Shown here: positions 1 to 64,000 of the stretch, piece after piece | Layout: each line of letters begins with the position of its first letter | How positions within the stretch are numbered: position 1 is the first letter of the stretch | From: an uncultured Bacilli bacterium | GTDB taxonomy: Bacteria; Bacillota_I; Bacilli_A; RF39; UBA660 | DNA length: 64,000 bases | Assembly: GCA_944350445.1 (NCBI GenBank) | Contig: CALVOW010000002.1 | Span: 5,636-69,635 of the forward strand | Direction of reading: 5' to 3' | Position numbers and translations under genes: made by a program | The notes under the pieces: generated by a model | What the model was told of the DNA's origin: nothing | Databases searched by the model: none | Seen by the model: the letters and a program-made list of their open reading frames with translations, nothing else

Positions 1-1
1 G

Positions 2-877
2 GTAAATACTAATGATGAAGTTGGAGAACAAATACCAGAAGTTCAAGAAAATAGTCAAGTACAGGATGCAAATAGTGGGTTAGGAATAGATCCAACTATA
101 AACCAAACGGTTGAAACTACAGTTTCTAATACTTCAGCTTCTGTTGAACCAGTTGAAGTACCACCTATTAATGTTACTAATACACCACCGGTAGAACCGG
201 TAAATGTAACTCCAGTAACACCTGTTGAAGCAACACCAATTTCTGTTGTACCACAATCAGAGCAAGAGCCAATAAATATTACGCCAATACAACCAGAACC
301 AACACCAGTTATGCAAACCGGAATGGGAGAGATTAATGTAACTCCGGTTACTCCTGTTGAAGCAACACCAATTTCTGTTGCACCACAACCAGAGCAAGAG
401 TCAATAAATATTACACCAATTCAGCCAGAACCAACACCAGTTATGCAAACTGGAATGGGAGAGATTAATGTAACTCCGGTTACTCCTGCTGAACCAACAC
501 CAATTTCTATTACACCAATACAACCAGAACCAACACCAGTTATGCCACCAGAAATGGGAGAGATTAATGTAACCCCAGAGACTCCTCCGGCACCAGAACC
601 TGTTCAAGCTGAAAATCAAACTTTAAATAATTTTACGGGAATTAATATAGAACCGGTTCTTCAACCAGTTCCCCCAGTTAATAATATGACAGAATCTAAT
701 CCTGTAAATTTGCCTTATGGAGGTGCTAATCCAGCTGTAACAATTACTCCACTTCAAGAAGAAAATAAGGTAATTTATGGTGGAGCTGATCCATTAGCCG
801 GAACAGGAGTTATTCCTCAAGTTTCGAATGACCAAGTTACGGAATTAAAAAAACCAGAAGATATTGAATCATTATAG
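2..877 (+). CDS. Pro/Thr/Val-rich tandem-repeat protein, 5' end outside window
   Basis: Frame is open from the window edge to TAG at 875-877. The product is P/T/V/E-rich with repeated ...INVTPVTPVEATPISV.PQ.EQE.INITPIQPEPTPVMQTGMGE... units. Confidence 0.6.
   Translation, partial: VNTNDEVGEQIPEVQENSQVQDANSGLGIDPTINQTVETTVSNTSASVEPVEVPPINVTNTPPVEPVNVTPVTPVEATPISVVPQSEQEPINITPIQPEPTPVMQTGMGEINVTPVTPVEATPISVAPQPEQESINITPIQPEPTPVMQTGMGEINVTPVTPAEPTPISITPIQPEPTPVMPPEMGEINVTPETPPAPEPVQAENQTLNNFTGINIEPVLQPVPPVNNMTESNPVNLPYGGANPAVTITPLQEENKVIYGGADPLAGTGVIPQVSNDQVTELKKPEDIESL
197..600 (+). repeat. In-frame tandem repeats (132, 132, 99 nt units) inside the repeat protein
   Basis: Near-identical units, each containing AATGTAAC, begin at 203, 335, 467 and 566. 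Confidence 0.8.
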
Positions 878-894
878 AAGAAAGGACTGATACT

Positions 895-1599
895 ATGAAT
901 ATAGTAGACATAATTATTATAATTTTTATCTTAGTATCTGGTGTTGTTGGCTTTAAACGAGGTGTTTTTAAAGAATTAGTAATCTGTGTAGGAACAATTT
1001 TGGTTTTTTATCTTGCATATCAATTTAAAGATCCGATTGGTGAGTTTTTACTTTTAAAATTACCAATGTTTGATTTTCCAAATTTATTTAAGGGAGTTAT
1101 TACTTTAAATATTCTTGTTTATCAATTACTTGCTTTTATTGTTGTTTTAGCCATTTTATTAATAATTTTTAATTTAGTTGTTTCTATTACAGGTCTATTT
1201 GAAAAATTACTTCGTATTACAATTGTTTTAGGAATTCCTTCAAAAATACTAGGATTTCTTGTAGGTCTTGTTGAAGGGTATGTAATAGCTTTTGTAATTT
1301 TATTCTTTTTAACACAACCAGCTTTTAGTTTTGATCATTTTATTAATAGTAAATATGCTAATGCAATTTTAACATCCTCACCAGTTTTAACCAATATTAC
1401 TAATGATACAGTTGAACTTATGCAAGATATTTATGATTTAAAAGATGAAGAAGATACTAATGTTTTAAATTCAAAAATTTTAGATATGATGCTTGATAAA
1501 AAAATGGTCAAATATGAAACAGTTGAAAAATTATATGAAACAGGAAAAATTAATTTTGATGGTATTGAAGCTATTTTAGAACGATATAAGGAGAGCTAA
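895..1599 (+). CDS. cvpA: CvpA-family membrane protein
   Basis: N-terminus MNIVDIIIIIFILVSGVVGFKRGVFKEL plus multiple hydrophobic helices is typical of the CvpA family. SD AGGA lies upstream. Confidence 0.75.
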   Translation: MNIVDIIIIIFILVSGVVGFKRGVFKELVICVGTILVFYLAYQFKDPIGEFLLLKLPMFDFPNLFKGVITLNILVYQLLAFIVVLAILLIIFNLVVSITGLFEKLLRITIVLGIPSKILGFLVGLVEGYVIAFVILFFLTQPAFSFDHFINSKYANAILTSSPVLTNITNDTVELMQDIYDLKDEEDTNVLNSKILDMMLDKKMVKYETVEKLYETGKINFDGIEAILERYKES

Positions 1600-1892
1600 T
1601 GATAAAATATTTAGAAAAAAACTTTGATGAAGAAGTTAAGGGAAAAAAAGTATTAGTTGATTTTTTTGCTACTTGGTGTGGACCTTGTAAAATGCTTGCA
1701 GAAACATTGAAGGAAGTAGAAAAGGAAATAACTATTGATATTATAAAAGTTGATGTTGATAAATTTCCTGATGAAGCCAGTCGTTATAATGTTTTTAGTG
1801 TTCCAACTATCTATCTGATGGATGATTTAAAAATCTTGAAAACACATACAGGGTATTTAAATAAAGAAGAATTAAAAGAATTTATAAAATAA
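1599..1892 (+). CDS. trxA: Thioredoxin
   Basis: 97 aa with the WCGPCK active site and the VPT cis-Pro motif. Start overlaps the cvpA stop (TAATG). Confidence 0.9.
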   Translation: MIKYLEKNFDEEVKGKKVLVDFFATWCGPCKMLAETLKEVEKEITIDIIKVDVDKFPDEASRYNVFSVPTIYLMDDLKILKTHTGYLNKEELKEFIK

Positions 1893-1994
1893 AATATTTA
1901 TAGAGTTTTTCTATAAATATTTTTTAGTTTAATATTTAATTTAGTTATTTTTTTTAAGTATTCCCATATAATTAATTGAAAGTGAGGAATATAC

Positions 1995-2255
1995 GTGGAA
2001 ACACTTAAAGTAAGCAGTAAATCAAATCCAAGTAGTGTTGCAGGAGCGTTGGCTAATGTATTTAAAGAAAAATCTGTTGTTGAAATACAAGCTGTTGGGG
2101 CTGGTGCTATTAACCAAGCCATTAAAGCTATTGCTATTGCTAGAGGATTTGTTGCTCCAAGTGGAAAAAACTTAATTTGCACCCCGGCTTTTCAAGATAT
2201 TTCCATTGAAGGGGAAGAAAGAACTGCTATTAAATTAATTGTTGAGACTAGATAG
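1995..2255 (+). CDS. spoVS: Stage V sporulation protein S
   Basis: 86 aa, GTG start after GAGG. Sequence ...LKVSSKSNPSSVAGALA...EIQAVGAGAINQAIKAIAIARGFVAPSG..L.C.PAF.DI.I.GEERTAIKLIVE.R closely matches my recollection of SpoVS. Confidence 0.9.
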   Translation: METLKVSSKSNPSSVAGALANVFKEKSVVEIQAVGAGAINQAIKAIAIARGFVAPSGKNLICTPAFQDISIEGEERTAIKLIVETR

Positions 2256-2284
2256 TCAAACTAAAAAGAAGCCTAAGTGCTTCT

Positions 2285-2695
2285 TTAATTTGTATAAGTA
2301 TCATTTAAACATCTAATGGCAAGAACACAATCAAGCGAAATAGTAAAGAAATTATTTGTACTTACATATGGTAGAAGTTGGTTAGTCGTATCAGGATTTG
2401 GGGCTAAGATTTCAAAAGTTGCACAGTTTCCATCGACTTTGGAAATTTTAAAGACAGTACTTTCAGCAGTTATTCCGTTTAAGGTATAAGGCATAGTCCA
2501 TAAAGCCCCACTACAACATGAATATAATGTAATAGGTCTTGTATTAAAGATAAAACCATTGTTAAAATTTGGTCCAAGGCATGGTTTATCACAACCTGTT
2601 TCATCTAAATTGGTATTTTCGGCACATTTTTGAAGTTCTAAAATAAAATTTAAAATTTTACTTATACTTGATTCATCACAAAAATTATTATTCAT
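2285..2695 (-). CDS. CotZ/CotY-family spore coat protein (paralog 1)
   Basis: Start ATG 2695 after AAGGAGG. Motifs FNTRPI.LY, ...VDGNCATFEIL..., ...ISLDCVLAIRCLND resemble B. subtilis CotZ (CFNT..FRVERV.GSCATL.LL, VDLDCFCAINCLNP). The 5' extension in the ORF track was dropped. Confidence 0.7.
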   Translation of the reverse strand: MNNNFCDESSISKILNFILELQKCAENTNLDETGCDKPCLGPNFNNGFIFNTRPITLYSCCSGALWTMPYTLNGITAESTVFKISKVDGNCATFEILAPNPDTTNQLLPYVSTNNFFTISLDCVLAIRCLNDTYTN

Positions 2696-2708
2696 AATAC
2701 CTCCTTTC

Positions 2709-3110
2709 TTAAACGTTATTAACAACTGTATCAGCAAGACAACGAATTGCACACACGCATCCTAAATTAATAGTTGCAAATGTGTTAGTACTTTCATACA
2801 CAACATTTCCTTCTGAATCTGTTGATGCTTCTAATAAAAGTACTCCTACACTATCATTAGAAACACTTTGTACTCTAAATACATTAGTTGTTAAATTTTC
2901 ACCTGTTGAACTGGTATAATTTAGAGTAATTGGACTATTGTCGCATTTATATAACATAATTGGTCTTGTATTAAAACATATAACGTTAGTAGTTATTCCT
3001 AAAAATGGTTTTGTACAAGTATTATCTTGACAATCTATTTTTTCAGCATTACATTGTAAAACTTTAATAACATTTAGTATTTTGGCTAAACAATTATCTA
3101 GATCATTCAT
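2709..3110 (-). CDS. CotZ/CotY-family spore coat protein (paralog 2)
   Basis: 133 aa after an AAGGAG SD. Carries the same Cys pattern and motifs (CFNTRPIMLY, FRVQSV, INLGCVCAIRCLAD). Sits in tandem with paralog 1. Confidence 0.7.
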   Translation of the reverse strand: MNDLDNCLAKILNVIKVLQCNAEKIDCQDNTCTKPFLGITTNVICFNTRPIMLYKCDNSPITLNYTSSTGENLTTNVFRVQSVSNDSVGVLLLEASTDSEGNVVYESTNTFATINLGCVCAIRCLADTVVNNV

Positions 3111-3210
3111 AAAATCACTCCTTTATTCTTATCTAATATAAATTATGAAAGATAGTAAAAAAAGTGTGTTATTAATACCTAGAAAATGTTATAATTAAAA
3201 TAGGTGAGAT

Positions 3211-3960
3211 ATGAAAGCATTGATTACAGGAGCATCAAGTGGTATAGGACTTGCAATGGCTAATTATTTAAATGAATTAGGAGTCGATTTAATTTTAGTT
3301 AGTAGAAATAAAGAAAGATTAGAAGATCTAACTAAAAATTTTCAAGTAAATGTTCATATAATTATTTTAGATTTAAGTAATTTAGAAAAAATAAAAGAAT
3401 TATATGTATTAACTAAAAATGAAGAAATTGATATTTTAATTAATAATGCTGGTTTTGGTTTGTTTGGAGAATTTACAAGTATAAATTTAAATCAAGAAAT
3501 GGAAATGATTGATGTAAATATTAAAGCCGTACATTTATTAACAAAATTATATTTAAAAGATATGGTAAAAAGAAATAGTGGTTATATTTTAAATGTAGCA
3601 TCGGCAGCCGGTTTTGGACCAGGACCTTTGATGGCTACTTATTATGCAACCAAAGCTTATGTTTTAAATTTAACCGAAGCTATTTCTTATGAATTAAAAG
3701 CTAAAAATAAAGATGTTTCTATTTCTGTATTATGTCCAGGGCCAGTAAAGACTAATTTTAATAAGATTGCTAATGTTGAATTTAAAGGTGCATCTTTAAC
3801 AAGTGATTATGTTGCTAAATATGCAATTTCTAAAATGTTTTTAAAAAAGAAAATTATTATTCCTGGTTTTAAAATGAAATTAATTACTTTTTTAAGAAGA
3901 TTTGTACCTCGGAGTTTAGTTTTAAAAATAACTTATAATTTTCAAAAGAAGAAAAGTTAA
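3211..3960 (+). CDS. Short-chain dehydrogenase/reductase (SDR) family oxidoreductase
   Basis: TGASSGIG cofactor motif, NNAG, and YxxxK (YYATKAY). Confidence 0.85.
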   Translation: MKALITGASSGIGLAMANYLNELGVDLILVSRNKERLEDLTKNFQVNVHIIILDLSNLEKIKELYVLTKNEEIDILINNAGFGLFGEFTSINLNQEMEMIDVNIKAVHLLTKLYLKDMVKRNSGYILNVASAAGFGPGPLMATYYATKAYVLNLTEAISYELKAKNKDVSISVLCPGPVKTNFNKIANVEFKGASLTSDYVAKYAISKMFLKKKIIIPGFKMKLITFLRRFVPRSLVLKITYNFQKKKS

Positions 3961-4022
3961 TTTTTTTCTTTTTTATTGATTTTGTTTATGTTATAATATT
4001 TTTGTATAATATGGAGGTATAA

Positions 4023-5042
4023 ATGAAGTGTGTAAAAATTAAGGGGGAAAAAAGATTAGAAATTGCAACTATAAAAAAACCAGTTTCTAAAAATGGTTCG
4101 GTTATAATTAGAGTGAAAGCTTGTGGAATTTGTGGTTCAGATTTACATTACTTTGAAGCAGGAGAACCTTTAGAACTTATTATGGGCCATGAGTTTGCTG
4201 GAGAAGTAGTTGATCCAGGAGATAGAAGTGATTTAAAAGTAGGGGATCGAGTAACTGGATTACCAATTTCTCCATGTTTGGAATGTAAAGCGTGTAAAAC
4301 GGGAAATGTCCAGTATTGTTCGAAAACTTGGCAAGATGCCGTTGGTTTATCATTAACAAATTCTGGTGGTTTAGCCGAATATTTAAGCTGTCGAAGTGAT
4401 ATGGTAAAAAAGATTCCTGATAAAGTTACCTTTCAAGATGCAACACTTGTTGAACCATCTGCTGTATCTTTACATGCTATTAATTTAGCTAATATTAAAG
4501 TAGGCGATAAGGTTTTAATTATTGGTGGAGGAATTATTGGTTTAATGGCAGCTGAGTTTGCTAAATTAAATGGAGCCTCTTATATAGCCCTTATGGAAAC
4601 CAACATGAAAAGAGCTCGGAAAGCTTTAAAATATGGGGCTATTAATGAAATATTTAATGCTAGTGATACCAATGTCATTTCCAAAGCTTTGAAAAAAACT
4701 AATGGGGGATATGATAAGGTAATTGAATGTTGTGGTAATCAATATGCCGTAAGTGAAGCTATAATGAGTGTAAAACCTGGAGGAACAATTGTGTTAGTTG
4801 GTGTTTCTATGACCCCAATTAATGTTCCAATGGTAGCCTCAGTTATGCGTGAGGTAACCATGAAAGGTGCTATTGCTTATACAGAAGCAGAATTTGAAAC
4901 TTGTATTGAATTAATTGAAAAGAAAATTATCAATGTTCACAAATATATTGATAAAAGAGTAAATTTAGAAAAAGTTCAAGAAGCTTATTTAGATTTAATA
5001 AGTGGAAAAACTGATAATATAAAAATTATTGTAAAACCATAA
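4023..5042 (+). CDS. Zinc-dependent alcohol/polyol dehydrogenase (MDR family)
   Basis: CGICGSDLH, GHEFAGEV, structural-zinc cluster CLECKACKTGNVQYC, and a GGGIIGL Rossmann motif. Confidence 0.85.
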   Translation: MKCVKIKGEKRLEIATIKKPVSKNGSVIIRVKACGICGSDLHYFEAGEPLELIMGHEFAGEVVDPGDRSDLKVGDRVTGLPISPCLECKACKTGNVQYCSKTWQDAVGLSLTNSGGLAEYLSCRSDMVKKIPDKVTFQDATLVEPSAVSLHAINLANIKVGDKVLIIGGGIIGLMAAEFAKLNGASYIALMETNMKRARKALKYGAINEIFNASDTNVISKALKKTNGGYDKVIECCGNQYAVSEAIMSVKPGGTIVLVGVSMTPINVPMVASVMREVTMKGAIAYTEAEFETCIELIEKKIINVHKYIDKRVNLEKVQEAYLDLISGKTDNIKIIVKP

Positions 5043-5051
5043 AAAAGAAAT

Positions 5052-5111
5052 GGTTCTTAAACATTAAGGAGTGATGAAAGAAATTTTATCACTCCTTAAT
5101 GTTTAAGAACC
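5052..5111. repeat. 60-bp perfect palindrome built from two inverted copies of the ISL3 terminal repeat (MITE-like / bidirectional terminator)
   Basis: GGTTCTTAAACATTAAGGAGTGAT (5052-5075), a 12-nt loop, then the exact reverse complement (5088-5111). The first 43 nt are identical to the ISL3 end at 15326-15368. Confidence 0.8.
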
Positions 5112-5125
5112 CTAATTATTATTAA

Positions 5126-5471
5126 TGGTGGAGCTGGGGAGAGTTGAACTCCCGTCCGAAATTAATGATAAATAAACTTCTACAAGGTTAGTTAATTCTT
5201 TAAATTCATTAGGAAATAAGCGAATTAACAAACATAAACCTAACTAGTTTAGTGAATTTCGTTATTACTCCTAAACAAAGCAATAATATAATCTACTAAA
5301 ATGAACTCTTTCAAAGATTCGTAGATAAAATCTTTGAAGAGTATTCGCTATTATTAAATTAAGCGAATGCTAATTTATTATTGTTTCCAGTTATATTTAA
5401 CTGATTATTTAACGCATAAGTGCGCCTTGCTATTTAAGTTCAGTTAATTCCGTCGAAACCATTACAGCCCC
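5126..5471 (-). ncRNA. ssrA: tmRNA (SsrA)
   Basis: Minus-strand 5' end GGGGCTGTAATGGTTTCGACGG and 3' end GGACGGGAGTTCAACTCTCCCCAGCTCCACCA. An internal tag frame ends ...GGA AAC AAT AAT AAA TTA GCA TTC GCT TAA (..GNNNKLAFA*). Confidence 0.9.
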
Positions 5472-5584
5472 AGATGGACTAATTATAACATATTATAAAA
5501 AAATAGTAAACAAATTTTGCTAATCTTATTGACTGGTAATTTAAGGTATGTTATTATTTAGATATAATGATAGGAGGATTATTT

Positions 5585-6136
5585 ATGCGAAAAAAAAATA
5601 TACGAAAAGATAAGAAAGGGTTTACACTAGTAGAATTATTAGCTGTTATTGTTGTTTTAGCTATTGTTATGGGTCTTGCAGCTGTTGCTATTACAAGTGT
5701 ACTTAATAATACGAGAAAAAGTGCTTTTGTTACTGATGCTAAATCTTTCATTGATGGTGCTCGTGATTTAGTTAATGCTGATGGGTTAAATTCTTTACTT
5801 GGAAGTAGTGGAGGAAATTATGCACCATCTTGTACTAATGGTACTGGTGGTACAAAGTATATTCCTGTAAATGCTGTTAGACTTGAAAGTGGTGGAACAA
5901 AAAGTCCATATGGTAATGATTATTTAAAAGGTACAGGAACAGCAGCTGTTGATGCAAAACCTGCTGATGGAACTTCCTATGTTCAAGTAACATCAGTAAT
6001 TGATGCAGCTGGGGAATGTACATTTTCTTATAGTATTTTCTTAAGTGATGGTGTGTATGCTGTTGGAACTCAAGCAGCTCCTGTTGCTGAAAATAGTTTA
6101 GATAATGATGATGTACAAGTTATTCAAGGATCTTAA
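5585..6136 (+). CDS. Prepilin-type N-terminal cleavage/methylation domain protein (type IV pilin/pseudopilin-like)
   Basis: MRKKNIRKDKKGFTLVELLAVIVVLAIVMGLAAVAI is a class III signal (G/FTLxE plus hydrophobic helix). Start ATG 5585 follows AGGAGG. Confidence 0.8.
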   Translation: MRKKNIRKDKKGFTLVELLAVIVVLAIVMGLAAVAITSVLNNTRKSAFVTDAKSFIDGARDLVNADGLNSLLGSSGGNYAPSCTNGTGGTKYIPVNAVRLESGGTKSPYGNDYLKGTGTAAVDAKPADGTSYVQVTSVIDAAGECTFSYSIFLSDGVYAVGTQAAPVAENSLDNDDVQVIQGS

Positions 6137-6234
6137 AAGTTTAAATATTTTAGTCAAAAGTTTGCTGATAAAAAGTAAACTTTTTTCTTTATAATTCTTA
6201 TTTTCTTTGTTACAATATAAAAGAAGAGGTGTTT

Positions 6235-7098
6235 ATGTTAATTATTGGTTCACATGTAAGTTTTACAAAAGACAAACAATTACTTGGAAGTGTTGAAGAA
6301 GCTTTATCATATGGCGCTAATACGTTTATGTTTTATACTGGTGCTCCCCAAAATACGAAAAGATATGCAATAAATTCTGTTATTACCAATAAAGCAATTA
6401 CCAAGATGCAAGAAAATAATATTGATATTGAAAAAGTTATTGTTCATGCTCCTTATATTATTAATCTTGCTAATGATAAAGAAGCAGATAAATATGATTT
6501 TTCAATCCGCTTTTTAAAAGAAGAAATAAAAAGAGTCGAAGAACTTGGTATAAAATATATAGTTTTACATCCAGGAAGTCATGTTGGACTTGGTGTTGAA
6601 AAGGGAATAGAAAATATAATACAGGCTTTAAATATCGTTTTAGAAGCATCTTCTACTGTTACTATTTTATTAGAAACAATGGCTGGTAAAGGTACAGAAA
6701 TTGGCAGTACTTTTGAAGAAATAGCTAAAATTATTTCTGGCATAAAGAAAAAAGAGTATATAGGTGTTTGTATGGATACTTGTCATATGAATGATAGTGG
6801 TTATAAAATAGAAGAATTTGATTTACTTTTAGAGGAATTTGATCAAATTGTTGGACTTCCTTATTTAAAATGTATTCATGTAAATGATAGTAAAAATATA
6901 AGAGGGGCTAAAAAAGATCGACATGAAAATATTGGTTATGGTACAATTGGCTTTGATAATTTATTAAAAGTTTTTTATCATAAAAAATTAGATTGCATTC
7001 CAAAAATTTTAGAAACGCCTTATATTTTTGAAAAAGCTCCATATAAAGAAGAAATAGAAATGATTAAGAAAAAACAGTTTAATGCTAATTTAAAGTGA
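6235..7098 (+). CDS. nfo: Endonuclease IV (deoxyribonuclease IV)
   Basis: IGSHVS, HAPYIINLAN, LHPGSH, ETMAGKGTE, VCMDTCH and HVNDSK metal-ligand motifs. Confidence 0.9.
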   Translation: MLIIGSHVSFTKDKQLLGSVEEALSYGANTFMFYTGAPQNTKRYAINSVITNKAITKMQENNIDIEKVIVHAPYIINLANDKEADKYDFSIRFLKEEIKRVEELGIKYIVLHPGSHVGLGVEKGIENIIQALNIVLEASSTVTILLETMAGKGTEIGSTFEEIAKIISGIKKKEYIGVCMDTCHMNDSGYKIEEFDLLLEEFDQIVGLPYLKCIHVNDSKNIRGAKKDRHENIGYGTIGFDNLLKVFYHKKLDCIPKILETPYIFEKAPYKEEIEMIKKKQFNANLK

Positions 7099-7155
7099 TT
7101 TTCTTGATTAATTTCTTTTTTTTTGTTAAAATACTATTGTTCATGTGAGGTTTTT

Positions 7156-7506
7156 ATGAGTAAATTTATAAAAGATGAAGTAGTAGAAGGTTGTGTTACA
7201 GGAATTGAAAAGTATGGAATTTTTGTGACTTTAGATGAATATTATAGTGGCTTAATACATATATCTGAAATATCGGATGGATTTGTTCGTGATATTAATA
7301 AAGTAGCTAATATTGGAGAAACTATTAAAGTAAAAGTTTTAGAGGCTGATGATGATACTTTTCATGTAAAATTAAGTATTAAAAATTTAGATTATCGTAT
7401 TAATAAGCGAAATTCATCTTTAATAATCGAAACCAAGCATGGTTTTTCAACTTTAAAAAAGCAATTACCTATTTGGATAAAAAATAGAGAAAATGAAAAA
7501 AAATAA
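7156..7506 (+). CDS. S1 RNA-binding domain protein (YugI/CvfD-like)
   Basis: VVEGCVTGIEKYGIFVTLDEYYSGLIHISEISDGFVRDI...GETIKVKVL indicates an S1 fold. Start ATG 7156 follows GAGG. Confidence 0.8.
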   Translation: MSKFIKDEVVEGCVTGIEKYGIFVTLDEYYSGLIHISEISDGFVRDINKVANIGETIKVKVLEADDDTFHVKLSIKNLDYRINKRNSSLIIETKHGFSTLKKQLPIWIKNRENEKK

Positions 7507-7526
7507 TAAAACATCTTAAAAATTTA

Positions 7527-7555
7527 TTGACATCACTCTAAGAAAATGTTATAGT
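7527..7555 (+). promoter_or_regulatory. Sigma-A-type promoter of the tRNA array
   Basis: TTGACA (7527-7532), 17 bp, TATAGT (7550-7555), with TG at 7547-7548 (extended -10). About 20 nt upstream of the first tRNA. Confidence 0.6.
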
Positions 7556-7575
7556 TAATAACGTCTTGTGCTAAT

Positions 7576-7652
7576 GGGCGATTAGCTCAGTTGGTTAGAG
7601 CACCTGCCTTACAAGCAGGGGGTCATAGGTTCGAGTCCTATATCGCCCACCA
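7576..7652 (+). tRNA. tRNA-Val(TAC)
   Basis: Hand-folded cloverleaf: acceptor GGGCGAT/ATCGCCC, anticodon loop CTTACAA, TTCGAGT T loop, encoded CCA. Confidence 0.9.
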
Positions 7653-7655
7653 TTT

Positions 7656-7731
7656 GCCGAAATAGCTCAATTGGTAGAGCAATTGATTTGTAATCAATAG
7701 GTTACGGGTTCGATTCCTGTTTTCGGCACCA
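7656..7731 (+). tRNA. tRNA-Thr(TGT)
   Basis: Acceptor GCCGAAA/TTTCGGC, anticodon stem ATTGA/TCAAT, loop TTTGTAA, CCA. Confidence 0.9.
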
Positions 7732-7736
7732 GTTAT

Positions 7737-7820
7737 GGAGAGATAGCGAAGTGGCTAAACGCGACAGACTGTAAATCTGTTCCTTCGGGTTCGATGGTTC
7801 GAATCCATCTCTCTCCACCA
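7737..7820 (+). tRNA. tRNA-Tyr(GTA)
   Basis: Acceptor GGAGAGA/TCTCTCC, anticodon stem ACAGA/TCTGT, loop CTGTAAA, long variable arm, CCA. Confidence 0.9.
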
Positions 7821-7825
7821 CGTAT

Positions 7826-7900
7826 TGCCTCGTAGCCAAGTGGTAAGGCACGAGACTTTGACTCTCGCATGCGCTAGTTCGAATCTAGCCGAGGCAACCA
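7826..7900 (+). tRNA. tRNA-Gln(TTG)
   Basis: Acceptor TGCCTCG/CGAGGCA, anticodon stem CGAGA/TCTCG, loop CTTTGAC, CCA. Confidence 0.9.
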
Positions 7901-7908
7901 GTTATTAT

Positions 7909-7984
7909 GTCCCGTTAGCTCAGTAGGTAGAGCATTTGACTTTTAATCAAAGGGTCGTGAGTTCGAATCTCGCACGGGACACCA
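7909..7984 (+). tRNA. tRNA-Lys(TTT)
   Basis: Acceptor GTCCCGT/ACGGGAC, anticodon stem TTTGA/TCAAA, loop CTTTTAA, CCA. Confidence 0.9.
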
Positions 7985-7996
7985 TTTTAAATATGT

Positions 7997-8085
7997 GCCT
8001 GAGTGGCGGAATAGGTAGACGCACAGGACTTAAAATCCTGCGAGCTTTAAAACTCGTGTCGGTTCAAGTCCGATCTTAGGCACCA
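7997..8085 (+). tRNA. tRNA-Leu(TAA)
   Basis: Acceptor GCCTGAG/CTTAGGC, anticodon stem CAGGA/TCCTG, loop CTTAAAA, long variable arm, CCA. Confidence 0.9.
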
Positions 8086-8092
8086 TTTTATT

Positions 8093-8185
8093 GGAGGAAT
8101 ACCCAAGTCCGGTTGAAGGGATCGGTCTTGAAAACCGAGAGGTCGCGCAAGCGGCGCAGGGGTTCGAATCCCTTTTCCTCCGCCA
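8093..8185 (+). tRNA. tRNA-Ser(TGA)
   Basis: Acceptor GGAGGAA/TTCCTCC, anticodon stem TCGGT/ACCGA, loop CTTGAAA, long variable arm, CCA. Confidence 0.9.
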
Positions 8186-8195
8186 AATTTTATAT

Positions 8196-8272
<77 letters not shown>

Positions 8273-8277
8273 AATAT

Positions 8278-8353
8278 GGTCTCGTAGTGCAGTGGTTACC
8301 ACGTCTGCCTGTCACGCAGAAGATCGCGGGTTCAATCCCCGTCGAGACCGCCA
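8278..8353 (+). tRNA. tRNA-Asp(GTC)
   Basis: Acceptor GGTCTCG/CGAGACC, anticodon stem TCTGC/GCAGA, loop CTGTCAC, CCA. Confidence 0.9.
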
Positions 8354-8362
8354 TTTTTTTGT

Positions 8363-8438
8363 GGCTCTGTAGCTCAGTCGGTAGAGCAAGGGACTGAAAA
8401 TCCCTGTGTCGGTGGTTCGATTCCACTCGGAGCCACCA
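8363..8438 (+). tRNA. tRNA-Phe(GAA)
   Basis: Acceptor GGCTCTG/CGGAGCC, anticodon stem AGGGA/TCCCT, loop CTGAAAA, CCA. Confidence 0.9.
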
Positions 8439-8447
8439 TTTATAGAT

Positions 8448-8524
8448 GCGCTCGTAGCTCAATTGGATAGAGCGTTTGGCTACGGACCAAAAGGCTATGG
8501 GTTCGACTCCTATCGGGCGCACCA
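8448..8524 (+). tRNA. tRNA-Arg(ACG)
   Basis: Acceptor GCGCTCG/CGGGCGC, anticodon stem TTTGG/CCAAA, loop CTACGGA, CCA. Confidence 0.9.
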
Positions 8525-8546
8525 TTTTATATTTTTATATTATTGT

Positions 8547-8623
8547 CGGGAAGTGGCTCAACTTGGTAGAGCACTTGGTTTGGGACCAAGGGGTTGCAGG
8601 TTCAAATCCTGTCTTCCCGACCA
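8547..8623 (+). tRNA. tRNA-Pro(TGG)
   Basis: Acceptor CGGGAAG/CTTCCCG, anticodon stem CTTGG/CCAAG, loop TTTGGGA, CCA. Confidence 0.9.
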
Positions 8624-8712
8624 GTTAGTTTATAAAACCTTGTAAGTCAAGATTTTTATAATATAATTAATACTTCATCACTTAAAATTCCCTTAATTTT
8701 TAAGATTTAAGT

Positions 8713-9797
8713 TTATTTTTCTTTAATTTTGTTAATGATGTCGATTGCTTTGTCTTCATCTTTTGGAATCAAATGTGAATAAATATTAAGAGTCATATTT
8801 ATATCGGAGTGACCTAAACGTTTGCTAATTACGATAATAGGTACTCCATATGACAACAATAAGGATGCATGAGAATGATGAAAATCATGTATTCTTATTT
8901 TTTTACATTTGCTATTTTACAATACTTATCTCTTTTTCTTCCAATGGTTGTAGGTGCTAATGGATTTATACCACCAAAGATATAAAAGTTATCATTAAAA
9001 CCTACAAAGTTTTGATAATATAGTTTTAATTTGTTAAGTGATTTTATTAATTCTTTATCAATGCTAACAGTTCTCGTTGATTTAATTGTCTTAGGTGGAT
9101 TAATTATATATTTTCCATCTTCTTTTTCTTTAGAAATAGTCTTATATATGTCTAGGTAGTCATCTTTAAAATCATTCCAAGTGAGTGCTAGACATTCACC
9201 TTGTCTTAAGCCTGTATAATACAAGGTTTCAAAGAAAGTTTTATAAACAATATCATCAACTACATAAATAAATTTTTGATATTCATCAAGTGTCCAGAAA
9301 TTAACATTTGAAACTAAATCATTTTTTCTTTTAAAATTACCAATTTTACTAGCAATATTTTCTTTTAGTCCGTGAAACTTAATAGCATAATTCAAAATAG
9401 TTACAACTGATCCATGTAAACTTGAATTATACTTATGTTTAAAGCCTTTCTTTTCAATTTCACTTTGCCATTTAGTATAAACACTTGCTGTGATATTTAT
9501 AACTTTATAGTTTTTAAAATAAGGCAAGATGTGATTATTGAACTTACTTACTGTTTTTCTATAAGATTGTTTCTTTTGCTTTAAAACTATATAATCTTTG
9601 TAATTATTCCATAGTTCTTCAAATGTAATATCAGTTATTCGAGAATTATCATCATTTATAAAATCATTAGCAGCTTTTAAGGCCTCTTTTTTAGTTTTGA
9701 AACCACCTTTTTCAAATTGTCGTCTAACTCCATAGATATCATTAGCATAGACTCGATATTTCCATAGTTTAGTTATCTTATTTTGATATACTGGCAT
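8713..9797 (-). pseudogene. Tyrosine recombinase/integrase, frameshifted in an A7 run
   Basis: The N-terminal ~300 codons (MPVYQNKITKLWKYRVYA...) stop at TAA 8895-8897, right after A7 (8898-8904). The next frame continues IRIHDFHHSHASLLLSYGVPIIVISKRLGHSDINMTLNIYSHL..., which is box II plus the catalytic Tyr, to TAA 8713-8715. The box II Arg position reads His (HDFHH). Confidence 0.8.
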
Positions 9798-10059
9798 AAT
9801 TTTCAGTCCTAATTCCATCTTCTAGATTAGACATTTGAAAAATATAATTAACATCTAAATTTAATTTATCAATTACATTTTTAGTAGGTACATTTATTAT
9901 CTTAGTATTTGGTATTTGTTTACCTGAATTAATTATTTCATTTATAATTTCATTTCTTATTTTAATAGCTGTATCTCTACCACAGTTTGCAATTTTTTGG
10001 ATTTCTTTAACACTAGACCAGGGTTTTGAAACTAAACTATATAATTCTTTATAGGACAT
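9778..10059 (-). CDS. Small putative DNA-binding/excisionase-like protein
   Basis: 93-aa ORF directly upstream of, and overlapping, the integrase start. The function call rests on position only. Confidence 0.4.
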   Translation of the reverse strand: MSYKELYSLVSKPWSSVKEIQKIANCGRDTAIKIRNEIINEIINSGKQIPNTKIINVPTKNVIDKLNLDVNYIFQMSNLEDGIRTENYASISK

Positions 10060-10201
10060 AATTCACCTCACTTTCTAACGGAAATAGGTTTCCATTATCT
10101 ACATAATACTATATAAATATTTTTGTGGCAACATATTTCCAAAAAAATATTTATTTTTCTTTTTGAGTATGTTATACTCGTATTAGATGATGGAGGAAAT
10201 A

Positions 10202-11203
10202 ATGATTGAAAAAGATTTTAAACAAATTTTAAATGATATAAAGATTGATATTAAAAATACTCAAAGGAAAACTATAATAGAAGCAAATAGTAATTTAATA
10301 ATGCTATATTTTAGATTGGGTAAAATACTTGATGATAATTTTGAATATGGTAATAAATTCATTGATGATGTTGCAAGAGAATTAAATTTAGAATTTCCTA
10401 AAATTAAAGGTTTTTCAGTGAGAAATTTAAAATATATGAAAACTTTTTATAATGAATATAAAAATGATGAACTTGTGCAACAGCTTGTTGCACAACTTCC
10501 ATGGGGGCATAACTTATTATTAATTGAAAAAATAAAAGATAATGAAACAAGGAAAATATATGCTGAAGCAACTATAAAAAATGGATGGAGTAGAAATGTT
10601 TTGGCAATGCAAATAGAAAGTAATTATCATTTAAGAATTGGTTCAAATATAAATAATTTTAATAATTTATTACCATCTACTGATAGTGATTTAGCTAATA
10701 ACTCATTTAAAGATCCTTATATATTTGACTTTATAACTTTAAAAGAAGATTTTAAAGAAAAAGAATTAGAAGAAGCCTTATTAACTAAAATAAGAGATGT
10801 TTTACTTGAACTAGGGAAAGGTTTTAGTTTTGTTGGTAATCAATATAAAATATCAACAGCTGATAATGATTATTATATAGATTTATTATTTTATCATTTA
10901 GAACTTAGATGTTATATAGTTGTTGAACTTAAAGCAGGTAAATTTAAACCTGAATATACAGGACAACTTGGATTTTATGTAACAGCAGTTGATGAAACTT
11001 TAAGAAAAGAAAATGATAATCCTACTATTGGTTTATTACTTTGTAAAGATAAGGATAGATTATCAGTTGATTGGTCTTTAAAATCAACAAGTGTACCAGT
11101 AGGAGTGTCATCTTATGAAGTTAAAAATATCTTACCTAAAGAAGTTCTTGATAAATTACCAACAGAAGAAGATTTAAATTTACATATTGATATAAATGAA
11201 TAG
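10202..11203 (+). CDS. YhcG-like PDDEXK nuclease domain protein (DUF1016-like)
   Basis: Start ATG 10202 after GGAGG. The N-terminal helical part and the C-terminal ...IDLLFYHLELRCYIVVELKAGKFKPEY.GQLGFYV... match my recollection of the YhcG/DUF1016 nuclease core (D...E.K). Confidence 0.65.
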   Translation: MIEKDFKQILNDIKIDIKNTQRKTIIEANSNLIMLYFRLGKILDDNFEYGNKFIDDVARELNLEFPKIKGFSVRNLKYMKTFYNEYKNDELVQQLVAQLPWGHNLLLIEKIKDNETRKIYAEATIKNGWSRNVLAMQIESNYHLRIGSNINNFNNLLPSTDSDLANNSFKDPYIFDFITLKEDFKEKELEEALLTKIRDVLLELGKGFSFVGNQYKISTADNDYYIDLLFYHLELRCYIVVELKAGKFKPEYTGQLGFYVTAVDETLRKENDNPTIGLLLCKDKDRLSVDWSLKSTSVPVGVSSYEVKNILPKEVLDKLPTEEDLNLHIDINE

Positions 11204-11213
11204 AGGAGTAAAA

Positions 11214-11726
11214 ATGTCAAATATAAAAGATATTTCAAAGCTAGTTAAAGAAGCAAGAATAAGTAAAGGTTATTCAGCAAGAGAACTTGCTAAATTATGT
11301 GATATTAGTCATACAGAGATTAATAATATAGAAAAAGGTGAAAGAGTAAGACCAGCTATTTTAACTTTAAAAGCCTTTGAAAAGTATTTAGATTTAGATT
11401 TTAAAGAGTTAGCAACCCTAGTTGGTTATTCAAAAGATACTATTGAATACGGGGATAATAATATAATTGTATCTTATGAAAGATATGATAAAAAAGTTAG
11501 AGAATTTGAAAGTGCTAAACAAATTCTTTTACACGAAATAAATAAAAAAAGACATTTAGGTCTTGATATAAAAGAATGTTTTGATGAATTAACTAAATTA
11601 TTAGAAAATGATAATAAAATGGATAATCAAACAGAAAAACTTATAAATAATATAAATAGACTTTTTGATTATTTAATAAATGAATATGATTCAAGTATAG
11701 AAAATTTTATTTTAAAGGATGATTAG
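11214..11726 (+). CDS. XRE-family helix-turn-helix protein with C-terminal coiled-coil
   Basis: ARISKGYSARELAKLCDISHTEINNIEKGER is an HTH_3-like motif. Start ATG 11214 after AGAGGAG, overlapping the end of the upstream gene. Confidence 0.7.
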   Translation: MSNIKDISKLVKEARISKGYSARELAKLCDISHTEINNIEKGERVRPAILTLKAFEKYLDLDFKELATLVGYSKDTIEYGDNNIIVSYERYDKKVREFESAKQILLHEINKKRHLGLDIKECFDELTKLLENDNKMDNQTEKLINNINRLFDYLINEYDSSIENFILKDD

Positions 11727-11973
11727 TAAAGAAATAAGAATTGCATAAATTGTAAGAAATAAAAAAATGATTAATATTTTTTTATTACTAATGTTTTTGA
11801 TGGAACACCAAAATTTAAGTTGATAGAAATTTTTAAAATTATAGTAATGTGTAATATATTCAATTATGATAATATATATTTATATATTAATTATATTTAC
11901 TGTAAAATTAAAAAAAATAAATAGATATTTTTATTATTAAATGTTATATTATTAATATAAAGAGGTTATGGTA

Positions 11974-14391
11974 ATGGAAGATACAAGTTTTATTGATTTA
12001 TTAAGAGAAGAAAATTTGAGTAGAATAAATATTGATCCAAGATTGATTGATGCTTTTAAAAATGTAATGAAAAATATTCAATTATATTTTAATGAAAAAG
12101 GATATTCAAGTGAAAGAGAATATGCTAAATTGTTTAATGATTATATATTGACACAAGATACGGCAAAAAAAATGTCTTTTGTTGTTTCTGATGAACCATC
12201 AAAATATCAGGCATCAGGTTTTTATGATACTTCACAAAATCGTATTTGTATAGATACACAGTATATTAATTCTCAAGAATTAGAGGGAATTTTTTGTCAT
12301 GAATTTATTCATTTTTTAGTTGCACACGATATGCGAAATACACTAGATAAAACTAAAAATAGTTCTATTTACAATGGTGGTTTTATAAATGAGGCTTTAA
12401 CTGAAATGTTAACTGAGGAAATTTATTCTGAAAAGAAATCATATGAACCACAGGTTAGCATGTTAAATTTTGCCAATATATTAAATAATCAAGTAAATAA
12501 TTATAGTGTTTTCTTAAGTGGTGGTATTGATTCAAGTAAAATTGGTGCTTCATGGATGAATTTTACTTTAGAAGTAGAAAAATATCATGACAAATGGCAA
12601 AATTTATACTATTCGATGGCTGATGTTATTAATGATGAAGAGTATATTGCTGCCCAAAGGCATTTGATAAAAAGTAATATTCATCCTCATTTAGTTTTTA
12701 CTATAGATCAATATGAAGAAATCATAAAAAAATTACTTTCAAGACCAGTTGAAGATAAAGAATTTATAGATAAATTTATTCAAGAGATTAAATTAAATTT
12801 TATTAGAAAATTAAAGATTAAAAACAGAGATATTAATGAAATGTTTACAGTTTATTTAAGTGAATATAGAGAAATAATAGAAATACTTTCTAATGAAAAA
12901 AATTTTCAACCTATTGCTTCTTTAAAAATAAATAAGCATAAAATTCAAATTAGTAAAGATGGAAGAGTATATGTTGATAGAAAATTTTTAAAACAAAATA
13001 CCACTAGTAATTTTGTTATAACAATAGATGGAAAACAGTATTCAATTGATATGAATAAAATAAATTTTAATGCTATAGAATTGAAAAATGAAAATATAAA
13101 GCAAAATTTAATAGCAAGAAAAAGTAAGATTGAAACTTTATTTAATAATATAAGAGAGTTTAATACTATTATTCCTACAATTACTGATGAAGGATTAATT
13201 AAAGTTATAAGATATGATTTACCTAATATTAATATGAAAGAAAGTAATGAAAGTGTTTATATTGCTGTATATAGGGATAGAATAGAATTACTTAATTCTT
13301 TAAAAGAAATAGGTTTGGTTCAAGATATAAAATTGTCTAGATATGATGGGAGAACGTATCCTTATGATACAAGTGGTGCAATAGCATCAACACCATTATT
13401 TAATATGGAACAGGCTTATTTATATTCTATTTTAGATGAAAGTAATATAGAAAGGGAAAGTAAAAAAATATTATATAAATCTTTAATTACTACCTTAACC
13501 GAACCAGAAAAACAGAAAATAATAGATGAATATAGAAAATCAGATGAATATGAAGAAAATAGTAATTTAGGGTCAAAAGAATTAGAAGAATATGCAATTA
13601 TATATTATAGAGATAAAAAATATCAATTATTAAGTTTCGAAGAAAAAGAAAAATTACGAAATCAAGTAATTAGTAATAATGTTAAAATTCTTATATCTTC
13701 TAATAATGGGGAAATCTTTGTTTCTGAGTTGCTAGGAAACAATACTGGACTTCTAGGAAATTCAGAAGTCATATTTGATAAGCAAGGTTTAGGGAAATAT
13801 AATCAAATTGCAAGTGATTTTAAAAAGAGGGTAGGAGAAAAAGTAAATAATTCAAATTATATTCAAATACCTATTAATGTAGTTGGAAATTTAATTTTTG
13901 AACAATCTCAAAATTCAATAAATCAACAAACTATTCCAAAAGTTTCTGAAGAGAGAATTAAAGCATTTAAAGAAAAGATAGGTTTTGATAATCCAGAACA
14001 AATAGCAAAAAAAATTAATGATTTAGTAGAACAATTTAGAATTGAGTGTGAATATAGTAAAGATAATGAGTCTTTTTATAAATATATTGTACCTTCTTTG
14101 AAAAAAACATATAGACGAAGACTTGATCCTAATTTTATGAAAGAAAATATTGAACAACTAGTTGAGACTTCTGATAACTGGTTAGGTGATATAGTTGCTT
14201 TGAAAAATTATTATAACTATGATTTATTAAATGATGAAGAACGAAGAATTTTTGATGAGATTATTAGAGATAGGCGATTAAATTTATTAGAAGAGTTAAA
14301 AAAAAGAGAAAAAGAAATAGAACAAATTCGCGATAATACTGAAAGATTAACTAATGAAAGTGAAGTAATTGAACATAGACGAAAGTTTTAG
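11974..14391 (+). CDS. Large (about 805 aa) protein with N-terminal gluzincin-like HExxH...NEAxxE metallopeptidase motif
   Basis: CHEFIHFLVAH (HExxH at 12298-12312) is followed about 25 aa later by GGFINEALTEMLTEE, a thermolysin/M34-like arrangement. No signal peptide is visible. The remaining ~640 aa are unrecognisable. Confidence 0.55.
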   Translation: MEDTSFIDLLREENLSRINIDPRLIDAFKNVMKNIQLYFNEKGYSSEREYAKLFNDYILTQDTAKKMSFVVSDEPSKYQASGFYDTSQNRICIDTQYINSQELEGIFCHEFIHFLVAHDMRNTLDKTKNSSIYNGGFINEALTEMLTEEIYSEKKSYEPQVSMLNFANILNNQVNNYSVFLSGGIDSSKIGASWMNFTLEVEKYHDKWQNLYYSMADVINDEEYIAAQRHLIKSNIHPHLVFTIDQYEEIIKKLLSRPVEDKEFIDKFIQEIKLNFIRKLKIKNRDINEMFTVYLSEYREIIEILSNEKNFQPIASLKINKHKIQISKDGRVYVDRKFLKQNTTSNFVITIDGKQYSIDMNKINFNAIELKNENIKQNLIARKSKIETLFNNIREFNTIIPTITDEGLIKVIRYDLPNINMKESNESVYIAVYRDRIELLNSLKEIGLVQDIKLSRYDGRTYPYDTSGAIASTPLFNMEQAYLYSILDESNIERESKKILYKSLITTLTEPEKQKIIDEYRKSDEYEENSNLGSKELEEYAIIYYRDKKYQLLSFEEKEKLRNQVISNNVKILISSNNGEIFVSELLGNNTGLLGNSEVIFDKQGLGKYNQIASDFKKRVGEKVNNSNYIQIPINVVGNLIFEQSQNSINQQTIPKVSEERIKAFKEKIGFDNPEQIAKKINDLVEQFRIECEYSKDNESFYKYIVPSLKKTYRRRLDPNFMKENIEQLVETSDNWLGDIVALKNYYNYDLLNDEERRIFDEIIRDRRLNLLEELKKREKEIEQIRDNTERLTNESEVIEHRRKF

Positions 14392-14459
14392 AGACTATTT
14401 ATAAAATTGAAATATAATATGTAATAGATTGTTTAATAGAGATTAGAGGAGAAATTAAA

Positions 14460-15158
14460 ATGTTAAAAATAGAAACGTTGAATTTATTAAAAAAAGAGGA
14501 TATTAATTTTAAAAATTTATTTTCAATATGTATTGGAAAAAATTATTTATATCAACAAAGATTTATAAATTATTTAGGAAAATATAATCGGTGGGATGTT
14601 GATTTGACAAAAGGTATTTTGTTATTAGATGATAAAGAATACAATATAGAATGTATAGGTACTACAAGTAAAAATGATTCATATTGGTATTCTTCTGAAA
14701 TTGAAAAAGTTATACCTGATGAGTATGTAAATTTAATGATAAAAACAAGAAATAAGTTAGAAGAGTTGGCTATGCCACAATATTTAACAGATACCAAAAT
14801 AATGCTGGATGAAAATATTAATGGATTTAATTTATCTATGATATATATTGCATTTGCACCAATAAATGTAGCTTATTTTTGTGGAAGTGGAGATACTTCA
14901 ATATATATGTTTGTTAAGGATTTACCAAATGATATTTTTTCTAAATTAAAAAGTACTGAATTATTTTCCTTAATAACAACAATTGTTTCAACTTTTGATG
15001 TAAATCATAAATTAATGATTGAGGCATTATTAACTGAATTTGAATATTCTTTTGTAGAAAAGAATAATAATTTAATTGCTACATTTTCAGAAAAATCACA
15101 AATTGAATTTAGTTTTGATAATGATAATAAATTTATTGGTTTACATGGTGATTTATAG
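14460..15158 (+). CDS. Hypothetical 232-aa protein paired with the HExxH protein
   Basis: ORF with SD GGAG, 68 nt downstream of the 805-aa gene on the same strand. No motif recognised with confidence. Confidence 0.5.
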   Translation: MLKIETLNLLKKEDINFKNLFSICIGKNYLYQQRFINYLGKYNRWDVDLTKGILLLDDKEYNIECIGTTSKNDSYWYSSEIEKVIPDEYVNLMIKTRNKLEELAMPQYLTDTKIMLDENINGFNLSMIYIAFAPINVAYFCGSGDTSIYMFVKDLPNDIFSKLKSTELFSLITTIVSTFDVNHKLMIEALLTEFEYSFVEKNNNLIATFSEKSQIEFSFDNDNKFIGLHGDL

Positions 15159-15325
15159 AAAATATATTGCTTAATATTAATATACTATGAAAGTTGTAGA
15201 TGTTACCTATAGTATATTTTAGAAATTCGTTATTCGAAATTGTTTAAAAAGTAGAAGAGTTTTTAATAAAAGTTTTATTTTATATAGTTAATTTTTAAAT
15301 TTTCTTGTGGATGATGATAATTATC

Positions 15326-16440
15326 GGTTCTTAAACATTAAGGAGTGATGAAAGAAATTTTATCACTCTTTTACATTTCTGAAAATATTGATAATAATCA
15401 TAATTCTAGCTTTAAAATTTTTGAAATTTCTGAATCCAAATGCAACTCTTTTTATTAATTTACAAGTATTGTTATTTCTTTCCATAACTCCATTACTATA
15501 ATTAGTTTCTAAAGTGTTTTTAATATATTCTTTAAATTCTCTTAAAGTATTTAAAGAAGTTTTCATATATTCAGATATTTTAGGATAATCTTAATTAATT
15601 ACTTTTTTAAATAGCAAATAATCTTTTCTCTGCAATGCATACAAAATACTTTGATACAAGTTATATGTCTCTTTTAGTTCTTCATTTTTATTCAGTATAT
15701 CATTAACTACATCTACTTCTGTCATTAGATTTTTAAAACAAGTATATTTTCGCCAATAACTGCTTTCTAATTCAAATCTTGGTTTTAATAATAATTTCCA
15801 ATACCTTTTCAATTTTCGATAATTTTCTTTATCGCTTTTCATCACTTTTATTCTAGTTCTATTTAGACTTTTATTTATTAATTGAACGATATGAAACATA
15901 TCAATAACAATTAAAGCATTTTTAAACATTTTCTTTATTAACTCTAAATATGGTTTATACATATCCATAACAACATACTTTACTTTTTCTCTTATTTCTT
16001 TCATATAATAACTAAAATATTTAATTAAATCTTCTATTCTTCTTCCTAATACTACGTCTAATGTTTTACCATTTTTTCCATTACAAATATTAAATGCCAT
16101 TTCTTTTTTTAATGCGGTAAATTCATCTATACATAAAACTTCTGAAAGATTGTGTTTATAAAGTGTTTCATTGTCATAAACTTTATTTACTATTCTTTGA
16201 ACGCTCATATTACTAATATTACAATATTCAGCAATATAAGTATGGGGAATTATTTTTTTAGAATAATTAATGATGGCATATTTTGTGTTATTACTTATAT
16301 GACATCGATAAGCAACAACAGTAGTAGAAGCGACAAATATTTTATTACAATTTCTGCACTTATATTTTTGTTTTTTTAGTTCTAAATAACTATTTAACTC
16401 GGATATTTTAGGTATCTTAATTAACGAAGTTTTTATAAGT
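15326..16440 (-). mobile_element. ISL3-family insertion sequence remnant (5'-truncated, one terminal IR retained)
   Basis: Terminal repeat GGTTCTTAAACATTAAGGAGTGAT at 15326-15349 has an ISL3-like GG(C/T)TCTT start. No matching IR is present at the other side. Confidence 0.75.
15363..16438 (-). pseudogene. ISL3-family transposase pseudogene (no start codon, in-frame TAA)
   Basis: One reading frame runs ...KYKCRNCNKIF...MSVQRIV...DEFTALKKEMAF...KKVIN*DYPKISEYMKTSLN...SNGVMERNNNTCKLIKRVAFGFRNFKNFKARI. An in-frame TAA lies at 15591-15593. The N-terminal zinc-finger half and the start codon are missing. Confidence 0.75.
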
Positions 16441-16466
16441 AGCTATGTAAAAAGAATACACGTTTT

Positions 16467-16697
16467 TTAAAATGTATTCTTTTTTTTAAGACTTTCATTA
16501 AATTCTAATTCATTTTTTATTAAAATAGCAAATTTTTCTAAGTAAAAAGCCAATAAATTTTCTAACTTATTTAAATAGTCTCTTTCAATTTCTTTGCTTA
16601 TAAAAAATTTTTTTTCGTTTATTTTTACTTTAACTTTTTTTATTTCTTGTTCAAGAGGTTCAATAATTACTCTTTGATATATCTCTATTGTTTCCAT
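16467..16697 (-). CDS. Hypothetical 76-aa protein
   Basis: ORF divergent from the HTH gene at 16790, with SD AGGAAA upstream. No motif recognised. Confidence 0.45.
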   Translation of the reverse strand: METIEIYQRVIIEPLEQEIKKVKVKINEKKFFISKEIERDYLNKLENLLAFYLEKFAILIKNELEFNESLKKKNTF

Positions 16698-16723
16698 TAT
16701 ATTTCCTTTCTAAGGGAATATTT

Positions 16724-16765
16724 TATGCAAATATTGCATAAATGTCAATATGCGACATTTGCATA
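16724..16765. promoter_or_regulatory. Two operator-like palindromes between divergent genes
   Basis: TATGCAAATATTGCATA (16724-16740, perfect arms TATGCAA/TTGCATA) and TATGCGACATTTGCATA (16749-16765). Confidence 0.5.
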
Positions 16766-16789
16766 ATATAAAATTAAATTGGTGGTATT

Positions 16790-16999
16790 GTGGATAGATT
16801 GAAAGATTTACGGGAAGATAGAGATTTAACCCAAAAACAAATTGCTAAGATTTTGGGTTGTTCGCAAACAACTTATTCGAGATATGAAACGGGTAATTTA
16901 AATGTTCCGGTTGACATATTAAAGAAATTAGCAAAATTTTATAAAGTTAGTATAGACTATTTAATTGGTTTAACCAATGAAAAAACGCCTTATAAATAA
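16790..16999 (+). CDS. XRE-family HTH transcriptional regulator
   Basis: 69 aa, GTG start. LTQKQIAKILGCSQTTYSRYETGN is an HTH_3 motif. Confidence 0.75.
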   Translation: MDRLKDLREDRDLTQKQIAKILGCSQTTYSRYETGNLNVPVDILKKLAKFYKVSIDYLIGLTNEKTPYK

Positions 17000-17075
17000 T
17001 AAATAAAATATGGAAAAAAACCATATTTTATTTATTTTCTGTTAATTTTCGTTTATAATTTTCATGGAGGAATTT

Positions 17076-18419
17076 ATGATAGATGAATTAAAAGCCAAAG
17101 AATTAAGTCCTTTGGATGGAAGATATGCTGATATAAAGGAATTATTATCACCATTTTTTTCTGAGTATGCTTATGTTAAATACCGAGTATTTGTTGAAAT
17201 TAAATGGTTAATTTACTTAATTGAAAACAACTTTTTAAAAACTAATTCAAAAGATAGAGATAAAATTTTAAATATTTATAATACTTTTGATATAAAATCT
17301 TATTTAGAAGTTAAGAAAGAAGAAAGTATTACTAATCATGATGTCAAAGCAATTGAATATTATATCGATGAAAAATTAAAAAAAGTAGGGTTAGAAAGTG
17401 TTGCATCTTTTGTGCATTTTGCCCTAACTTCAGAAGATATAAATAATACAGCTTATGCCTTGATGTTAAAAGATTTTCTTTCCACTCTTTATTTAGATAA
17501 GATTGAAGAATTTTTAAATTATTTAAAAGAGTTAGCAGATAAATATAAAAATGTTGCTGTTTTAGCTCACACTCATGGCCAACCAGCGACTCCAACTACA
17601 GTTGGTAAAGAGTTTAAAGTTTACTGGTATCGTTTAAACAATGAACTTACTAAATTAAAACAAGTTTCAATCATGGCTAAATTTAATGGAGCAACAGGCA
17701 ATTATAGTGCTTTTCATGTCGCTTATAAAGATAAAGATATTGTTGGTTTATCAAAAAGATTTATTGAATCATTAGGTCTAACTTTTAATCCTTATACAAC
17801 CCAAATTGAAAATCATGATTATATTGTTACAATTTTAGATCTTATAAGACATATTAATAATATTTTTCTCGATTTAAATTTAGATATGTGGTTTTATATT
17901 AGTAAAGGCTATTTTAAATTAGAAGTTATTAATCAAGAAGTAGGGAGTAGTACCATGCCTCATAAGGTAAATCCTATTAATTTTGAAAATAGTGAAGCTA
18001 ATTTAGAAGTGGCTAATGGACTATTAGTAGTTTTAACAAATAAATTACCTCGTTCAAGAATGCAAAGAGATTTATCTGATTCTTCTTGTCTTAGAAATTT
18101 AGGTGTAGCTTTCGGATATTCTTTACAAGGTATTAAAGAAACGTTTAAAGGTTTAAAAAAAGTTATAGTTAATGAAGAAAAAATTACAAGTGATTTAAAT
18201 GACAATTATGAAGTACTAGCAGAGGCTATTCAAACTATGCTTCGAAAATATGGCATAACTAATGCCTATCAAACTTTAAAAGATTTAACCAGAGGAAAAA
18301 AGATCAATAAAGAAATACTTCATAAATTTATTAAAACTTTACCAATTAGTGAAGAAGATAAGAAAGTATTATTAGAATTAAAACCAAATACTTATATTGG
18401 TCTTGCTAATAAATTATAA
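17076..18419 (+). CDS. purB: Adenylosuccinate lyase
   Basis: LSPLDGRYADIKELLSPFFSEYAYVKYRVFVEIKWL is a PurB N-terminus. Also carries the fumarate-lyase signature GSSTMPHKVNPINFEN. Start ATG 17076 after GGAGG. Confidence 0.9.
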   Translation: MIDELKAKELSPLDGRYADIKELLSPFFSEYAYVKYRVFVEIKWLIYLIENNFLKTNSKDRDKILNIYNTFDIKSYLEVKKEESITNHDVKAIEYYIDEKLKKVGLESVASFVHFALTSEDINNTAYALMLKDFLSTLYLDKIEEFLNYLKELADKYKNVAVLAHTHGQPATPTTVGKEFKVYWYRLNNELTKLKQVSIMAKFNGATGNYSAFHVAYKDKDIVGLSKRFIESLGLTFNPYTTQIENHDYIVTILDLIRHINNIFLDLNLDMWFYISKGYFKLEVINQEVGSSTMPHKVNPINFENSEANLEVANGLLVVLTNKLPRSRMQRDLSDSSCLRNLGVAFGYSLQGIKETFKGLKKVIVNEEKITSDLNDNYEVLAEAIQTMLRKYGITNAYQTLKDLTRGKKINKEILHKFIKTLPISEEDKKVLLELKPNTYIGLANKL

Positions 18420-18501
18420 AATAAAAAAATGATAAGTTATTTATCACTTTTTTATTATTCAAAATAAATAATATTAAGAAATTAAATAATACTATAAAAA
18501 A

Positions 18502-18963
18502 TTATATTTTAATAATATCATGTTCTTTATTTAATCCACATAATTCATCAAACGATAAATTAAAATGGCAAGCAACACCGTACATAAAAGCAGTTAAAAC
18601 TAATGTTTTCCCACTTTCATAAGCACTGATAGTCGATTGGGAAGTATTTAATATTTTAGCTAAATCATTTTGTGTTAATTTATATTTTTTTCTAATAATT
18701 TTAATATTATTACCAATTTTTGTTTTATCTATCTTTTTGGTATAATCGTAATTATCAAAATTATTTTCCCCATATAAATCTAATATGTAATCAATCGTTA
18801 CTTTGAAATAATTACAAAAGTTTACTAAATGCCTAAGAGGAATAATTTCTTCTTGGGTTTCCCATCTCGCATAAGTTGATTTACTTATACTTAAAATTTT
18901 TGCCATTTCCCGTTGAGTCAAATCTTTTTTATTTCTTAATACTGCTAATTTTGAAAAATCCAT
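18502..18963 (-). CDS. Tandem-HTH XRE-family regulator
   Basis: Two HTH_3-like segments (LTQREMAKILSISKSTYARWE and LTQNDLAKILNTSQSTISAYESGK). Confidence 0.75.
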   Translation of the reverse strand: MDFSKLAVLRNKKDLTQREMAKILSISKSTYARWETQEEIIPLRHLVNFCNYFKVTIDYILDLYGENNFDNYDYTKKIDKTKIGNNIKIIRKKYKLTQNDLAKILNTSQSTISAYESGKTLVLTAFMYGVACHFNLSFDELCGLNKEHDIIKI

Positions 18964-19125
18964 AATTTACCACCAATATAATTTTCTCATTGTATTGGCG
19001 TTTTCTTTTTATTTGCCCCCGGAATACGATTAAAAGTTGCATTATAGCAAAAATATTCGAAATATTTAAAAAAATTTCCGATAATTTAAATATAAATACT
19101 ATTTAAATATATAATAATCATTAAT

Positions 19126-20070
19126 TCATCTTAAATAGTTTAAGTATTCTTTTTCAATCGAAGTATCAAAAAAATGTAAATTATATTTTTCTCTTAAATC
19201 ATTTAAAATTTCATTAGCAATGGTTCCATCATCTTGATTAATCTTTTCTTCAGCTAAATAAATTTTAATTCGCTCATTTAATTCTTCTAATGATGCTTTT
19301 TCGATTTCATCATCTTTAAAAACAATAACATATTTATCATTTAAATTAAAATAATTATTTGAATAAGAATTTACTTCTAAATTTTTTAATTCTTCATAAA
19401 TTTCATCTTCGATATTAGAATCAAATTCAATATTTTTTAAAGCTTTTATATTAATTTTATCATTGTAAATATTTATAATTTCAGAATAAGTTTTTCCAGA
19501 TTTTAAATCAGCTAAAATTTTCTTAGTTGTATCTAAATCATCTATTAAAATGTATTTTCCACTCATTGCTCCCGTTAAATCATTATAGAAATTTTTAACT
19601 TCTTCTTCAGTTATTTCTTTTTTTAAATAATCAGTTAAATATAAATTTCTTTTATATTCTAATATTAAATTATTTTTAAAATCTTCAAAACTTGTAAAAC
19701 CATTTGAACTTAGAAAAGCTGTTACAGAATAACCATAGTAATTACTAGCTGTATTTAGATAATAATTTGCTTCTGATGTAACTTCTTCGATCATTTCATC
19801 GGTTGTTTCATATAAATTATCTAATATTTTGGCATCAATTTCATTTATTATAATATAAACACTTCCCATGTTTTTAAGAGACTCATATAATGTGTCGGCT
19901 GTTATTGTATAGTTATCGATACTAACAACTTTTTCTTCACCATTTTTAAGTTGGCTAATAGCATCTGGTCTTAATAATATAGTTAAAGTTATGCCAATAG
20001 AAAAACCAATTATAAAAACTAAGATTGTTTTTTTATTAATTTTAATGAAATGTATCATAAACATCACCAT
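19126..20070 (-). CDS. Membrane-anchored PrsA/SurA-like foldase (putative)
   Basis: N-terminal TM helix followed by a SurA-N-like helical region. The PPIase region is not clearly recognisable, so function confidence is low. Confidence 0.4.
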   Translation of the reverse strand: MVMFMIHFIKINKKTILVFIIGFSIGITLTILLRPDAISQLKNGEEKVVSIDNYTITADTLYESLKNMGSVYIIINEIDAKILDNLYETTDEMIEEVTSEANYYLNTASNYYGYSVTAFLSSNGFTSFEDFKNNLILEYKRNLYLTDYLKKEITEEEVKNFYNDLTGAMSGKYILIDDLDTTKKILADLKSGKTYSEIINIYNDKINIKALKNIEFDSNIEDEIYEELKNLEVNSYSNNYFNLNDKYVIVFKDDEIEKASLEELNERIKIYLAEEKINQDDGTIANEILNDLREKYNLHFFDTSIEKEYLNYLR

Positions 20071-20189
20071 AAATTATTTTAACAATTGTTTGTGTAATTT
20101 TTGTGTAATTTTTCTAAAAATTTAAGTAAATAATTAAGAAATAAAAAAAACTTAATTTGGTTTAAGTTTTCTATTTTGAATTAATTTTT

Positions 20190-20741
20190 TTATTGTTTTT
20201 TTTCTTTTTGTTTTACTATTTTTTCAATTTGACTTAATTTTATTTCTTTACCAATTACAACTGGTAATTTTACTAAATATTCATAAATAATTTTATCATC
20301 TTTGTCATAAATATTTGGTTTATCTTCAAAATAAAGTCTAGCATATTTTAAAGCTGATTGATGAGACCAACCTCTTACTAATGCCATATTGTGTCTTTCA
20401 ACTTTTTTAGGATCAACATCTATTTCATATATTTTATAGAAGTTATCTTCTAAATATTTTGTTTTTACAAATTCAATTACTCCATCTTCATCAAAGCAAA
20501 AAAAAGCTTGATATCTCGATAATTTATCAGGATAATGTAATAATCTTTCATATTCAAAAACGACATCAATCAAGAAATTATTATCTCTTGCGTCATAGGT
20601 ATAATAACAAAGACCATGGGAAGATAATCCATCTTTGTAATATTCTTTGTCTTTCATTTTTTTAGTTGGAAAATTTTTAATTAACGATATGGTTTCATCA
20701 CTTTTTATGTGACCAGATCTATCAATATGATAAAGTTTCAT
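20190..20741 (-). CDS. Hypothetical 183-aa protein
   Basis: Clean ORF with SD AAGGAGG. No motif recognised. Confidence 0.55.
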   Translation of the reverse strand: MKLYHIDRSGHIKSDETISLIKNFPTKKMKDKEYYKDGLSSHGLCYYTYDARDNNFLIDVVFEYERLLHYPDKLSRYQAFFCFDEDGVIEFVKTKYLEDNFYKIYEIDVDPKKVERHNMALVRGWSHQSALKYARLYFEDKPNIYDKDDKIIYEYLVKLPVVIGKEIKLSQIEKIVKQKEKKQ

Positions 20742-20865
20742 AACTGCCTCCTTAATTTTTGTTTATTATAGTTTAATAATACAAAAAAGCAAGACAGTAG
20801 ATATATCAAAATAATTAATTTATAAAAAAAGTTTAAGTTAACTAACTTAAACGTTATTTTTAATT

Positions 20866-20939
20866 TGGCAGGGGATGAGAGAATCGAACTCCCATCTAAG
20901 GTTTTGGAGACCCCTATTTTACCATTAAACTAATCCCCT
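20866..20939 (-). tRNA. tRNA-Trp(CCA)
   Basis: Minus-strand cloverleaf: acceptor AGGGGAT/ATCCCCT, anticodon loop CTCCAAA, T loop TTCGATT, encoded CCA. Confidence 0.85.
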
Positions 20940-21021
20940 ACAAAAAAACATTTTAACATCATTTATATTACTTGTCAATTCATATTTTTTCTTATATAAT
21001 ATAGCTGTTGGGAGAGATATT

Positions 21022-22062
21022 ATGGCTAATACTAATACTAAAAAGAATATTCAAAAAGAATTAAATAAATTAAGCAAAAACAAGAAAGCAAATTTAAATC
21101 AAAAAAATAATAAAACAACCCCTAAAAATAAATTAGAAACTAGTAAAACAACAAGTAATAAAACTCCTATCAAAGAAACAAATAACAAAACAACAAAGGT
21201 AAATATTGATAAAAAAAATACTAAAAAAAGTAATTATTCAAAATTACAACAAAAAAGAATAACTGAACAAAAGGCCAAAAAAGAATCGGAAATTAGAAAA
21301 AAAGAAACTAAAAAACAAAAACAAGAAATAAAAAATAAAAAAACATCGTTTGAAATAAAAAGTAAAAAACAAAAGGCAAAAATAAAAAGTAAAAAACAAC
21401 CTCAGGAAATAAAGAATACTAGCCAACAAATACCAAAAGAAAGAAGTATTCTCAAAAAAATAAAATTATTTTTACTAAGCATTTTAATTAAATTGAAAAA
21501 TTTCTTTTTAAAAATTTTTACATGTTTTAAAAAAATAGGAATAAAACTTAAAAATGGTTTTAAAAATTTTCTTCAAAAGATAAAAAGAAGAAAAAATGTT
21601 AAAAAAGAAACTAATAAGGAAAAAAAGAAACGATCTAAAGAGGTTATAAAAGAAAATAAAAAAGAAAAAAGTAAGAAAAAAACTTTTGAAGAAATTTATC
21701 CTGAAAAAGTTAAAGAAAAAGTATTAACCTTAAAAAGTTTAACTGGTAAACTATTACCTATTACTTTTAATAAAGCAGATAAAAAGAGAAGAAAGACAAT
21801 TTATTTAAAAGAAGCTTTATTATTTACAATCATTTTAACACTTATAGATATATTGGGATTTTATAAAACTAGATATATTGACTATTTAAGAATATTTGAT
21901 AATAATATTTGGAATTTAGTAGCAACTATTTGTTTAACTCTTTTAGTACTATTTATTGCATCTTTTCTTCTTGATCTGATTATTACAGAAACAATATTGA
22001 AAATAAATAGGAAAAAGTTGTCTAAGCAAAAGAAAAAAACTGAAAATAAGCAAGACGATTAA
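21022..22062 (+). CDS. Lys-rich low-complexity protein with C-terminal transmembrane helices
   Basis: 346-aa ORF after GGGAGAG. The first ~230 aa are dominated by K/N/T/E. The C-terminal part has hydrophobic helices (LLFTIILTLIDILGF, LVATICLTLLVLFIASFLLDLII). Confidence 0.5.
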   Translation: MANTNTKKNIQKELNKLSKNKKANLNQKNNKTTPKNKLETSKTTSNKTPIKETNNKTTKVNIDKKNTKKSNYSKLQQKRITEQKAKKESEIRKKETKKQKQEIKNKKTSFEIKSKKQKAKIKSKKQPQEIKNTSQQIPKERSILKKIKLFLLSILIKLKNFFLKIFTCFKKIGIKLKNGFKNFLQKIKRRKNVKKETNKEKKKRSKEVIKENKKEKSKKKTFEEIYPEKVKEKVLTLKSLTGKLLPITFNKADKKRRKTIYLKEALLFTIILTLIDILGFYKTRYIDYLRIFDNNIWNLVATICLTLLVLFIASFLLDLIITETILKINRKKLSKQKKKTENKQDD

Positions 22063-22301
22063 AATAATTATTAATAAATATTTACTGGTATTAAAAATTA
22101 ATTTGATGTAAAATTATGTCAAATAAAAAATCTTTAAAATCTTCTTTTTGAGGATTTTTTTTTATTAAAGAAATTTTTTCTCTTTACTTAATTTTTTTAA
22201 TCTTTTTTAATTTACCTTTAATTTAATGATTTGTCGAGTTTTTTTCCGTTTTGACAACTATAAAATATATCTTGTATAGTTAATTTGAAAGGAGGGTTTA
22301 A

Positions 22302-22655
22302 ATGATTAATACAGTCATGTTGGTTGGAAGACTTGTTCAAGATCCCGAAATAATTGAACGAGAAAATGGAAGTAAAGTATCAAGGGTTACGTTAGCTGTT
22401 AATCGGAAATTTAAGAGTAGTGATGGCATATATCATACCGATTTCATTGATTGTGTGTTATGGAACAATTTTGCTAAAAATGTAAATGATTATTGTTCTA
22501 AAGGTGATTTAATTGGAATTCGGGGAAGAATTCAAGTTGATGTATATGAAAAAGATGGAATCAAAAGAAAAATAACTGACGTAATTGCAGAAAGTGTAAC
22601 CTTTTTATCTTCGATGAAAAATAAGGAAGAAGTAAAAGAATTAAAAGAGGAATAA
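22302..22655 (+). CDS. ssb: Single-stranded DNA-binding protein (short, no acidic tail)
   Basis: MINTVMLVGRLVQDPE...RVTLAVNR...DFIDCVLWNNFAKNV..Y..KGDLIGIRGRIQ is an OB-fold SSB pattern. SD AGGAGGG. Confidence 0.8.
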   Translation: MINTVMLVGRLVQDPEIIERENGSKVSRVTLAVNRKFKSSDGIYHTDFIDCVLWNNFAKNVNDYCSKGDLIGIRGRIQVDVYEKDGIKRKITDVIAESVTFLSSMKNKEEVKELKEE

Positions 22656-22744
22656 AAATTTATTAAGTTATTTATACAAACTCTTCTAGAAATTTTTCTA
22701 GTGGAGTTTTATAGTTTAAAATTTGTTTAATCTCTTAGCTATAT

Positions 22745-22773
22745 TTGACAAAAATGGCTTTTTATGGTATAAT
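22745..22773 (+). promoter_or_regulatory. Strong sigma-A-type promoter with about 130-nt leader
   Basis: TTGACA (22745-22750), 17 bp, TATAAT (22768-22773) with upstream TG. The leader contains hairpins at 22789-22799 and 22875-22895. Confidence 0.6.
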
Positions 22774-22912
22774 TAGAAACATATTTAGGGAGTAGCTCCA
22801 TAAAATAATGGTTTAATTCGTCAATACGGTTAATGCCCGGATTAAAATTAAAGAGCAAGACTATTTATAAATTAAATGGTTTTTTTTTAACCATTATTTG
22901 GGAGGAATTTAT

Positions 22913-23626
22913 ATGAAAAAAACACACGTTATGTATGATGGATATGCAATTAATAATGACTTAATATCAAAAGACAAATTTATGTATGATTTTTTAGGTC
23001 AAACTAATAAAACAATTTTTAATAACCAATGTTTGCAAACTATTGTTCCATATTTTAATGGAAAAGTAAAAGTAATGGGTGGAGTAAGTGGGATGTTGCT
23101 TGGTGATAATATGCATTTTACTTGTCACACTTTTAGTTATTTAAATTGCGTTTTTATAGACTATTTTGGAGATGAAAAAAATGGTGATGCTGTTAAGTTT
23201 TTAATTGATGATACGTTTAAAACTCAAGATTATTCTTATTGTGATGATAATGAAAACAAAAAAGGTAATTTTGGTAAACATTTAATCATCACTACTAATA
23301 ATATTAAAGGATTTATTTTTTATCAAAATCAAATAAAAAATATTTTAAGAGACATTGAAATGACTCCAATTCATTCTTTGTTATCAAGACGAGTTGATGA
23401 GGAAACTTTTGATTTATTGCAATTAATTGCTGAGTCACATATCTCTATTCATGCTAATGGACAAATAGCATATATTGATGTCTTTTCTTGTAAAGATTTT
23501 GATGAACAAAAAGTAATGAATTTATTTCCAAAAATATTAGATGCCAAAATAGTAAATAGAGGTATTAGTTTCCCAACCGAAGATGAAATAATTGAAAAAG
23601 AAAAAGCTTTAATAAAAAGTTTATAA
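22913..23626 (+). CDS. S-adenosylmethionine decarboxylase-related protein
   Basis: The C-terminal ...LIAESHISIHANGQIAYIDVFSCKDFD resembles the SpeH/AdoMetDC core (ESHISIHTWPE..A.DVFTCG). The protein is longer than classical SpeH. Confidence 0.5.
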   Translation: MKKTHVMYDGYAINNDLISKDKFMYDFLGQTNKTIFNNQCLQTIVPYFNGKVKVMGGVSGMLLGDNMHFTCHTFSYLNCVFIDYFGDEKNGDAVKFLIDDTFKTQDYSYCDDNENKKGNFGKHLIITTNNIKGFIFYQNQIKNILRDIEMTPIHSLLSRRVDEETFDLLQLIAESHISIHANGQIAYIDVFSCKDFDEQKVMNLFPKILDAKIVNRGISFPTEDEIIEKEKALIKSL

Positions 23627-23800
23627 TCATCATATATAAATATAAAAAGGTACGACGTATGTTGTGCTTTTTTAATAAAAAGAAAATTTAATATATTTTT
23701 TGTTAAATATTTAATGATAAAATTATATTATAATAAGAAAGTTAAAAACTCTTTACTATTTTCTTTATATAGGCTAAAATGTATTTGGAGTAGTGATAAT

Positions 23801-24139
23801 ATGACTTTTGGAGAAAAACTTAAATTATTAAGATATGAAAAAGGCTTAACGCAAGATGATATTGGTTACCTTTTAAATGTTACGAAATCTTGTATTTCTT
23901 GTTATGAAAAGGGTACAAGGCAACCATCTTTGGATGTTTTAATTCAGTTAGCTTCGTATTTTCGAGTTAGTGTTGACTTTTTGATTGGAATGGAATCATA
24001 TGATAGTAATACTAAGGTAAGATTAACAAGAAAAGATATTGAGTTAATTAATGCTCTTAAAAATAATCCGGTTATCTATAAAGAAATAGTAAAAAATGTT
24101 AATGATTCTGTTTTTAAAATTAAGAAAATATTTGAGTAG
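23801..24139 (+). CDS. XRE-family HTH regulator
   Basis: MTFGEKLKLLRYEKGLTQDDIGYLLNVTKSCISCYEKGTRQP. Start ATG 23801 after GGAG. Confidence 0.75.
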   Translation: MTFGEKLKLLRYEKGLTQDDIGYLLNVTKSCISCYEKGTRQPSLDVLIQLASYFRVSVDFLIGMESYDSNTKVRLTRKDIELINALKNNPVIYKEIVKNVNDSVFKIKKIFE

Positions 24140-24236
24140 TTATTAAGGAGATTTCTCCTTAATAACGAAAAATAAAAAAGTTTAATTTTAAATTGACAAG
24201 TATTTTAAGTTTTGATATTATATATATGTTCGTTAT

Positions 24237-24329
24237 GGAGCAGTACTCAAGAGGCTGAAGAGGCTCCCCTGCTAAGGGAGTAGATCGGGTTAAACTGGTG
24301 CGAGGGTTCAAATCCCTCCTGCTCCGCCA
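24237..24329 (+). tRNA. tRNA-Ser(GCT); 3' end is the prophage attachment core
   Basis: Acceptor GGAGCAG/CTGCTCC, anticodon stem CTCCC/GGGAG, loop CTGCTAA, long variable arm, CCA. Promoter TTGACA 24193-24198, 17 bp, TATTAT. Confidence 0.9.
24313..24329 (+). repeat. attL core (17 bp, within the tRNA-Ser 3' end)
   Basis: TCCCTCCTGCTCCGCCA, identical to 61200-61216. Confidence 0.85.
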
Positions 24330-24370
24330 ATGTTGATTTTACCCTTGAAAAACAAGGGTTTTTATTTTTT

Positions 24371-24390
24371 TAGGTACTATTTAGGTACTA
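24371..24390 (+). promoter_or_regulatory. Two TAGGTACTA direct repeats (candidate integrase arm-type sites, attL side)
   Basis: TAGGTACTA at 24371-24379 and 24382-24390, 11-bp period. The same 9-mer pair occurs at 61086-61105. Confidence 0.5.
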
Positions 24391-24395
24391 TTTTT

Positions 24396-25532
24396 TTATA
24401 AATTGTTTAAAATATCTATTATTTCATCTTGTATAGTAGGGAATAAATGCATATATGTTGTTTGCATAACATTTATTGTGTGTCCCATCCGATTAGACAT
24501 TATTAAGAAGAATTTTGCTGTATCTATTTTAACGTTTTTTTCTTTACTATTTTTTATATATTCATTTATTAATAAACTAACATGTGAATGTCGAAATTCG
24601 TGTATTGTTATAGCTTTAATCCCACTTAATTTAAAATAATAATTTTTATATCTTGTAATAGTTGTATCTGGCAAAAATCTTGTATTTCCAAAAACAAACC
24701 ATTTTTCTTTAAAATCGGAATATTTACTGACTTCGTTTTTATATTCGACAAGTTGGTTATATAATAAATTATTCATTTTTACTTTTCTATTTTGATTATT
24801 TTTAGTTGAGGTAATTTTAAATTCTTCTTTGGTTTTAGTAGACAATGTTTTATTTACGATTACTTCGGAATTATTAAAATTTATATCATTCCAAGTTAAT
24901 GCCTGTACTTCTCCTTTTCGCATACCGGTATAATATAAGAACATAAATAGGGTTTTATACATGGAATTATCAATTACTGAAATAAATTTGTTAAATTCTT
25001 CAAGAGTTATATATCTTATTTTCTCAGAGTCTTTTTTTATTTCTTCATTTTTAGATTCGAAAGGACCTATCTGTTGTACAATGTTAATTCCTAATCCGTA
25101 GTTAACGATAGCATAATTAAAGATACTTTTTAAAATTACATAAAGTTTATTTAAATAATTTAATTTTAAGCCTTTTTTTTCCATTTCTAGGCGCCAATTC
25201 TTTATTGTAGATATATTTATATCTTTTATATTAAAGTGTTCGAAATATGGCTTTATATTAACGTTATAAGCATTTTCGTAACAATACACCGTTGATTCTT
25301 TTCTTTTTTTATACATTTCTATGAAATAGGCTTTTGCTATTAAACTAAATGGTTTACTAATAGGATTATCTCTTTTCATAATAAATAAAGCTTCTTCTTC
25401 AAGAGCCTCTTTTTTTGTGAAGTATTTTTTAGACTTATGTGCCTTATTATTTCCGTTAAAATCTTTTTTATAAACCTTAAAAAACCATTGTCTTCCGTCC
25501 TTTGTAGGTGTTTTACTCTTATAAACAGCCAT
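24396..25532 (-). CDS. int: Phage tyrosine integrase
   Basis: 378 aa: MAVYKSKTPTKDGRQWFFKVY... (SAM-like N-domain), box I ...TGMRKGEVQALTWNDI, box II ITIHEFRHSHVSLLI, catalytic Tyr in ...QTTYMHL. Confidence 0.9.
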   Translation of the reverse strand: MAVYKSKTPTKDGRQWFFKVYKKDFNGNNKAHKSKKYFTKKEALEEEALFIMKRDNPISKPFSLIAKAYFIEMYKKRKESTVYCYENAYNVNIKPYFEHFNIKDINISTIKNWRLEMEKKGLKLNYLNKLYVILKSIFNYAIVNYGLGINIVQQIGPFESKNEEIKKDSEKIRYITLEEFNKFISVIDNSMYKTLFMFLYYTGMRKGEVQALTWNDINFNNSEVIVNKTLSTKTKEEFKITSTKNNQNRKVKMNNLLYNQLVEYKNEVSKYSDFKEKWFVFGNTRFLPDTTITRYKNYYFKLSGIKAITIHEFRHSHVSLLINEYIKNSKEKNVKIDTAKFFLIMSNRMGHTINVMQTTYMHLFPTIQDEIIDILNNL

Positions 25533-25669
25533 AATTTTACCTCCAATTATTTACTTTTATTTTTTTATTTAGTATAATTAGAGTACAGAAAAAGAATTGT
25601 CTGACTGACTTTTTATTTCTGTACCCTTTATAGGTTTTGATCTCGTATTCGTAGTACGAGATCTTTTTT

Positions 25670-26182
25670 TTATTTTATTTCTAATTTTAGATGTCCCGTT
25701 TCTCCACCAGATATTTTTTGAATATATAAATATTGTCCTTTTTCTAAGGTTATTTCAGTGTTGTAACCATTTACACCTCCAACGGTAATTGGCAAACTGT
25801 TATTTTGAACATCATCAGGATTTTCGGTATCTAAATCAGTTACATATAAATTATATACTCTTTGTGGTGTTCCATCATATTCACCATCAGTTTGTTCAAC
25901 AATATATGTTCCGGCTTGCAAAATATCTCCATCATAATTATCGTTTTCAATTGAAATTTTTAACCATTCAGCTACATCATCACTGTTATCGTTCCCACTA
26001 TTTGTCCATTCTAAGAAAGTCATATAATTACCTTCTTGTGTGTTATCAGAAATATTTTCTTGTTCTGTTGGAGAAAAATCGTTAGAAGTTTCTTCGGGTC
26101 CAATAAGCGCTCCAATAACACCTATTACTAAAATAACAGCAACAACAATTGCCCATTTAGGAATTTTTTTCTTTTTTTCCAT
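25670..26182 (-). CDS. Membrane-anchored protein of the lysogeny module (function unknown)
   Basis: MEKKKKIPKWAIVVAVILVIGVIGALIG is an N-terminal TM anchor, followed by an acidic ~140-aa domain. Start ATG 26182 after AAGGAGGTG. Confidence 0.6.
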   Translation of the reverse strand: MEKKKKIPKWAIVVAVILVIGVIGALIGPEETSNDFSPTEQENISDNTQEGNYMTFLEWTNSGNDNSDDVAEWLKISIENDNYDGDILQAGTYIVEQTDGEYDGTPQRVYNLYVTDLDTENPDDVQNNSLPITVGGVNGYNTEITLEKGQYLYIQKISGGETGHLKLEIK

Positions 26183-26279
26183 ACATCCCACCTCCTTCAC
26201 TACAAACTCTATATCAAAACTCCTGTACTAGCAAGTTTTAATCAAATTTAATAAATATTCAACATATCTATCTGCTTCA

Positions 26280-27428
26280 TCATAAATATTTTTTTATTTT
26301 TCTTTTATGTTCATGTTCTATAATAGGCAGGTATTCTTTGATGTTAAACTGTGCATTTTGAATCAAATCATTAATAATTTTTTTAATAACTTCTAATGAA
26401 CATAATTTAAAATTCATTTCTAAAGTTTCATATTCTTTTATTAATGATTCTTGAGTATAATATTCTCTCATATTTGATAACAATGCAAAATTATTTTCAT
26501 TAATGTAACATGAATTAATATCATCTAGTAAGTATTTTTTAAAAATTTTATCGTTATATTTTCTATAATTTTCTAAGTCATTGTAATAGGATACTCCACA
26601 TAAATCGAATATTATACATTTTAAGCATATATTAATAGCTACATGATATTTTCCCTCTGAATATGTTAAGTCTAGCATATTAAGGTAATTATAATATAAT
26701 TGATAATATTGCCTTGTTTTTGAATATTCTAATAATCTTTTTTGAAAGATATTCCATACACAATCTTGATAAGAATATCCTTTGTTTTTTGGTAATTTTT
26801 TTCTGACATCATAATATTCCTTAACAGTAATTTGATATTTTTGACTTCGATGTAGATTAACAAATTCAATATTTTGCTCATAGAATTCTTTTCCTTTTTC
26901 TGACAAAACGTAATATTTTTCTTTCTCATCATATATATGAGCATATAGTTCATTGTCAACAATTTTGGCTATTAAGTCCTTTTTGTTTCCTGTTTGTGAT
27001 ATATTAGCGTTTTTTAAAATTGCTTTTAATTCGATAATTTTTAATGTTTCTAATAATTCGAGTTCAGTTGCATTACGTAAATATCCAGCTTTTACTAAAT
27101 CTTTTATGAATAGCTTAATGTTGTAAATTTGGCATTCAGATTTGTAATAAACAGGGACATCTCTATCACTAATAATAATTTTATCAGGCTTTGTATATTT
27201 CCATAAAACTAATTCAGTCGCATATTTTTTTATAAACTGCTTAAAATTCATATTCGAATCTTGAGTATCAACTATAAGTAATGTGTGACATTGTGGACAA
27301 ATAGAGTCGTTATCAATAACCATACCACAATTTGGACAGTAAAAAATATCTTTTTGCTCATAAATTTGTCTTTGGTTTTTGATATATTTATTATTAAAAT
27401 TATTTATAAAATCTAAAACTTTTCCCAT
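26280..27428 (-). CDS. Zinc-ribbon plus SAP-domain protein (function unknown)
   Basis: CPNCGMVIDNDSICPQCH is a zinc ribbon. LKIIELKAILKNANISQTGNKKDLIAKIVDN is a SAP-like motif. 382 aa. Confidence 0.55.
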   Translation of the reverse strand: MGKVLDFINNFNNKYIKNQRQIYEQKDIFYCPNCGMVIDNDSICPQCHTLLIVDTQDSNMNFKQFIKKYATELVLWKYTKPDKIIISDRDVPVYYKSECQIYNIKLFIKDLVKAGYLRNATELELLETLKIIELKAILKNANISQTGNKKDLIAKIVDNELYAHIYDEKEKYYVLSEKGKEFYEQNIEFVNLHRSQKYQITVKEYYDVRKKLPKNKGYSYQDCVWNIFQKRLLEYSKTRQYYQLYYNYLNMLDLTYSEGKYHVAINICLKCIIFDLCGVSYYNDLENYRKYNDKIFKKYLLDDINSCYINENNFALLSNMREYYTQESLIKEYETLEMNFKLCSLEVIKKIINDLIQNAQFNIKEYLPIIEHEHKRKIKKYL

Positions 27429-27441
27429 TATGAAACCTCAC

Positions 27442-27735
27442 TTAATTTCTAATTACATCACTTTTTAATATTTTATAGGTTAATATAATCATAGGAATAT
27501 TTAATAGTATTTGAATGATTATATAGTTTTTTATAAAAAGTTGCAATATTCCACAGAATAATATCATATAAAAATATGTTACTAATCCTATGCTAAATAA
27601 GAATATAATTGACATCAATACAACTATTAATTCAAATTTAATCTTTTTTTCTTTAATTAATTGCAATCCAATTGTTCTAACACAGATTATAGGGTATACA
27701 AATGTATAAATTAATATCAATTTATCTTGCGACAC
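27442..27735 (-). CDS. Small multi-pass membrane protein
   Basis: 97 aa, about three hydrophobic helices. Sits directly downstream of the repressor gene on the same strand. Confidence 0.5.
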   Translation of the reverse strand: MSQDKLILIYTFVYPIICVRTIGLQLIKEKKIKFELIVVLMSIIFLFSIGLVTYFYMILFCGILQLFIKNYIIIQILLNIPMIILTYKILKSDVIRN

Positions 27736-27737
27736 AA

Positions 27738-28385
27738 TTACAACCTCGTTCTTTTTTCCCTAGCGATACCAATTATTTTAACCGGCTTACTTTCTATTTG
27801 TTCTTTGTTAAATCTCATAGCTGGGTATGAATTATTGTATGCTTGCAATGTAATTCCTTCATCATCTAAAAATACCTTTTTAAAGGTTGCGTCATCACCA
27901 TTAACCATAACAGCACAATCTTTCCCGTTGGCTATTTGATAATCTTCTGTTTGTTCAAAAATCACGATGTCTTTGCTTTCATATTTTGGATACATACTAT
28001 CACCAGAAATATATAGACCATAAAATGATTTTCCGCCACGGGTCCACGATCTAGGTATTTCTATATATTCTTTAATATCTTCTTGGGCTTCAATAGGTAT
28101 ACCAGCTTTAATTACACCAAGGACTGGAATTTGAATAGTATCTGAATTGATTTCCATTAAAGTTGCGTTATCAAAATTTAGCGGTGGGAAAAACTCGTTA
28201 ATTGATATTTTAAAATATTCTGCTAATTTGAAAAGAACATCTTGATTTGTTTTTCTATCTCCAATTTCGTATCGAGAAATTGTTTGTGGAGTTGTATCTA
28301 AATATTCTGCTAATTCTTCTTGGGTTAAATTTTTTTTCTCTCTGAGTTCTCTTATCTTATTTCCAATATATTTATTTATATCCAT
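27738..28385 (-). CDS. CI-like repressor (XRE HTH plus S24 LexA-type peptidase domain)
   Basis: Start ATG 28385 after AAGGAGGG. LTQEELAEYLDTTPQTISRYEIGDR is the HTH. The C-terminal GDSMYPKY...FKKV is the S24 Ser/Lys dyad. The long 5' extension in the ORF track was dropped. Confidence 0.85.
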   Translation of the reverse strand: MDINKYIGNKIRELREKKNLTQEELAEYLDTTPQTISRYEIGDRKTNQDVLFKLAEYFKISINEFFPPLNFDNATLMEINSDTIQIPVLGVIKAGIPIEAQEDIKEYIEIPRSWTRGGKSFYGLYISGDSMYPKYESKDIVIFEQTEDYQIANGKDCAVMVNGDDATFKKVFLDDEGITLQAYNNSYPAMRFNKEQIESKPVKIIGIAREKRTRL

Positions 28386-28420
28386 AATTTCCCTCCTTCG
28401 TATATATATTAACACAAAAA

Positions 28421-28492
28421 TCACCAAAATGGAAGAAAAAGTTTCAAAAAAGAAAAAAAAGTATTGACACATCACCAAAATGGTGATAAGAT
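28421..28492. promoter_or_regulatory. Genetic-switch region: operator copies and rightward promoter
   Basis: TCACCAAAATGG at 28421-28432 (half site) and the full inverted repeat TCACCAAAATGGTGA at 28473-28487. These overlap TTGACA (28464-28469), 17 bp, TAAGAT (28487-28492). Confidence 0.65.
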
Positions 28493-28524
28493 TAAATCAC
28501 AAGACAAGATTTGGAGGTGAAAAA

Positions 28525-28752
28525 ATGCAAGAAAAATTGATTTTATTAAGAAAGCAAAATAATGTTTCTCAACGAGAATTGGCAGAATTATTAGGTATAT
28601 CAGCAAAACAATTCAGTGCCAAAGAACTTGGGAAAGCTAAGTTTAATGGCGACGAAATGTTTCAAATAGCAGATTATTTTAATCTCAAAGTTGATAATAT
28701 TTTTTTGCCATCAACTCACCAAAATGGTGAATTGAAAACAAAAGAAGAATAG
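28525..28752 (+). CDS. Cro-like HTH protein
   Basis: MQEKLILLRKQNNVSQRELAELLGISAKQFSAKELGK. ATG 28525 after GGAGGTG. Divergent from the repressor. Confidence 0.75.
   Translation: MQEKLILLRKQNNVSQRELAELLGISAKQFSAKELGKAKFNGDEMFQIADYFNLKVDNIFLPSTHQNGELKTKEE
28716..28730. promoter_or_regulatory. Third operator copy inside the 3' end of cro
   Basis: TCACCAAAATGGTGA, identical to 28473-28487. Confidence 0.5.
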
Positions 28753-28766
28753 GAGAAAATACAAAA

Positions 28767-29027
28767 ATGACTGAAATAAAATTTAAATTAGAAGTAAAAA
28801 ATTTTGAAGAATATCTAGAAAAGTTTGAAAAAATAAAATCACTAGTCGAAGAAGTAAATAAAATGCAATTGAAGGTAGTTGTCGAAGAAGATAACTCTAC
28901 AGATCTAAATAATTGTTTAAAAAAAGAAAATGAAATTATTATACAAAACGAAAATAGTAAAATCACAGTTTATGGAGACACGTTTACAGTAGAATCACCA
29001 GAAATAAATATCACAAGTAGTAAATAA
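28767..29027 (+). CDS. Hypothetical early protein
   Basis: 86-aa ORF with SD, in the co-oriented early operon. Confidence 0.5.
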   Translation: MTEIKFKLEVKNFEEYLEKFEKIKSLVEEVNKMQLKVVVEEDNSTDLNNCLKKENEIIIQNENSKITVYGDTFTVESPEINITSSK

Positions 29028-29044
29028 AAGAAAGGAAAAAGAAA

Positions 29045-29269
29045 ATGAAAAATAAAGTCGGTCAGACAAAAACTAAGGAAGAAATATTAAGTCAAACTTA
29101 TATTACTGCTAAGGATTTAAAAATATTAATACCTGATTTAGGAATTAATAAATGCGTTAAATACATCAGAAATATAGTTGATGAAATGAAAGAAAAAAAT
29201 ATGTTTGTCCCTGAGGGAAAAGCATATTTGGCTCACATTAAATTAGTTAAGAAAAAATTTAATTTATAG
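29045..29269 (+). CDS. Hypothetical small early protein (possibly DNA-binding)
   Basis: 74-aa ORF after GGAAAAAG. Basic. No firm motif. Confidence 0.5.
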   Translation: MKNKVGQTKTKEEILSQTYITAKDLKILIPDLGINKCVKYIRNIVDEMKEKNMFVPEGKAYLAHIKLVKKKFNL

Positions 29270-29279
29270 GAGTGAAAAA

Positions 29280-29501
29280 ATGAAAAGAATAAAATGGAAA
29301 AATGTAACTTATTTGTTGCTATTACTAATTAGCTTAAGTGTAATAATTCATGACTTTTACAAATTAGCACTAGAGCCTATCTTTACCGGTTATTTAAGCA
29401 GTTTAACATGGTTTGGATTAATTACACTAAGTATTAGTTTTCTAGTCTTAGATAAGAGTTTTGGGCAAATAAAAAGTGCATGGATCAGATGCACTAAATA
29501 A
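29280..29501 (+). CDS. Small membrane protein
   Basis: 73 aa, two hydrophobic helices. SD GGAGTG. Confidence 0.5.
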   Translation: MKRIKWKNVTYLLLLLISLSVIIHDFYKLALEPIFTGYLSSLTWFGLITLSISFLVLDKSFGQIKSAWIRCTK

Positions 29502-29590
29502 ATAACTATCAAAAATTATTTACGGCTAGATTATAGCACAAATTTTAAAAATTAGCAAATTGGTTGGTTGAAGACAAGGAGAATAAATAT

Positions 29591-30427
29591 GTGAGAGAAA
29601 GTTTTATATTTTATAAAAGTTTTTATAACGCAATAAGTAAAATAAAAAATAAAGAATTAAAAGCTGATATTTACGATGCTATTTGTGAATTAGGTTTAAA
29701 TGAACATATAGAAGAATTAAATAGTGAAGTTGGACAAATTATTATGGAACTGATCAAGCCACAAATAATTGCCAACAAAGATAAATATGAAAAAGGTCAA
29801 CAAGGTGGAAGACCAAAAGAATATGATGAAGAAAAAATAGAAGATTTAATATTGCAAGGTTATAGCAATAAAGACATTGAAAGAGAAATTGGGTGTAGCG
29901 TTTCTACTATTAAAAATGTAAGGACAAAAACTAGACAAAAACTAGGACAAAAACTGCCAGAAAGTCAAAAACCTAATGTAAATGATAATGATAATGTAAA
30001 TGTTAATGATAATGATATAAAAAAAGAAAATATAAAAGAAAAAAAAGGTAATATAACGATTTTCGGAGAAACTCCTCCAATCGATGGTGATGGTAAACGT
30101 AAAGATATCTCATCTATAAAACATAAATATGGTGAATATAAACACGTCTTACTAACAAATAAAGAATTTGAAACTTTAATCGAAACATATGGAGAAGAAG
30201 AAACAAAACAACTTATCACTTACCTAGACGAATATATCGAGATGAAAGGCTATAAAGCAAAATCACATTATCTTTGTATAAAAAAATGGGTTGTAAAAGC
30301 AGTTAAAGAGCATAGTAAAGATAATCAGCTTAACGAAATGAAAACGCCTAATTGGTTTAACAAAAATATTGAAAAAAAAGAAGAAAATTTAGGGGAATTG
30401 GAAGAAATTTTGAAAGATTTTGAATAG
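29591..30427 (+). CDS. Putative replication/origin-binding protein with HTH (DnaD-like C-terminus)
   Basis: GTG 29591 lies 9 nt after AAGGAG. FIFYKSFYNAI..., an internal HTH (GYSNKDIEREIGCSVSTIKNV), and a C-terminal ...YLDEYIEMKGYKAKSHYLCIKKW typical of phage replisome-organiser-like proteins. Function call is tentative. Confidence 0.45.
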   Translation: MRESFIFYKSFYNAISKIKNKELKADIYDAICELGLNEHIEELNSEVGQIIMELIKPQIIANKDKYEKGQQGGRPKEYDEEKIEDLILQGYSNKDIEREIGCSVSTIKNVRTKTRQKLGQKLPESQKPNVNDNDNVNVNDNDIKKENIKEKKGNITIFGETPPIDGDGKRKDISSIKHKYGEYKHVLLTNKEFETLIETYGEEETKQLITYLDEYIEMKGYKAKSHYLCIKKWVVKAVKEHSKDNQLNEMKTPNWFNKNIEKKEENLGELEEILKDFE

Positions 30428-30442
30428 AAGGAGAAAAAGAAT

Positions 30443-31402
30443 ATGATAAAAAAACCAAGCGATGTAGTTAGTACTACAAAAAAAATGAGATTATTGATTG
30501 CAGGTTTTCCTGGAATAGGGAAAACGACATTAGCATTATCTGCACCAAAACCATTGCATATCGATGTAGATCGTGGAGTAGATAGAGTTCAAGCTAAAAA
30601 TAGATGTGATTTTATTCAACCAGAAACTTACGAAGAATTATTAGAAGATTTAAAAAGTGATTTAAGTGATTATGAAACTTTGGTTTTTGATACTGGTGGC
30701 AAATTACTTGATTTAATGAAACCGTTTGTAATAAGACAAGATAGCAAGAACGGACAAAAAGATGGGCAAACACTTTCAATCAAAGGATATGGAGCAGTAG
30801 GCAAAGAGTTTCAAAGACTTATGGATTATGCTTTCTATCAATTAAACAAAAATGTAGTAGTAATATTTCACGCAAAAGAAGATAAAGACGGAGAAGCTAC
30901 CAAATTAAGAATTTTAGTTGAAGGTAGCACTAAGGACAACGTATGGCAACCGATGGATCTTGGCGGTTTTATGGAAATGTATAACAATAAACGAACCATT
31001 GGGTTTAGTAATTGTGAAAGATATTTCGCGAAAGGCACTCACGGTATTCAAGGAATTATTGAATTACCAAATTTAGATGATCCAAGTGTGCCAAATGACT
31101 TTTTAACAAAATTATTTAATCAAGTAAATCAAAATATTTTAGATGAGCAAAAATATTTTGATGAACAAAAGAAAAAGTATGAAGAAGTAATGAATGAAGT
31201 AGTACCAGTAATTGACTCAATGACACTTGAAACAGTAGATGAAGTTGTTGAGAAAATGAAAACAATAAATCATGTATTAACTTCTGAAAAAGAATTAAAA
31301 CATAAATTTAAAGAAAAAATACTGGAATTAAATTTAGTTTGGAATAAAGAATTAAAAAAATATGAAAAGAAAGTAGAAGAGGTAAAACAAGATGAGTGCT
31401 AA
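30443..31402 (+). CDS. Sak4-like AAA/RecA-type ATPase (AAA_24)
   Basis: Walker A LLIAGFPGIGKTTLA and Walker B LVFDTGG. Sits in the phage recombination module. Confidence 0.7.
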   Translation: MIKKPSDVVSTTKKMRLLIAGFPGIGKTTLALSAPKPLHIDVDRGVDRVQAKNRCDFIQPETYEELLEDLKSDLSDYETLVFDTGGKLLDLMKPFVIRQDSKNGQKDGQTLSIKGYGAVGKEFQRLMDYAFYQLNKNVVVIFHAKEDKDGEATKLRILVEGSTKDNVWQPMDLGGFMEMYNNKRTIGFSNCERYFAKGTHGIQGIIELPNLDDPSVPNDFLTKLFNQVNQNILDEQKYFDEQKKKYEEVMNEVVPVIDSMTLETVDEVVEKMKTINHVLTSEKELKHKFKEKILELNLVWNKELKKYEKKVEEVKQDEC

Positions 31403-31431
31403 AGAGATGTTTGAAGAATTGGGGTGGCTAA

Positions 31432-32004
31432 ATGAGTAAATATCTTATTACACCTTCACTTTTAAATAGTTGGAGATATGCAATTAGCCCAGAAAATGAT
31501 TATGGTAACCTAGAAGACTTTAAGAAAGTTCTTTCTAGGGAACCAATGGAAGAAACTGAAGCTATTAGAATTGGTTTTGAATATGAAGATTTTATGATTA
31601 AAAATTACGAACAAACTAAAAATGGTTGTTACCAAGTAAAATTATCAAAAGATATTGTTACTAAAACGGGAGTTTATGTTTTGTACGGAAGACTTGATTG
31701 TTTGAAGGCTGGAAAAATTTATGATTATAAATATACGGGTAGTTATGATGTAGGAAAATTTTTTAACAATTATCAAACAGCAATTTATTTGGATTTAGCC
31801 CCAGAAGCATTCGAAATGGAATATTTAATTTGTAATAACTATAAAGCTGGGAAAAAAATTGAAGAACTCAATATTTACCATGAAACGTATACAAGAAAAG
31901 AGGTAAATATTGATTTAGGATACGAAATAGATTGTTTTATTTATTGGTTAAAAGCAAACAATTTATATTCTATTTTTTGCGACAAATGGGAAAGTAAATT
32001 TTAA
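31432..32004 (+). CDS. Putative PD-(D/E)XK nuclease
   Basis: ...YGRLDCLKAGKIYDYKYTG fits a D...D-x-K arrangement. Lies between the Sak4-like ATPase and SSB. Tentative. Confidence 0.4.
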   Translation: MSKYLITPSLLNSWRYAISPENDYGNLEDFKKVLSREPMEETEAIRIGFEYEDFMIKNYEQTKNGCYQVKLSKDIVTKTGVYVLYGRLDCLKAGKIYDYKYTGSYDVGKFFNNYQTAIYLDLAPEAFEMEYLICNNYKAGKKIEELNIYHETYTRKEVNIDLGYEIDCFIYWLKANNLYSIFCDKWESKF

Positions 32005-32015
32005 GGAGACAGAAA

Positions 32016-32234
32016 ATGATTGAATTAGAAAAAGATATTAGAGATGTTCAATTTCAATTAAGTGAAGAAGATCAAAAAATAACCACTTACAAAACTGCGA
32101 GTTTCAATGATTTGTTAGATTTGTTAGATAGTAAAAACTACGAGATAGATCAATTAGAAACCGAAATAAGTGATTTAAAAAGTGATCTAGAAGAAAATTA
32201 TAGACCTATTTCAAGAGAGGAAGAATTATCGTGA
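32016..32234 (+). CDS. Hypothetical coiled-coil protein
   Basis: 72-aa ORF with SD GGAGA. Confidence 0.5.
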   Translation: MIELEKDIRDVQFQLSEEDQKITTYKTASFNDLLDLLDSKNYEIDQLETEISDLKSDLEENYRPISREEELS

Positions 32235-32692
32235 ATAAAGTATTTTTGATAGGAAGATTAACAAAAGATCCAGAGATTAGATACAATTATCAAAATATAG
32301 CTATAACTAGATTTACACTTGCAGTTGCTAGAACTAAACAAAAAGATAGAGAAGAAGAGACAGATTTTATTAGTTGTGTTTGTTTTAATAATCAAGCAAA
32401 GAATTTTGTAAAATATCAAAAAAAAGGTAATTTAGTAGCACTTTTTGGAAGAATTAGAACAGCTTTTTATGATGATGAGAAAACAAATAAAAGAGTATAT
32501 ACAACTGACGTAGTTGCTGACGAAATCAAATATTTAAGTTTTAAAGAGGAAAACCAAACTCAAATAAATCAAAACGTTAATAATCAAATTGTTGAAGGAA
32601 ACGAAAAATATAGTCAGCTATCAGCTAAAACAGTTATGAACGAAGACTATAATCAAGAATTACGAATAACTGATGATGATTTACCATTTTAG
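32231..32692 (+). CDS. ssb: Phage single-stranded DNA-binding protein
   Basis: GTG start. MNKVFLIGRLTKDPE..., OB-fold pattern, and acidic C-terminal tip DDDLPF. Confidence 0.85.
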   Translation: MNKVFLIGRLTKDPEIRYNYQNIAITRFTLAVARTKQKDREEETDFISCVCFNNQAKNFVKYQKKGNLVALFGRIRTAFYDDEKTNKRVYTTDVVADEIKYLSFKEENQTQINQNVNNQIVEGNEKYSQLSAKTVMNEDYNQELRITDDDLPF

Positions 32693-32708
32693 AATGTAAG
32701 GAGAGAAT

Positions 32709-33185
32709 ATGAAAGAAATAAAATTTAAAGATTTAGATTGGTATGTAATTGAAGAGACTGATGATTCGGTTAAATTGCTTTTAAAAAATGTTTTAGACGA
32801 GGGAAGAATTGAAAAATATTCAAACGACGATTGGTATGTTGATAGTTGCGAAGTAAGACTAACTAATGATGTAAAACCACCATTCGATTGGGAAAAATCC
32901 TATGTAAAAAATATTATTTTAGAAAATTTCAAAAATGATTTAGGAATTGAATGTGATATTACTATTCCTAGTAAAGAATATATTGAGAAATTACCTATCG
33001 AAATTAGAAAATGTAATTGTTGGTATTGGACTAATACGCCTTCGTACTTCAATGCTGCGGGTGCTCATGCTCGCGTGTATAACGTCTATCCGACGGGCGA
33101 GTTGATTCAATGGTACTACGTCACGGACTCGAACGGTGTCCGTCCAATTATAACCTTAAAAAAAGAATTATGTACGGAACTATAA
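32709..33185 (+). CDS. Hypothetical protein with G+C-rich 3' segment
   Basis: 158-aa ORF with SD AGGAGAG. The C-terminal ...NAAGAHARVYNVYPTGELIQWYYVTDSNGVRPII is encoded by a compositionally atypical stretch. Confidence 0.55.
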   Translation: MKEIKFKDLDWYVIEETDDSVKLLLKNVLDEGRIEKYSNDDWYVDSCEVRLTNDVKPPFDWEKSYVKNIILENFKNDLGIECDITIPSKEYIEKLPIEIRKCNCWYWTNTPSYFNAAGAHARVYNVYPTGELIQWYYVTDSNGVRPIITLKKELCTEL

Positions 33186-33622
33186 AAGAATTAATCCCAA
33201 AAATGATGGACTTAGATCCAAACAAAATTTATGAAATCAAAGAAAAACCAAATCAAAAAACAGCGCAACAAAATAGAGGGCTTTGGGAAATGATACATAA
33301 AATTGCGAAATATGAAGAGATGGATGATATGGACGTGTATTGCGCAGTTTTAGAAAAGGCTGATGCTAAGAGTGATTACATAATTACAGCTGAGGATAGA
33401 GCAGAGGATTTAAGAAAGTCATTTCGGGGAGTTAAATTCATAAGAATGCAGGAAGTGAATGGAAAAGACTGTTATGTTTATAAAGTCTGTTTAGGTAGTT
33501 CAAAAATGAATCGGAAAGAGTTATCAGAGTTATTGGAAATAGTAAATTATTTAGCAGCCGAAAGAGGAATACCTACGATAGAAGATTACAATTATGAAAG
33601 ATTTTATGGGAGAAAGATATGA
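33170..33622 (+). CDS. NinB/Orf-like recombination mediator (tentative)
   Basis: ATG 33170. ...KTAQQNRGLWEMIHKIA resembles the NinB motif (SLDQNRKLWACLGDV). Confidence 0.4.
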   Translation: MYGTIKELIPKMMDLDPNKIYEIKEKPNQKTAQQNRGLWEMIHKIAKYEEMDDMDVYCAVLEKADAKSDYIITAEDRAEDLRKSFRGVKFIRMQEVNGKDCYVYKVCLGSSKMNRKELSELLEIVNYLAAERGIPTIEDYNYERFYGRKI

Positions 33623-33897
33623 AACAATTGGACATTTATGGAAATGAAGTAGATCTAAAAGAGCTAGATCCAAAACCGCTTGAAAAACAAGGCGGAAGAA
33701 TAACTTTGAAGAGTTGGTTTAGAAACTGTTACGGTTATAGACAAGGCTTTTATTGCAAGAATTGTAAATTCTTTGAAAGCAAAACCGGAAGAGAAAAAAC
33801 ATGTTACAAATGCACCAAAATGAGTACTTCATCAAACAAAGAGACTGACATAAGAAAAAATGATATTGCTTGTAATTTGTACGAGGCAAAGCCATGA
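33619..33897 (+). CDS. Cys-rich small protein
   Basis: 92 aa containing CKNCKF...CYKC. Start overlaps the upstream stop. Confidence 0.5.
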   Translation: MKQLDIYGNEVDLKELDPKPLEKQGGRITLKSWFRNCYGYRQGFYCKNCKFFESKTGREKTCYKCTKMSTSSNKETDIRKNDIACNLYEAKP

Positions 33898-34241
33898 TAA
33901 AAATATTGAATGAAATAGAATTTTTAAAACAAACGAGAGCGTTAAAAAAATATTTTATGAAAGCCTATAAACAATTTATTTTTGAAGTTATTCCTGAAAT
34001 AAAAAAACAAACCAAAAGAGATGGTTATTATTATACTACACTCGATATTGATGATGTATTTAATAAAATTTATGGAGAATTAAGAATTAATTATATAGTA
34101 AAAAATGGTATAGCCTATATAGAAAATTTTGAGCCACAAAAAATGTTGTTAGATATGTATTTTGGCTTATTACCGACTTATAAAGGAATACCTTATAGAA
34201 ATCAAAGAGATTTATTTAAGATTAAAATATTGAAAGGATAA
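33894..34241 (+). CDS. Hypothetical phage protein
   Basis: 115-aa ORF, translationally coupled (ATGA overlap). Confidence 0.5.
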   Translation: MIKILNEIEFLKQTRALKKYFMKAYKQFIFEVIPEIKKQTKRDGYYYTTLDIDDVFNKIYGELRINYIVKNGIAYIENFEPQKMLLDMYFGLLPTYKGIPYRNQRDLFKIKILKG

Positions 34242-34245
34242 TATT

Positions 34246-34596
34246 ATGAATGTGGATAGTTATAACGAAGTAATTTTTGGCAAAGATACTTGCAAAGAAA
34301 TAGCAAGAGTTTTAAAAGAAGGTAAAAATATAATAATTGGCTTTACTGACGAAGAGTATGAGCATATAGATATATTTTTCTCTTATATGAATACTAAAAA
34401 AACTGGTTATATTCAAAGAGGCATAAATGAATTTGATTTATTCGTTGGCATTGTTCCAAATAAATTTTATGGGTTTAGAGCAGATACTGAAAAATCAAAG
34501 GGATATATTGGAGAAAAATTAAATATTAGTTATGAGCCAATGCTTACTAAATTAACAGATTTAATTAATGGAATTTGTAGAGAATTAAAGGAGTAA
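34246..34596 (+). CDS. Hypothetical phage protein
   Basis: 116-aa ORF in the operon. Confidence 0.5.
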   Translation: MNVDSYNEVIFGKDTCKEIARVLKEGKNIIIGFTDEEYEHIDIFFSYMNTKKTGYIQRGINEFDLFVGIVPNKFYGFRADTEKSKGYIGEKLNISYEPMLTKLTDLINGICRELKE

Positions 34597-34598
34597 AA

Positions 34599-35135
34599 AT
34601 GGAAAAAAGAAATAACGAAAAGATGGGGGTTATTTCTTGGTTGATTAATTTTAAAAGTTTGCGTGAAGAATATTTCGAAATGTTAAGTGATTCAGAAAAG
34701 TCGAAAATGGATGTTGAAAATGCGAAAAAGGAAAGCAAGAAAGTGCGAGATGTTTTAGAAGCTGAAATAGAAAATTTAAACATCGAATTAAAAAGGACTA
34801 AAAATCAATTATCTAGTAAATCGCAAAGAGTTTATGATTTAGAAAATGCTATTCAAGAAAGAAATAAAGAAATACAAGAATTACATCATGAACTATCAAG
34901 AAAAAATTTACAGTTGGATAAAAAAATTAAAGCATTTAATAAAATAAGAGGAGCAGTCGGTGGTTATCAAAAACAAATTAATAAGTTATGTAAAGAGTTA
35001 GATTTATCCAAAAATAAAATAATTTTTTTAGAAAAAAGAGTTCCAAAAAAATCGTTTGAAGAGTTAAAGGCTTACGAATTCGGAAGACGTGAAGTTTTGA
35101 GAAGAAATAAGGAAGTTAGAAATGAAAAAGTTTAA
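34599..35135 (+). CDS. Coiled-coil phage protein
   Basis: 178 aa, heptad-rich and K/E-rich. SD AGGAG. Confidence 0.5.
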   Translation: MEKRNNEKMGVISWLINFKSLREEYFEMLSDSEKSKMDVENAKKESKKVRDVLEAEIENLNIELKRTKNQLSSKSQRVYDLENAIQERNKEIQELHHELSRKNLQLDKKIKAFNKIRGAVGGYQKQINKLCKELDLSKNKIIFLEKRVPKKSFEELKAYEFGRREVLRRNKEVRNEKV

Positions 35136-35195
35136 TTTAATAGCAAAAATAATATTGTTAGCATTATTGATTTTAATAGTTTGGGGAGTGATAGG

Positions 35196-35588
35196 ATGAA
35201 ACAAATGAAATACAATACAAAAAGAATAATCGAAGTATTAGATAGTGGGACTTGCTTTGGATATAATTATTATATTTTAAATTTAGGAACTCATCCGACA
35301 GCTTATGTTGAAATACCAAAATATCACAAATTTTATAGAAAGCATTATGACGAAATAAGTATAGATGTTCACGGGGGGTTGACTTACAGCAAAGATAAAT
35401 TGTTTTTAGGAAAAGAAAACAAAGAAAATAGTTGGTTTATAGGTTGGGACTACGCGCACCTTGGAGATTTTTCTGGTTTTGAAATGTTATTTTCTAATTT
35501 TTCAAATAATGAAGACAAAAAATGGACTACCGAAGAAATTCAAGCAGATGTATTTGATGTATGCAAACAATTAAAAGAATGGAGATAA
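35196..35588 (+). CDS. Hypothetical phage protein
   Basis: ATG 35196 after GGGGAG..AGG. 130 aa. Confidence 0.5.
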   Translation: MKQMKYNTKRIIEVLDSGTCFGYNYYILNLGTHPTAYVEIPKYHKFYRKHYDEISIDVHGGLTYSKDKLFLGKENKENSWFIGWDYAHLGDFSGFEMLFSNFSNNEDKKWTTEEIQADVFDVCKQLKEWR

Positions 35589-35654
35589 ATAGATGACAAT
35601 TAATGAATTTAAAAAAATAATAGATAAAGCATATAGAAGAACTGGGGTGGAATA

Positions 35655-35840
35655 ATGGATAAAGAATTATTAAAGGTAAAAGATTTGCCTACTGGTGCGA
35701 TAATTTTGAAAGGTAAAATGATTTTAGGGATAACAAAAGCAACCTTGCCCCAAAAATATTATGATTATTATTGTACGAAAGTGTCAGAAGATAATGAATT
35801 TGATTATGAATTAGATAAAAGGGTTGAAGAGGTGAAATAA
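35655..35840 (+). CDS. Hypothetical phage protein
   Basis: 61-aa ORF with SD GGGGTGG. Confidence 0.45.
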   Translation: MDKELLKVKDLPTGAIILKGKMILGITKATLPQKYYDYYCTKVSEDNEFDYELDKRVEEVK

Positions 35841-36086
35841 ATGAGTATATATGAATCAAATATAACCAACCCTAAAAAACAATTAGAGTTCTATAAAGAT
35901 TTATCAGAACAACTACAACAAGAAAATCAAAAATACAAAGAAGTAATAAATAAATTGAGAGAAGATTTAAATTTATTAATCAAATACGGTGATGGTGAAG
36001 ATGCTTCTAGATGGGATAAGCAATATGGAGAATTTGCTAAAAATCATTTGAAATATATGGACGAACTTTTGAAAGAGGTGAAATAA
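35841..36086 (+). CDS. Hypothetical phage protein
   Basis: 81-aa ORF with SD GAGGTG. Confidence 0.5.
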   Translation: MSIYESNITNPKKQLEFYKDLSEQLQQENQKYKEVINKLREDLNLLIKYGDGEDASRWDKQYGEFAKNHLKYMDELLKEVK

Positions 36087-36458
36087 ATGGATGTAAAAGA
36101 ATTTGATGAATTAATAAATGCACTACCTAAAGTGAAAATCGATGAACCCATATCATCAATGAATAGCATAAATATTGAAGATTTAAGAAATGCAGTAGAA
36201 AGATTAAAAAAAATTCCAACTTATCAAGATTTACTTAAAGAAAATCAAGAATTAAAGAAACAACTTGAAGAAGAAAGAAAAAAAGTAAGTGAATATTCTT
36301 ATAAGTTATCTAACTTTAGATGTGAAGAAACTTATGAAACTCAACAAAAAGAGTTTATCGAGTATTTAGAAAATATGCTAGACAATGAAAATGATATATT
36401 TTCACTAGTTAGAGTAAAAGATGTTTTATCAAAATATAAAGAAATAACAGGAGAATAA
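36087..36458 (+). CDS. Hypothetical phage protein
   Basis: 123-aa ORF with SD GAGGTG. The preceding gene has the same ...EVK* GAGGTGAAATAAATG junction. Confidence 0.5.
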   Translation: MDVKEFDELINALPKVKIDEPISSMNSINIEDLRNAVERLKKIPTYQDLLKENQELKKQLEEERKKVSEYSYKLSNFRCEETYETQQKEFIEYLENMLDNENDIFSLVRVKDVLSKYKEITGE

Positions 36459-36460
36459 AA

Positions 36461-36745
36461 ATGAATAATAGATTAAAAAATTTTATTTTTGAGTTCAATA
36501 ATCTATGCAGAAAGGACAATAGAATAGAAAGTTGGGCTGTATATGCCAATGAATTTATGAGGATAAGAATAGATATTAATTTTATTGATTATAATAACAA
36601 GATTTATGATTATCATATTGAAGAAAGTATGGATTATCTTATTTATATGGATAACAATGAACTAAAAAGATATGCAATATACATTTTTGACAATTCGCAA
36701 AGATCTTTTGAAACTAAAGAAATAATAGGAGTAGATAATGAATAA
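36461..36745 (+). CDS. Hypothetical phage protein
   Basis: 94-aa ORF with SD GGAGAA. Confidence 0.5.
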   Translation: MNNRLKNFIFEFNNLCRKDNRIESWAVYANEFMRIRIDINFIDYNNKIYDYHIEESMDYLIYMDNNELKRYAIYIFDNSQRSFETKEIIGVDNE

Positions 36746-37382
36746 TATTGAAAAACAAAATTTAATAATGAGTAAATTGTTAAAAGATAATTGGAATATT
36801 GAAAGCGTAAGTTATACAGGAAGATGTGAATTAATAGCAACTAAAAAATATGCAAAAATAAATATTACAACGGAAGAATGTCTTTGCCATGGTGGTAGAA
36901 TGTGGATCAGTGATAAGCACACTAATAATCATTATGAAATATCACATGATGAATATGATGAAAGCAAAGGGATAACAGATAGTTCAAGTGAGTTAAAATA
37001 TATCATTGAAAATGAAATGATGGACTATGTTAATAGATATTCAACTTTTGTTTATAAACTTACAAAGATAAATGAATATGGTAAAAATTCTGATGGAACA
37101 GAAAACCAAAAAGTTAGTTATTATTCTAGTATGGAAAATTTGGCTTATGGTGTTTGCGAAAATAAAGATATAAAAGATATATATATTATTGATGATGTTA
37201 AATATCAACCTCCAAACGAAGATATTTATTATATAACAAAAAGAATACAAAAAGACAGTAAATATTCATGGGAACAAAATAGAATATGGTTTAAAAAAAC
37301 TCAATATCAAAGAAAAGATAAAAACAGCAACTTTAAAGAAGAAAGAAGTTTTGAAATGTATGTAGAAATATTTAACAAGTAA
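36738..37382 (+). CDS. Hypothetical phage protein
   Basis: 214-aa ORF with SD GGAG. Confidence 0.5.
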   Translation: MNNIEKQNLIMSKLLKDNWNIESVSYTGRCELIATKKYAKINITTEECLCHGGRMWISDKHTNNHYEISHDEYDESKGITDSSSELKYIIENEMMDYVNRYSTFVYKLTKINEYGKNSDGTENQKVSYYSSMENLAYGVCENKDIKDIYIIDDVKYQPPNEDIYYITKRIQKDSKYSWEQNRIWFKKTQYQRKDKNSNFKEERSFEMYVEIFNK

Positions 37383-37394
37383 TAGGACTTAAAG

Positions 37395-37592
37395 ATGAAT
37401 GATGATAAAAAAAGAATAGTTGAAGTAGCCACTAATTTTGTTAAAACAATTTTGGAAAAAAATATCAACATGTATAGTTTGAATGATTTATACGAAATTA
37501 GCCTAGGAAACAAGGATGTTTTGTTGGATCATCTAAAAGCAATAAACAATATTATTATGAAAGCAATTGAAATTTTAGGAGATAAAGAATGA
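37395..37592 (+). CDS. Hypothetical phage protein
   Basis: 65-aa ORF. Confidence 0.45.
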   Translation: MNDDKKRIVEVATNFVKTILEKNINMYSLNDLYEISLGNKDVLLDHLKAINNIIMKAIEILGDKE

Positions 37593-37984
37593 AAGAATTA
37601 GAAGTTGGAATGTGGGCTTATTCAAAAACATGTCGTGATTATGGAATAGGGAAAATAGTTAATGTTACAGAAAATGGTCAAGGGTTTAAAGGTGACTTAA
37701 TAGATATACAATATAAATATTCAGAACACGCTATTGAAAATCAAGATGTAGTAGCAAGTTACAATATAATAGATTTAATAGAAGTAGGAGATTATGTTAA
37801 TGGGTATAAAGTTTATGAAGCTGATAAGGTATGTCATAGAATTACATTAAATGGTTCCGACGATGGTAATGAATTTAGATTGACTTATTTAAGACCAGCG
37901 CTAGGAAAAAATATGGGTATCAAATCAATAATAACAAAAGAACAATTCGATTCAATGAAATATGTAGTAGGAGATAAAGAATAA
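37589..37984 (+). CDS. Hypothetical phage protein
   Basis: 131-aa ORF with ATGA overlap and SD GGAG. Confidence 0.5.
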   Translation: MKELEVGMWAYSKTCRDYGIGKIVNVTENGQGFKGDLIDIQYKYSEHAIENQDVVASYNIIDLIEVGDYVNGYKVYEADKVCHRITLNGSDDGNEFRLTYLRPALGKNMGIKSIITKEQFDSMKYVVGDKE

Positions 37985-37986
37985 AA

Positions 37987-38364
37987 ATGAATATAGTCGA
38001 AGAAGTAAAAGAGGTAATATCCAAACTAAACGAAATAGATAGCTATAATTCTTCTTTACCTCAACAATTAAGTATTATCGATAAAAAACAACAGGATATT
38101 TTGCACTTAATTGAAAGTCAAAAAATAAGTGCCTTTGAAGCTTATAGAATCATTAAAGAATTACGACAAGTTAGAATCGAACGTCGAAAAATAAAAAATG
38201 ACATGGAATTGTTGAGGGTATACGATGAAAATAAAAACAAATTATCTTCAAATGAAAATAGGCAATTCTTACTACATGAAGTTTGCAAGAAAGAAAAGAA
38301 TTTAAATACAGAATACAAATATCAAGAGTATACAAAAGAAGAATTAGAGAGTATTATTAAATAA
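37987..38364 (+). CDS. Hypothetical coiled-coil phage protein
   Basis: 125-aa ORF. Confidence 0.5.
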   Translation: MNIVEEVKEVISKLNEIDSYNSSLPQQLSIIDKKQQDILHLIESQKISAFEAYRIIKELRQVRIERRKIKNDMELLRVYDENKNKLSSNENRQFLLHEVCKKEKNLNTEYKYQEYTKEELESIIK

Positions 38365-38385
38365 TTAAAAAAGGAGAGTGATTTT

Positions 38386-38997
38386 ATGATTAAAAAGGAA
38401 ATATATCCTAAAACTAAAAGAGTTAGCAATTTAGGTGATAAGATTTTTATAACTGAAAAATTAGATGGAAGTAATTTAGTATTTTTTAAAAAAGATGATG
38501 AATTATATATCGCTCAAAGAAAAAATATATTAAAATTTAGTGAATTAGAAGAAAATAAAGGCATTTTATATAAAGGTTTGTATCAGTGGTTAAAAGACAA
38601 TTATGATGCTTTAAATGATTTACATAACAATAGTGCAATATGCGGCGAGTGGTTAGGTATGGGATGTCTTAAATATACAATAGATGAGTTTGATAAAAGA
38701 TGGTATATGTTTGCTAAAGCTAATATAGATGACGATTTTAATTTGTATAATTTAATGTATGATCATGATTTGTTTATTTATTCATTTCAAAGTCAAGAAA
38801 TGCCTAATTTTATTGGAATAGTTCCGGAGGTAGCAGAACTAAATGTTTTGCCAAATAAAGAACATTTAGATAGCATTTATGAAAAATATTGCAAAAAAGT
38901 AGGTAGAAACGTTGAAGGTTTTATTGTTAATTATAAGAATATAATTTCAAAATATGTTAGGATGAAAAACGGTAAGTTACAAGAGCATCACGAATAA
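38386..38997 (+). CDS. RNA ligase-family nucleotidyltransferase
   Basis: Motif I ITEKLDGSN (KxDG), CGEWLG, motif IV-like VEGFIV, and a C-terminal KYVRMK. SD GGAGAG, 9 nt, ATG. Confidence 0.65.
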   Translation: MIKKEIYPKTKRVSNLGDKIFITEKLDGSNLVFFKKDDELYIAQRKNILKFSELEENKGILYKGLYQWLKDNYDALNDLHNNSAICGEWLGMGCLKYTIDEFDKRWYMFAKANIDDDFNLYNLMYDHDLFIYSFQSQEMPNFIGIVPEVAELNVLPNKEHLDSIYEKYCKKVGRNVEGFIVNYKNIISKYVRMKNGKLQEHHE

Positions 38998-39034
38998 TAA
39001 TTTAGGGGGGGGTATTTGGTAGATAGGAGGCATT

Positions 39035-39556
39035 GTGGAAGAAAAAGAAATAATAAAAATTGTATTAGATGAATTGACAAATCGAGGTTTTTTGAGAAAA
39101 AATCAAAATACTTTCGAAACAACAAAAGAACTTTTAAGGAATTTAAATAAAATAGAGAATTCTGTTAATTATATTCAAAATCAAATTGATAGTTTAAATT
39201 TAAAAGCAGCCTGCTTAGACACCCCTAAATTACCTCACGGAATTTCTTTCGAAGGTACAAATGCTGAGACTTTATTAAGTGTGGAGCAAATTGAACAAAG
39301 AATAAATTTTTTGAAACAGTCTCAGATTAAAATAACGGAATTTGTTAAATATGTTAAAAATATTATTAAAACAGTTTTAGATGAAAACACACAAATTTTA
39401 GTAAACAAATTTTATTTTGAGAAAGTTGATGTATTAGATTTGTGTGTAGAATATAATTGTGAAAGTTCGACAATTTATCGAAAGTTAAATAAAGCTATTA
39501 ATTCAATCAAGATTGAGATATTTGCTGAAAAATTTATCAACGAATTATACTCATAA
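39035..39556 (+). CDS. ArpU-like / sigma region-4-like late transcriptional regulator (tentative)
   Basis: GTG start after AGGAGG. The C-terminal ...VDVLDLCVEYNCESSTIYRKLNKAINSIKIE looks like a sigma-70 r4-type HTH. It is the last gene before the packaging module. Confidence 0.4.
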   Translation: MEEKEIIKIVLDELTNRGFLRKNQNTFETTKELLRNLNKIENSVNYIQNQIDSLNLKAACLDTPKLPHGISFEGTNAETLLSVEQIEQRINFLKQSQIKITEFVKYVKNIIKTVLDENTQILVNKFYFEKVDVLDLCVEYNCESSTIYRKLNKAINSIKIEIFAEKFINELYS

Positions 39557-39894
39557 CTTTTTTTGCAAAAAGTGTGCAAAAACGACGCCTTTGCCGTGCG
39601 AAAAATATATGTTATATTTGATATGATGAAATAATTATAATCAAATAATCATTTCATTATTCCATTGTTCATATTCTTTTTTCAAAACAGTTGTTCAAAA
39701 CACTAGTTAATTGCTAGTGTACTGATGATATAGGAAATCACCCTAATTGTAATACCGTTAATGCAAGAAATAGTATTATAGCTTAAGTATTAATATTAAA
39801 GTATTAATTAATGCGTGGGTGGCTAACGAAACCTAAAATGTACAATTATATCATTAGTGCAGTGTCAATTAAGACACCAATAATCCTCTTTATA

Positions 39895-39916
39895 AGAACC
39901 ATTTAGGTTCTTTTTA
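39895..39916 (+). terminator. Rho-independent terminator-like hairpin
   Basis: AGAACC-ATTTA-GGTTCT followed by TTTTAT. Confidence 0.5.
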
Positions 39917-39952
39917 TATTGTTTAAAAAAACAGTCGAATATAGGAAAAATT

Positions 39953-40339
39953 ATGAAATATATAATAAAAATAATGATTAATCAATATAATGTTAAAAAT
40001 ATTGATTGGATGGGTTATAAACTTAATAAAGATAATCCATACACCTATCATCATATCGTAAAAAAAGAACATGGCGGAGAAGAAACAATTGAGAATGGAG
40101 CGATTCTAACAAAGATAGCCCATGAGTATTTACACAAAATAGAATGCAAGGATATAGAATTGTATAACTATATTAACAACGTATTAAAACAAATTAATGA
40201 ACAAGGGTTTGGACCTTTAAAAAGACAATTGCTAGCCATCGATTTTATTTTAAAGATGTTTGAAAAAGAGCATTTCGGTGATAGTACCAAAAAGGGTAAA
40301 GTTTTGATAAAAAATGAATATTTAAAAAGAGATTTTTAA
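39953..40339 (+). CDS. HNH endonuclease
   Basis: ...YTYHHIVKKEHGGEETIENGAILTKIAHEYLH is an HNH motif. Immediately upstream of the terminase genes. Confidence 0.8.
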   Translation: MKYIIKIMINQYNVKNIDWMGYKLNKDNPYTYHHIVKKEHGGEETIENGAILTKIAHEYLHKIECKDIELYNYINNVLKQINEQGFGPLKRQLLAIDFILKMFEKEHFGDSTKKGKVLIKNEYLKRDF

Positions 40340-40364
40340 GACTTGTTAAAACAAGTTCTTTTTT
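40340..40364 (+). terminator. Rho-independent terminator after the HNH gene
   Basis: ACTTGT-TAAA-ACAAGT followed by TCTTTTTT. Confidence 0.6.
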
Positions 40365-40368
40365 ATAT

Positions 40369-40443
40369 CGCAGGGTGGAGCAGTAGTAGCTTACGAGTCT
40401 CTTTAGCTCGTGGTCGTAGGTGCAATTCCTACCCCTGCAACCA
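40369..40443 (+). tRNA. Phage tRNA with anticodon CTT and initiator-type identity elements (non-canonical D/T loops)
   Basis: 75-nt cloverleaf with standard arm lengths and encoded CCA. Acceptor CGCAGGG/CCCTGCA with C1xA72, G2:C71, C3:G70, A73. D stem GAGC/GCTT (A11:T24). Anticodon stem CGAGT/GCTCG, loop CTCTTTA. T arm GTAGG-TGCAATT-CCTAC. Confidence 0.55.
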
Positions 40444-40468
40444 GAAGTCAATTAAGGAGGTGGTATCG

Positions 40469-40819
40469 AAGCAAAGAAAATTTAAAAATAGCAAAGAATT
40501 TTACAATAAATTTAAAGAGTATGTAGTCTATTGTAAAAAGGAAGAAAGATTGCCTAATATTGCAGGTTTTTGCGTCTATTGCGATATAAATAGAGATACT
40601 TTTTACGCACAAGAAGAACTATATTCCGACACTTTTAAAAAAATAAATGAAATTTTAGAAGATGAGGCTTTAAATAATAAGTTTTTAAATGATGCTAGAA
40701 TTATTTTTTACATGAAAAATAAATGTGGTTATAAGGATAAACAAGAAATCGATACCACTTCTTCTAATAAAATTACAATAATCAATGATTTACCAAGTGA
40801 TGGCAATGAAGATAAGTAG
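40469..40819 (+). CDS. terS: Terminase small subunit; proposed AAG start
   Basis: ..QRKFKNSKEFYNKFKEYVVYCKKEERLPNIAGFCVYCDINRDTFY is a typical TerS N-terminal HTH region. AAGGAGG (40454-40460), 8 nt, AAG 40469. The only in-frame canonical codon (GTG 40460) abuts the SD. Further upstream the frame runs through the tRNA and the terminator. Confidence 0.6.
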   Translation, partial: KQRKFKNSKEFYNKFKEYVVYCKKEERLPNIAGFCVYCDINRDTFYAQEELYSDTFKKINEILEDEALNNKFLNDARIIFYMKNKCGYKDKQEIDTTSSNKITIINDLPSDGNEDK

Positions 40820-42170
40820 TCAAATAGCACCATCATTTTATAAGACTTTTAATAGTTATAAAACTCACCAAATATATAATGGAGGTCGTGGCTCTACTAA
40901 AACATCAATGATTAGTTTAAAAATCGTTTATAATTGCCTAAAAGAATATAATTGTTCAGTTGTGGTTTTGAGAAAACATCAAAATCAGTTAAGAAAGTCA
41001 GTTTATAAAGAGATAAAAAGAGCGTGTTCAAGACTTGGTCTTGTTGATGGTGTTCATTATAATAGCACGGTTTCGCCGATGGAAATAAAATTTCTACAAA
41101 ATGGAAATACAATTTATTTTGCTGGCGGTGATGATTTTGAAACAGTGAAGGGAACAATAGACGAAAATAAGTTAATTAAAATTGTGTGGTTTGAAGAATT
41201 GACGGGTTGGGATAACTCAGAAGATATAGATCAAATAGTTGCCACTTTTACAAGAGGAAATAACGATTGGTTTATGGCTTTATACTCCTATAATCCGCCA
41301 AAAAACAAATTCGCATGGATAAATAAATGGTGCGAGTCTATGATGTTGAGAGACGATTATTTAGTTTCCGAAACTGATTATAGAACAGTACCAGAGAAAT
41401 GGTTAGGCAAAATGTTCATTGATGAAGCAGAGAGGATGAAGAAGTTCGATAACAAAAGGTATAGATGGATATATCTAGGTGAAGTCATTGGGATGGAAGG
41501 CATGATATACAATCCAGAAACAATAGAATATGTTGATAAAGACTATATATCTAAGAATAACCTAAGAATACTTTACTTAGACTTTTCAGTCGATGGTGGT
41601 CATCAAACGAGTGCTACTACTTGTGGATGTTTCGGATTAGCAAATGACGGATATTGGTACTTATTAGATACTTATTATTATTCTCCAAATGAAAAGCCTA
41701 AAAAGAAAGCACCAAGTGAACTATCGAAAGACATATTTAATTTTGAAATAGCAATGATTAAAACGTGGAAATGCGCCGAAGATAAAGAGACTATAGATAG
41801 TGCAGAAGGCGCTTTACGAAATCAGTTGTATACCGATTATGGCAAGAGATTCCATCCTGTTAATAAAGGAAAGAATAAAGAAGAACTGATTGATTATTCA
41901 CAAGCCTTTCTAGCAAAAGGAAGATTTAGAGTGTTATTAAACAACAATAATAAGATATTTAAAAAAGAAAATGAAAATTACATGTGGAAAGAAGGTACAG
42001 TTGAAAAAGGTAAGCCTGAGCCTGATAAAACGGAGAAAGAGTTTATTGGCGAAGAGCCTTACTACAACAGTTGGTCTAATGATTACAGTTATTACTATGC
42101 CGATCATACACAAGATGTTTTCCAATACTGGGTAAGAGATAATTTAAGCAAATTAGGAATAAAGGAGTAA
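40806..42170 (+). CDS. terL: Terminase large subunit (PBSX-type)
   Basis: ...YNGGRGSTKTS is a Walker A-like motif, followed by a nuclease domain. 454 aa. ATG 40806 overlaps the terS end. Confidence 0.85.
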   Translation: MKISSQIAPSFYKTFNSYKTHQIYNGGRGSTKTSMISLKIVYNCLKEYNCSVVVLRKHQNQLRKSVYKEIKRACSRLGLVDGVHYNSTVSPMEIKFLQNGNTIYFAGGDDFETVKGTIDENKLIKIVWFEELTGWDNSEDIDQIVATFTRGNNDWFMALYSYNPPKNKFAWINKWCESMMLRDDYLVSETDYRTVPEKWLGKMFIDEAERMKKFDNKRYRWIYLGEVIGMEGMIYNPETIEYVDKDYISKNNLRILYLDFSVDGGHQTSATTCGCFGLANDGYWYLLDTYYYSPNEKPKKKAPSELSKDIFNFEIAMIKTWKCAEDKETIDSAEGALRNQLYTDYGKRFHPVNKGKNKEELIDYSQAFLAKGRFRVLLNNNNKIFKKENENYMWKEGTVEKGKPEPDKTEKEFIGEEPYYNSWSNDYSYYYADHTQDVFQYWVRDNLSKLGIKE

Positions 42171-42172
42171 AT

Positions 42173-42499
42173 ATGATGAATGACTTAATTAATATAATAA
42201 ACAATATAGATTGGCAAGGAATTGCTAATGAAATAAAAAAGTTGCAAGAAGAGAATCAAAGATTAAAAGCAATGATAAATGGCTTTCTAAATGGTGTAGA
42301 AAAAGATAAAAATGCAAAAGAAGTTAAAATATTTCACGTATGCAAATATACATCGTTATTAAATGAATATCAGAGATGGTTAGAAAAAGAAAAAGAAGAA
42401 AAATATAGAGATTGTGGAATTACTCAAAAAGCTATAACAAAATGCTATGAGAAATTAATAGAGTTAAGAAAAAAATATGAGGAGAGTAATATAAAATGA
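42173..42499 (+). CDS. Hypothetical coiled-coil protein
   Basis: 108-aa ORF with SD AAGGAG. Confidence 0.5.
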   Translation: MMNDLINIINNIDWQGIANEIKKLQEENQRLKAMINGFLNGVEKDKNAKEVKIFHVCKYTSLLNEYQRWLEKEKEEKYRDCGITQKAITKCYEKLIELRKKYEESNIK

Positions 42500-42573
42500 G
42501 TGATGCAGTAATAATTACATTGATAATTTGTATAACATTAGTAGGTTTAGCTTGGGTAGGCAGAGATAAGTGA
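42496..42573 (+). CDS. Possible 25-aa hydrophobic peptide
   Basis: ATG overlaps the upstream stop. MSDAVIITLIICITLVGLAWVGRDK. Very short, so low confidence. Confidence 0.25.
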   Translation: MSDAVIITLIICITLVGLAWVGRDK

Positions 42574-42585
42574 GGAGTGATTTAA

Positions 42586-44064
42586 AAGGAATTATATCAA
42601 GATATACAGAGTAAATTAAGCAAAAAGGGTATAAATCTAGTAGTTGGCGATATTTACGATATGATGGCTATATGGAAGTCGTGGTATCGTGGTAATGTTA
42701 ATGACTTTCATTATTTTCAAATGAAGATGGCAGATGGTACTACTAAAAAATGTGAAAGACTTACTATGAATATGCCTAAAAAAGTATGTGAAGACTTTGC
42801 TAAACTGCTATGGTCAGAAAAGGTGCAAATAAAGCTCGATAAGAAGAAAAACACTGAAAGACTACTAGAAGTATTAGATAGCAAAGAAAACAACTTTAAA
42901 GTTAACTTTCCTAACTTTTTAGAACGTGTTTTTGCTTTAGGAACTGGTGTTACTGTAGAATACCGTAAAAATGAAAAAACTCTTATCGATTATGTTGATG
43001 GTGATGTGGTTATTCCATATATGTACACTAATAGTTATATAAATGGTTTAATTACTGTTAGTAGATTTACGAAAGGTACTGATACTAATAAAAAATACTT
43101 CACTCATATTACTTATCATGAATTTAAAGATAATAAATATACAAAATTGAACGAACTCTATAAATCTAGTAATGAAACAACTGTAGGAAAAGAAGTTAAC
43201 TTCAATGATATGTTTCCTAATGTTTTAGAATTTGAAGAGTTTGAAACAGATAATCCTCATTTTCAAGTATGGAAGCCTGCAGTTGCTAATAATTTTGATA
43301 CAGATAGTCCAATGGGATTGTCTATACTTGCCAATCAAATTGATAAGTTTAAGGCTATAGATACAGAATATGACAGCTTTAATCGTGAGTTTCGAACTGG
43401 TAAGAAAAGAGTTCTGATTAGTAAAGAGGCAGTAAAGAAACATTATGTGCCTGATCCAGAAAAAGAAGGAAAAGTTAATTTAGTTAGTTATTTTGACAAT
43501 AATGATGAAGTATATGTAGCTATTGCAGGGATGGAAGATCAACCTGTTAAAGAAATCGATTTTAACTTGAGATATCAAGAACATATCAGTTCAATAAATG
43601 CTCAGTTGAATTACATTAGTGCAGGTGTTGGTTTAGGGCAGAACTACTACAACTTTGATGGACAAGGTGTTAAAACTGCTACTGAAGTAGTATCAGAGAA
43701 TAGCGACACTTATAGAACTAAGAAACATCATGAATTAATGGTTAATGACTGTCTATATGATTTGATTAACGCGATATGTGAGCTTGAAAATATTCCTTAT
43801 AAATCAATTAATATAGTTTTTGACGACTCAATTATCGAAGATGAAAATACATTAATTAAGAGAGGGTTAGAGCTATATCAAAATAAAGTTATTTCACTTG
43901 AGAAATTTATGCAAAAATATCTACATTACGAAAACAGTGAAATTCAAGAAGAAATAGCAAAAATCCAAAACGAAAACAAGTTAGTTCAACCTGAAGGTAT
44001 GGACTTTTTTGGTATGGAACAAGATGTAGAACCACAAGAAACAGAAGTAGTTGAAAAAGGGTGA
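42586..44064 (+). CDS. Portal protein (SPP1 Gp6-like); proposed AAG start
   Basis: About 490 aa, between terL and the MuF-like gene. GAGGAG (42572-42577), 8 nt, AAG 42586. In-frame TAA at 42583. The first ATG (42661) has no SD. Confidence 0.65.
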   Translation, partial: KELYQDIQSKLSKKGINLVVGDIYDMMAIWKSWYRGNVNDFHYFQMKMADGTTKKCERLTMNMPKKVCEDFAKLLWSEKVQIKLDKKKNTERLLEVLDSKENNFKVNFPNFLERVFALGTGVTVEYRKNEKTLIDYVDGDVVIPYMYTNSYINGLITVSRFTKGTDTNKKYFTHITYHEFKDNKYTKLNELYKSSNETTVGKEVNFNDMFPNVLEFEEFETDNPHFQVWKPAVANNFDTDSPMGLSILANQIDKFKAIDTEYDSFNREFRTGKKRVLISKEAVKKHYVPDPEKEGKVNLVSYFDNNDEVYVAIAGMEDQPVKEIDFNLRYQEHISSINAQLNYISAGVGLGQNYYNFDGQGVKTATEVVSENSDTYRTKKHHELMVNDCLYDLINAICELENIPYKSINIVFDDSIIEDENTLIKRGLELYQNKVISLEKFMQKYLHYENSEIQEEIAKIQNENKLVQPEGMDFFGMEQDVEPQETEVVEKG

Positions 44065-44069
44065 TATAA

Positions 44070-46013
44070 ATGTCTTTAGATGAACTAGAAGAACAAGTTG
44101 AAAGGCTTTATATCGATATGGAAAATGAACTGCTCTTAAATATCGCTAAGAAGTTATCTCAAGGCAAGCCTATGGAGATAGATAAGTGGGATAGCGAAAA
44201 TAATCAACCATTATATGGCAGTGGTGGTGTTAATGAATGGCAGTTAGAAAGATTAAGGCAATTAAATGGCCTTAACGAAGAGAATGCTAAAATAATTGCT
44301 AAATATTCGGGTAAGACAGTTAAAGAGGTAGAAAAAGTCTTTGATAGAGCTAGAGAGATAGGCCAAGAGAAGGACAAAGGCCTTATTGAAGAAGGAGTTA
44401 AAAGAGGTTTGTTAAATGAGATAGATAAGACCGTTGAAGATGCGCTTGTAAGAGATATATTGGCAAATGCAATGACAGAAGTATTAACTACATTTAATAA
44501 GCAAAATAATAGTCTTCTGATGAGTGCAGGAGATGAATATGTAGCTATAGTTAATAAAGTTTCTTCCCAAGTATTATCTGGCACTAAAACTACTGTTAAA
44601 GCTATGCAAGAGGCAGTTAGTCAGTTTGCTGAAAAAGGCTTAACTGGTTTTACAGCCAGAAATGGAGCAAGATGGAATCCAGAGGGCTATACAAAGATGG
44701 TTATTCGTACAAATACACAAAATACAATAAATCGTATTCAAGACGAGAGAATACAAGCCTGTGGTGGAGATTTCATAGAAATTAGCTCACATATAGGTGC
44801 TAGACCTTTATGTAGCCAGGATCAAGGGCAAGTATTTTCATTGAGTGGTTATTCAGGCTATATAGAAGATTTAGACGGTGGCAAAGTTAAAGTTAGACCG
44901 TGGAGTTCTTCAACATATGGAAAGCCAGCTGGAATATTAGGAATCAATTGTCGTCATTCAAGATATATGTTTGTTCCTGGCTTGTCAAAAAAAAGAGAAA
45001 TGGATTTCACTAAAGCAGAAAATGACGAAATCTATATTGAAAGTCAGAAACAAAGATTGTATGAAAGGACTATCCGAAACAAAAAAAGAGAAATAGCAAT
45101 GCTTAAACAAACAGGAGCAGAACCTAGTTATGTTAAGAGAAAACAAAATAGTTTAAGCAATACTAGAAAAGAATACCTAGAATTTTTAGATAAAACTGGT
45201 AGAACTAGAATAACAGCGAACGAATGGATAGGTAGTACGTCGTTAAGTACTAAAAATATTTCTAAAACAAGAAAGAAAACAAAGACTAACATTAATTATT
45301 CTAAAATGAAACAAACGTCAACAAATTTAAAACCACAAAAATACAATATTGATGAGTATAAAGATGATATAATTAAGAATTATAAGTATTATTCTCAAGA
45401 CAAAGTGTTAAAAAGTATGGGACGTTTTAGTTCTGATAGCAACTTATTTATAGAGCGACAATTAAATAGCAAAGGGTTTGACAAATTGCCTACTAAATTA
45501 TCAGCAATTGAATTTGAGAAACTATCATCTAAAGATTATATAAAAGTTAAAAGAGGTCTTAAAGATTATAATGGAATATCTGCAGAAAAATTGAAAGATG
45601 ATTTTATAAATGGTAAACTATATGTAGGTAGAGGGAATTTTGGAAGTGGAACTTATACAGCTGTTGATAGTGCTATTGCAGAAAATTATGGTAATACCAT
45701 TATTGATATAGCTATACCAAAAAATGTAAATATAATAAATTATAAAGATTTATTAAAAATTAAAAAAGAAAATTTCACAAAGTTAGATAGTTTGTTATAT
45801 TCCAATGATTTTAAAGAAAAATATGGCAGTACTTTTAAAACAGTACTAGAAAAATCGTTAGAAGATTATTCCACATATGCAATATATATGAATTACGATG
45901 TAATACAAGTTGATGTTGAAGATTATAAAAGATTACTAAATATTACAGACGTTGACAATTTACATCCATATTATATAATACTTAATCGAGGAAAAGTTAT
46001 TGTTAAGGAGTGA
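44070..46013 (+). CDS. Head morphogenesis protein (SPP1 gp7 / Mu F-like) with about 230-aa C-terminal extension
   Basis: ...RWNPEGYTKMVIRTNTQNTINRIQDERIQACGGDFIEISSHIGARPLCSQDQGQVFSL is the MuF core. An extra C-terminal domain follows from about residue 420. Confidence 0.7.
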   Translation: MSLDELEEQVERLYIDMENELLLNIAKKLSQGKPMEIDKWDSENNQPLYGSGGVNEWQLERLRQLNGLNEENAKIIAKYSGKTVKEVEKVFDRAREIGQEKDKGLIEEGVKRGLLNEIDKTVEDALVRDILANAMTEVLTTFNKQNNSLLMSAGDEYVAIVNKVSSQVLSGTKTTVKAMQEAVSQFAEKGLTGFTARNGARWNPEGYTKMVIRTNTQNTINRIQDERIQACGGDFIEISSHIGARPLCSQDQGQVFSLSGYSGYIEDLDGGKVKVRPWSSSTYGKPAGILGINCRHSRYMFVPGLSKKREMDFTKAENDEIYIESQKQRLYERTIRNKKREIAMLKQTGAEPSYVKRKQNSLSNTRKEYLEFLDKTGRTRITANEWIGSTSLSTKNISKTRKKTKTNINYSKMKQTSTNLKPQKYNIDEYKDDIIKNYKYYSQDKVLKSMGRFSSDSNLFIERQLNSKGFDKLPTKLSAIEFEKLSSKDYIKVKRGLKDYNGISAEKLKDDFINGKLYVGRGNFGSGTYTAVDSAIAENYGNTIIDIAIPKNVNIINYKDLLKIKKENFTKLDSLLYSNDFKEKYGSTFKTVLEKSLEDYSTYAIYMNYDVIQVDVEDYKRLLNITDVDNLHPYYIILNRGKVIVKE

Positions 46014-46017
46014 TAGT

Positions 46018-46266
46018 TTGAATATTTTTGAAGATTTAGCAGAAAACGAAAAAAAAATTGGAATGTTGTTAGATATTATTTCTGGTTGTGACAATCAAGG
46101 AAAACCTATTGAAATGGATATAAAAGAAAGGAAATATCGAAGAGAAATCTATAATAAAGCAGAACGATTAGGAATAAAAGCATTTGATATAAATGAATAT
46201 TCGGAAAAAGATAAAAAGTTTATGCAAAAATGTATAGAACAATTCAATGAAATTAGCACCAAATAA
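46018..46266 (+). CDS. Hypothetical phage protein (TTG start)
   Basis: AAGGAG, 7 nt, TTG 46018. 82 aa. Followed by the hairpin AGCACC-AAATAA-GGTGCT-TTT. Confidence 0.5.
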   Translation: MNIFEDLAENEKKIGMLLDIISGCDNQGKPIEMDIKERKYRREIYNKAERLGIKAFDINEYSEKDKKFMQKCIEQFNEISTK

Positions 46267-46279
46267 GGTGCTTTTATTA

Positions 46280-46322
46280 TGCCTTAATAGTTTTAGTAGG
46301 TGCAACTCCTACAAAGGCACCA
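46280..46322 (+). other. tRNA-like minihelix (acceptor-like stem plus T arm plus CCA)
   Basis: TGCCTT(A)...(A)AAGGCA-CCA flanks GTAGG-TGCAACT-CCTAC. The T arm is 16/17 identical to that of the tRNA at 40416-40432. No D or anticodon arm. Confidence 0.35.
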
Positions 46323-46430
46323 TAGGACGAGCAATCGTTCTTTTATTATGTCTTTTACTTAGTTAGACAATAAAGAGATTAAGGTGTGGGAATTACTTTG
46401 TTACCCAAATAAAAAACTTAGGAGGAAATT

Positions 46431-46952
46431 ATGGAAAATAATGAAAATGCAGTTACTCAGACTGAAACAGTAGAAACTGAAAATAAAACTGAGGTGTCAG
46501 GAGAACAACCTGTTGAAAAAAATGAAAAAACTTTTACTCAAGAAGAAGTGAACGCGATGCTAGCAAAAGAAAAGAAAAAAATGCCTAGCAAAGAGGATAT
46601 GAAGGCTTTTAATGAGTGGAAAGAAAGTCAAAAAACAGAAGAAGATAAGAAAAATGAAATCTTGTTAGAAAATGAAACTTTAAAAAAACAACTTGCTTAT
46701 GCAGAGAATAAATCAGTAGTCGCGAATGCTGGTGTTGATTCTAAATTTCAAAAGTTTGTTTTGAGTGAAGTTTCAGAAATTGAGGGAGACTTTGAAGACA
46801 ATTTAAAAGATTATTTAAAAGAAAATCCTCAATTCTTAATTAGTAAAATTGAAACACCTAAAACAAATGGTGTAGCAACTAAAAAAATCAGTGATGATGC
46901 CGAAGATGGTGTTACTGCGATTTTAAAACAGAAGCACCCAGATTTATTTTAA
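46431..46952 (+). CDS. Capsid scaffolding protein
   Basis: 173 aa, acidic, coiled-coil. Lies immediately upstream of the major capsid gene. SD AGGAGG. Confidence 0.6.
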   Translation: MENNENAVTQTETVETENKTEVSGEQPVEKNEKTFTQEEVNAMLAKEKKKMPSKEDMKAFNEWKESQKTEEDKKNEILLENETLKKQLAYAENKSVVANAGVDSKFQKFVLSEVSEIEGDFEDNLKDYLKENPQFLISKIETPKTNGVATKKISDDAEDGVTAILKQKHPDLF

Positions 46953-46969
46953 GAAGGAGAGTGATTTAA

Positions 46970-48106
46970 AAGGCAAATCCAATTGGTTTAAATGGTACTC
47001 ACGAAAGACAAGAAAGATATGCTAGTCAAATTGTTAAATTAATGAGACCTTACTTCAGAATTAGAAGTACATTTTCAAGAGATTACGAAGGTAATCCAAC
47101 AGCTGGAGCAGTTAAAGTCCCAGTAAGAAACATGGACGTAAATGTTCGTGATTATGATGTTAAAAATGGTTTAGCATTAGAGCAAAGTGCTACAAACTAT
47201 CTAAATATCCCTATCAATTTTAATAAAGGTATTAATGAGTTAATTGATGGATATGAAGCAGCAGCAGTTCCTGATAACTTAATGGCTCAAAGAATGGAGA
47301 GCGCAGCTTATTCTTTAGCTAAAACATTTGAGGAAGATGCTATTAACGCATTAGTAAGTAATTCTACAGTATCTACTCAACCAGATGGAACTGTAGATAA
47401 TATTTATATGAATATCGTCAAAGATATTGCTCAATTAGCTAAACGTGGTGTAGATAAGAATAGAATGTATGTTGCTGTATCTTACGCAACTGAAGCTTTA
47501 TTACTTGCTAACCCAGTATATGCTAATACTTCATCACAAATTGGTGCAGAATTAGCTAGAAATGGTGTTGTTAACAGAATCAATGGTGTTAATATTATTA
47601 CTCAAGACTTGGGAGAAACAGAAGACGGACAAGCAATTGAATATATTGTTTACGGTGTTGACTGGACTCAAGCTATTGACGAGTGGATGGTTAATCCCGT
47701 TGTTGTTGATTTAACTACTGGATCAAGCGAATATATCGGTGCTAGTGCATTAAAAGGACGTATGGTTTATGCTGATGCTGTAACTGATAAAAACGCAGTT
47801 ATTGTTAAGGCTAAAGTTAGTGTATCTGCAGTAGAAATTACACCAGTTGCTGGTTTATCTGGAACTTTAGCAGATTCTACTAAAGTAGCAGATTTAGATA
47901 GCGTAGGTGGCAGTGGAACTGTAACTTATAGCTTACCAACTGGCGTAGCTGATAATGATAAGTTTGAAATTAGTACAAATACTGTAGTAACTAAGGACGC
48001 TACTACAGGTCCAGGTACTTATACTATTGTAGTAAAAGGAACTGATACAGCAAGCAATACAGCATCTGCAACTGCTGTTATTACAGTAGCAGAAGCTAGT
48101 GAATAA
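46970..48106 (+). CDS. Major capsid protein with C-terminal Ig-like domain; proposed AAG start
   Basis: GGAG (46956-46959), 10 nt, AAG 46970. In-frame TAA at 46967. ATG 47042 has no SD. The N-terminal ..ANPIGLNGTHERQERYASQIVKLMRPYF..SRDYEGNPTAGAVKVP looks like one continuous coat-protein N-terminus. Confidence 0.65.
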   Translation, partial: KANPIGLNGTHERQERYASQIVKLMRPYFRIRSTFSRDYEGNPTAGAVKVPVRNMDVNVRDYDVKNGLALEQSATNYLNIPINFNKGINELIDGYEAAAVPDNLMAQRMESAAYSLAKTFEEDAINALVSNSTVSTQPDGTVDNIYMNIVKDIAQLAKRGVDKNRMYVAVSYATEALLLANPVYANTSSQIGAELARNGVVNRINGVNIITQDLGETEDGQAIEYIVYGVDWTQAIDEWMVNPVVVDLTTGSSEYIGASALKGRMVYADAVTDKNAVIVKAKVSVSAVEITPVAGLSGTLADSTKVADLDSVGGSGTVTYSLPTGVADNDKFEISTNTVVTKDATTGPGTYTIVVKGTDTASNTASATAVITVAEASE

Positions 48107-48126
48107 TATTAGAGAGGAGTGGTGTT

Positions 48127-48489
48127 ATGGTAACAAAGGAAGATTATGAAAAATACTTTGGGCAAACTGCTCCTTCTAATTTTTCAAGATTAGAATATTT
48201 AAGTTTGAATACAATTAAATCTATAATAACTAAACCAATTCCAAAAAAAACTTGTTCATGTTATGAAGATTTTAAAAAAGCAATTTTGGAACAGATTAAT
48301 TATTATGATTTAAATTCAGACTTGTTAGATAGCACTAAAACAGGTGGCTATACTTTGGGTAGTTACTCGGAAAGTGCTAGTGAAATAGAAACATCTAAAA
48401 GCATAGATAGATTAAGCCCAGTAGCTTATGAAATTCTTTTAAATTGTGGCTTATTGCAAAGCCAGTTAGGAGGTTGTTGTTTATGGTAA
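48127..48489 (+). CDS. Head-tail connector/adaptor (by position)
   Basis: 120-aa ORF after GAGGAG. First gene after the capsid gene. Confidence 0.5.
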   Translation: MVTKEDYEKYFGQTAPSNFSRLEYLSLNTIKSIITKPIPKKTCSCYEDFKKAILEQINYYDLNSDLLDSTKTGGYTLGSYSESASEIETSKSIDRLSPVAYEILLNCGLLQSQLGGCCLW

Positions 48490-48635
48490 AATACAAAATG
48501 GGAGCAATTATTAAAGACGTTCCTAAAGGTGCTGAAAAGTGGTATAAGTTAGCTGGTTGGAAGAAATTAGAGACTTCTAAAAAGAAAGAAGAAAAAGATG
48601 ATAAAACCGATACCGAAAAGACTGTTACCGCATAG
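48483..48635 (+). CDS. Small Lys-rich phage protein
   Basis: AGGAGG, 9 nt, ATG 48483. 50 aa. Confidence 0.4.
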   Translation: MVKYKMGAIIKDVPKGAEKWYKLAGWKKLETSKKKEEKDDKTDTEKTVTA

Positions 48636-48933
48636 CTGCATCTATAAAGAGTATTTAGGCAATACTGGTGAGGGTGATGAATGGGCCGACGGAATTCCAT
48701 TATCTAACGTTAAAATAGAAGAAAAAATGCAATTGAAAGTTACTTCAAACGGCCGTGAAGTAATAGGTAATGCAAGATTATTCTACGATTTACAAAATTC
48801 TTCTGGTTTAACCGAAAAACCTGTTCAAAACAGCCTTATAACCTTTAACGATCGAGTATATCACATTGTAGATGTTGCTGTTTTATGTGGTGAAGAAGAC
48901 ACGGCACATCATTATGAGGTAATGCTTAAATGA
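48598..48933 (+). CDS. Minor capsid/head-closure protein
   Basis: MIKPIPKRLLPHSCIYKEY... resembles the Firmicute-phage minor capsid (head closure) N-terminus. The start is not supported by an SD. Confidence 0.5.
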   Translation: MIKPIPKRLLPHSCIYKEYLGNTGEGDEWADGIPLSNVKIEEKMQLKVTSNGREVIGNARLFYDLQNSSGLTEKPVQNSLITFNDRVYHIVDVAVLCGEEDTAHHYEVMLK

Positions 48934-49283
48934 AAAAATTTAATAATTTTAAAGAAGCTTTCCAATGGACTAAAGAAGTCATTGAAAAAGGTTGCATTAG
49001 TGCTGAATCGGTGATCGCTGAACAAATTTATAAAGATTCGAATGAATTTACATATCGTGAAAGCGGTGAAATGTACAAATCAGGAGAAACTCATAGTAAA
49101 TTTAATCAGGGAATAATAATTGAAAGAACTCCTTATGTTCGTAGACGTTATTATGAAGGTGGTACGCCCGGCGCAGGTAACAAAAAAGCACAACCAAGAT
49201 GGTTTGAAAAAACTGTTGCTAAATATAAGAATGATTACCAAGAACAGGCTTCTAAAATTATTGATATGCAAAAGAAAGGATAA
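48930..49283 (+). CDS. Minor capsid / tail-completion-type protein
   Basis: 117-aa ORF with ATGA-type coupling. Confidence 0.5.
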   Translation: MKKFNNFKEAFQWTKEVIEKGCISAESVIAEQIYKDSNEFTYRESGEMYKSGETHSKFNQGIIIERTPYVRRRYYEGGTPGAGNKKAQPRWFEKTVAKYKNDYQEQASKIIDMQKKG

Positions 49284-49286
49284 TAT

Positions 49287-49670
49287 ATGATAGATAGTTT
49301 AGTTACGTTATTACGAAACGAAGTTGAAAAAGCTGGATATAAATGTTATTCTCCAGATTTACCTCAAAATGATGAAAATATAGTAGCTTTATCTTTAGGA
49401 GAAGGAACAAATGAACGTTCTTTAAACAAAGATATTCTATACTCTAGAATACCTTTTTATTTGCTTATTAGAGGTACTTCTAATGATACGGAGACTAGAG
49501 GTATTGCTGATACTATTTTTAAACAATTAGACCATAAAACAGACCTAGAAAATGACAATTTAAGAGTAATTTTAATTAGTTGCAATATGCCAAACTATGC
49601 TTTTAGAGATGAAAACCAAAGAATACATTACAACATTAATTGTAATATTCAAGTCGAGTGGAAGGAGTGA
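49287..49670 (+). CDS. Minor capsid / tail terminator-type protein
   Basis: 127-aa ORF with SD AAGGA. Confidence 0.5.
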   Translation: MIDSLVTLLRNEVEKAGYKCYSPDLPQNDENIVALSLGEGTNERSLNKDILYSRIPFYLLIRGTSNDTETRGIADTIFKQLDHKTDLENDNLRVILISCNMPNYAFRDENQRIHYNINCNIQVEWKE

Positions 49671-49675
49671 TTTTA

Positions 49676-50125
49676 AAGGCACAATACGAAAGTTCAGTTA
49701 AACAATTTAAAGTTCAATTTGATTTAAGCGAGAATGAGACTCCAGATTGGGAGGATCTAATCGCTTTAACTATGTCATATGATCAAAGTGAAACTCTTGA
49801 TACGTGGCAAGATTTATATAATTTCTTATCTAATAACGTAAAAACCGGATTAGACCCAACATGGTCAGTATCTGTTAAATTAGATAAATCAAGTCCAGTT
49901 TGTCAATTCATTTTAGATAAAGAATTTGCAGTAGGAGCAGAAGCAACTGCTAAATGTAAAATTATTAATTTACTTAAAGGAACGAGTGGTAAACAGATTG
50001 AATTTACTGCTACTTTAAGTTCAATTGCGTATGAAGCTACTGCCGAAGAAGTGTTACAAGTAGATTTTGATTTAAAAGTTTATGATAATTCTACATTTGA
50101 AGAAACAGATTACACAGCAGGGTAG
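49676..50125 (+). CDS. Major tail (tube) protein; proposed AAG start
   Basis: The position directly before the chaperone pair fits a tail tube gene. AAGGAG (49662-49667), 8 nt, AAG 49676. In-frame GTGs at 49658/49667 lack a spaced SD. Confidence 0.55.
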   Translation, partial: KAQYESSVKQFKVQFDLSENETPDWEDLIALTMSYDQSETLDTWQDLYNFLSNNVKTGLDPTWSVSVKLDKSSPVCQFILDKEFAVGAEATAKCKIINLLKGTSGKQIEFTATLSSIAYEATAEEVLQVDFDLKVYDNSTFEETDYTAG

Positions 50126-50167
50126 GCTTTAGTGTCTACCCTTTATTTTTTTAGGAGGAAGAAAGAA

Positions 50168-50596
50168 ATGTTAACATTAACTAGAAAAAAATATGAAATA
50201 GAGGAGCCTATTCGTTTAGAAGATGAAAATGGAAACTTACTATATGAGTTCACAATGCAAATTACTGCAGAGGAAAAAAATAGGATACGAGATTTAATAT
50301 TTTCGCAAGAAGATGTGAAAGATGGTAGAAATTTATCTAAATTGGAACGTGAAGGCAAAATTGATGAAATGAACGAATTAGAATTGGAAATTTTAGAAAA
50401 AGCTAAAAAACGTCAAGAAGAATTTGAGAATATTTGCTTTAAGGAGCATAAAGAACCATTTAAAGAAAAAGCTGGTGCTAAATATGAAGAAATGGTTGAA
50501 ATGTTATTCGATTTTTTCGTAAAAGCCTTCGCAGACAAGAGAATATCACAGATAAATACTATCAATTCACACCTTCGCAAGATTACAAACAATTAA
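50168..50596 (+). CDS. Tail assembly chaperone (G-like)
   Basis: AGGAGG, 9 nt, ATG 50168. 142 aa, acidic. Lies between the tube and tape-measure genes. Confidence 0.65.
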   Translation: MLTLTRKKYEIEEPIRLEDENGNLLYEFTMQITAEEKNRIRDLIFSQEDVKDGRNLSKLEREGKIDEMNELELEILEKAKKRQEEFENICFKEHKEPFKEKAGAKYEEMVEMLFDFFVKAFADKRISQINTINSHLRKITNN

Positions 50597-51147
50597 ACCT
50601 TTTAAGAATAGATGATAAAGAATATAAGCTTAATATTACATTTAAATCCGTCTTAAAAATATTTAATTTAATAAAAGATGATAGAGTAGCAGAGTGCTTA
50701 AATATTTTAGGCATTAATGATTTAACTGAAGAAGAACAGATTTTTGTTTTAAATGAAATTGCTGAATATGTATTTAATACAAATAAAAAAGTATCTTCTA
50801 GTAAAAAAACGTTTGATTTAAACTTGGACTACAAATATTATTTTGTAGACTTTTTAAATTTTGGGATAAATCTTAATACAGATGATGTTCCATGGTGGGA
50901 GTTTGACGCGATTTTAGAGGCTATTATGCTCGATGATAAATCTACAATATCAAAAGTATTAAGTTATAGATTATATGAAAAACCACCAAAAAATGCAAAA
51001 GTTCAAGAAGATAAGCGACATAGGTTTATGATGGAAATGAAAAGAAAATATTCTTTACCCGAAACGTTAAGTCCTGAACAAAGTTTAGAAAAATTATGGA
51101 ATTATGCGGAAAAAAAGGCAGGTGAAAGTAAAAGGATGGAGAAATAA
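50518..51147 (+). CDS. Tail assembly chaperone -1 frameshift extension (GT-like; Gp15-like sequence)
   Basis: The -1 frame is open from 50500 to 51147 and has no canonical start before TTG 50824. The slippery T TTT TTC at 50512-50518 is in X XXY YYZ register with the G frame. Confidence 0.55.
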   Translation, partial: RKSLRRQENITDKYYQFTPSQDYKQLNLLRIDDKEYKLNITFKSVLKIFNLIKDDRVAECLNILGINDLTEEEQIFVLNEIAEYVFNTNKKVSSSKKTFDLNLDYKYYFVDFLNFGINLNTDDVPWWEFDAILEAIMLDDKSTISKVLSYRLYEKPPKNAKVQEDKRHRFMMEMKRKYSLPETLSPEQSLEKLWNYAEKKAGESKRMEK

Positions 51148-51152
51148 AATTC

Positions 51153-52883
51153 AAGGTTTCATTAGATGGAAATGAAGCTGAAAAAACAATTAGCACGTTA
51201 TCGAAAAGTTCTGATACATTAAGTAAAAAAATTACTTCTTTTGGAACGAAAATGACAATAGGAGTAACAGCACCATTGACTGCATTAGCAACCGCAGGCG
51301 TTAAGTATAATGCAACAATGGAAACTTATCTAGCTAATTTAACAACATTGTTAGGTGGAAATGAACAAGCTGCAGAAGAACTTCTTAATACATTAAGAGA
51401 AATGGCTAATACAACTCCTTACGAAGCGACTGACTTAGTTAAAGCCACACAAAAAATGATGGCTTTTGGAATTAGTGCACAAGATAGTTTGAAATACTTA
51501 CAAATGCTAGGTGATGTCGCCATGGGTGATGCTAACAAAATGGATAGCTTAACGTTAGCATTTTCCCAAATTAGTGCAAGTGGTAGAGCCACAATGGAAG
51601 ATATTAATCAAATGATAGATCAAGGATTTAACCCACTTACAATTGTTGCACAAAAAACAGGAGAGAGCATGGCTGATTTAAGAGATAGAGTATCTGCTGG
51701 CGGTGTGTCCTTTGAAGAAATAGCTGGAGCGTTCGAAACAGCCACTAGTGAAGGTGGAATATTCTATCAATCAATGGATAAAGCTTCACAGACCACAGAG
51801 GGAAAGATTTCGTCGTTAAAAGATAATTTTAGTACTGCTTTAGGAACAATGACTGAAAGTTTACTTCCATTTGTAACTAGTGCTGTTGATGGCTTATCTA
51901 AACTTGCAAATTGGTTTTCAAACTTAGATGAAGGTGGGAAAACATTAGTTTTAACTATCGCTGGAATAGCTCTTGCGATAGGGCCTCTAAGCACAGCTAT
52001 TGGTGGTTTAATTTCCATCGGCTCTAAAATTAAAACAATAGTTACTGTCGTTAAATCTTGGGGAATAGTGACTAAAACTATGACTGCAGCCCAAACTGCA
52101 CTTAATTTGGTATTAAATGCTAATCCAATCGCGCTAGTTGTAACAGCAATTGTTGCATTAATTGCAATTATTGCAACATTATGGTCTAAATGCGAATGGT
52201 TTAGGGATGGCGTAATGACCGTTATAAATGCCATATGGGGAGCTATACAGTCAGTAGGCTCTTTTATTATGGGCGTGTTCCAGAACGTATTTAACTTTGT
52301 TTCTGGAATATTTACAAATTTATGGAACGTTATTCAAACAGTAGTAAATACGATAGTGTCTATCTTTTCAACTGCGTGGAACACTATTAAGAATGTCGCA
52401 ACTACTGTTTGGAACGGTATCTTAGGTTTATTTAGCGCTGGTGGTAAGATTTTTACTGGTGTAGTAGAAGGTATTGCCGGAGTATTTAAAACTATAGTTA
52501 ATGCAATTATTAAAGGTATTAATAAAGTAATAAGAATACCGTTTGACACAATAAATGGTATTTTAAACTTCATTAGAAACATAGATATTTTAGGAGTTGC
52601 TCCTTTCAAAGGACTATGGAAACAAAATCCACTTCCAGTTCCTCAAATACCAACTTTAAGTGTTGGTACAAATTATGTTGCAGCAGAAGGATTGGCATAT
52701 CTCCATGAAGGAGAGGCGGTTGTTCCTAAAAAATATAATCCTGCTGTTGGAGGCGGAATGACTATAAATTCTCCGATTGTTGTCGAAGTTTATAACGATA
52801 ATGTATCAACTCTTCAACTAGATAGTAAAACAGTCGCAGAGGTCGTAAATAAATATAATGAAAATAGAGAGGTGGCGGTTTAA
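51153..52883 (+). CDS. Tail tape measure protein; non-canonical start (AAG 51153 or AAG 51132)
   Basis: TP901-type core (..EATDLVKATQKMMAFGISAQDSLKYLQMLGDVAMGD..) plus hydrophobic repeats. The frame is open from TAA 51129, and there is no ATG/GTG/TTG before ATG 51252. Yet ..IKFKVSLDGNEAEKTISTLSKSSDTLSKKITSFG.. looks like a TMP N-terminus. Confidence 0.7.
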   Translation, partial: KVSLDGNEAEKTISTLSKSSDTLSKKITSFGTKMTIGVTAPLTALATAGVKYNATMETYLANLTTLLGGNEQAAEELLNTLREMANTTPYEATDLVKATQKMMAFGISAQDSLKYLQMLGDVAMGDANKMDSLTLAFSQISASGRATMEDINQMIDQGFNPLTIVAQKTGESMADLRDRVSAGGVSFEEIAGAFETATSEGGIFYQSMDKASQTTEGKISSLKDNFSTALGTMTESLLPFVTSAVDGLSKLANWFSNLDEGGKTLVLTIAGIALAIGPLSTAIGGLISIGSKIKTIVTVVKSWGIVTKTMTAAQTALNLVLNANPIALVVTAIVALIAIIATLWSKCEWFRDGVMTVINAIWGAIQSVGSFIMGVFQNVFNFVSGIFTNLWNVIQTVVNTIVSIFSTAWNTIKNVATTVWNGILGLFSAGGKIFTGVVEGIAGVFKTIVNAIIKGINKVIRIPFDTINGILNFIRNIDILGVAPFKGLWKQNPLPVPQIPTLSVGTNYVAAEGLAYLHEGEAVVPKKYNPAVGGGMTINSPIVVEVYNDNVSTLQLDSKTVAEVVNKYNENREVAV

Positions 52884-53245
52884 AGGATAATGTATTACAA
52901 ATTGGTAGTACTCCTATTAAGTTTTTGCAAAAAAACGGATATGGGTTAAAGGAAGATCAAGATATTGTACTTAGTACTTTAACTATGGCCGATGGTACAG
53001 AACGTAGGAACATTGCCGAAAAGAAAAAAGTTACTATAAGTTTGAAATTTACAAAAATTGATGGAAATACACTTTCAAAATATTTACTCTTAATGGATAA
53101 TGACTTTAAAGCAACATATTATTCAGTTAAGTATAAAACTACAAAAACAGCCACTTTTCGTTTAACAGAAAAACCAACCACCGAAATGATAGGCACATAT
53201 TTAGACATTTTAGAAGAATTTGAAGTCACCTTGGAGAGTGTATAA
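52883..53245 (+). CDS. Small tail protein downstream of TMP; proposed AAG start
   Basis: GAGG (52869-52872), 10 nt, AAG 52883, overlapping the TMP stop (TAAAG). In-frame TAG at 52865. The first canonical codon, TTG 52925, has no SD. Confidence 0.5.
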   Translation, partial: KDNVLQIGSTPIKFLQKNGYGLKEDQDIVLSTLTMADGTERRNIAEKKKVTISLKFTKIDGNTLSKYLLLMDNDFKATYYSVKYKTTKTATFRLTEKPTTEMIGTYLDILEEFEVTLESV

Positions 53246-55758
53246 TGATAGCGGTTAGTGATTCAATAAAAAATGCTTATAATAATGACACTACCCAAAG
53301 AAAACCATATATAATAGTTGGCAATAACACTTATTATATTCAAAATATGGACTTACAGGCAGATTGCTATGACGAAGGGAATATCATAGGTAACGCAATA
53401 GCTAAAATACTTAAATTCGATATTGAAACAGAATATGTAGAAGGATTAGATGAGTTTGAACTTTATGATTCAATTTGGACTGGTAATCAATATGAATCAG
53501 TCTTTTTAGGAACCTTTAAACTCTATGATGAAGAAGGAACAGATGATTATTTTAGTTCTGTTACAGCATATGATCTACTCATTAAATTTAATGCTCAATA
53601 TGATCCTTCACAAATGACTTATCCATCTACTGTTTTTGGATTGCTCCAAAATATCTGTAATCAAGCAGGAGTAACGTTAGAAAATACATCTATAGTCAAC
53701 GGAACTCAACAGCTTGAGACTGAATTATTTGTTGAGGGAGAAACTCTAAAAACTATTCTAAATGCTATATGTCAAGTTTCTGGAACTTTTGGTATGATAA
53801 GTAATGATAAGCTAAGACTAGGTTTAAAAGGCACACAAACAATTTCTCTACAAAAATATCAAATATCAGAACCGGAGTTTAAAAGAACTACGCAAAATAT
53901 TAATCAGGTAGTTTTAGGAATGACTGACATAGAAGGAGAAGAAGTCAAGTATCCACAAGATTCTCAAATAAGCGGTACCATCCACAAACTAACAATTAAT
54001 AATAACCCATTTGTTTATAATCAAACATTACGTGAAGCATATATTCAAAATATTTATAATCAAGTAAATGGTTTTGGATATGAGGCTATGTCGATGAAAT
54101 GGGAAGGATTATCTTATGTAGAATTAGGAGATTTGTTAAGTGTAGATGGACATTCTAGTATGGTATTACGATACAATATCAAAAGCCCAAATGGATTAGA
54201 ATCTACTTTGGAAGCACCGTCAATTATTGATAGTTCTGTTGAGTATTACGAGAACTCTAATTCGATTGAAAATCGTCAAAAAAGGACTGAATATATAGTT
54301 GATAAAGCGAATCAAAGAATTACACAAATTGTCGAAGAAATTGGCGATAGATCAGAAAAATCAACATCAATAACTCAAGATATTGATTCGATTGTGCAAC
54401 AAGTTTCGCAAATTGAAACTCTTACATCTGATCTAACACAAAATAGTTCTTTAACTATTGAAGATGCTTTTGAGGGGGAAATAGTAAAATTTTCAATTTC
54501 TGGGAATATGTCTTTACTTTATCCAAGTGATGATTTATATCCGAGTAATGATTTATACCCGCTAGACTCATATTTAGTTATTCAATATGGAGACGAAACG
54601 CAAGATAAAATACATTTGCCGTTAAATTATTTAAGATATTTAAATGCAGCTGCTTACGATGAATTTATTGTTGAAAATGGACAAGCAAAAATCATAAGAC
54701 GAGTTGGAGAGAACGAAGATGGCTCTTTTTATGCATTAACTACTGAAATTGAAGAAGATAAAGGCGATTTAGTCATCGAACTTAAAGAAGGTTATAACAA
54801 ACTGTGGTTAGAATCTTTCTTTGATTTACCTTTGCAATATAGTGCCAAATATGTAATTAAAAGTGATTATACTGATGTGTTCGCGACAAAAGTTGAAATG
54901 CATTCTGAAATTAGCCAAACTGCAAGTGAAATTAATTTAGAGGTATCAAAAAAAGTTGATGAGAACGAAGTAATCGCAGCAATAAATCTTACAAGTGAAA
55001 CTGCTACAATTGACGCGAGTAAAATTAATTTGAATGGGTATGTAACTGTAAGTGATTTAGCCGGAACTGGAACTACAACTATTAATGGGTCCAATATTAA
55101 AACTGGGACAATAGATGCTAGTTTGGTTAGTGTAGTAAATTTAAATGCAAGCAATATAAGCAGCGGAACTTTATCAGCTGACAAAATTAATGGTGGAACT
55201 ATAAGTGCTAGTTCAATCAATTTAGGAAATAACAAATTTGCTGTTGACACAAACGGTAATTTAACAGCGACGAGTGGTAACATCGGTGGATGGACAATAG
55301 CAAGCAATTTATTAAAATGCGAAGTAGACAATTATGAAGTAACTATCATGCCAGGAACTAATTCAAACAAAGACTTTTTGATAGTTCATAATACATCAGA
55401 TAATACTTATCCATTTTATGTTAGAACAAATGGTTATTTAAGTGCTACAAATGCTAACATTCAAGGAACTATTTCAAGTTCTTCAATAAATGGCTCGACA
55501 ATTTCGGGTGGCAGTATAAGTATTAGCAGAGGTAATTATTATTTTAATATGGGATTATCAACAAATAATCCTAATTGTAGTGGTTTAAACGTTGGAACAG
55601 AAGGAATCAAAGCACAATCAGGAGTTGCAGCAACTGGATTTTCGATTTACGAAAGCGATACTGGTAAAGATTATAATCTTCAAATTAGAGATTATCATGG
55701 TAATGTTCATCATTTAACCTTTAGAGGCGGGATAATAACTAAATGGGAATATACTTAG
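53245..55758 (+). CDS. Tail-associated/baseplate protein (Tal-like, prophage tail endopeptidase-type N-domain)
   Basis: 837 aa, directly after the TMP and small tail protein. The C-terminal third has G/S/T/N-rich short repeats (..GTIDASLVSVVNLNASNISSGTLSADKINGGTISASSINLG..). Confidence 0.6.
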   Translation: MIAVSDSIKNAYNNDTTQRKPYIIVGNNTYYIQNMDLQADCYDEGNIIGNAIAKILKFDIETEYVEGLDEFELYDSIWTGNQYESVFLGTFKLYDEEGTDDYFSSVTAYDLLIKFNAQYDPSQMTYPSTVFGLLQNICNQAGVTLENTSIVNGTQQLETELFVEGETLKTILNAICQVSGTFGMISNDKLRLGLKGTQTISLQKYQISEPEFKRTTQNINQVVLGMTDIEGEEVKYPQDSQISGTIHKLTINNNPFVYNQTLREAYIQNIYNQVNGFGYEAMSMKWEGLSYVELGDLLSVDGHSSMVLRYNIKSPNGLESTLEAPSIIDSSVEYYENSNSIENRQKRTEYIVDKANQRITQIVEEIGDRSEKSTSITQDIDSIVQQVSQIETLTSDLTQNSSLTIEDAFEGEIVKFSISGNMSLLYPSDDLYPSNDLYPLDSYLVIQYGDETQDKIHLPLNYLRYLNAAAYDEFIVENGQAKIIRRVGENEDGSFYALTTEIEEDKGDLVIELKEGYNKLWLESFFDLPLQYSAKYVIKSDYTDVFATKVEMHSEISQTASEINLEVSKKVDENEVIAAINLTSETATIDASKINLNGYVTVSDLAGTGTTTINGSNIKTGTIDASLVSVVNLNASNISSGTLSADKINGGTISASSINLGNNKFAVDTNGNLTATSGNIGGWTIASNLLKCEVDNYEVTIMPGTNSNKDFLIVHNTSDNTYPFYVRTNGYLSATNANIQGTISSSSINGSTISGGSISISRGNYYFNMGLSTNNPNCSGLNVGTEGIKAQSGVAATGFSIYESDTGKDYNLQIRDYHGNVHHLTFRGGIITKWEYT

Positions 55759-55767
55759 GAGGAATTT

Positions 55768-55980
55768 ATGTCAAATATGTCAAAAGATTTAAAAATAGAA
55801 ATTGCAAAAGAAAAAATTGTAGATGCAATAAATCAAATAAATGCAGAATATGAATTACCATTACTAATTTTAGAATTAATTTTAAATAGCATAAGTAATG
55901 AAGTTCGAAATATGAGAGTTGCAAATTTAAAAAACGAAAGAGAAACACTTAATAAAAGCGAAACGGAGGTTTTAGAATGA
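55768..55980 (+). CDS. Hypothetical tail-module protein
   Basis: 70-aa ORF with SD AGGAGG. Confidence 0.5.
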   Translation: MSNMSKDLKIEIAKEKIVDAINQINAEYELPLLILELILNSISNEVRNMRVANLKNERETLNKSETEVLE

Positions 55981-56807
55981 GTTTAATAAATTTTAAAAAC
56001 AAACCCGATACAAGTACTGCAATAAACGCAGATAATTTAAATAATAATTTTAGCGAAGTGAATTTATTCAAAAATATATTTAATCCTTATGGTATAAGCA
56101 ATAGTCCTTACGCGAGTTATGATATTACCACTCATAAAACAACACTTGCAGCTAATAGCGTAGGAACATCATTTTATACTTATGATAAATTCACTTTAAA
56201 AAAAGATAAAACTTATACATTGACTATTATTTTGGACGCTTTATCTGAAACGGCTACTAGTACTTTATTATTTAGTTTTGATGTAGATAATTCAACAGTT
56301 ATATCTAATTTTTTCGATGTTACAACTGGTGATTTGATAAAAACTTTTTCATTCACACCTAGCAGCGACATTACTCCAAACAGAATTGGAGTTTATTGTG
56401 TCAATGCAGGAATAAGCTTTTTGGTGCAAATTGAGGAAAATTCTGAATCGACGCCTTATAAGCCTTCTGCTGCTTATATTGTCGAAAGTGGAAGTAATAA
56501 CAATGGATCTTGGATAAAATATAGCGATGGTACTATGATCTGCTTTGGTTCATTTACGGTATCGGCCGCAATAAATACCGAGTGGGGTTCTTTATATTCG
56601 GCTAATATATCAAATCCCGCAATTTTTCCAATTACTTTTGAATCGGTAAAATCTTGTGTTATCACTATTGGCGGCGATTCATCGTGTATTTTAAGTAGGG
56701 TGAATTATTCTACCACCGGAATAACATTTTTGATAATAGCACGACCAAGTTCCACGAATTCAGGAACTTACACATTTAATTATCAAGCTTGCGGCCGTTG
56801 GAAATAA
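55977..56807 (+). CDS. Tail fiber / receptor-binding-like protein 1
   Basis: The N-terminus MSLINFKNKPDTSTAINADNLNNNFSEV is shared with the gene at 57263. 276 aa, S/T/N-rich. Confidence 0.55.
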   Translation: MSLINFKNKPDTSTAINADNLNNNFSEVNLFKNIFNPYGISNSPYASYDITTHKTTLAANSVGTSFYTYDKFTLKKDKTYTLTIILDALSETATSTLLFSFDVDNSTVISNFFDVTTGDLIKTFSFTPSSDITPNRIGVYCVNAGISFLVQIEENSESTPYKPSAAYIVESGSNNNGSWIKYSDGTMICFGSFTVSAAINTEWGSLYSANISNPAIFPITFESVKSCVITIGGDSSCILSRVNYSTTGITFLIIARPSSTNSGTYTFNYQACGRWK

Positions 56808-56817
56808 AGGAGAAATA

Positions 56818-57093
56818 ATGAAAAAATTAATTGAAAATATAAAATTATATAAATTTGTAATAGGACTTGTTGCGAGTGCTGTTATTTTTTTATGGGGAGT
56901 ATTTAGTATTTACTACAACTTTAACGAAAATTTGAAGGTTATTCAAAAATCAACGTTAAGAAACACGATTTGGAACGAAAATATTCCGTTGCATGATAGG
57001 TTAGAATCGTGCGACTCTTATTTAGAGTTAGGGTATAATAGTGAGACTAAAAAGTATTGTGAATTTTTGTTAGAGAAGGAGGAATTTAAATGA
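56818..57093 (+). CDS. Small membrane protein
   Basis: 91 aa, one TM helix (FVIGLVASAVIFLWGVFSIYY). SD AAGGAG. Confidence 0.5.
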   Translation: MKKLIENIKLYKFVIGLVASAVIFLWGVFSIYYNFNENLKVIQKSTLRNTIWNENIPLHDRLESCDSYLELGYNSETKKYCEFLLEKEEFK

Positions 57094-57142
57094 AAAAATT
57101 AAAAAAAATTATTGACACAATAATGGCTAATAATTTATCCTT

Positions 57143-57179
<37 letters not shown>

Positions 57180-57262
57180 ATTGTATAATAACTTCTTTTA
57201 AAAAGGGGGTGAAGGCTTAAACTTTGCTCTCTTTTTAAATTGGAGTAAAGATAGCCGAATTT

Positions 57263-57727
57263 ATGGCTTTATTAGAATTTAAAAACTATCCAGATACATC
57301 AACACCAATAAACGCAGAAAATTTAAATAATAATTTTAAAGAAGTAATCAAAATATGCCAAGGAGATGTATTGTTTGATGGAGAGACTGATTCAAATGGT
57401 TATATAAAAAACGCTACTTCTAGAACTATCGAAGGATTGAGCAACTACGAATATCTAGCAATTTTATTTCAAAGAGGTGCTGATTATGGTGGTGTTATGC
57501 AAACAACTCAATATGCTTGTAAGCATACATCGGCGATGATATTTTATACATCGACCACATCTTGGTATAGACATACAGCAAATTTTTATTGGAATGGTGA
57601 TATTTTCGAATTTAGAAATATTTATGTCGAAAGCTCTAATGGCAATAATTATTTAACAACAGATTCTTATGATAATGAAATAGTTAAGCTTATTATTGGT
57701 ATAAATCGAAAAACATTCGATTCTTAA
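57263..57727 (+). CDS. Tail fiber / receptor-binding-like protein 2 (short paralog)
   Basis: MALLEFKNYPDTSTPINAENLNNNFKEV is 20/28 identical to the N-terminus of the 55977 gene. The remainder is unrelated. Confidence 0.55.
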   Translation: MALLEFKNYPDTSTPINAENLNNNFKEVIKICQGDVLFDGETDSNGYIKNATSRTIEGLSNYEYLAILFQRGADYGGVMQTTQYACKHTSAMIFYTSTTSWYRHTANFYWNGDIFEFRNIYVESSNGNNYLTTDSYDNEIVKLIIGINRKTFDS

Positions 57728-57746
57728 AAAATGAAAGGAGATTTTT

Positions 57747-58049
57747 ATGGAAGATTTTTTAACTTGGAGTTCTTTAACAACATATGCTAGTTTTGTGTCA
57801 ATCGTATTTATGATTGTTGAATTTACAAAAGAATTAGAATTTATAAAAAAAATTCCGACGAAGTATTGGAGTTTTTTTATATCAACAATTTTGTTGATTA
57901 TTACAAATATAGTTACTGGAACATTTGAATTTAAAGATATCGTGTTATATATTTTAACATCAATTTCAATCAGTTTAGGTTCAAACGGATTAAGTAATTT
58001 TAATAAGAATAAAGCAAATATTAACGAGGAGGTAAAGAGTAATGAGTAA
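57747..58049 (+). CDS. Holin (putative)
   Basis: 100 aa with about three hydrophobic helices and a charged C-terminus. Overlaps the endolysin start. Confidence 0.6.
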   Translation: MEDFLTWSSLTTYASFVSIVFMIVEFTKELEFIKKIPTKYWSFFISTILLIITNIVTGTFEFKDIVLYILTSISISLGSNGLSNFNKNKANINEEVKSNE

Positions 58050-58839
58050 GAATGGTAAATTAATATTTAAAAATTTTGATCCGTATATAACAAGTCCTTT
58101 TGGATATAGAATACATCCAATGTCAGGCAAAAATCAATTTCATCAAGGAGTAGATTACGGAACTAATGATAAAAAATTAGCCCAATATGCTATTGAAGAT
58201 GGAGAGATTACTGGTTGTGGAACTGATTCAACCGGAGCTAAATATGTATACGTTAAGTATCCAAGGCTTGGGAAAACAGGTTTACATTATCATTTAGATA
58301 GTATTTCCGTTAAAAATGGTCAAAAGGTAAATGCCAATACCATAATTGGTTATACCGGAGCAACTGGGCAAGCAACTGGAATACATCTACATTTTGGGTG
58401 GTTTCCAACGGAGAATCGCAATAAAGCATGGGATGATAAAGGTTGGGAAGATTTCGAAAAATACGAATATAAAGCAGCTGAAACAACAACGACAAACGAA
58501 TTAAAATATAAAATAGGGGATACTGTAGAGATTGATTGTGTATATATTTCAAGCGATAGCACAAATAAAATAGTTCCGGCAATTACAAAAGGAAAAATCA
58601 CAAGAATTATTGAAGGAGCAAGAAATCCTTATCTATTAGACGATGGCAATATCGGTTGGATTAATGATGATTGCGTAGTAAGTGAAACTGTAACTACGTA
58701 TATTGTTAAATCCGGTGATACTTTAAGTGGAATTGCTGAAAAATACGGTACCACTTGGCAAAAGATTTATGAAAAGAATAAAAGCGTAATTGGTAATGAT
58801 CCTGATTTAATTATTCCAGGGCAAGTTTTAAAATTTTAA
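58042..58839 (+). CDS. Endolysin: M23 peptidase domain plus C-terminal LysM
   Basis: HQGVDYG and GIHLHFG are M23 zinc ligands. The C-terminal YIVKSGDTLSGIAEKYGTTWQKIYEKN...PGQVLKF is LysM. Confidence 0.85.
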   Translation: MSKNGKLIFKNFDPYITSPFGYRIHPMSGKNQFHQGVDYGTNDKKLAQYAIEDGEITGCGTDSTGAKYVYVKYPRLGKTGLHYHLDSISVKNGQKVNANTIIGYTGATGQATGIHLHFGWFPTENRNKAWDDKGWEDFEKYEYKAAETTTTNELKYKIGDTVEIDCVYISSDSTNKIVPAITKGKITRIIEGARNPYLLDDGNIGWINDDCVVSETVTTYIVKSGDTLSGIAEKYGTTWQKIYEKNKSVIGNDPDLIIPGQVLKF

Positions 58840-58877
58840 AAAGGTAGATATGTTTTTACACATACCTACCTCTTTTT

Positions 58878-59306
58878 TTATAGAATTTTATTTTGTGCCT
58901 CAAATACTTCAAACGCATATTTGAAGGTTGTCTCCAAATAACGCTCATCTTTTTCTAATTCTTTGTCCGGATTAAATGAATCTTCTTCGGTTATAAAATC
59001 GTAATTTGTAAAAAATATATAATCTTCAATAACTTTATAAACCAAAACACAAGGATGATCTTCACCAAATTCTGCAATATCTTGTTTTAATTCTTCAATT
59101 AAATCTTCGCTTTCATATGATATTTTAATGTCTGTTTCTTCACTAAAAAAGTTTTCTATTTTTTCCCAAGTTTCGGCGGAGCCAAGCCTTTTGCCTTGTT
59201 CTATTTGTTCAATTGTAAAAGGCGATAAACCAATTTTATCAGCTAATTCTCTTTGAGTTAACTTGCTTTCATTTCTTTTTTCTTTTAACCAATTTCTTGT
59301 TCGCAT
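58878..59306 (-). CDS. HTH (XRE-like) protein with acidic C-terminal domain
   Basis: LTQRELADKIGLSPFTIEQIEQGKR. 142 aa. Lies in the accessory arm on the minus strand. Confidence 0.65.
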   Translation of the reverse strand: MRTRNWLKEKRNESKLTQRELADKIGLSPFTIEQIEQGKRLGSAETWEKIENFFSEETDIKISYESEDLIEELKQDIAEFGEDHPCVLVYKVIEDYIFFTNYDFITEEDSFNPDKELEKDERYLETTFKYAFEVFEAQNKIL

Positions 59307-59320
59307 TTTTTATTCTCCTT

Positions 59321-59572
59321 TTATTTCACTAAATTTTGTCTTTTTAAATATCCATGAATATCATTAATTGATTTATCAAGATATTTTATATCATAGATAA
59401 ATACACGACCTTTTCTAGCTCCAAAACTAACTTTATGTTTAGCATCAATTTCGTAATATTTGTAAGCCTCAATACCTAAATTATTTAAATATTTATAACA
59501 ACTCGCACTTGAATAACCATTCATATTTTTTTTGAAAACTTGCACCATTTTTTGTTTTATATCCATATTCAT
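59321..59572 (-). CDS. Hypothetical 83-aa protein
   Basis: ATG 59572 after AAGGAG plus 8 nt. The 5' extension in the ORF track was dropped. Confidence 0.5.
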   Translation of the reverse strand: MNMDIKQKMVQVFKKNMNGYSSASCYKYLNNLGIEAYKYYEIDAKHKVSFGARKGRVFIYDIKYLDKSINDIHGYLKRQNLVK

Positions 59573-59588
59573 TTTAATCACTCCTTTT

Positions 59589-59879
59589 TTAATCAATTCC
59601 CATTGAAGACATATAATCTTGCGTATAACTGCCACCAAAACTTGGTAAGCATACTTTTTTAAATAGATTTTCTTTATGTTTATTATCGTTTAAATTGATA
59701 ATTCCTAGCGTTTCATATTCATAAACACCTTTAAATTTTGCTAATCTTCTCATTTTAGCATTAGTTTTAACTATCTTTGTAAATTCAAATGTAGTAGGCT
59801 CTTCAATATCGTAATTGTTGTGTATATATTCTACCATTTCTTCATATGTTTTTTTAAATTCTAATTTAATTATTTTCAT
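59589..59879 (-). CDS. Hypothetical 96-aa protein
   Basis: First gene of the minus-strand three-gene unit. SD AGGAAG. Confidence 0.5.
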   Translation of the reverse strand: MKIIKLEFKKTYEEMVEYIHNNYDIEEPTTFEFTKIVKTNAKMRRLAKFKGVYEYETLGIINLNDNKHKENLFKKVCLPSFGGSYTQDYMSSMGID

Positions 59880-60076
59880 TTTTCACATCTTCCTTTCAAA
59901 TTACAAACATAGTATAACATAAGTCAGTCGGTCAGTCAATACTTTTTTTGAAAAAAAATAAAAAATATTTACAAAAAGATTAATTTATGTTATTTTATAT
60001 TTGCGGTTGACATACCAAATTTTGACCGCATAATATGTTATAGAGGGATTAAATATTATTTAATTCCTCATTTTTT

Positions 60077-60104
60077 TCGACAAAATTCGACAAATATCGA
60101 CAAA
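60077..60104 (+). promoter_or_regulatory. Three TCGACAAA direct repeats at exact 10-bp spacing upstream of a TATAAT
   Basis: TCGACAAA at 60077, 60087 and 60097. TATAAT at 60114-60119. Confidence 0.5.
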
Positions 60105-60143
60105 AGAAAGTAGTATAATATCTCAAATAAAAGGGGGGATATT

Positions 60144-60587
60144 ATGAAGTTGAATGAAGAAGAATTAAAAAGATTTACTGAAATATTCGAAATTAAAGCT
60201 AGATCAGTAATTCTAATTAAAAAGCAAAATGTGGTTACTATAATAATTAATTCAGTTATTATATTCAATGTAAAAAAAGAACTTGTAAAAGAGTTCTTTT
60301 TATGTTGGGAGGTAATTTTTATGTCTGATAAAAAATATAAAATTATAGTTAAAGATTTTTTAGATAAACAACATTTACATAATCCAGCAGATGCCGAAAC
60401 AATTGTAAATGATATTTTAGAAAATAATAAAGAAAATAAAAACGTTGAAATAGATTTTCGAGGTGTAAAAACTGCAAATAGTGCTTTTTGTAATATTATA
60501 TATGAGGGTTTGAAAGGAAAATACAATATAGTACTTAATAATTGTAACCGATTAATTATAGAGACCTTTAAAAGGGTAGTTGGATAA
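60144..60587 (+). CDS. STAS-like (DUF4325-like) protein; start may be ATG 60321
   Basis: The C-terminal 88 aa (MSDKKYKIIVKDF...VEIDFRGVKTANSAFCNIIYEGL) resemble the DUF4325 STAS-like fold. Both ATG 60144 (AGGGGGG SD) and ATG 60321 (GGGAGG SD) are plausible starts. Confidence 0.45.
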   Translation: MKLNEEELKRFTEIFEIKARSVILIKKQNVVTIIINSVIIFNVKKELVKEFFLCWEVIFMSDKKYKIIVKDFLDKQHLHNPADAETIVNDILENNKENKNVEIDFRGVKTANSAFCNIIYEGLKGKYNIVLNNCNRLIIETFKRVVG

Positions 60588-60623
60588 AATTTGCTTATCA
60601 GAAATAAAAAAAGAATTAAATAT

Positions 60624-61067
60624 TCAATCTAAATAATTCCTTCCAAAAATTTCAACGAAATCCAGTCTTGGATAAACCTCGTTGAATTTTTTTTGAGCCA
60701 AAATAAAGTACTTTTTACGAAATTTTAAGTCGTTATGCATAATTTCATGATGTAATCTACAAAGTGGCAAAATAAGTTCATATTTTATCGAATTAAGCCT
60801 ATTTCTACCAAAAAAAACCTCATGCAAATCATTTTTAGGCTTGCCACAAATAAAGCAATGTTCTAAATCGTTTGTTAAGATACTAAATCTCTTTCTTTCA
60901 AGCTTAGCCAACTTAGATGTCTTATTTTTTAAATTGGTAAAATTCGATTTAATTAAATATTCTTTAAATTTACAATTACTACATTCTAATATTTTTATTT
61001 CTTTTTTTAATTTATTACAGTAGATTTTTTTATTTAATTTTTGTTTTAAATATTTGCAATAACTCAT
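60624..61067 (-). CDS. NinG/DUF968-like Cys/His-rich protein
   Basis: CSNC...LERKRFSILT.DL.HCFICG....LHEVF.G..R..S......LPLCRLHH. 147 aa. Last gene before attR. Confidence 0.45.
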   Translation of the reverse strand: MSYCKYLKQKLNKKIYCNKLKKEIKILECSNCKFKEYLIKSNFTNLKNKTSKLAKLERKRFSILTNDLEHCFICGKPKNDLHEVFFGRNRLNSIKYELILPLCRLHHEIMHNDLKFRKKYFILAQKKFNEVYPRLDFVEIFGRNYLD

Positions 61068-61085
61068 TTAATACCTCCAAAAATT

Positions 61086-61105
61086 TAGGTACTAAATAGG
61101 TACTA
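61086..61105 (+). promoter_or_regulatory. Two TAGGTACTA direct repeats (candidate arm-type sites, attR side)
   Basis: TAGGTACTA at 61086-61094 and 61097-61105, 11-bp period. Confidence 0.5.
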
Positions 61106-61199
61106 AAAAAATAAAATTCTCTATTTTTGATAGTTTTTTAATATATAAAAGTGGTTATAAAATAAGTTTTTTGTATTTTATTGAAATTTAATAAGTGTT

Positions 61200-61216
61200 T
61201 CCCTCCTGCTCCGCCA
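61200..61216 (+). repeat. attR core (17 bp)
   Basis: TCCCTCCTGCTCCGCCA, identical to the tRNA-Ser 3' end at 24313-24329. Confidence 0.85.
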
Positions 61217-61297
61217 TTTTGTTTTTAAACTATTAGAAATAATAGTTTTATTTTTTTGGAATTTATTGTATAATAACATGGAAAAGGAGAAGTTTAT

Positions 61298-62479
61298 ATG
61301 AAAATATTATCAGTCAATGCTGGTTCATCATCACTTAAATTTCAAATGTATGAGATGCCAGATGAAGAAGTATTAATTAGTGGCGTTTTTGAACGTATTG
61401 GTATGGAAGGGAGCTTTTATACAATAAAATTAAATGGTGAAAAAAAAGAAAAAAAAGTTGAATTACCTGATCATAAAAAAGCTTTTGAACTTTTAGTTTC
61501 TGAATTAATGGAAAATAAAATAGTCGATACCTTAGACGATATTGTGGGAATTGGTCATCGAATTGTTCAAGGTGGTTCTTATTTTGATCGAAGTGTTGTG
61601 GCAAGCGATGACGTTATTCAAAAAATTGATGAATTATCAAGTTTGGCTCCACTTCATAATCCAGCTGCAATTACGGGAATTAAAGCAGCACAAGCTGTTA
61701 TTCCTGAAGCTTTGCAAGCAGTTGTGTTTGATACAGCTTTTCATCAAACAATACCAGAAGAGAATTATTTATACGCTCTTCCATATGAATGGGAAAAGGA
61801 ATATAAGATTAGACGATATGGTGCTCATGGAACAAGCCATAAATATGTAAGTTTAAAAATGAATGAAATTTTGGATCGTCAAGATACCAAATTAATTACT
61901 TGTCATATTGGAAATGGAGCTAGTATTAGTGCTATTTTAAATGGTAAATGCATTAATACTTCGATGGGATTAACACCAAATGCTGGTCTTATTATGGGAA
62001 CTCGTTGTGGAGATATAGATGCAACTATTGTTCCTTATATGATGGATGTTTTAAAAATAAATTCTAAAGAGATGGATACAATTTTAAATAAAAAAAGTGG
62101 CTTACTTGGTATTAGTGGAATAAGTAGCGATTCAAGAGATATTGAAGCAGGAATTAAAGAAGGAAATAAAAGATGTGAATTAGCTGAGAAGATGTATGTA
62201 AGACGAATTGTTGATTACATAGCTAAATATTATGTTGAACTTGAAGGTTGCGATGCTATTGTTTTCACAGCCGGAGTTGGCGAGAATAGCGTTCCTATTC
62301 GTCGTAAAGTTGTTGAAGCTTTAAGTGTTTTAGGGGTTAAACTAGATGAAGAAAAAAATAATATTCGTGGCTCTATTCAAAAAATTTCAACTAGTGATTC
62401 TTCAATTAAGGTTTATGTAATACCAACTGATGAAGAATTAATGATTGCTCGTGATACGTTTGAATTAATAAATAGTTAG
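61298..62479 (+). CDS. ackA: Acetate kinase
   Basis: MKILSVNAGSSSLKFQ..., ...GHRIVQGG..., ...RRYGAHGTSH..., ...FTAGVGENS... Confidence 0.9.
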   Translation: MKILSVNAGSSSLKFQMYEMPDEEVLISGVFERIGMEGSFYTIKLNGEKKEKKVELPDHKKAFELLVSELMENKIVDTLDDIVGIGHRIVQGGSYFDRSVVASDDVIQKIDELSSLAPLHNPAAITGIKAAQAVIPEALQAVVFDTAFHQTIPEENYLYALPYEWEKEYKIRRYGAHGTSHKYVSLKMNEILDRQDTKLITCHIGNGASISAILNGKCINTSMGLTPNAGLIMGTRCGDIDATIVPYMMDVLKINSKEMDTILNKKSGLLGISGISSDSRDIEAGIKEGNKRCELAEKMYVRRIVDYIAKYYVELEGCDAIVFTAGVGENSVPIRRKVVEALSVLGVKLDEEKNNIRGSIQKISTSDSSIKVYVIPTDEELMIARDTFELINS

Positions 62480-62488
62480 GATGATTAT

Positions 62489-63451
62489 ATGTATAGTGAT
62501 ATTTATAAGTTAATATGTGAGTTTGATAAAATAATTTTAGCTCGTCATGTAGGAGTAGATCCTGATGCAATGGCAAGTGTTATGGCTTTAAAAGATAGTA
62601 TTCTTTTAACTTTTCCAGAAAAAAAAGTCTATGCTGTTGGAAGTGGAAGTAATCGTTTTTCGTATTTTGGAAAATTAGATAAAGTCGAGGATATGAAAGA
62701 TGCTTTATTGATTGTCTTAGACACACCAGATATTCGAAGAATTGATGGTGTAGTATTATCTGATTTTAAAAAGATTGTTAAAATTGATCATCATCCCTTT
62801 GTTGAAAAATTTGCAGATATTGAATATATTGATGATACGGCTAGTAGTGCTTCTGAGCTTGTTTTAGAATTCATTACCGAAACTCCTTTATTAATGAATA
62901 AAAATATTGCTTCAAAGATTTATCTTGGAATTGTTAGTGATACCAATCGCTTTATGTTTAATAATTCAACGGGAAAGACTTTTTTAAGTGTTGCAAGAAT
63001 GATTGATGAGTATCATTTAGAAATTGATTCTTTATATGAACCACTTTATTTGAGACCATTAAATGAAGTAAGATTGGAAGGTTTTATTGGATTAAATCTT
63101 TCAATAACCGAAAATGGAGTTGCTTATATCAAATTAACTAAGGAAATTTTAGAAAATTTTAAAGTTGATGCTGCTGCTCCTGGAAATATGATAAATAATT
63201 TTAATTATATTGATGAAGTTTTGATTTGGGCCTTTTTTACTGAAGATGTAAAAAATGAAAATATTCGGGTCTCTGTTCGTTCAAGGGGACCAGTTATCAA
63301 TACTTCACTTTCCAAATATAATGGTGGTGGACATAAATATGCTAGTGGGGCTCGTATTAAAACTATGGAAGATGTTGAAAAAGTTATAAAAGATTTGGAT
63401 GATTTATGTAAAAATTATGTGAAGAAAGGACGGGATAATTTTGAAAATTAG
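62489..63451 (+). CDS. nrnA: DHH/DHHA1 phosphoesterase (NrnA-type oligoribonuclease/pAp phosphatase)
   Basis: ARHVGVDPDAMAS, KIDHHP (DHH), GGGHKYASGA (DHHA1). Confidence 0.85.
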   Translation: MYSDIYKLICEFDKIILARHVGVDPDAMASVMALKDSILLTFPEKKVYAVGSGSNRFSYFGKLDKVEDMKDALLIVLDTPDIRRIDGVVLSDFKKIVKIDHHPFVEKFADIEYIDDTASSASELVLEFITETPLLMNKNIASKIYLGIVSDTNRFMFNNSTGKTFLSVARMIDEYHLEIDSLYEPLYLRPLNEVRLEGFIGLNLSITENGVAYIKLTKEILENFKVDAAAPGNMINNFNYIDEVLIWAFFTEDVKNENIRVSVRSRGPVINTSLSKYNGGGHKYASGARIKTMEDVEKVIKDLDDLCKNYVKKGRDNFEN

Positions 63452-64000
63452 TAGTGCTAAACTTGATATTATAGCTGTTAGGAGAAGTCAGTATCCTCAA
63501 GGTAATAAGCCAGAATTTTTACTTGTTGGTCGCAGTAATGTTGGAAAAAGTAGCTTTATTAATACGCTTTTAAATCAAAAAAATTTAGCTCGAATATCTT
63601 CACGTCCTGGAAAAACGCAAACTTTAAATTTTTATCTTGTAAACGACAATTTCTATTTAATTGATGTTCCTGGTTATGGATATGCTTCTGTAAATCATGA
63701 ACAGCAAAAGAAAATGGGATTAATGATAGAAGAATATTTAGAAAAAAGAGAAGAAATGAAACGTGTTTTTATGTTAGTAGATTTTCGAATGAAACCGACA
63801 GAAAATGATGTTTTGATGTATCAATTTTTAAAATATTATAATATTCCTGTAACCTTAGTTTTAACCAAGGCTGACAAGGTATCAACATCAAAAAAAGAAA
63901 GAAATTTAAAAGTTATTAAAGATACTATAAATTTAGCTGTTGGTGATGATTTAGTATTATTTTCAAGCGTTACGAAACAAGGAAAAGATGAAATTTTAAA
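63441..64000 (+). CDS. engB: Ribosome-biogenesis GTPase EngB/YsxC, 3' end outside window
   Basis: TTG start. GRSNVGKSSFIN (G1), DVPGYGYA (G3), TKADK (G4). The frame is open to the window edge. Confidence 0.85.
   Translation, partial: MKISSAKLDIIAVRRSQYPQGNKPEFLLVGRSNVGKSSFINTLLNQKNLARISSRPGKTQTLNFYLVNDNFYLIDVPGYGYASVNHEQQKKMGLMIEEYLEKREEMKRVFMLVDFRMKPTENDVLMYQFLKYYNIPVTLVLTKADKVSTSKKERNLKVIKDTINLAVGDDLVLFSSVTKQGKDEIL

Follow-up and report, generated by a model that had tools for sequence, protein, structure and literature searches.

A prophage within the 64,000-nucleotide stretch of DNA analysed here (the window) encodes a tRNA that combines a CUU anticodon with the body of an initiator tRNA. 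Six of its late genes have a strong Shine-Dalgarno (SD) sequence followed after 4-10 nt by AAG and possess no usable canonical start: those for the small terminase (terS), the portal, the major capsid protein, the tape measure and two proteins of 149 and 120 amino acids (Table 1). We propose, with a probability of about 0.85 and on the strength of sequence comparison, that this tRNA(CUU) is a phage-encoded, initiator-derived second initiator tRNA that opens a separate AAG initiation channel for late genes. The broader reading, which is likely but held with slightly more reserve, is one of natural orthogonal initiation in temperate phages of gut Bacillota, in which a virus-encoded CUU initiator serves an AAG-start late regulon (terS, portal, major capsid and tail). 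To our knowledge, a single initiator tRNA species with the anticodon CAU reads all natural start codons in bacterial translation, and we know of initiator anticodon changes for new start codons only as a synthetic-biology exercise. A literature search for natural phage initiator tRNAs, CUU initiators or AAG start codons in bacteria and phages found nothing relevant.

Table 1. Features around the tRNA(CUU) gene and late genes with putative AAG starts (window positions)
Feature	Positions	Strand	Putative AAG start	Basis
AT-rich hairpin (CTTGT-TAAA-ACAAG) with T-run, terminator-like boundary directly 3' of the HNH stop	40340-40366	+		Read from sequence
tRNA with anticodon CUU and encoded CCA, initiator-derived	40369-40443	+		ARAGORN, Rfam, family covariation
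Extended Shine-Dalgarno AAGGAGGTGGT	40454-40464	+		Read from sequence
terS, small terminase (GP3_package, phrog_606)	40469-40819	+	40469-40471	Pfam, PHROG
Portal, with SD GAGGAGTGAT (42572-42581) and in-frame TAA (42583-42585)	42572-44064	+	42586	phrog_533
Major head protein (phrog_267), after AGGAGAGTGAT and in-frame TAA	46970-48106	+	46970	PHROG, alignment
149-aa late protein at the major-tail-protein position, after AAGGAGTGAT	49676-50125	+	49676	Start scan
Tape measure, after AGGTGA and in-frame TAA	51132-52883	+	51132	PHROG profiles, Pfam TMP_3
120-aa tail-region protein (weak DUF6711 match), after GAGGTGG	52883-53245	+	52883	Start scan

Structure and conservation of tRNA(CUU)

ARAGORN called a tRNA at this locus and labelled it tRNA-Lys, with the anticodon ctt at tRNA position 33 (40401-40403), as had been read by eye in the initial annotation. 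The Rfam model RF00005 aligned with it end to end (model positions 1-71 of 71) at 49.2 bits (gathering score 29; E = 5.9e-10 locally), and the only non-standard pair flagged was 1:72. Both programs thus support the complete cloverleaf that had been folded by hand, whose arms proved correct on re-reading of the sequence: acceptor CGCAGGG/CCCTGCA, D stem GAGC/GCTT, anticodon stem CGAGT/GCTCG with the loop CTCTTTA, T arm GTAGG-TGCAATT-CCTAC, and an encoded 3' end ACCA. The initiator elements listed at the same time (C1·A72, G2:C71, C3:G70, A73 and A11:U24) are all present, together with G30:C40, U31·G39 and U37, and the host initiator (8196-8272) agrees with its first description, showing the same acceptor-end pattern. 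The two departures pointed out earlier are equally real: three consecutive G:C pairs (29:41, 30:40, 31:39) are absent from the anticodon stem, 29:41 being A:U in the window copy, and position 37 is a T. C34, U35, U36 and A73 provide a Lys anticodon and the A73 discriminator. The CAU anticodon that defines methionine identity in tRNA-fMet is replaced by CUU in every family member described below, and the molecule is therefore named an initiator-derived or second initiator tRNA rather than tRNA-fMet.

The family comprises 19 distinct tRNA(CUU) sequences, including the window copy, from gut prophages, viral contigs, and genome and metagenome collections. Degenerate patterns were required for the search because the exact-sequence pattern of the window tRNA matched nothing in viral contigs. 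The bulk of the metagenome and genome matches to these patterns were ordinary CAT initiators with a chance GGTGGTAT, or coding sequence, and were removed by inspection. When the anticodon arm was left free in the pattern, only CTT was found adjoining the GGTGGTAT site. The CUU anticodon, C1·A72 (16 of 16 aligned members plus L001, L030 and L033), G2:C71, C3:G70 and A73 each occur in 19 of 19 members, so that the homologues bear out both the unpaired 1x72 and the anticodon.

Covariation among the homologues, which had been suggested as a check, is extensive; it and the other computational checks put forward initially all favoured the original interpretation. Pairs fill 95.2% of the stem cells in the family alignment; each unpaired cell is the C·A at 1:72, and pairing is complete (100%) in the D, anticodon and T stems. 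Double compensatory changes were found at 10 of the 21 stem pairs, with compensation in all four stems; the covariation score was equalled by none of 500 shuffles, and slid controls gave at most three double-change pairs. tRNA(CUU) is therefore a real, selected tRNA, far beyond chance, and the earlier caveat that it might be decayed is not upheld. The unusual T loop (TGCAATT) and the D loop without GG, on which that caveat drew, are indeed there; they represent not decay but a covarying tertiary variant, A18G19 occurring with T54G55 in eight members and G18G19 with T54T55 in 11, with no mixed combinations. A11:U24 is present in 16 of 16 main-type members, the window copy among them. The remaining three (L001, L030 and L033; Rfam scores 39.8-42.7 bits) have a repartitioned acceptor/T stack and a D stem GUGU/GCAY, and are not of the A11:U24 type. 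In the anticodon arm, G30:C40 and U31·G39 occur in all 19 members, G29:C41 in 13 and U37 in 18, the exception being L138 with A37; C32 and A38 are retained. The phages bearing this tRNA form a single clade, with terL identity of at least 67% within it and at most 63% to phages outside it, and the association described below between AAG starts and the tRNA may consequently stem from a single origin rather than from many independent events.

Relationship to initiator and elongator tRNAs

The family consensus is identical to the host initiator at 65 of 77 positions and to all other host tRNAs at 43-51 of 77. The window copy is more diverged, and the host initiator is still its best match among the 14 host tRNAs (53/77). 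Identity to the host tRNA-Lys(UUU) amounts to 42/76 for the window copy and 50/77 for the consensus, in agreement with the initial description of the body as initiator-like and unlike tRNA-Lys. Among the top INPHARED matches listed for the consensus, the annotated ones were all tRNA-Met and several carried no annotation. INPHARED held nothing resembling the 1.4-kb tRNA/terS region, and no CTT-type member was found there. Derivation from a bacterial tRNA-fMet by an anticodon change from CAU to CUU is the best explanation of these sequence relationships.

With tRNA-fMet, as represented by the host copy, tRNA(CUU) shares the acceptor-end elements, A11:U24, G30:C40, mostly G29:C41, C32/U33/C34/A38, the variable loop and the T arm, and it would likewise share direct P-site binding at SD-positioned starts. 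The 29:41 and 30:40 pairs, which in initiator tRNA are contacted by 16S A1339/G1338 (PMC11497404), are largely retained in the family. C32 and A38 were compared with the initiator described in PMC2528185, where A37 forms an initiator-specific base triple. Two features speak against initiator identity: every member has U31·G39 where an initiator has its third G:C pair, G31:C39, and A37 is changed to U in all except L138. The phage tRNA further differs from tRNA-fMet in its CUU anticodon, in reading AAG with what is presumably a Lys charge, and in lying at the head of a late operon, where it would serve only a subset of phage genes.

A different reading takes the molecule for an ordinary elongator tRNA-Lys(CUU) that aids the decoding of AAG or replaces host tRNA-Lys cleaved by a defence nuclease, with the late genes starting canonically (terS at the GTG within its SD, portal and capsid at downstream ATGs) and the AAGs being plain Lys codons or left untranslated. 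The ARAGORN label agrees with it, CUU and A73 suit Lys identity, phage elongator tRNA-Lys genes do exist in tRNA arrays (L154, L156), and the gene for an RNA ligase is found 1.4 kb upstream. Phage elongator tRNA-Lys genes, which belong to the tRNA arrays that large phages carry and include the PARIS-countering tRNA-Lys of phage T5, resemble tRNA(CUU) in being phage-encoded, in their Lys anticodon and in the label that ARAGORN gives them. However, the genuine Lys(CTT) elongators have a paired U1:A72, A37 and a tRNA-Lys-like body, whereas the tRNA(CUU) family has the initiator acceptor end and body and is accompanied by AAG start sites. The family itself shows neither the paired 1:72, nor the purine 37 expected of an elongator reading ANN codons, nor similarity to tRNA-Lys, whereas its similarity to the host initiator is high and its nearest annotated relatives listed are tRNA-Met. 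The RNA ligase gene is not conserved with the tRNA. Together with the evidence on start sites given below, this makes an elongator role with canonical starts extremely unlikely.

The terS start and its surroundings

Following the second-initiator reading, the terS AAG lies 25 nt past the CCA, 8 nt past GGAGG and in frame with the GP3_package open reading frame (ORF), which confirms the distance reported initially. The extended SD AAGGAGGTGGT can form 11 base pairs, one of them G·U, with the canonical Firmicute 16S 3' end, the anti-SD being assumed canonical rather than taken from the host itself. The sequence GGTGGTAT(C/T) is kept 3' of the tRNA in 18 of the 19 members and was found as a ribosome-binding site in viral contigs only beside this tRNA. 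A search with GGAGGTGGTATCAAAG alone gave 13 extra matches, all within unrelated coding sequence (e.g. G-G-G-I-K-G) and attributable to chance. The arrangement of SD, 8-9 nt spacer and in-frame AAG is present in 18 of 19 members, and the AAG aligns with the TTG, ATG or GTG starts of tRNA-less relatives. The earlier proposal of an AAG start for terS thus stands in that the codon occupies the canonical start position of those relatives; its scope was too narrow, since other late genes are involved as well.

The sole upstream canonical codon of terS is a GTG within the SD, at a spacing of zero from it. In 15 of 18 loci this GTG, 9 nt 5' of the AAG, shares its frame, as the elongator reading would have it, and for terS considered by itself it may be the start in those loci. 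A GTG start is ruled out in the other three: in L001 and L030 the codon lies in another frame, and the L033 ORF is closed by a TGA immediately ahead of the AAG. Elsewhere it is implausible because of the zero spacing. Near-cognate ATC and ATT codons are out of frame or immediately followed by a stop. The hairpin at 40340-40366 was missed by a consensus terminator scan because it has fewer than three G:C pairs, and most loci of the family have a comparable hairpin with a T-run 5-25 nt 5' of the tRNA. Promoter-like sites around the tRNA were no commoner than expected from shuffled sequence. No functional tie between the tRNA and its neighbours, the RNA ligase and HNH genes, is supported, since neither is conserved with it.

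Putative AAG starts in other late genes

The portal gene offers the clearest comparison between phages with and without the tRNA: its aligned start is AAG in 16 of 16 tRNA-bearing loci and ATG in 7 of 7 tRNA-less relatives. An in-frame stop occupies position -3 of the portal AAG in 15 of the 16 loci, and the ATG at 42661 is without an SD. The phrog_533 alignment begins at residue 14, within the 25 residues that a start at this ATG would remove. AAA was never found at the 14 distinct portal start sites, although AAG makes up only 22% of Lys codons in late genes. Termination-reinitiation from a small ORF (42496-42573) preceding the portal was considered and set aside, since a start codon would still be required. 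In the capsid gene the aligned start is AAG in 5 of 5 tRNA-bearing loci holding the gene, and the N-terminal peptide KAN..NGTH.R is conserved 5' of the first ATG. For the tape measure, PHROG profile alignments begin at residues 4-17, in the stretch of 40 residues that a start at ATG 51252 would drop. In all three genes the AAG directly follows an in-frame stop and yet precedes conserved N-terminal peptides, so that these peptides must be translated from the AAG, contrary to what the elongator reading requires. The 149-aa protein had no family match among Pfam or PHROG profiles; its homologue in L022/L024 shows an in-frame TGA, AAA and then AAG after GGAGG. The AAG of the 120-aa gene shares its first base with the tape-measure stop codon (TAAAG).

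All codons were scanned for those that open a long ORF behind a strong SD without a canonical start. In the window only ATG (17), GTG (1) and AAG (3, under a strict filter) qualified. Across 177 kb of family loci, ATG was found 64 times and AAG 26 times; the remaining matches were mostly codons flanking AAG sites, and others were scattered, occurring once or twice. AAG starts were absent from 70 kb of tRNA-less relatives. Start-like behaviour was therefore limited to ATG, GTG/TTG and AAG, and AAG start sites and tRNA(CUU) co-occur strictly. ATG, GTG or TTG opens the remaining late genes and all early, lysogeny and host genes for which an SD-backed start was found, such starts having been assigned to part of the ORFs. 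The SD is longer on average at AAG starts (7.1 nt) than at ATG starts (6.0 nt), and at 34 distinct family sites the AAG is preceded by A at -1 in 32 and by T at -3 in 31. Pairing of U37 with the -1 base, which the frequent A there would suggest, finds no support in covariation, as L138 has A37 and nevertheless retains A at -1. AAG accounts for 22% of Lys codons in late genes and 13% in the host, a difference that agrees with the elongator reading and makes an additional elongator role of the tRNA possible.

The AAG starts could also be real and yet be read near-cognately by host tRNA-fMet with the help of strong SDs, keeping the proteins low, while tRNA(CUU) has another role, such as that of a decoy for initiator-targeting nucleases or of an RNA-processing signal where the late transcript begins. 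In keeping with this, the SDs at AAG starts are the longer ones, 31:39 and 37 set the anticodon stem-loop apart from that of the host initiator, and the late operon begins with the tRNA, at which an RNase P cut would set the 5' end of the terS mRNA. Some toxins, VapC among them, are known to cut initiator tRNA in its anticodon loop. However, the anticodon, invariant over 19 diverged sequences, complements AAG exactly by Watson-Crick pairing, and tRNA-less relatives lack AAG starts and show ATG at the corresponding aligned positions. Purifying selection on four stems, CCA and the determinants of formylation and EF-Tu exclusion better suits an aminoacylated, ribosome-bound tRNA than a decoy. Every codon initiates to some degree in E. 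coli, and with the native initiator those outside the AUG/GUG/UUG and AUA/AUC/AUU/CUG groups do so at 0.01-1% of AUG (bioRxiv 10.1101/063800), a level hard to square with capsid and tail proteins needed in hundreds of copies. Host decoding of the AAG starts is accordingly considered very unlikely.

Proposed mechanism

Co-transcription, Lys charging, formylation, P-site use and a gating purpose are the elements that we infer for the second initiator. tRNA(CUU) would come first on the late-operon transcript and have its 5' and 3' ends trimmed, its CCA being already encoded; 5' trimming by RNase P is assumed, and a T precedes tRNA position 1 in the family loci viewed. Host LysRS, which recognises U35/U36 and A73, would charge it, since these residues form the Lys identity set and the anticodon determinant of MetRS is gone; judging from these residues, tRNA(CUU) is probably Lys-charged. 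Host formyltransferase may then formylate it, the determinants C1·A72, G2:C71 and C3:G70 being intact, although Lys is reportedly a poor substrate of the E. coli enzyme according to work from the RajBhandary laboratory. Charging and formylation are also the bottlenecks for engineered anticodon-mutant initiators.

A variant of this scheme has tRNA(CUU) initiating at AAG with Met or another non-Lys amino acid, so that the proteins start with fMet. The acceptor end is of the tRNA-fMet type, and homologues have Met at the aligned position. MetRS identity, however, rests overwhelmingly on the CAU anticodon, whose A35 is lost in CUU, whereas the LysRS elements are in place; engineered anticodon-mutant initiators take the amino acid of the new anticodon, as with Val on the AAC initiator. 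Charging with an amino acid other than Lys is thus highly unlikely, somewhat more so than host decoding of AAG.

The Lys-charged second initiator would go directly to the 30S P site and pair with an AAG placed 4-10 nt past an unusually strong SD. AAG reporters are indeed started by an E. coli initiator tRNA engineered to carry the anticodon CUU (bioRxiv 10.64898/2026.04.16.719103). Since the host initiator reads AAG very poorly, the six AAG-start proteins would be expected only when the phage tRNA is present, and since their output would depend on both mRNA and tRNA levels, the system could act as a thresholded, phage-private channel for virion and packaging proteins.

Comparison with known systems and implications

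Engineered E. coli metY anticodon mutants (i-tRNA-CUU/AAG, amber, AAC) resemble the phage system in combining an initiator body with a changed anticodon and a matching start behind an SD. They are laboratory constructs, whereas tRNA(CUU) is natural and conserved across a diverged phage clade, and it adds U31·G39, U37 and a start context of T at -3, A at -1 and a long SD. In crAss-like, Lak and other gut phages, suppressor tRNAs recode stop codons that are concentrated in late, structural or lytic genes (PMC10879173, PMC11210395). There too a phage tRNA with an altered anticodon makes late genes translatable only in a phage-modified state, and standard gene callers mis-annotate both kinds of phage. 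The likeness is one of logic only: the late ORFs described here are open in table 11 and the tRNA carries a sense anticodon. Stop-codon recoding gives a stop the meaning of an amino acid in elongation, whereas AAG would gain the meaning of a start through an initiator tRNA and, unlike the reassigned stop codons, keeps its Lys meaning within genes.

If the second-initiator reading is correct, this would be the first case in nature in which a sense codon not of the AUG family is used as a dedicated start through its own initiator tRNA, and virion-protein synthesis would run through a private, tRNA-gated channel. Nature would then have already built an orthogonal pair of initiator and start codon, by which phages partition their late proteome from host translation, and U31·G39, U37, the T-N-A-AAG context and the extended SDs would represent parts for orthogonal initiation optimised by evolution. 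Gene callers would be truncating or missing structural genes, the portal by 25 codons, the capsid by 24 and the tape measure by 40, with terS mis-started. The tolerance of IF3, IF2 and formyltransferase for a Lys-charged initiator without the third G:C pair, and the benefit that a phage draws from tRNA-gated virion synthesis, would become testable questions. Two further initiator-type tRNAs, with the anticodons CAC (L158) and CAA (L150), were observed in other phage records, which hints that phages may use initiators with variant anticodons more widely.

A tRNA(CUU) gene upstream of the terminase genes

A tRNA-Lys gene with anticodon ctt was called by ARAGORN at window positions 40369–40443(+), and the Rfam tRNA model (RF00005) aligned over its whole length with 49.2 bits (threshold 29), pair 1:72 alone being flagged as non-standard. 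Together with a re-reading of the sequence, both calls bear out the cloverleaf that had been folded by hand in the initial annotation, with all arms correct. At a distance of 1.4 kb on the upstream side of the tRNA is an RNA ligase gene (38386–38997(+); PF09414, E=8e-12). L028, a related locus, is the only other tRNA-bearing locus to have it, and the gene is therefore not linked to the tRNA system. Upstream of the prophage are the host tmRNA (5126–5471(-), tag GNNNKLAFA) and a host cluster of 12 tRNAs (7576–8623(+)).

Elements of the phage tRNA(CUU), its prophage neighbours and the genes with predicted AAG starts
Feature	Position	Remarks
tRNA(CUU) acceptor		CGCAGGG/CCCTGCA; C1 opposite A72; ACCA encoded
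tRNA(CUU) D stem		GAGC/GCTT; A11:U24
tRNA(CUU) anticodon arm		stem CGAGT/GCTCG, loop CTCTTTA
tRNA(CUU) T arm		GTAGG-TGCAATT-CCTAC
Integrase	24396–25532	prophage start, beside tRNA-Ser
HNH gene	39953–40339	upstream neighbour of tRNA(CUU)
Small-terminase ORF (terS)	AAG at 40469	downstream neighbour of tRNA(CUU); GP3_package, phrog_606; SD AAGGAGGTGGT
terL	40785–42170	after terS
Portal, SPP1-type	AAG at 42586	after terL; TAA at -3; first ATG 25 codons in, without SD; phrog_533 aligned from residue 14
Major head protein (phrog_267)	AAG at 46970	TAA at -3
149-aa protein	AAG at 49676	SD AAGGAGTGAT
Tape measure	AAG at 51132	TAA at -3; profile alignments from residues 4–17
120-aa tail protein	AAG at 52883	TAAAG stop/start overlap

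Conservation and initiator ancestry of the tRNA

Degenerate patterns run over viral, genome and metagenome collections recovered 19 distinct tRNAs of this family; the tRNA of locus L098 is identical to that of the window. The source MAGs are labelled Bacilli, Tenericutes, Clostridia, Gastranaerophilales and Candidatus Coprosoma intestinipullorum (Bacillota), and gut-type metagenomes also contributed; no CTT-type member was found among INPHARED phages. By terL identity (at least 67% versus at most 63%), the tRNA-bearing phages group as one clade, and the association of AAG with the tRNA may therefore have a single origin.

Pairing and covariation were assessed in the 16 cleanly aligned members of the 19. 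In these, 95.2% of stem cells are paired, the unpaired cells fall exclusively at C1·A72 (16/16), and compensatory double changes affect 10 of 21 stem pairs; none of 500 shuffles and no slid register came near the observed covariation score. The T loop TGCAATT and a D loop lacking GG had initially been taken as possible signs of decay. Across the family, A18G19 always accompanies T54G55 (8 sequences) and G18G19 accompanies T54T55 (11 sequences), with no mixed cases, which indicates covariation of the elbow contact and not decay. Three members (L001, L030 and L033) have a repartitioned acceptor/T stack, consisting of C·A plus 7 bp followed by a four-layer T stem, and still score 39.8–42.7 bits. 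The late region of the tRNA-bearing phage L033 also contains a skipping-rope RNA (RF02924; 5303–5387(+), 50.1 bits versus a gathering score of 36.7), for which the window has no counterpart at the gathering threshold.

The initiator elements named initially (the 1x72 mismatch, G2:C71, C3:G70, A73 and A11:U24) are all present in the window; the first four are invariant across the family, and A11:U24 is kept in its main type. At 65 of 77 positions the family consensus agrees with the host initiator tRNA-fMet(CAT) (8196–8272); the other 13 host tRNAs, Lys(UUU) among them, agree at 43–51, so that the proposed resemblance to the initiator rather than to tRNA-Lys holds. Stem positions 27–30 and 40–43 match exactly, and the differences comprise A35->U in the anticodon, A37->U, G31:C39->U·G and G:C->A:U at 4:69. 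The consensus matched only initiator-type tRNA-Met genes in deposited phages. The two pairs that 16S A1339 and G1338 hold (PMC11497404) are G30:C40, present in 19/19, and G29:C41, present in 13/19; the initiator loop keeps C32 and A38 and has lost the A37 base-triple partner (cf. PMC2528185). Since family member L138 carries A37, U37 is not obligatory. When the pattern did not fix the anticodon, every tRNA adjoining the ribosome-binding motif was still CTT, in agreement with the conservation initially suggested. The phage tRNA(CUU) is thus derived from an initiator tRNA. The anticodon, the third G:C pair and A37 set it apart from tRNA-fMet, and 1:72, position 37 and overall similarity set it apart from elongator tRNA-Lys; it belongs to neither. 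The T stem of the host initiator (plus strand; GTAGG/CCTTC) has a U50·U64 mismatch, and that of the phage consensus is fully paired.

AAG as the predicted start codon of terS

In 18 of 19 members, a Shine–Dalgarno sequence (SD; GGAGG, GGTGG or AGAGG) is followed after 8–9 nt by an AAG in frame with a small terminase of 116–153 aa. These terS genes belong to at least two profile families (GP3_package and phrog_4102), the former with two very different N-terminal types. The two closest terS relatives in IMG/VR (L001 and L002) have the same tRNA-like sequence and GGAGGTGGTATC(G)A-AAG, and 16 remoter relatives have no tRNA and ATG, TTG or GTG at the aligned position; relatives L004 and L014 read TTG CAA AGA where the window has AAG CAA AGA. 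As initially proposed, AAG is the predicted terS start codon. The next in-frame canonical codon lies 15–78 codons downstream, beyond the conserved N-terminal motif, and elsewhere in viral contigs the 16-nt ribosome-binding motif was found only inside unrelated coding sequence. The sole canonical codon upstream is a GTG within the SD itself (spacing 0); as a start it was rejected in L001 and L030, where it is out of frame, and in L033, where an in-frame TGA immediately precedes the AAG.

Predicted AAG starts in other late genes

Each of the 61 sense codons was counted wherever it stood 5–10 nt behind a strong SD and began an ORF of 80 codons or more that lacked a usable canonical start. The window gave 17 ATG, one GTG and three AAG starts, the other matches being two codons flanking one AAG site. 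These AAG hits, terS and two sites that miss the strict filter trivially make six late genes predicted to open at AAG; the scan gave no AAG start for the host segment of the window or for the early and lysogeny genes. In 177 kb of tRNA-bearing loci the scan returned 64 ATG and 26 AAG starts, the remainder being mostly codons adjoining AAG sites or else scattered one- or two-off codons, versus no AAG in 70 kb of tRNA-less relatives (22 ATG, 2 TTG).

The aligned starts appear decisive. The portal start is AAG in all 16 tRNA-bearing loci, which represent 14 distinct contexts and whose portals are as little as 66% identical; in 15 of them the AAG directly follows an in-frame TAA or TGA. In all seven tRNA-less relatives the start is ATG. 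The N-terminus reads K[EK]LY.DIQ..LSKKG in the tRNA-bearing loci and M[TA]IY.DLK.QL.KKG in the tRNA-less relatives. The capsid start is AAG in 5/5 loci. Locus L042 has the tRNA followed by a different terS type with a canonical start, and its portal still opens at AAG. Only 22% of late-gene Lys codons are AAG, so that if these sites were ordinary Lys codons, many of them would be AAA; AAA was never seen. Compared with ATG starts of the same phages, AAG starts have greater complementarity to an assumed canonical Firmicute anti-SD (mean 7.1 versus 6.0 nt) and more often A at -1 (32/34 versus 43/76) and T at -3 (31/34 versus 31/76). Judged from these alignments and scans, AAG starts define a late-gene regulon: the claim for terS stands, and the scope is wider than proposed, with portal, capsid and tape measure among the six.

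A 25-codon ATG ORF (42496–42573(+)) encoding a hydrophobic peptide (MSDAVIITLIICITLVGLAWVGRDK) lies between a 108-aa gene and the portal; it shares the portal frame, and TGA, three sense codons and TAA precede the portal AAG. Just upstream of the tape measure, a 215-codon open frame (50500–51147, within 50126–51147, plus strand) lacks an SD-backed start over the initial 90 codons and overlaps the 50168–50596 gene at its end, an arrangement resembling the usual layout of the tail-chaperone G/GT programmed frameshift.

Standard ORF calling shortens the portal by 25 codons, the capsid by 24 and the tape measure by 40, and gives terS a TTG start running through the tRNA or a truncated product. With the AAG starts at 40469, 42586, 46970 and 51132 and the homologous family sites mis-called, the public protein sets of this clade are probably N-terminally wrong.

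Proposed mechanism and related systems

A selected initiator-bodied tRNA(CUU) and cognate AAG codons at SD-defined late-gene starts strictly co-occur. Under established identity rules, LysRS would charge the tRNA via U35, U36 and A73, and MetRS would not, A35 being lost; the intact C1·A72, G2:C71 and C3:G70 would permit formylation and keep EF-Tu off, and Watson–Crick pairing at all three positions of AAG would pass P-site and IF3 proofreading. In most family loci a hairpin and T-run lie 5–25 nt upstream of the tRNA, and the terS SD follows after 8–16 nt; given this placement, the tRNA is probably on the late transcript of its client mRNAs and would be made together with them.

Engineered initiators in E. 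coli prove that such a scheme can work: one of them starts translation through the CUU/AAG pair (10.64898/2026.04.16.719103), charging and formylation are the bottlenecks of engineered initiators (10.64898/2025.12.21.695813), and the native initiator reaches only 0.01–1% of AUG on non-near-cognate codons (10.1101/063800). The phage tRNA would work in the same way as an engineered orthogonal initiator and is alike in logic to phage stop-codon recoding by suppressor tRNAs (PMC10879173, PMC11210395); no natural precedent for such an initiator system was found in the literature. As to purpose, counter-defence against initiator-targeting toxins and incompatibility with competitors are alternatives to the reading that we prefer, a phage-private, thresholded translation channel. 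With such a channel, the amounts of key virion proteins made would hinge jointly on mRNA and tRNA(CUU); this would curb leaky expression and bind the late module to its tRNA.

Initiator-type tRNAs with other anticodons were seen in two further phage records. That of L150 (MT835577.1, an unverified human-faecal Bacteriophage sp.; 2871–2947, CGCGGGG...CCCCGCAACCA) has three G:C pairs and loop CTCAAAA, which gives a CAA anticodon matching UUG; given the imperfect T arm, decay of the copy or an error in the sequence may account for it. That of L158 (IMGVR_UViG_2770939557_000001, a GC-rich viral contig; 4974–5049, minus strand), labelled tRNA-Val by ARAGORN, has C1·A72, G2:C71, a GGG/CCC anticodon stem, a GCAACCA end and loop CTCACAA, hence anticodon CAC, cognate to GUG, and may represent a second type of phage initiator with a changed anticodon.

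What the first reader, a model, noticed from the sequence alone, without database searches (positions are those of the whole stretch)
40454..52885. Six late structural genes lack a usable canonical start but each has SD + 8-11 nt + in-frame AAG
Six late structural genes each have a Shine-Dalgarno followed by an in-frame AAG at normal spacing. Any canonical start is either absent or badly placed.
- terS: AAGGAGG, 8 nt, AAG 40469. The only in-frame canonical codon, GTG 40460, touches the SD, and upstream the frame runs through a terminator and the tRNA.
- Portal: GAGGAG, 8 nt, AAG 42586. In-frame TAA at 42583. The next ATG (42661) is 25 codons downstream with no SD.
- Major capsid: GGAG, 10 nt, AAG 46970. 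In-frame TAA at 46967. The next ATG (47042) has no SD, and there is no GTG/TTG between. The skipped 24 codons (ANPIGLNGTHERQERYASQIVKL) read as a continuous coat-protein N-terminus.
- Tail tube: AAGGAG, 8 nt, AAG 49676.
- Tape measure: the frame opens after TAA 51129 and there is no ATG/GTG/TTG until ATG 51252, although the intervening 40 codons look like a genuine TMP N-terminus. AAG candidates are 51153 (GGAG + 11 nt) and 51132 (GGTGA + 6 nt).
- Small tail protein: GAGG, 10 nt, AAG 52883, overlapping the TMP stop. The first canonical codon, TTG 52925, has no SD.

Neighbouring late genes (42173, 44070, 46431, 48127, 53245, 55768, the lysis genes) use ordinary SD-ATG. The pattern is therefore specific to the major virion components.

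Combined with the initiator-like tRNA(CUU) in the same operon, this suggests initiation at AAG by a phage-supplied initiator. That would tie virion-protein synthesis to expression of the phage tRNA. I know of no described natural system of this kind, but I cannot search the literature here.
Basis: partly seen in the sequence, partly recalled or inferred. Interest (0 to 1): 0.92.

Follow-up and report, generated by a model that had tools for sequence, protein, structure and literature searches.

The report
Phage initiator tRNA reads AAG starts
A prophage carries its own altered initiator tRNA (anticodon CUU) and six of its particle-building genes begin with AAG instead of ATG; related phages change anticodon and start codon together, which points to a natural private start-codon system that I could not find described anywhere.

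Summary
In a roughly 37-kb prophage (window 24313-61216), terS, portal, major capsid, tail tube, tape measure and a small tail gene each have a Shine-Dalgarno site followed by an in-frame AAG and no usable ATG/GTG/TTG. Every other gene on that strand has an ordinary start.

The AAG codons align codon-for-codon with ATG in dozens of homologous phages, and the skipped N-termini are conserved as protein.

The tRNA at 40369-40443 derives from an initiator tRNA: it has a C1xA72 mismatch and an A11:U24 pair, and relatives are up to 86% identical to the host tRNAfMet. Its anticodon is CUU.

All 14 intact relatives with an AAG/AGG-start portal carry a matching tRNA; none of 20 ATG/GTG-start relatives does.

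The strongest evidence is covariation. A sister phage has anticodon CCU and AGG at five of the same starts. Other phage lineages pair CAG with CTG starts and GCA with a TGC start.

Best explanation: a phage-supplied orthogonal initiator tRNA starts translation of the morphogenesis genes. No experiment supports this yet, and the amino acid the tRNA carries is unknown.

Only engineered analogues turned up in the literature.

The parts
40369..40443 (+). Phage initiator-derived tRNA with anticodon CUU. It has a C1xA72 mismatch, an A11:U24 pair, the anticodon loop CUCUUUA closed by U31.G39, and an encoded CCA end.
   Evidence: ARAGORN; Rfam tRNA model, 49.2 bits; sequence read; family comparison.
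40341..40366 (+). Hairpin followed by a T-run immediately 5' of the tRNA, after the stop of the 39953-40339 gene. It is terminator-like but A+T-rich, so the consensus scan did not call it.
   Evidence: Sequence read. Similar hairpin plus T-run lies upstream of the tRNA in L150 and L196/L197. Its function is inferred.
40454..40819 (+). terS: SD AAGGAGG at 40454-40460, AAG start at 40469, stop at 40819.
   Evidence: PHROG phrog_606. Relatives have AAG there (L002, L134), a stop directly before the AAG in L017, and AGG in the CCU phage L131.
42572..44064 (+). Portal gene: SD GAGGAG at 42572-42577, in-frame TAA at 42583, AAG start at 42586.
   Evidence: phrog_533. The aligned codon is ATG or GTG in 32 relatives, AAG in 18 and AGG in L131.
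46954..48106 (+). Major capsid gene: SD AAGGAG at 46954-46959, in-frame TAA at 46967, AAG start at 46970.
   Evidence: phrog_267. Homologues start M-ANAIGTNGTHERQERYA at the aligned codon. The N-terminal extension is under purifying selection.
49662..50125 (+). Putative major tail (tube) gene: SD AAGGAG at 49662-49667, AAG start at 49676.
   Evidence: L005 and L001 have a TAA directly before the AAG, and L131 has AGG. There is no PHROG or Pfam hit, so the name rests on gene order.
51120..52883 (+). Tape measure gene: SD AGGTGA at 51120-51125, in-frame TAA at 51129, AAG start at 51132.
   Evidence: phrog_991. It aligns with M-A-DG.. of the ATG-type L008 and L156, with AAG-N-DGEV in L009, and with AGG-N-A-D in L131.
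52869..53245 (+). Small tail gene (weak DUF6711 match): SD GAGGT at 52869-52873, AAG start at 52883, overlapping the TMP stop.
   Evidence: Its start aligns with the ATG of the L190 homologue, M-S-DYLLKIG.
8196..8272 (+). Host canonical initiator tRNAfMet (CAU, C1xA72, GGG/CCC anticodon stem). Used here as the comparator.
24313..61216 (.). Prophage bounded by the 17-bp direct repeat TCCCTCCTGCTCCGCCA, at 24313 (3' end of tRNA-Ser) and at 61200. The integrase-like ORF is at 24396-25550 on the minus strand.
   Evidence: gene content.

Best explanation
The prophage encodes its own initiator tRNA. It derives from a bacterial tRNAfMet but its anticodon has changed from CAU to CUU.

Proposed mechanism (inferred):
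- The tRNA is transcribed at the head of the late operon and processed out of that transcript.
- It is aminoacylated. Lysine, attached by the host LysRS, is the most likely amino acid, but this is unproven.
- Because of the 1:72 mismatch and the initiator-type body, it is handled as an initiator (formyltransferase, IF2, P site) and not by EF-Tu.
- On 30S subunits positioned by ordinary Shine-Dalgarno sites, it pairs cognately with AAG and starts translation of terS, portal, major capsid, tube, tape measure and a small tail protein.
- The host tRNAfMet would read AAG only as a poor near-cognate codon. Efficient synthesis of these six proteins therefore depends on the phage tRNA.

This is one case of a wider phage strategy, in which other lineages use CCU with AGG, CAG with CUG and GCA with UGC.

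Shown here by sequence comparison: the gene anatomy, the homology of AAG to ATG starts, the initiator ancestry of the tRNA, their co-occurrence, and the anticodon/start-codon covariation.

Inferred only: expression, charging, formylation, P-site use and biological purpose. My guess at the purpose is a translational lock that keeps the morphogenesis genes silent without the late transcript and unusable by genomes lacking the tRNA. Escape from host nucleases that attack tRNAfMet is an alternative.
For: 1. Six SD+AAG starts with no usable canonical codon; all other prophage genes are ordinary.

2. The AAG codons are homologous to real starts.
- MCP homologues in a 5.8-billion-protein database mostly begin M-ANAIGTNGTHERQERYA..IVKLMRP at the aligned codon. 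AAG-type phages were mis-called from the internal M25.
- Among 80 viral loci, about 65 have ATG at that codon.
- For the portal, 30 loci have ATG and 2 have GTG at the aligned codon.
- Within AAG/AGG phages, the 23 codons before the first ATG show 18 variable codon columns. Ten of these are purely synonymous, and third-position changes dominate.

3. tRNA features.
- C1xA72 mismatch, A11:U24 pair and discriminator A73.
- Family members are 82-86% identical to the host tRNAfMet. The window copy is 69% identical to tRNAfMet and 55% to the host tRNALys.
- About 24 distinct CUU sequences show six different fully paired anticodon stems and at least eight acceptor-stem variants. All have a 1:72 mismatch and an invariant loop.

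4. Co-occurrence, after removing duplicates.
- 14 of 14 AAG/AGG-start portals have the matching tRNA upstream. None of 20 ATG/GTG-start portals has a CUU or CCU tRNA (Fisher p = 9e-8).
- For MCP the figures are 9 of 10 against at most 1 of 26.
- The apparent exceptions L001 and L007 are prophage remnants without terminase or portal.
- L150 does carry the tRNA, with a C1xU72 mismatch.

5. Covariation.
- L131 has an initiator-like tRNA(CCU) and AGG at terS, portal, MCP, tube and TMP.
- Phages with initiator-like tRNA(CAG) have CTG-start terS, terL, portal and MCP.
- Other CCU phages have AGG-start portal and other morphogenesis genes.
- L196 and L197 carry a 1:72-mismatched tRNA(GCA). Their TMP starts TGA|TGC after GGAGG plus 9 nt, and the first canonical codon is 72 codons downstream.
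- Matrix of orphan-SD codons by tRNA class, given as AAG/AGG/CTG counts: CUU loci 23/0/0, CCU loci 4/10/0, CAG loci 3/0/13, CAU loci 6/6/5 of 462.

6. Precedent for the mechanism. Engineered anticodon mutants of initiator tRNA initiate at the matching non-AUG codons (PMC11744186 passage; reference list of PMC7949028; bioRxiv 10.1101/2021.05.25.445580).
Against: - There is no experimental evidence of any kind: no RNA, no proteome, no N-termini.
- The window's copy lacks the three consecutive G:C pairs of canonical initiators. It has A29:U41, G30:C40 and U31.G39.
- It has a pyrimidine (U37) 3' of the anticodon and a non-standard elbow: no GG in the D-loop and a UGC T-loop. These features could reduce P-site binding.
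- From memory, not verified here: in E. coli, Lys-charged tRNAfMet mutants are poor formylation substrates and weak initiators.
- The CAG and GCA classes lack the identity elements of LeuRS and CysRS. The amino acid, and so part of the mechanism, is open.
- One tRNA subtype (A1xA72; L116, L035, L046) sits in phages whose morphogenesis genes nearly all have normal SD-ATG starts. Only the TMP is a candidate AAG start there, and it is not airtight.
Counts are therefore not independent samples or frequencies.
Confidence: 0.85

Rival explanations
1. The AAG codons are weak near-cognate start codons read by the host tRNAfMet (AAG differs from AUG only at the middle base). The phage tRNA(CUU) is an ordinary elongator tRNALys that supplements AAG decoding.
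For: AAG is one base from AUG. Phage tRNAs are usually interpreted as codon-usage supplements. ARAGORN labels the gene tRNA-Lys. The window tRNA lacks the 3 G:C pairs of initiators.
Against: - A 1:72 mismatch is present in every family member and an A11:U24 pair in the window copy. Family members are up to 86% identical to tRNAfMet.
- The tRNA co-occurs perfectly with AAG starts.
- Anticodon and start codon covary across four classes, including UGC, which is not near-cognate to AUG.
- Phages that carry only CAU initiators show no AAG/AGG/CTG enrichment.
Confidence: 0.05
2. The initiator mechanism is right, but the tRNA is charged with methionine (relaxed MetRS recognition) rather than lysine. 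The proteins would then start with fMet exactly as in ATG-type relatives.
For: - The body is tRNAfMet-derived, and C34 and U36 are retained in the CUU and CCU classes.
- The CAG and GCA classes lack LeuRS/CysRS identity elements: no long variable arm, and A73 instead of U73. A single common charging enzyme would be simpler.
- ATG-to-AAG switches occurred in many genes without other N-terminal change.
Against: From established knowledge, not tested here: MetRS depends strongly on the complete CAU anticodon, and LysRS identity rests on U35/U36 plus A73, all of which are present. Engineered initiator anticodon mutants are generally charged according to the new anticodon.
Confidence: 0.25
3. The gene callers are right: the six proteins start at the downstream canonical codons (ATG 42661, ATG 47042, ATG 51252, TTG 52925 and so on). 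The SD+AAG pattern is coincidence or leftover sequence.
For: Automated predictions in public databases call the capsid from M25, giving 352-354 aa proteins.
Against: - The skipped 24-40 codons are conserved as protein, with synonymous variation.
- Homologues start exactly at the aligned codon.
- The SD precedes the AAG, not the downstream ATG.
- Stop codons lie directly upstream of the AAG.
- AAG falling by chance at all six SD-defined positions is about (0.03)^6. This is my estimate from codon frequency.
Confidence: 0.02
4. Artefact: sequencing or assembly errors, or a decaying non-functional prophage.
For: The window is of unknown origin and the relatives are metagenome assemblies.
Against: - The same AAG codons and the tRNA recur in more than 20 independent assemblies from viral, genome and metagenome collections.
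- The prophage has att repeats, an integrase and complete replication, packaging, head, tail and lysis modules with intact ORFs.
Confidence: 0.01

Closest known systems
Engineered anticodon mutants of initiator tRNA (E. coli tRNAfMet CUA, GAC, AAC and others; AAG/GUC initiators in mammalian cells)
   Same: An initiator tRNA body with a changed anticodon starts translation at the complementary non-AUG codon behind a normal ribosome-binding site. It creates an orthogonal initiation channel (PMC11744186 passage; references 56-58 of PMC7949028; bioRxiv 10.1101/2021.05.25.445580 and 10.64898/2025.12.21.695813).
   Different: Those are laboratory constructs. Here the pair is natural, phage-encoded, conserved and diversified into at least four anticodon classes. 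It is wired to a defined gene set (terS, portal, capsid, tail). The tRNAs also carry extra conserved changes, U31.G39 and U37, that the engineered ones lack.
Stop-codon recoding in phages with phage-encoded suppressor tRNAs (genetic codes 15 and 4 in crAss-like and Lak phages)
   Same: A phage-encoded tRNA changes the meaning of a codon that the host reads differently. The recoded codons concentrate in late or structural genes, so their translation depends on the phage's own tRNA (PMC9523058; the regulatory interpretation is recalled from Borges et al. 2022, not read here).
   Different: That system recodes stop codons during elongation. This one recodes the start codon at initiation, uses an initiator-type tRNA rather than an elongator suppressor, and leaves the elongation code unchanged.
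Phage-encoded canonical initiator tRNAs (tRNA-Met, CAU)
   Same: Same ancestry and body. The nearest matches in isolated phages are the tRNA-Met genes of Campylobacter and Erwinia phages. The viral scan recovered about 58-60 CAU initiator-like tRNAs.
   Different: CAU initiators read AUG, and their phages show no AAG/AGG/CTG start enrichment. They have G31:C39 in 55 of 58 cases, against U31.G39 in the altered classes.
Near-cognate non-AUG initiation by the normal initiator tRNA (GUG, UUG, AUU of infC, rare CUG)
   Same: Non-AUG start codons behind SD sites, sometimes with a regulatory role.
   Different: Those rely on mismatched pairing with tRNAfMet(CAU) and are inefficient; CUG, AUU, AUC and AUA run at 0.1-1% (PMC11744186). 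Here a dedicated tRNA makes the pairing cognate, and one class (UGC) is not near-cognate at all.

Membership tests
Bacterial initiator tRNA (tRNAfMet) | No Watson-Crick pair at positions 1:72 (C1xA72). This is the determinant for formylation and against EF-Tu binding. | tested here: met
   The window tRNA runs CGCAGGG...CCCTGCA-ACCA, giving C1xA72. About 24 family members all have a mismatch: CxA 20, AxA 4, CxU 1.
Bacterial initiator tRNA (tRNAfMet) | Three consecutive G:C pairs in the anticodon stem (29:41, 30:40, 31:39). | tested here: not met
   The window copy has A29:U41, G30:C40 and U31.G39. Relatives have G:C, G:C, U.G (10 of 17) or A:U, G:C, U.G (7 of 17). Many CAU-type phage initiators also lack the full set; only 5 of 58 are GC/GC/GC.
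Bacterial initiator tRNA (tRNAfMet) | Purine11:pyrimidine24 (A11:U24) in the D stem. | tested here: met
   The D stem is GAGC/GCUU, giving A11:U24 (sequence; alignment). This is not met in the A1xA72 subtype (L116).
Bacterial initiator tRNA (tRNAfMet) | Anticodon CAU and charging with methionine. | tested here: not met
   The anticodon is CUU. Charging cannot be tested here. It is therefore an initiator-derived tRNA, not a tRNAfMet.
Bacterial initiator tRNA (tRNAfMet) | Sequence descent from initiator tRNAs. | tested here: met
   L118 and L036 are 86% identical to the host tRNAfMet. The window copy is 69% identical to tRNAfMet and 55% to the host tRNALys(UUU). The nearest matches in isolated phages are annotated tRNA-Met.
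Elongator tRNALys | A Watson-Crick 1:72 pair, a purine (t6A) at position 37, and similarity to tRNALys. | tested here: not met
   There is a 1:72 mismatch, U37 in the loop CUCUUUA, and only 55% identity to the host tRNALys. Only U35, U36 and A73 fit.
Orthogonal initiator tRNA / start-codon pair (known only as an engineered system) | The start codons of the target genes are complementary to the altered anticodon and change with it. | tested here: met
   CUU with AAG, CCU with AGG, CAG with CTG and GCA with TGC, as a diagonal matrix and gene-by-gene alignments.
Orthogonal initiator tRNA / start-codon pair (known only as an engineered system) | Translation of the target genes depends on the tRNA. 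The tRNA is aminoacylated and used in the P site. | not testable with these tools
   This needs reporters, tRNA charging assays, N-terminal proteomics or ribosome profiling.
Phage code recoding by suppressor tRNA (codes 15 and 4) | In-frame stop codons inside genes, read by a suppressor tRNA. | tested here: not met
   The ORFs are intact under code 11, and the only prophage tRNA has a sense anticodon. The resemblance is one of logic, not of membership.

The most novel reading that the evidence does not exclude
Temperate phages of gut Bacillota have evolved a modular class of natural orthogonal initiator tRNAs with non-CAU anticodons: at least CUU, CCU, CAG and GCA. Each is matched by the start codons (AAG, AGG, CUG, UGC) of packaging, head and tail genes. 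This gives the phage a private initiation channel. It makes its morphogenesis module untranslatable without the phage tRNA, and possibly independent of the host tRNAfMet.
Probability: 0.8. Interest if true: 0.95.

Novelty: categorically new. Interest (0 to 1): 0.93.

Why it matters
- Start-codon identity is treated as nearly universal: AUG, GUG or UUG read by one initiator tRNA. A natural, heritable reassignment of the start codon by a dedicated initiator tRNA would be a new kind of genetic-code variation. It would act at initiation rather than at elongation or termination.
- It would show that phages control late-gene translation through initiation. It would also explain a systematic annotation error: capsid, portal and tape-measure genes of these phages are called 24-72 codons too short in public databases.
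- It offers ready-made, evolution-tested orthogonal initiator/start-codon pairs for synthetic biology.
- It raises testable questions about how aminoacyl-tRNA synthetases, formyltransferase, IF2 and IF3 accept such tRNAs. It also asks whether the system is a lock against leaky expression, a barrier to gene exchange or hijacking, or a counter-measure to host toxins that cleave tRNAfMet.

Tried and rejected
1. U37 pairing with mRNA position -1 (a four-base start). Most AAG sites have A at -1, but window terS has G, and the CCU phage L131 has A or T regardless of its A37. Dropped.

2. L001 and L007 looked like AAG/AGG-start capsid genes without a tRNA. They are prophage remnants lacking terminase and portal; L001 lies next to a Cas9-like ORF. 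They are uninformative. L150 looked tRNA-less only because ARAGORN and my pattern missed a C1xU72 copy.

3. Link between the RNA ligase gene (38386-38997) and the tRNA. The ligase is found in only one other tRNA-bearing locus, so no association is shown.

4. The unusual elbow (UGC T-loop, no GG in the D-loop) as an adaptation. It also occurs in 19 of 58 CAU phage initiators, so it is not specific.

5. The A1xA72 subtype (L116, L035, L046). I expected many AAG starts and found normal SD-ATG at terS, capsid and other genes. Only an uncertain AAG at the TMP turned up. Unexplained.

6. L306 tRNA(UAG?) with C1xA72. No matching orphan starts were found.

7. My first codon-count test was too noisy, because second codons after ATG were counted. 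The stricter orphan-SD scan replaced it. A loose regular expression for the synonymous-change test failed and was redone with fixed coordinates.

8. Literature. Eight full-text searches found only engineered systems and no natural phage case. No isolated phage in INPHARED carries this tRNA. The one near hit, MT839577, has a CAU anticodon.

9. The consensus scan found no convincing promoter for the tRNA.

Full report
**Setting**

The window holds host DNA with a tmRNA, a 12-tRNA cluster and the canonical initiator tRNAfMet at 8196-8272. It also holds a roughly 37-kb prophage. The prophage is integrated into the 3' end of tRNA-Ser(GCU) and bounded by a 17-bp direct repeat at 24313 and 61200. An integrase-like ORF lies at 24396-25550 on the minus strand.

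The + strand carries, in order:
- replication and recombination genes: a replisome organiser, a Sak4-like annealing protein, SSB and NinB;
- an RNA ligase (38386-38997);
- a late-type transcriptional regulator (39035-39556);
- a small gene (39953-40339) that is probably an HNH endonuclease, though it has no family hit;
- the tRNA;
- the packaging, head, tail and lysis genes.

The closest relatives come from MAGs of uncultured gut Bacilli, including Candidatus Onthousia and bins labelled 'Tenericutes'.

All six sites are at the stated coordinates.

| Gene | Shine-Dalgarno site | Spacer | AAG start | Note |
|---|---|---|---|---|
| terS | AAGGAGG | 8 nt | 40469 | |
| Portal | GAGGAG | 8 nt | 42586 | directly after an in-frame TAA |
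| Major capsid | AAGGAG | 10 nt | 46970 | directly after an in-frame TAA |
| Tube | AAGGAG | 8 nt | 49676 | |
| Tape measure | AGGTGA | 6 nt | 51132 | directly after an in-frame TAA |
| Small tail gene | GAGGT | 9 nt | 52883 | overlaps the TMP stop |

I surveyed every + strand open frame of the prophage. All other genes have an SD followed by ATG or GTG. The exceptions are two translationally coupled genes (terL at 40785, and 48598) and a start-less ORF (50500-51147). That ORF looks like the frameshift extension of the tail chaperone.

A stricter scan asked for an SD 5-11 nt before a codon of a 100-codon or longer ORF, with no canonical start upstream or just downstream. Over the whole 64 kb and both strands, it flags only portal, capsid, tape measure and the small tail gene. 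terS and tube escape it only because a GTG happens to lie inside their SD.

PHROGs confirms terS, portal, major head protein and tape measure. The tube and small tail names rest on gene order.

**The AAG codons stand where relatives have ATG**

A search of about 5.8 billion proteins with the extended capsid found two populations.
- Most homologues begin M-ANAIGTNGTHERQERYA..IVKLMRP. Their ATG sits exactly at the AAG-aligned codon.
- A subset of 352-354 aa begins MRPYFRIR. These are AAG-type phages whose gene was called from the internal Met.

Among 80 viral contigs with a capsid homologue, about 65 have ATG at the aligned codon. Seven have AAG and one has AGG.

The other genes show the same pattern.
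- Portal: K-ELYQDIQ aligns with M-ELYNNI. 30 loci have ATG, 2 have GTG, 18 have AAG and 1 has AGG.
- Tape measure: K-DGEI aligns with M-A-DGxV. This places the start at 51132, not 51153.
- Small tail gene: aligns with M-S-DYLLKIG of L190.
- terS: a TTG-start relative (L203) begins at the same position.

For each gene, some relative has a stop codon directly before the AAG. Examples are L017 for terS and L005 for the tube.

Within AAG/AGG-type phages, the 23 capsid codons before the first ATG have 18 variable codon columns. Ten are purely synonymous, including AGA to CGC/CGT. Third-position changes dominate, 42 against 24 and 20. The region is therefore translated.

**The tRNA is an initiator derivative**

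The gene at 40369-40443 reads CGCAGGGUGGAGCAGUAGUAGCUUACGAGUCUCUUUAGCUCGUGGUCGUAGGUGCAAUUCCUACCCCUGCAACCA.

Features that fit an initiator:
- a C1xA72 mismatch;
- an A11:U24 pair;
- discriminator A73;
- an encoded CCA end;
- the anticodon loop CUCUUUA, giving anticodon CUU.

Pattern scans recovered about 24 distinct family members: 19 loci in IMG/VR, about 20 in metagenomes, and several in MAGs. One metagenome copy is identical to the window's.
- The most conservative members are 82-86% identical to the host tRNAfMet. They differ mainly in the anticodon arm: GGGCUCAUAACCC has become GGUCUCUUUAGCC.
- Across the family the loop is invariant and the 1:72 position is always mismatched.
- The anticodon stem takes six different, fully paired sequences. 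The acceptor stem takes at least eight. This is the signature of a functional tRNA.

Features that depart from a canonical initiator:
- The three G:C pairs are reduced. The window copy has A:U, G:C, U.G.
- Position 37 is U.
- 31:39 is U.G in all 17 CUU tRNAs, against G:C in 55 of 58 CAU-type phage initiators.

**Co-occurrence**

The counts below are after removing duplicate loci and requiring enough upstream sequence.
- 14 of 14 AAG/AGG-start portals have a matching non-CAU initiator-like tRNA upstream.
- None of 20 ATG/GTG-start portals has a CUU or CCU tRNA (Fisher p = 9e-8).
- For the capsid the figures are 9 of 10 against at most 1 of 26.
- The exceptions are fragments. L001 and L007 lack terminase and portal, and L001 abuts a Cas9-like ORF.
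- L150, which first looked tRNA-less, carries a C1xU72 copy.

**Covariation**

Contig L131 is a sister phage. It carries an initiator-like tRNA with anticodon CCU: CGCAGAG...UUCCUAU...CUCUGCAACCA, with a C1xA72 mismatch. It has AGG at five positions where the window has AAG: terS, portal, capsid, tube and tape measure.

- 60 with CAU;
- 7 with CUU;
- 6 with CCU, in three loop types;
- one CAG sequence, found in seven loci.

The genes in those phages follow the anticodon.
- In the CAG phages, terS, terL, portal and major head protein start with CTG behind good SD sites. These genes belong to different PHROG families from the window's.
- In the CCU phages, the portal and several head/tail genes start with AGG.
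- L196 and L197 carry a 1:72-mismatched tRNA(GCA), again with U31.G39. Their tape measure gene opens TGA|TGC after GGAGG plus 9 nt. Its N-terminus (C-ASNGALIIHTKLDN) is homologous to M-ADGSVVIETKLTN. No canonical codon occurs for 72 codons.

Orphan-SD codon counts by tRNA class:

| tRNA class | AAG | AGG | CTG | Flagged codons |
|---|---|---|---|---|
| CUU loci | 23 | 0 | 0 | 77 |
| CCU loci | 4 | 10 | 0 | 47 |
| CAG loci | 3 | 0 | 13 | 93 |
| CAU loci | 6 | 6 | 5 | 462 |

The four AAG counts in the CCU loci are a codon lying beside the same SD as an AGG start.

**Most likely mechanism**

The tRNA sits directly after a hairpin plus T-run (40341-40366) and directly before terS. The same arrangement occurs in L150 and L196. 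I therefore infer that the tRNA is the first product of the late transcript and is cut out by RNase P and 3' processing.

Established knowledge of bacterial initiation supports the next steps. The 1:72 mismatch directs formylation and excludes EF-Tu. IF3 checks codon-anticodon complementarity rather than AUG as such. An initiator-type tRNA with anticodon CUU should then form a cognate P-site pair with AAG behind a normal SD.

Engineered initiator anticodon mutants do exactly this.

The charging enzyme is the main open step.
- LysRS identity elements (U35, U36, A73) are present, so lysine is my best guess.
- The CAG and GCA classes lack LeuRS and CysRS identity elements. Methionine, or a mixed solution, is therefore not excluded.

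Purpose is inference only. Three ideas:
- a translational lock, so that late proteins cannot be made without the late transcript that supplies the tRNA;
- a barrier that makes the module useless to genomes lacking the tRNA;
- independence from host tRNAfMet when it is attacked. VapC-type toxins cleave initiator tRNA (PMC4105405). Phage tRNAs with altered anticodon loops have been proposed to evade tRNA-targeting defences (PMC10264068).

**Comparison with what is known**

The system works like the engineered orthogonal initiator tRNAs. In logic it resembles phage stop-codon recoding by suppressor tRNAs (PMC9523058).

It is not a tRNAfMet: the anticodon is wrong and the 3 G:C rule is not met. 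It is not an elongator tRNALys: there is a 1:72 mismatch, U37 and low similarity.

Eight full-text searches found no natural phage or cellular case of a dedicated non-CAU initiator tRNA. No isolated phage in INPHARED carries this tRNA. Subscription-only papers are outside the searched library, so absence of prior description is not certain.

**Caveats**

- Everything rests on sequence comparison.
- The loci are related to one another, and two scans were truncated, so the counts are not frequencies.
- One tRNA subtype (A1xA72) lives in phages with almost entirely canonical starts.
- The window tRNA has several non-canonical structural features whose effect is unknown.

**Verdict**

My confidence in the tRNA-dependent AAG initiation model is about 0.85.

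Noticed in passing
L131 1959-2034; L210, L243, L262, L307, L287, L238, L247, L274 (CCU); L220, L233, L271, L275, L290, L295, L320 (CAG); L196 1823-1896 and L197 1029-1102 (GCA): Other phage lineages carry 1:72-mismatched initiator-like tRNAs with anticodons CCU, CAG or GCA. Their morphogenesis genes have matching AGG, CTG or TGC starts. This generalises the finding beyond the window.
   Followed up: partly
window 40398-40406 and all relatives: The pair closing the anticodon loop is U31.G39 in 17 of 17 CUU tRNAs, in the CAG and GCA tRNAs, and in 4 of 6 CCU tRNAs. It is G31:C39 in 55 of 58 CAU-type phage initiators. U37 is invariant in the CUU class. The function of both is unknown.
   Followed up: partly
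window 38386-38997 (+): A 203-aa protein with a PF09414 RNA ligase domain lies 1.4 kb upstream of the tRNA. Phage RNA ligases are known for repairing nuclease-cut tRNAs. Among the fetched loci it is present only in L124.
   Followed up: partly
window 24313-24329 and 61200-61216; 24396-25550 (-): A 17-bp direct repeat, TCCCTCCTGCTCCGCCA, lies at the 3' end of tRNA-Ser(GCU) and again 36.9 kb downstream. With the integrase-like ORF, it marks the likely attL/attR of an intact prophage.
   Followed up: partly
window 50500-51147 (+): A 215-codon open frame has no ATG/GTG/TTG and overlaps the end of the 50168-50596 gene. It is probably the programmed frameshift extension of the tail assembly chaperone, upstream of the tape measure gene.
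   Followed up: no
L003 3656-3739; L140 9266-9342; L136 3-79; L008 9269-9343: In relatives, the intergenic spot upstream of the scaffold and capsid genes holds a skipping-rope RNA (RF02924, 55 bits), a tRNA-Pro(UGG) or a tRNA-Trp(CCA). In the window, Rfam finds nothing at the equivalent place (about 46013-46430).
   Followed up: no
L116 1376-1451, L035, L046, L023, L018, L084, L086, L128: A third tRNA(CUU) subtype has an A1xA72 mismatch, no A11:U24 pair and the same anticodon loop. It sits upstream of terS in phages whose terS, capsid and other genes have normal SD-ATG starts. Only the tape measure gene (L116 11843, AGGAG + 9 nt + AAG) is a candidate AAG start.
   Followed up: partly
L001 284-4306: A 1340-aa Cas9-like ORF (MKKYSIGLDIGTTSVGW...) lies directly beside a truncated copy of the capsid/tail module with AAG starts. 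This looks like a prophage remnant next to a CRISPR locus.
   Followed up: no
protein database hits P0001, P0002, P0005 and others: Public gene predictions for AAG-type capsids are truncated by 24 residues, starting at MRPYF.... A few were extended to an out-of-context upstream ATG (MILKANAIG..., MILRANAIG...). This is a systematic annotation error caused by the non-canonical starts.
   Followed up: partly
window 40369-40443 and 15 of 25 CUU family members: The tRNA elbow is non-standard: a 7-8 nt D-loop without GG, paired with a T-loop UGCAAUU (G at position 55). The same variant occurs in 19 of 58 CAU phage initiators, so it is a phage tRNA variant and not specific to the altered anticodon.
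   Followed up: yes
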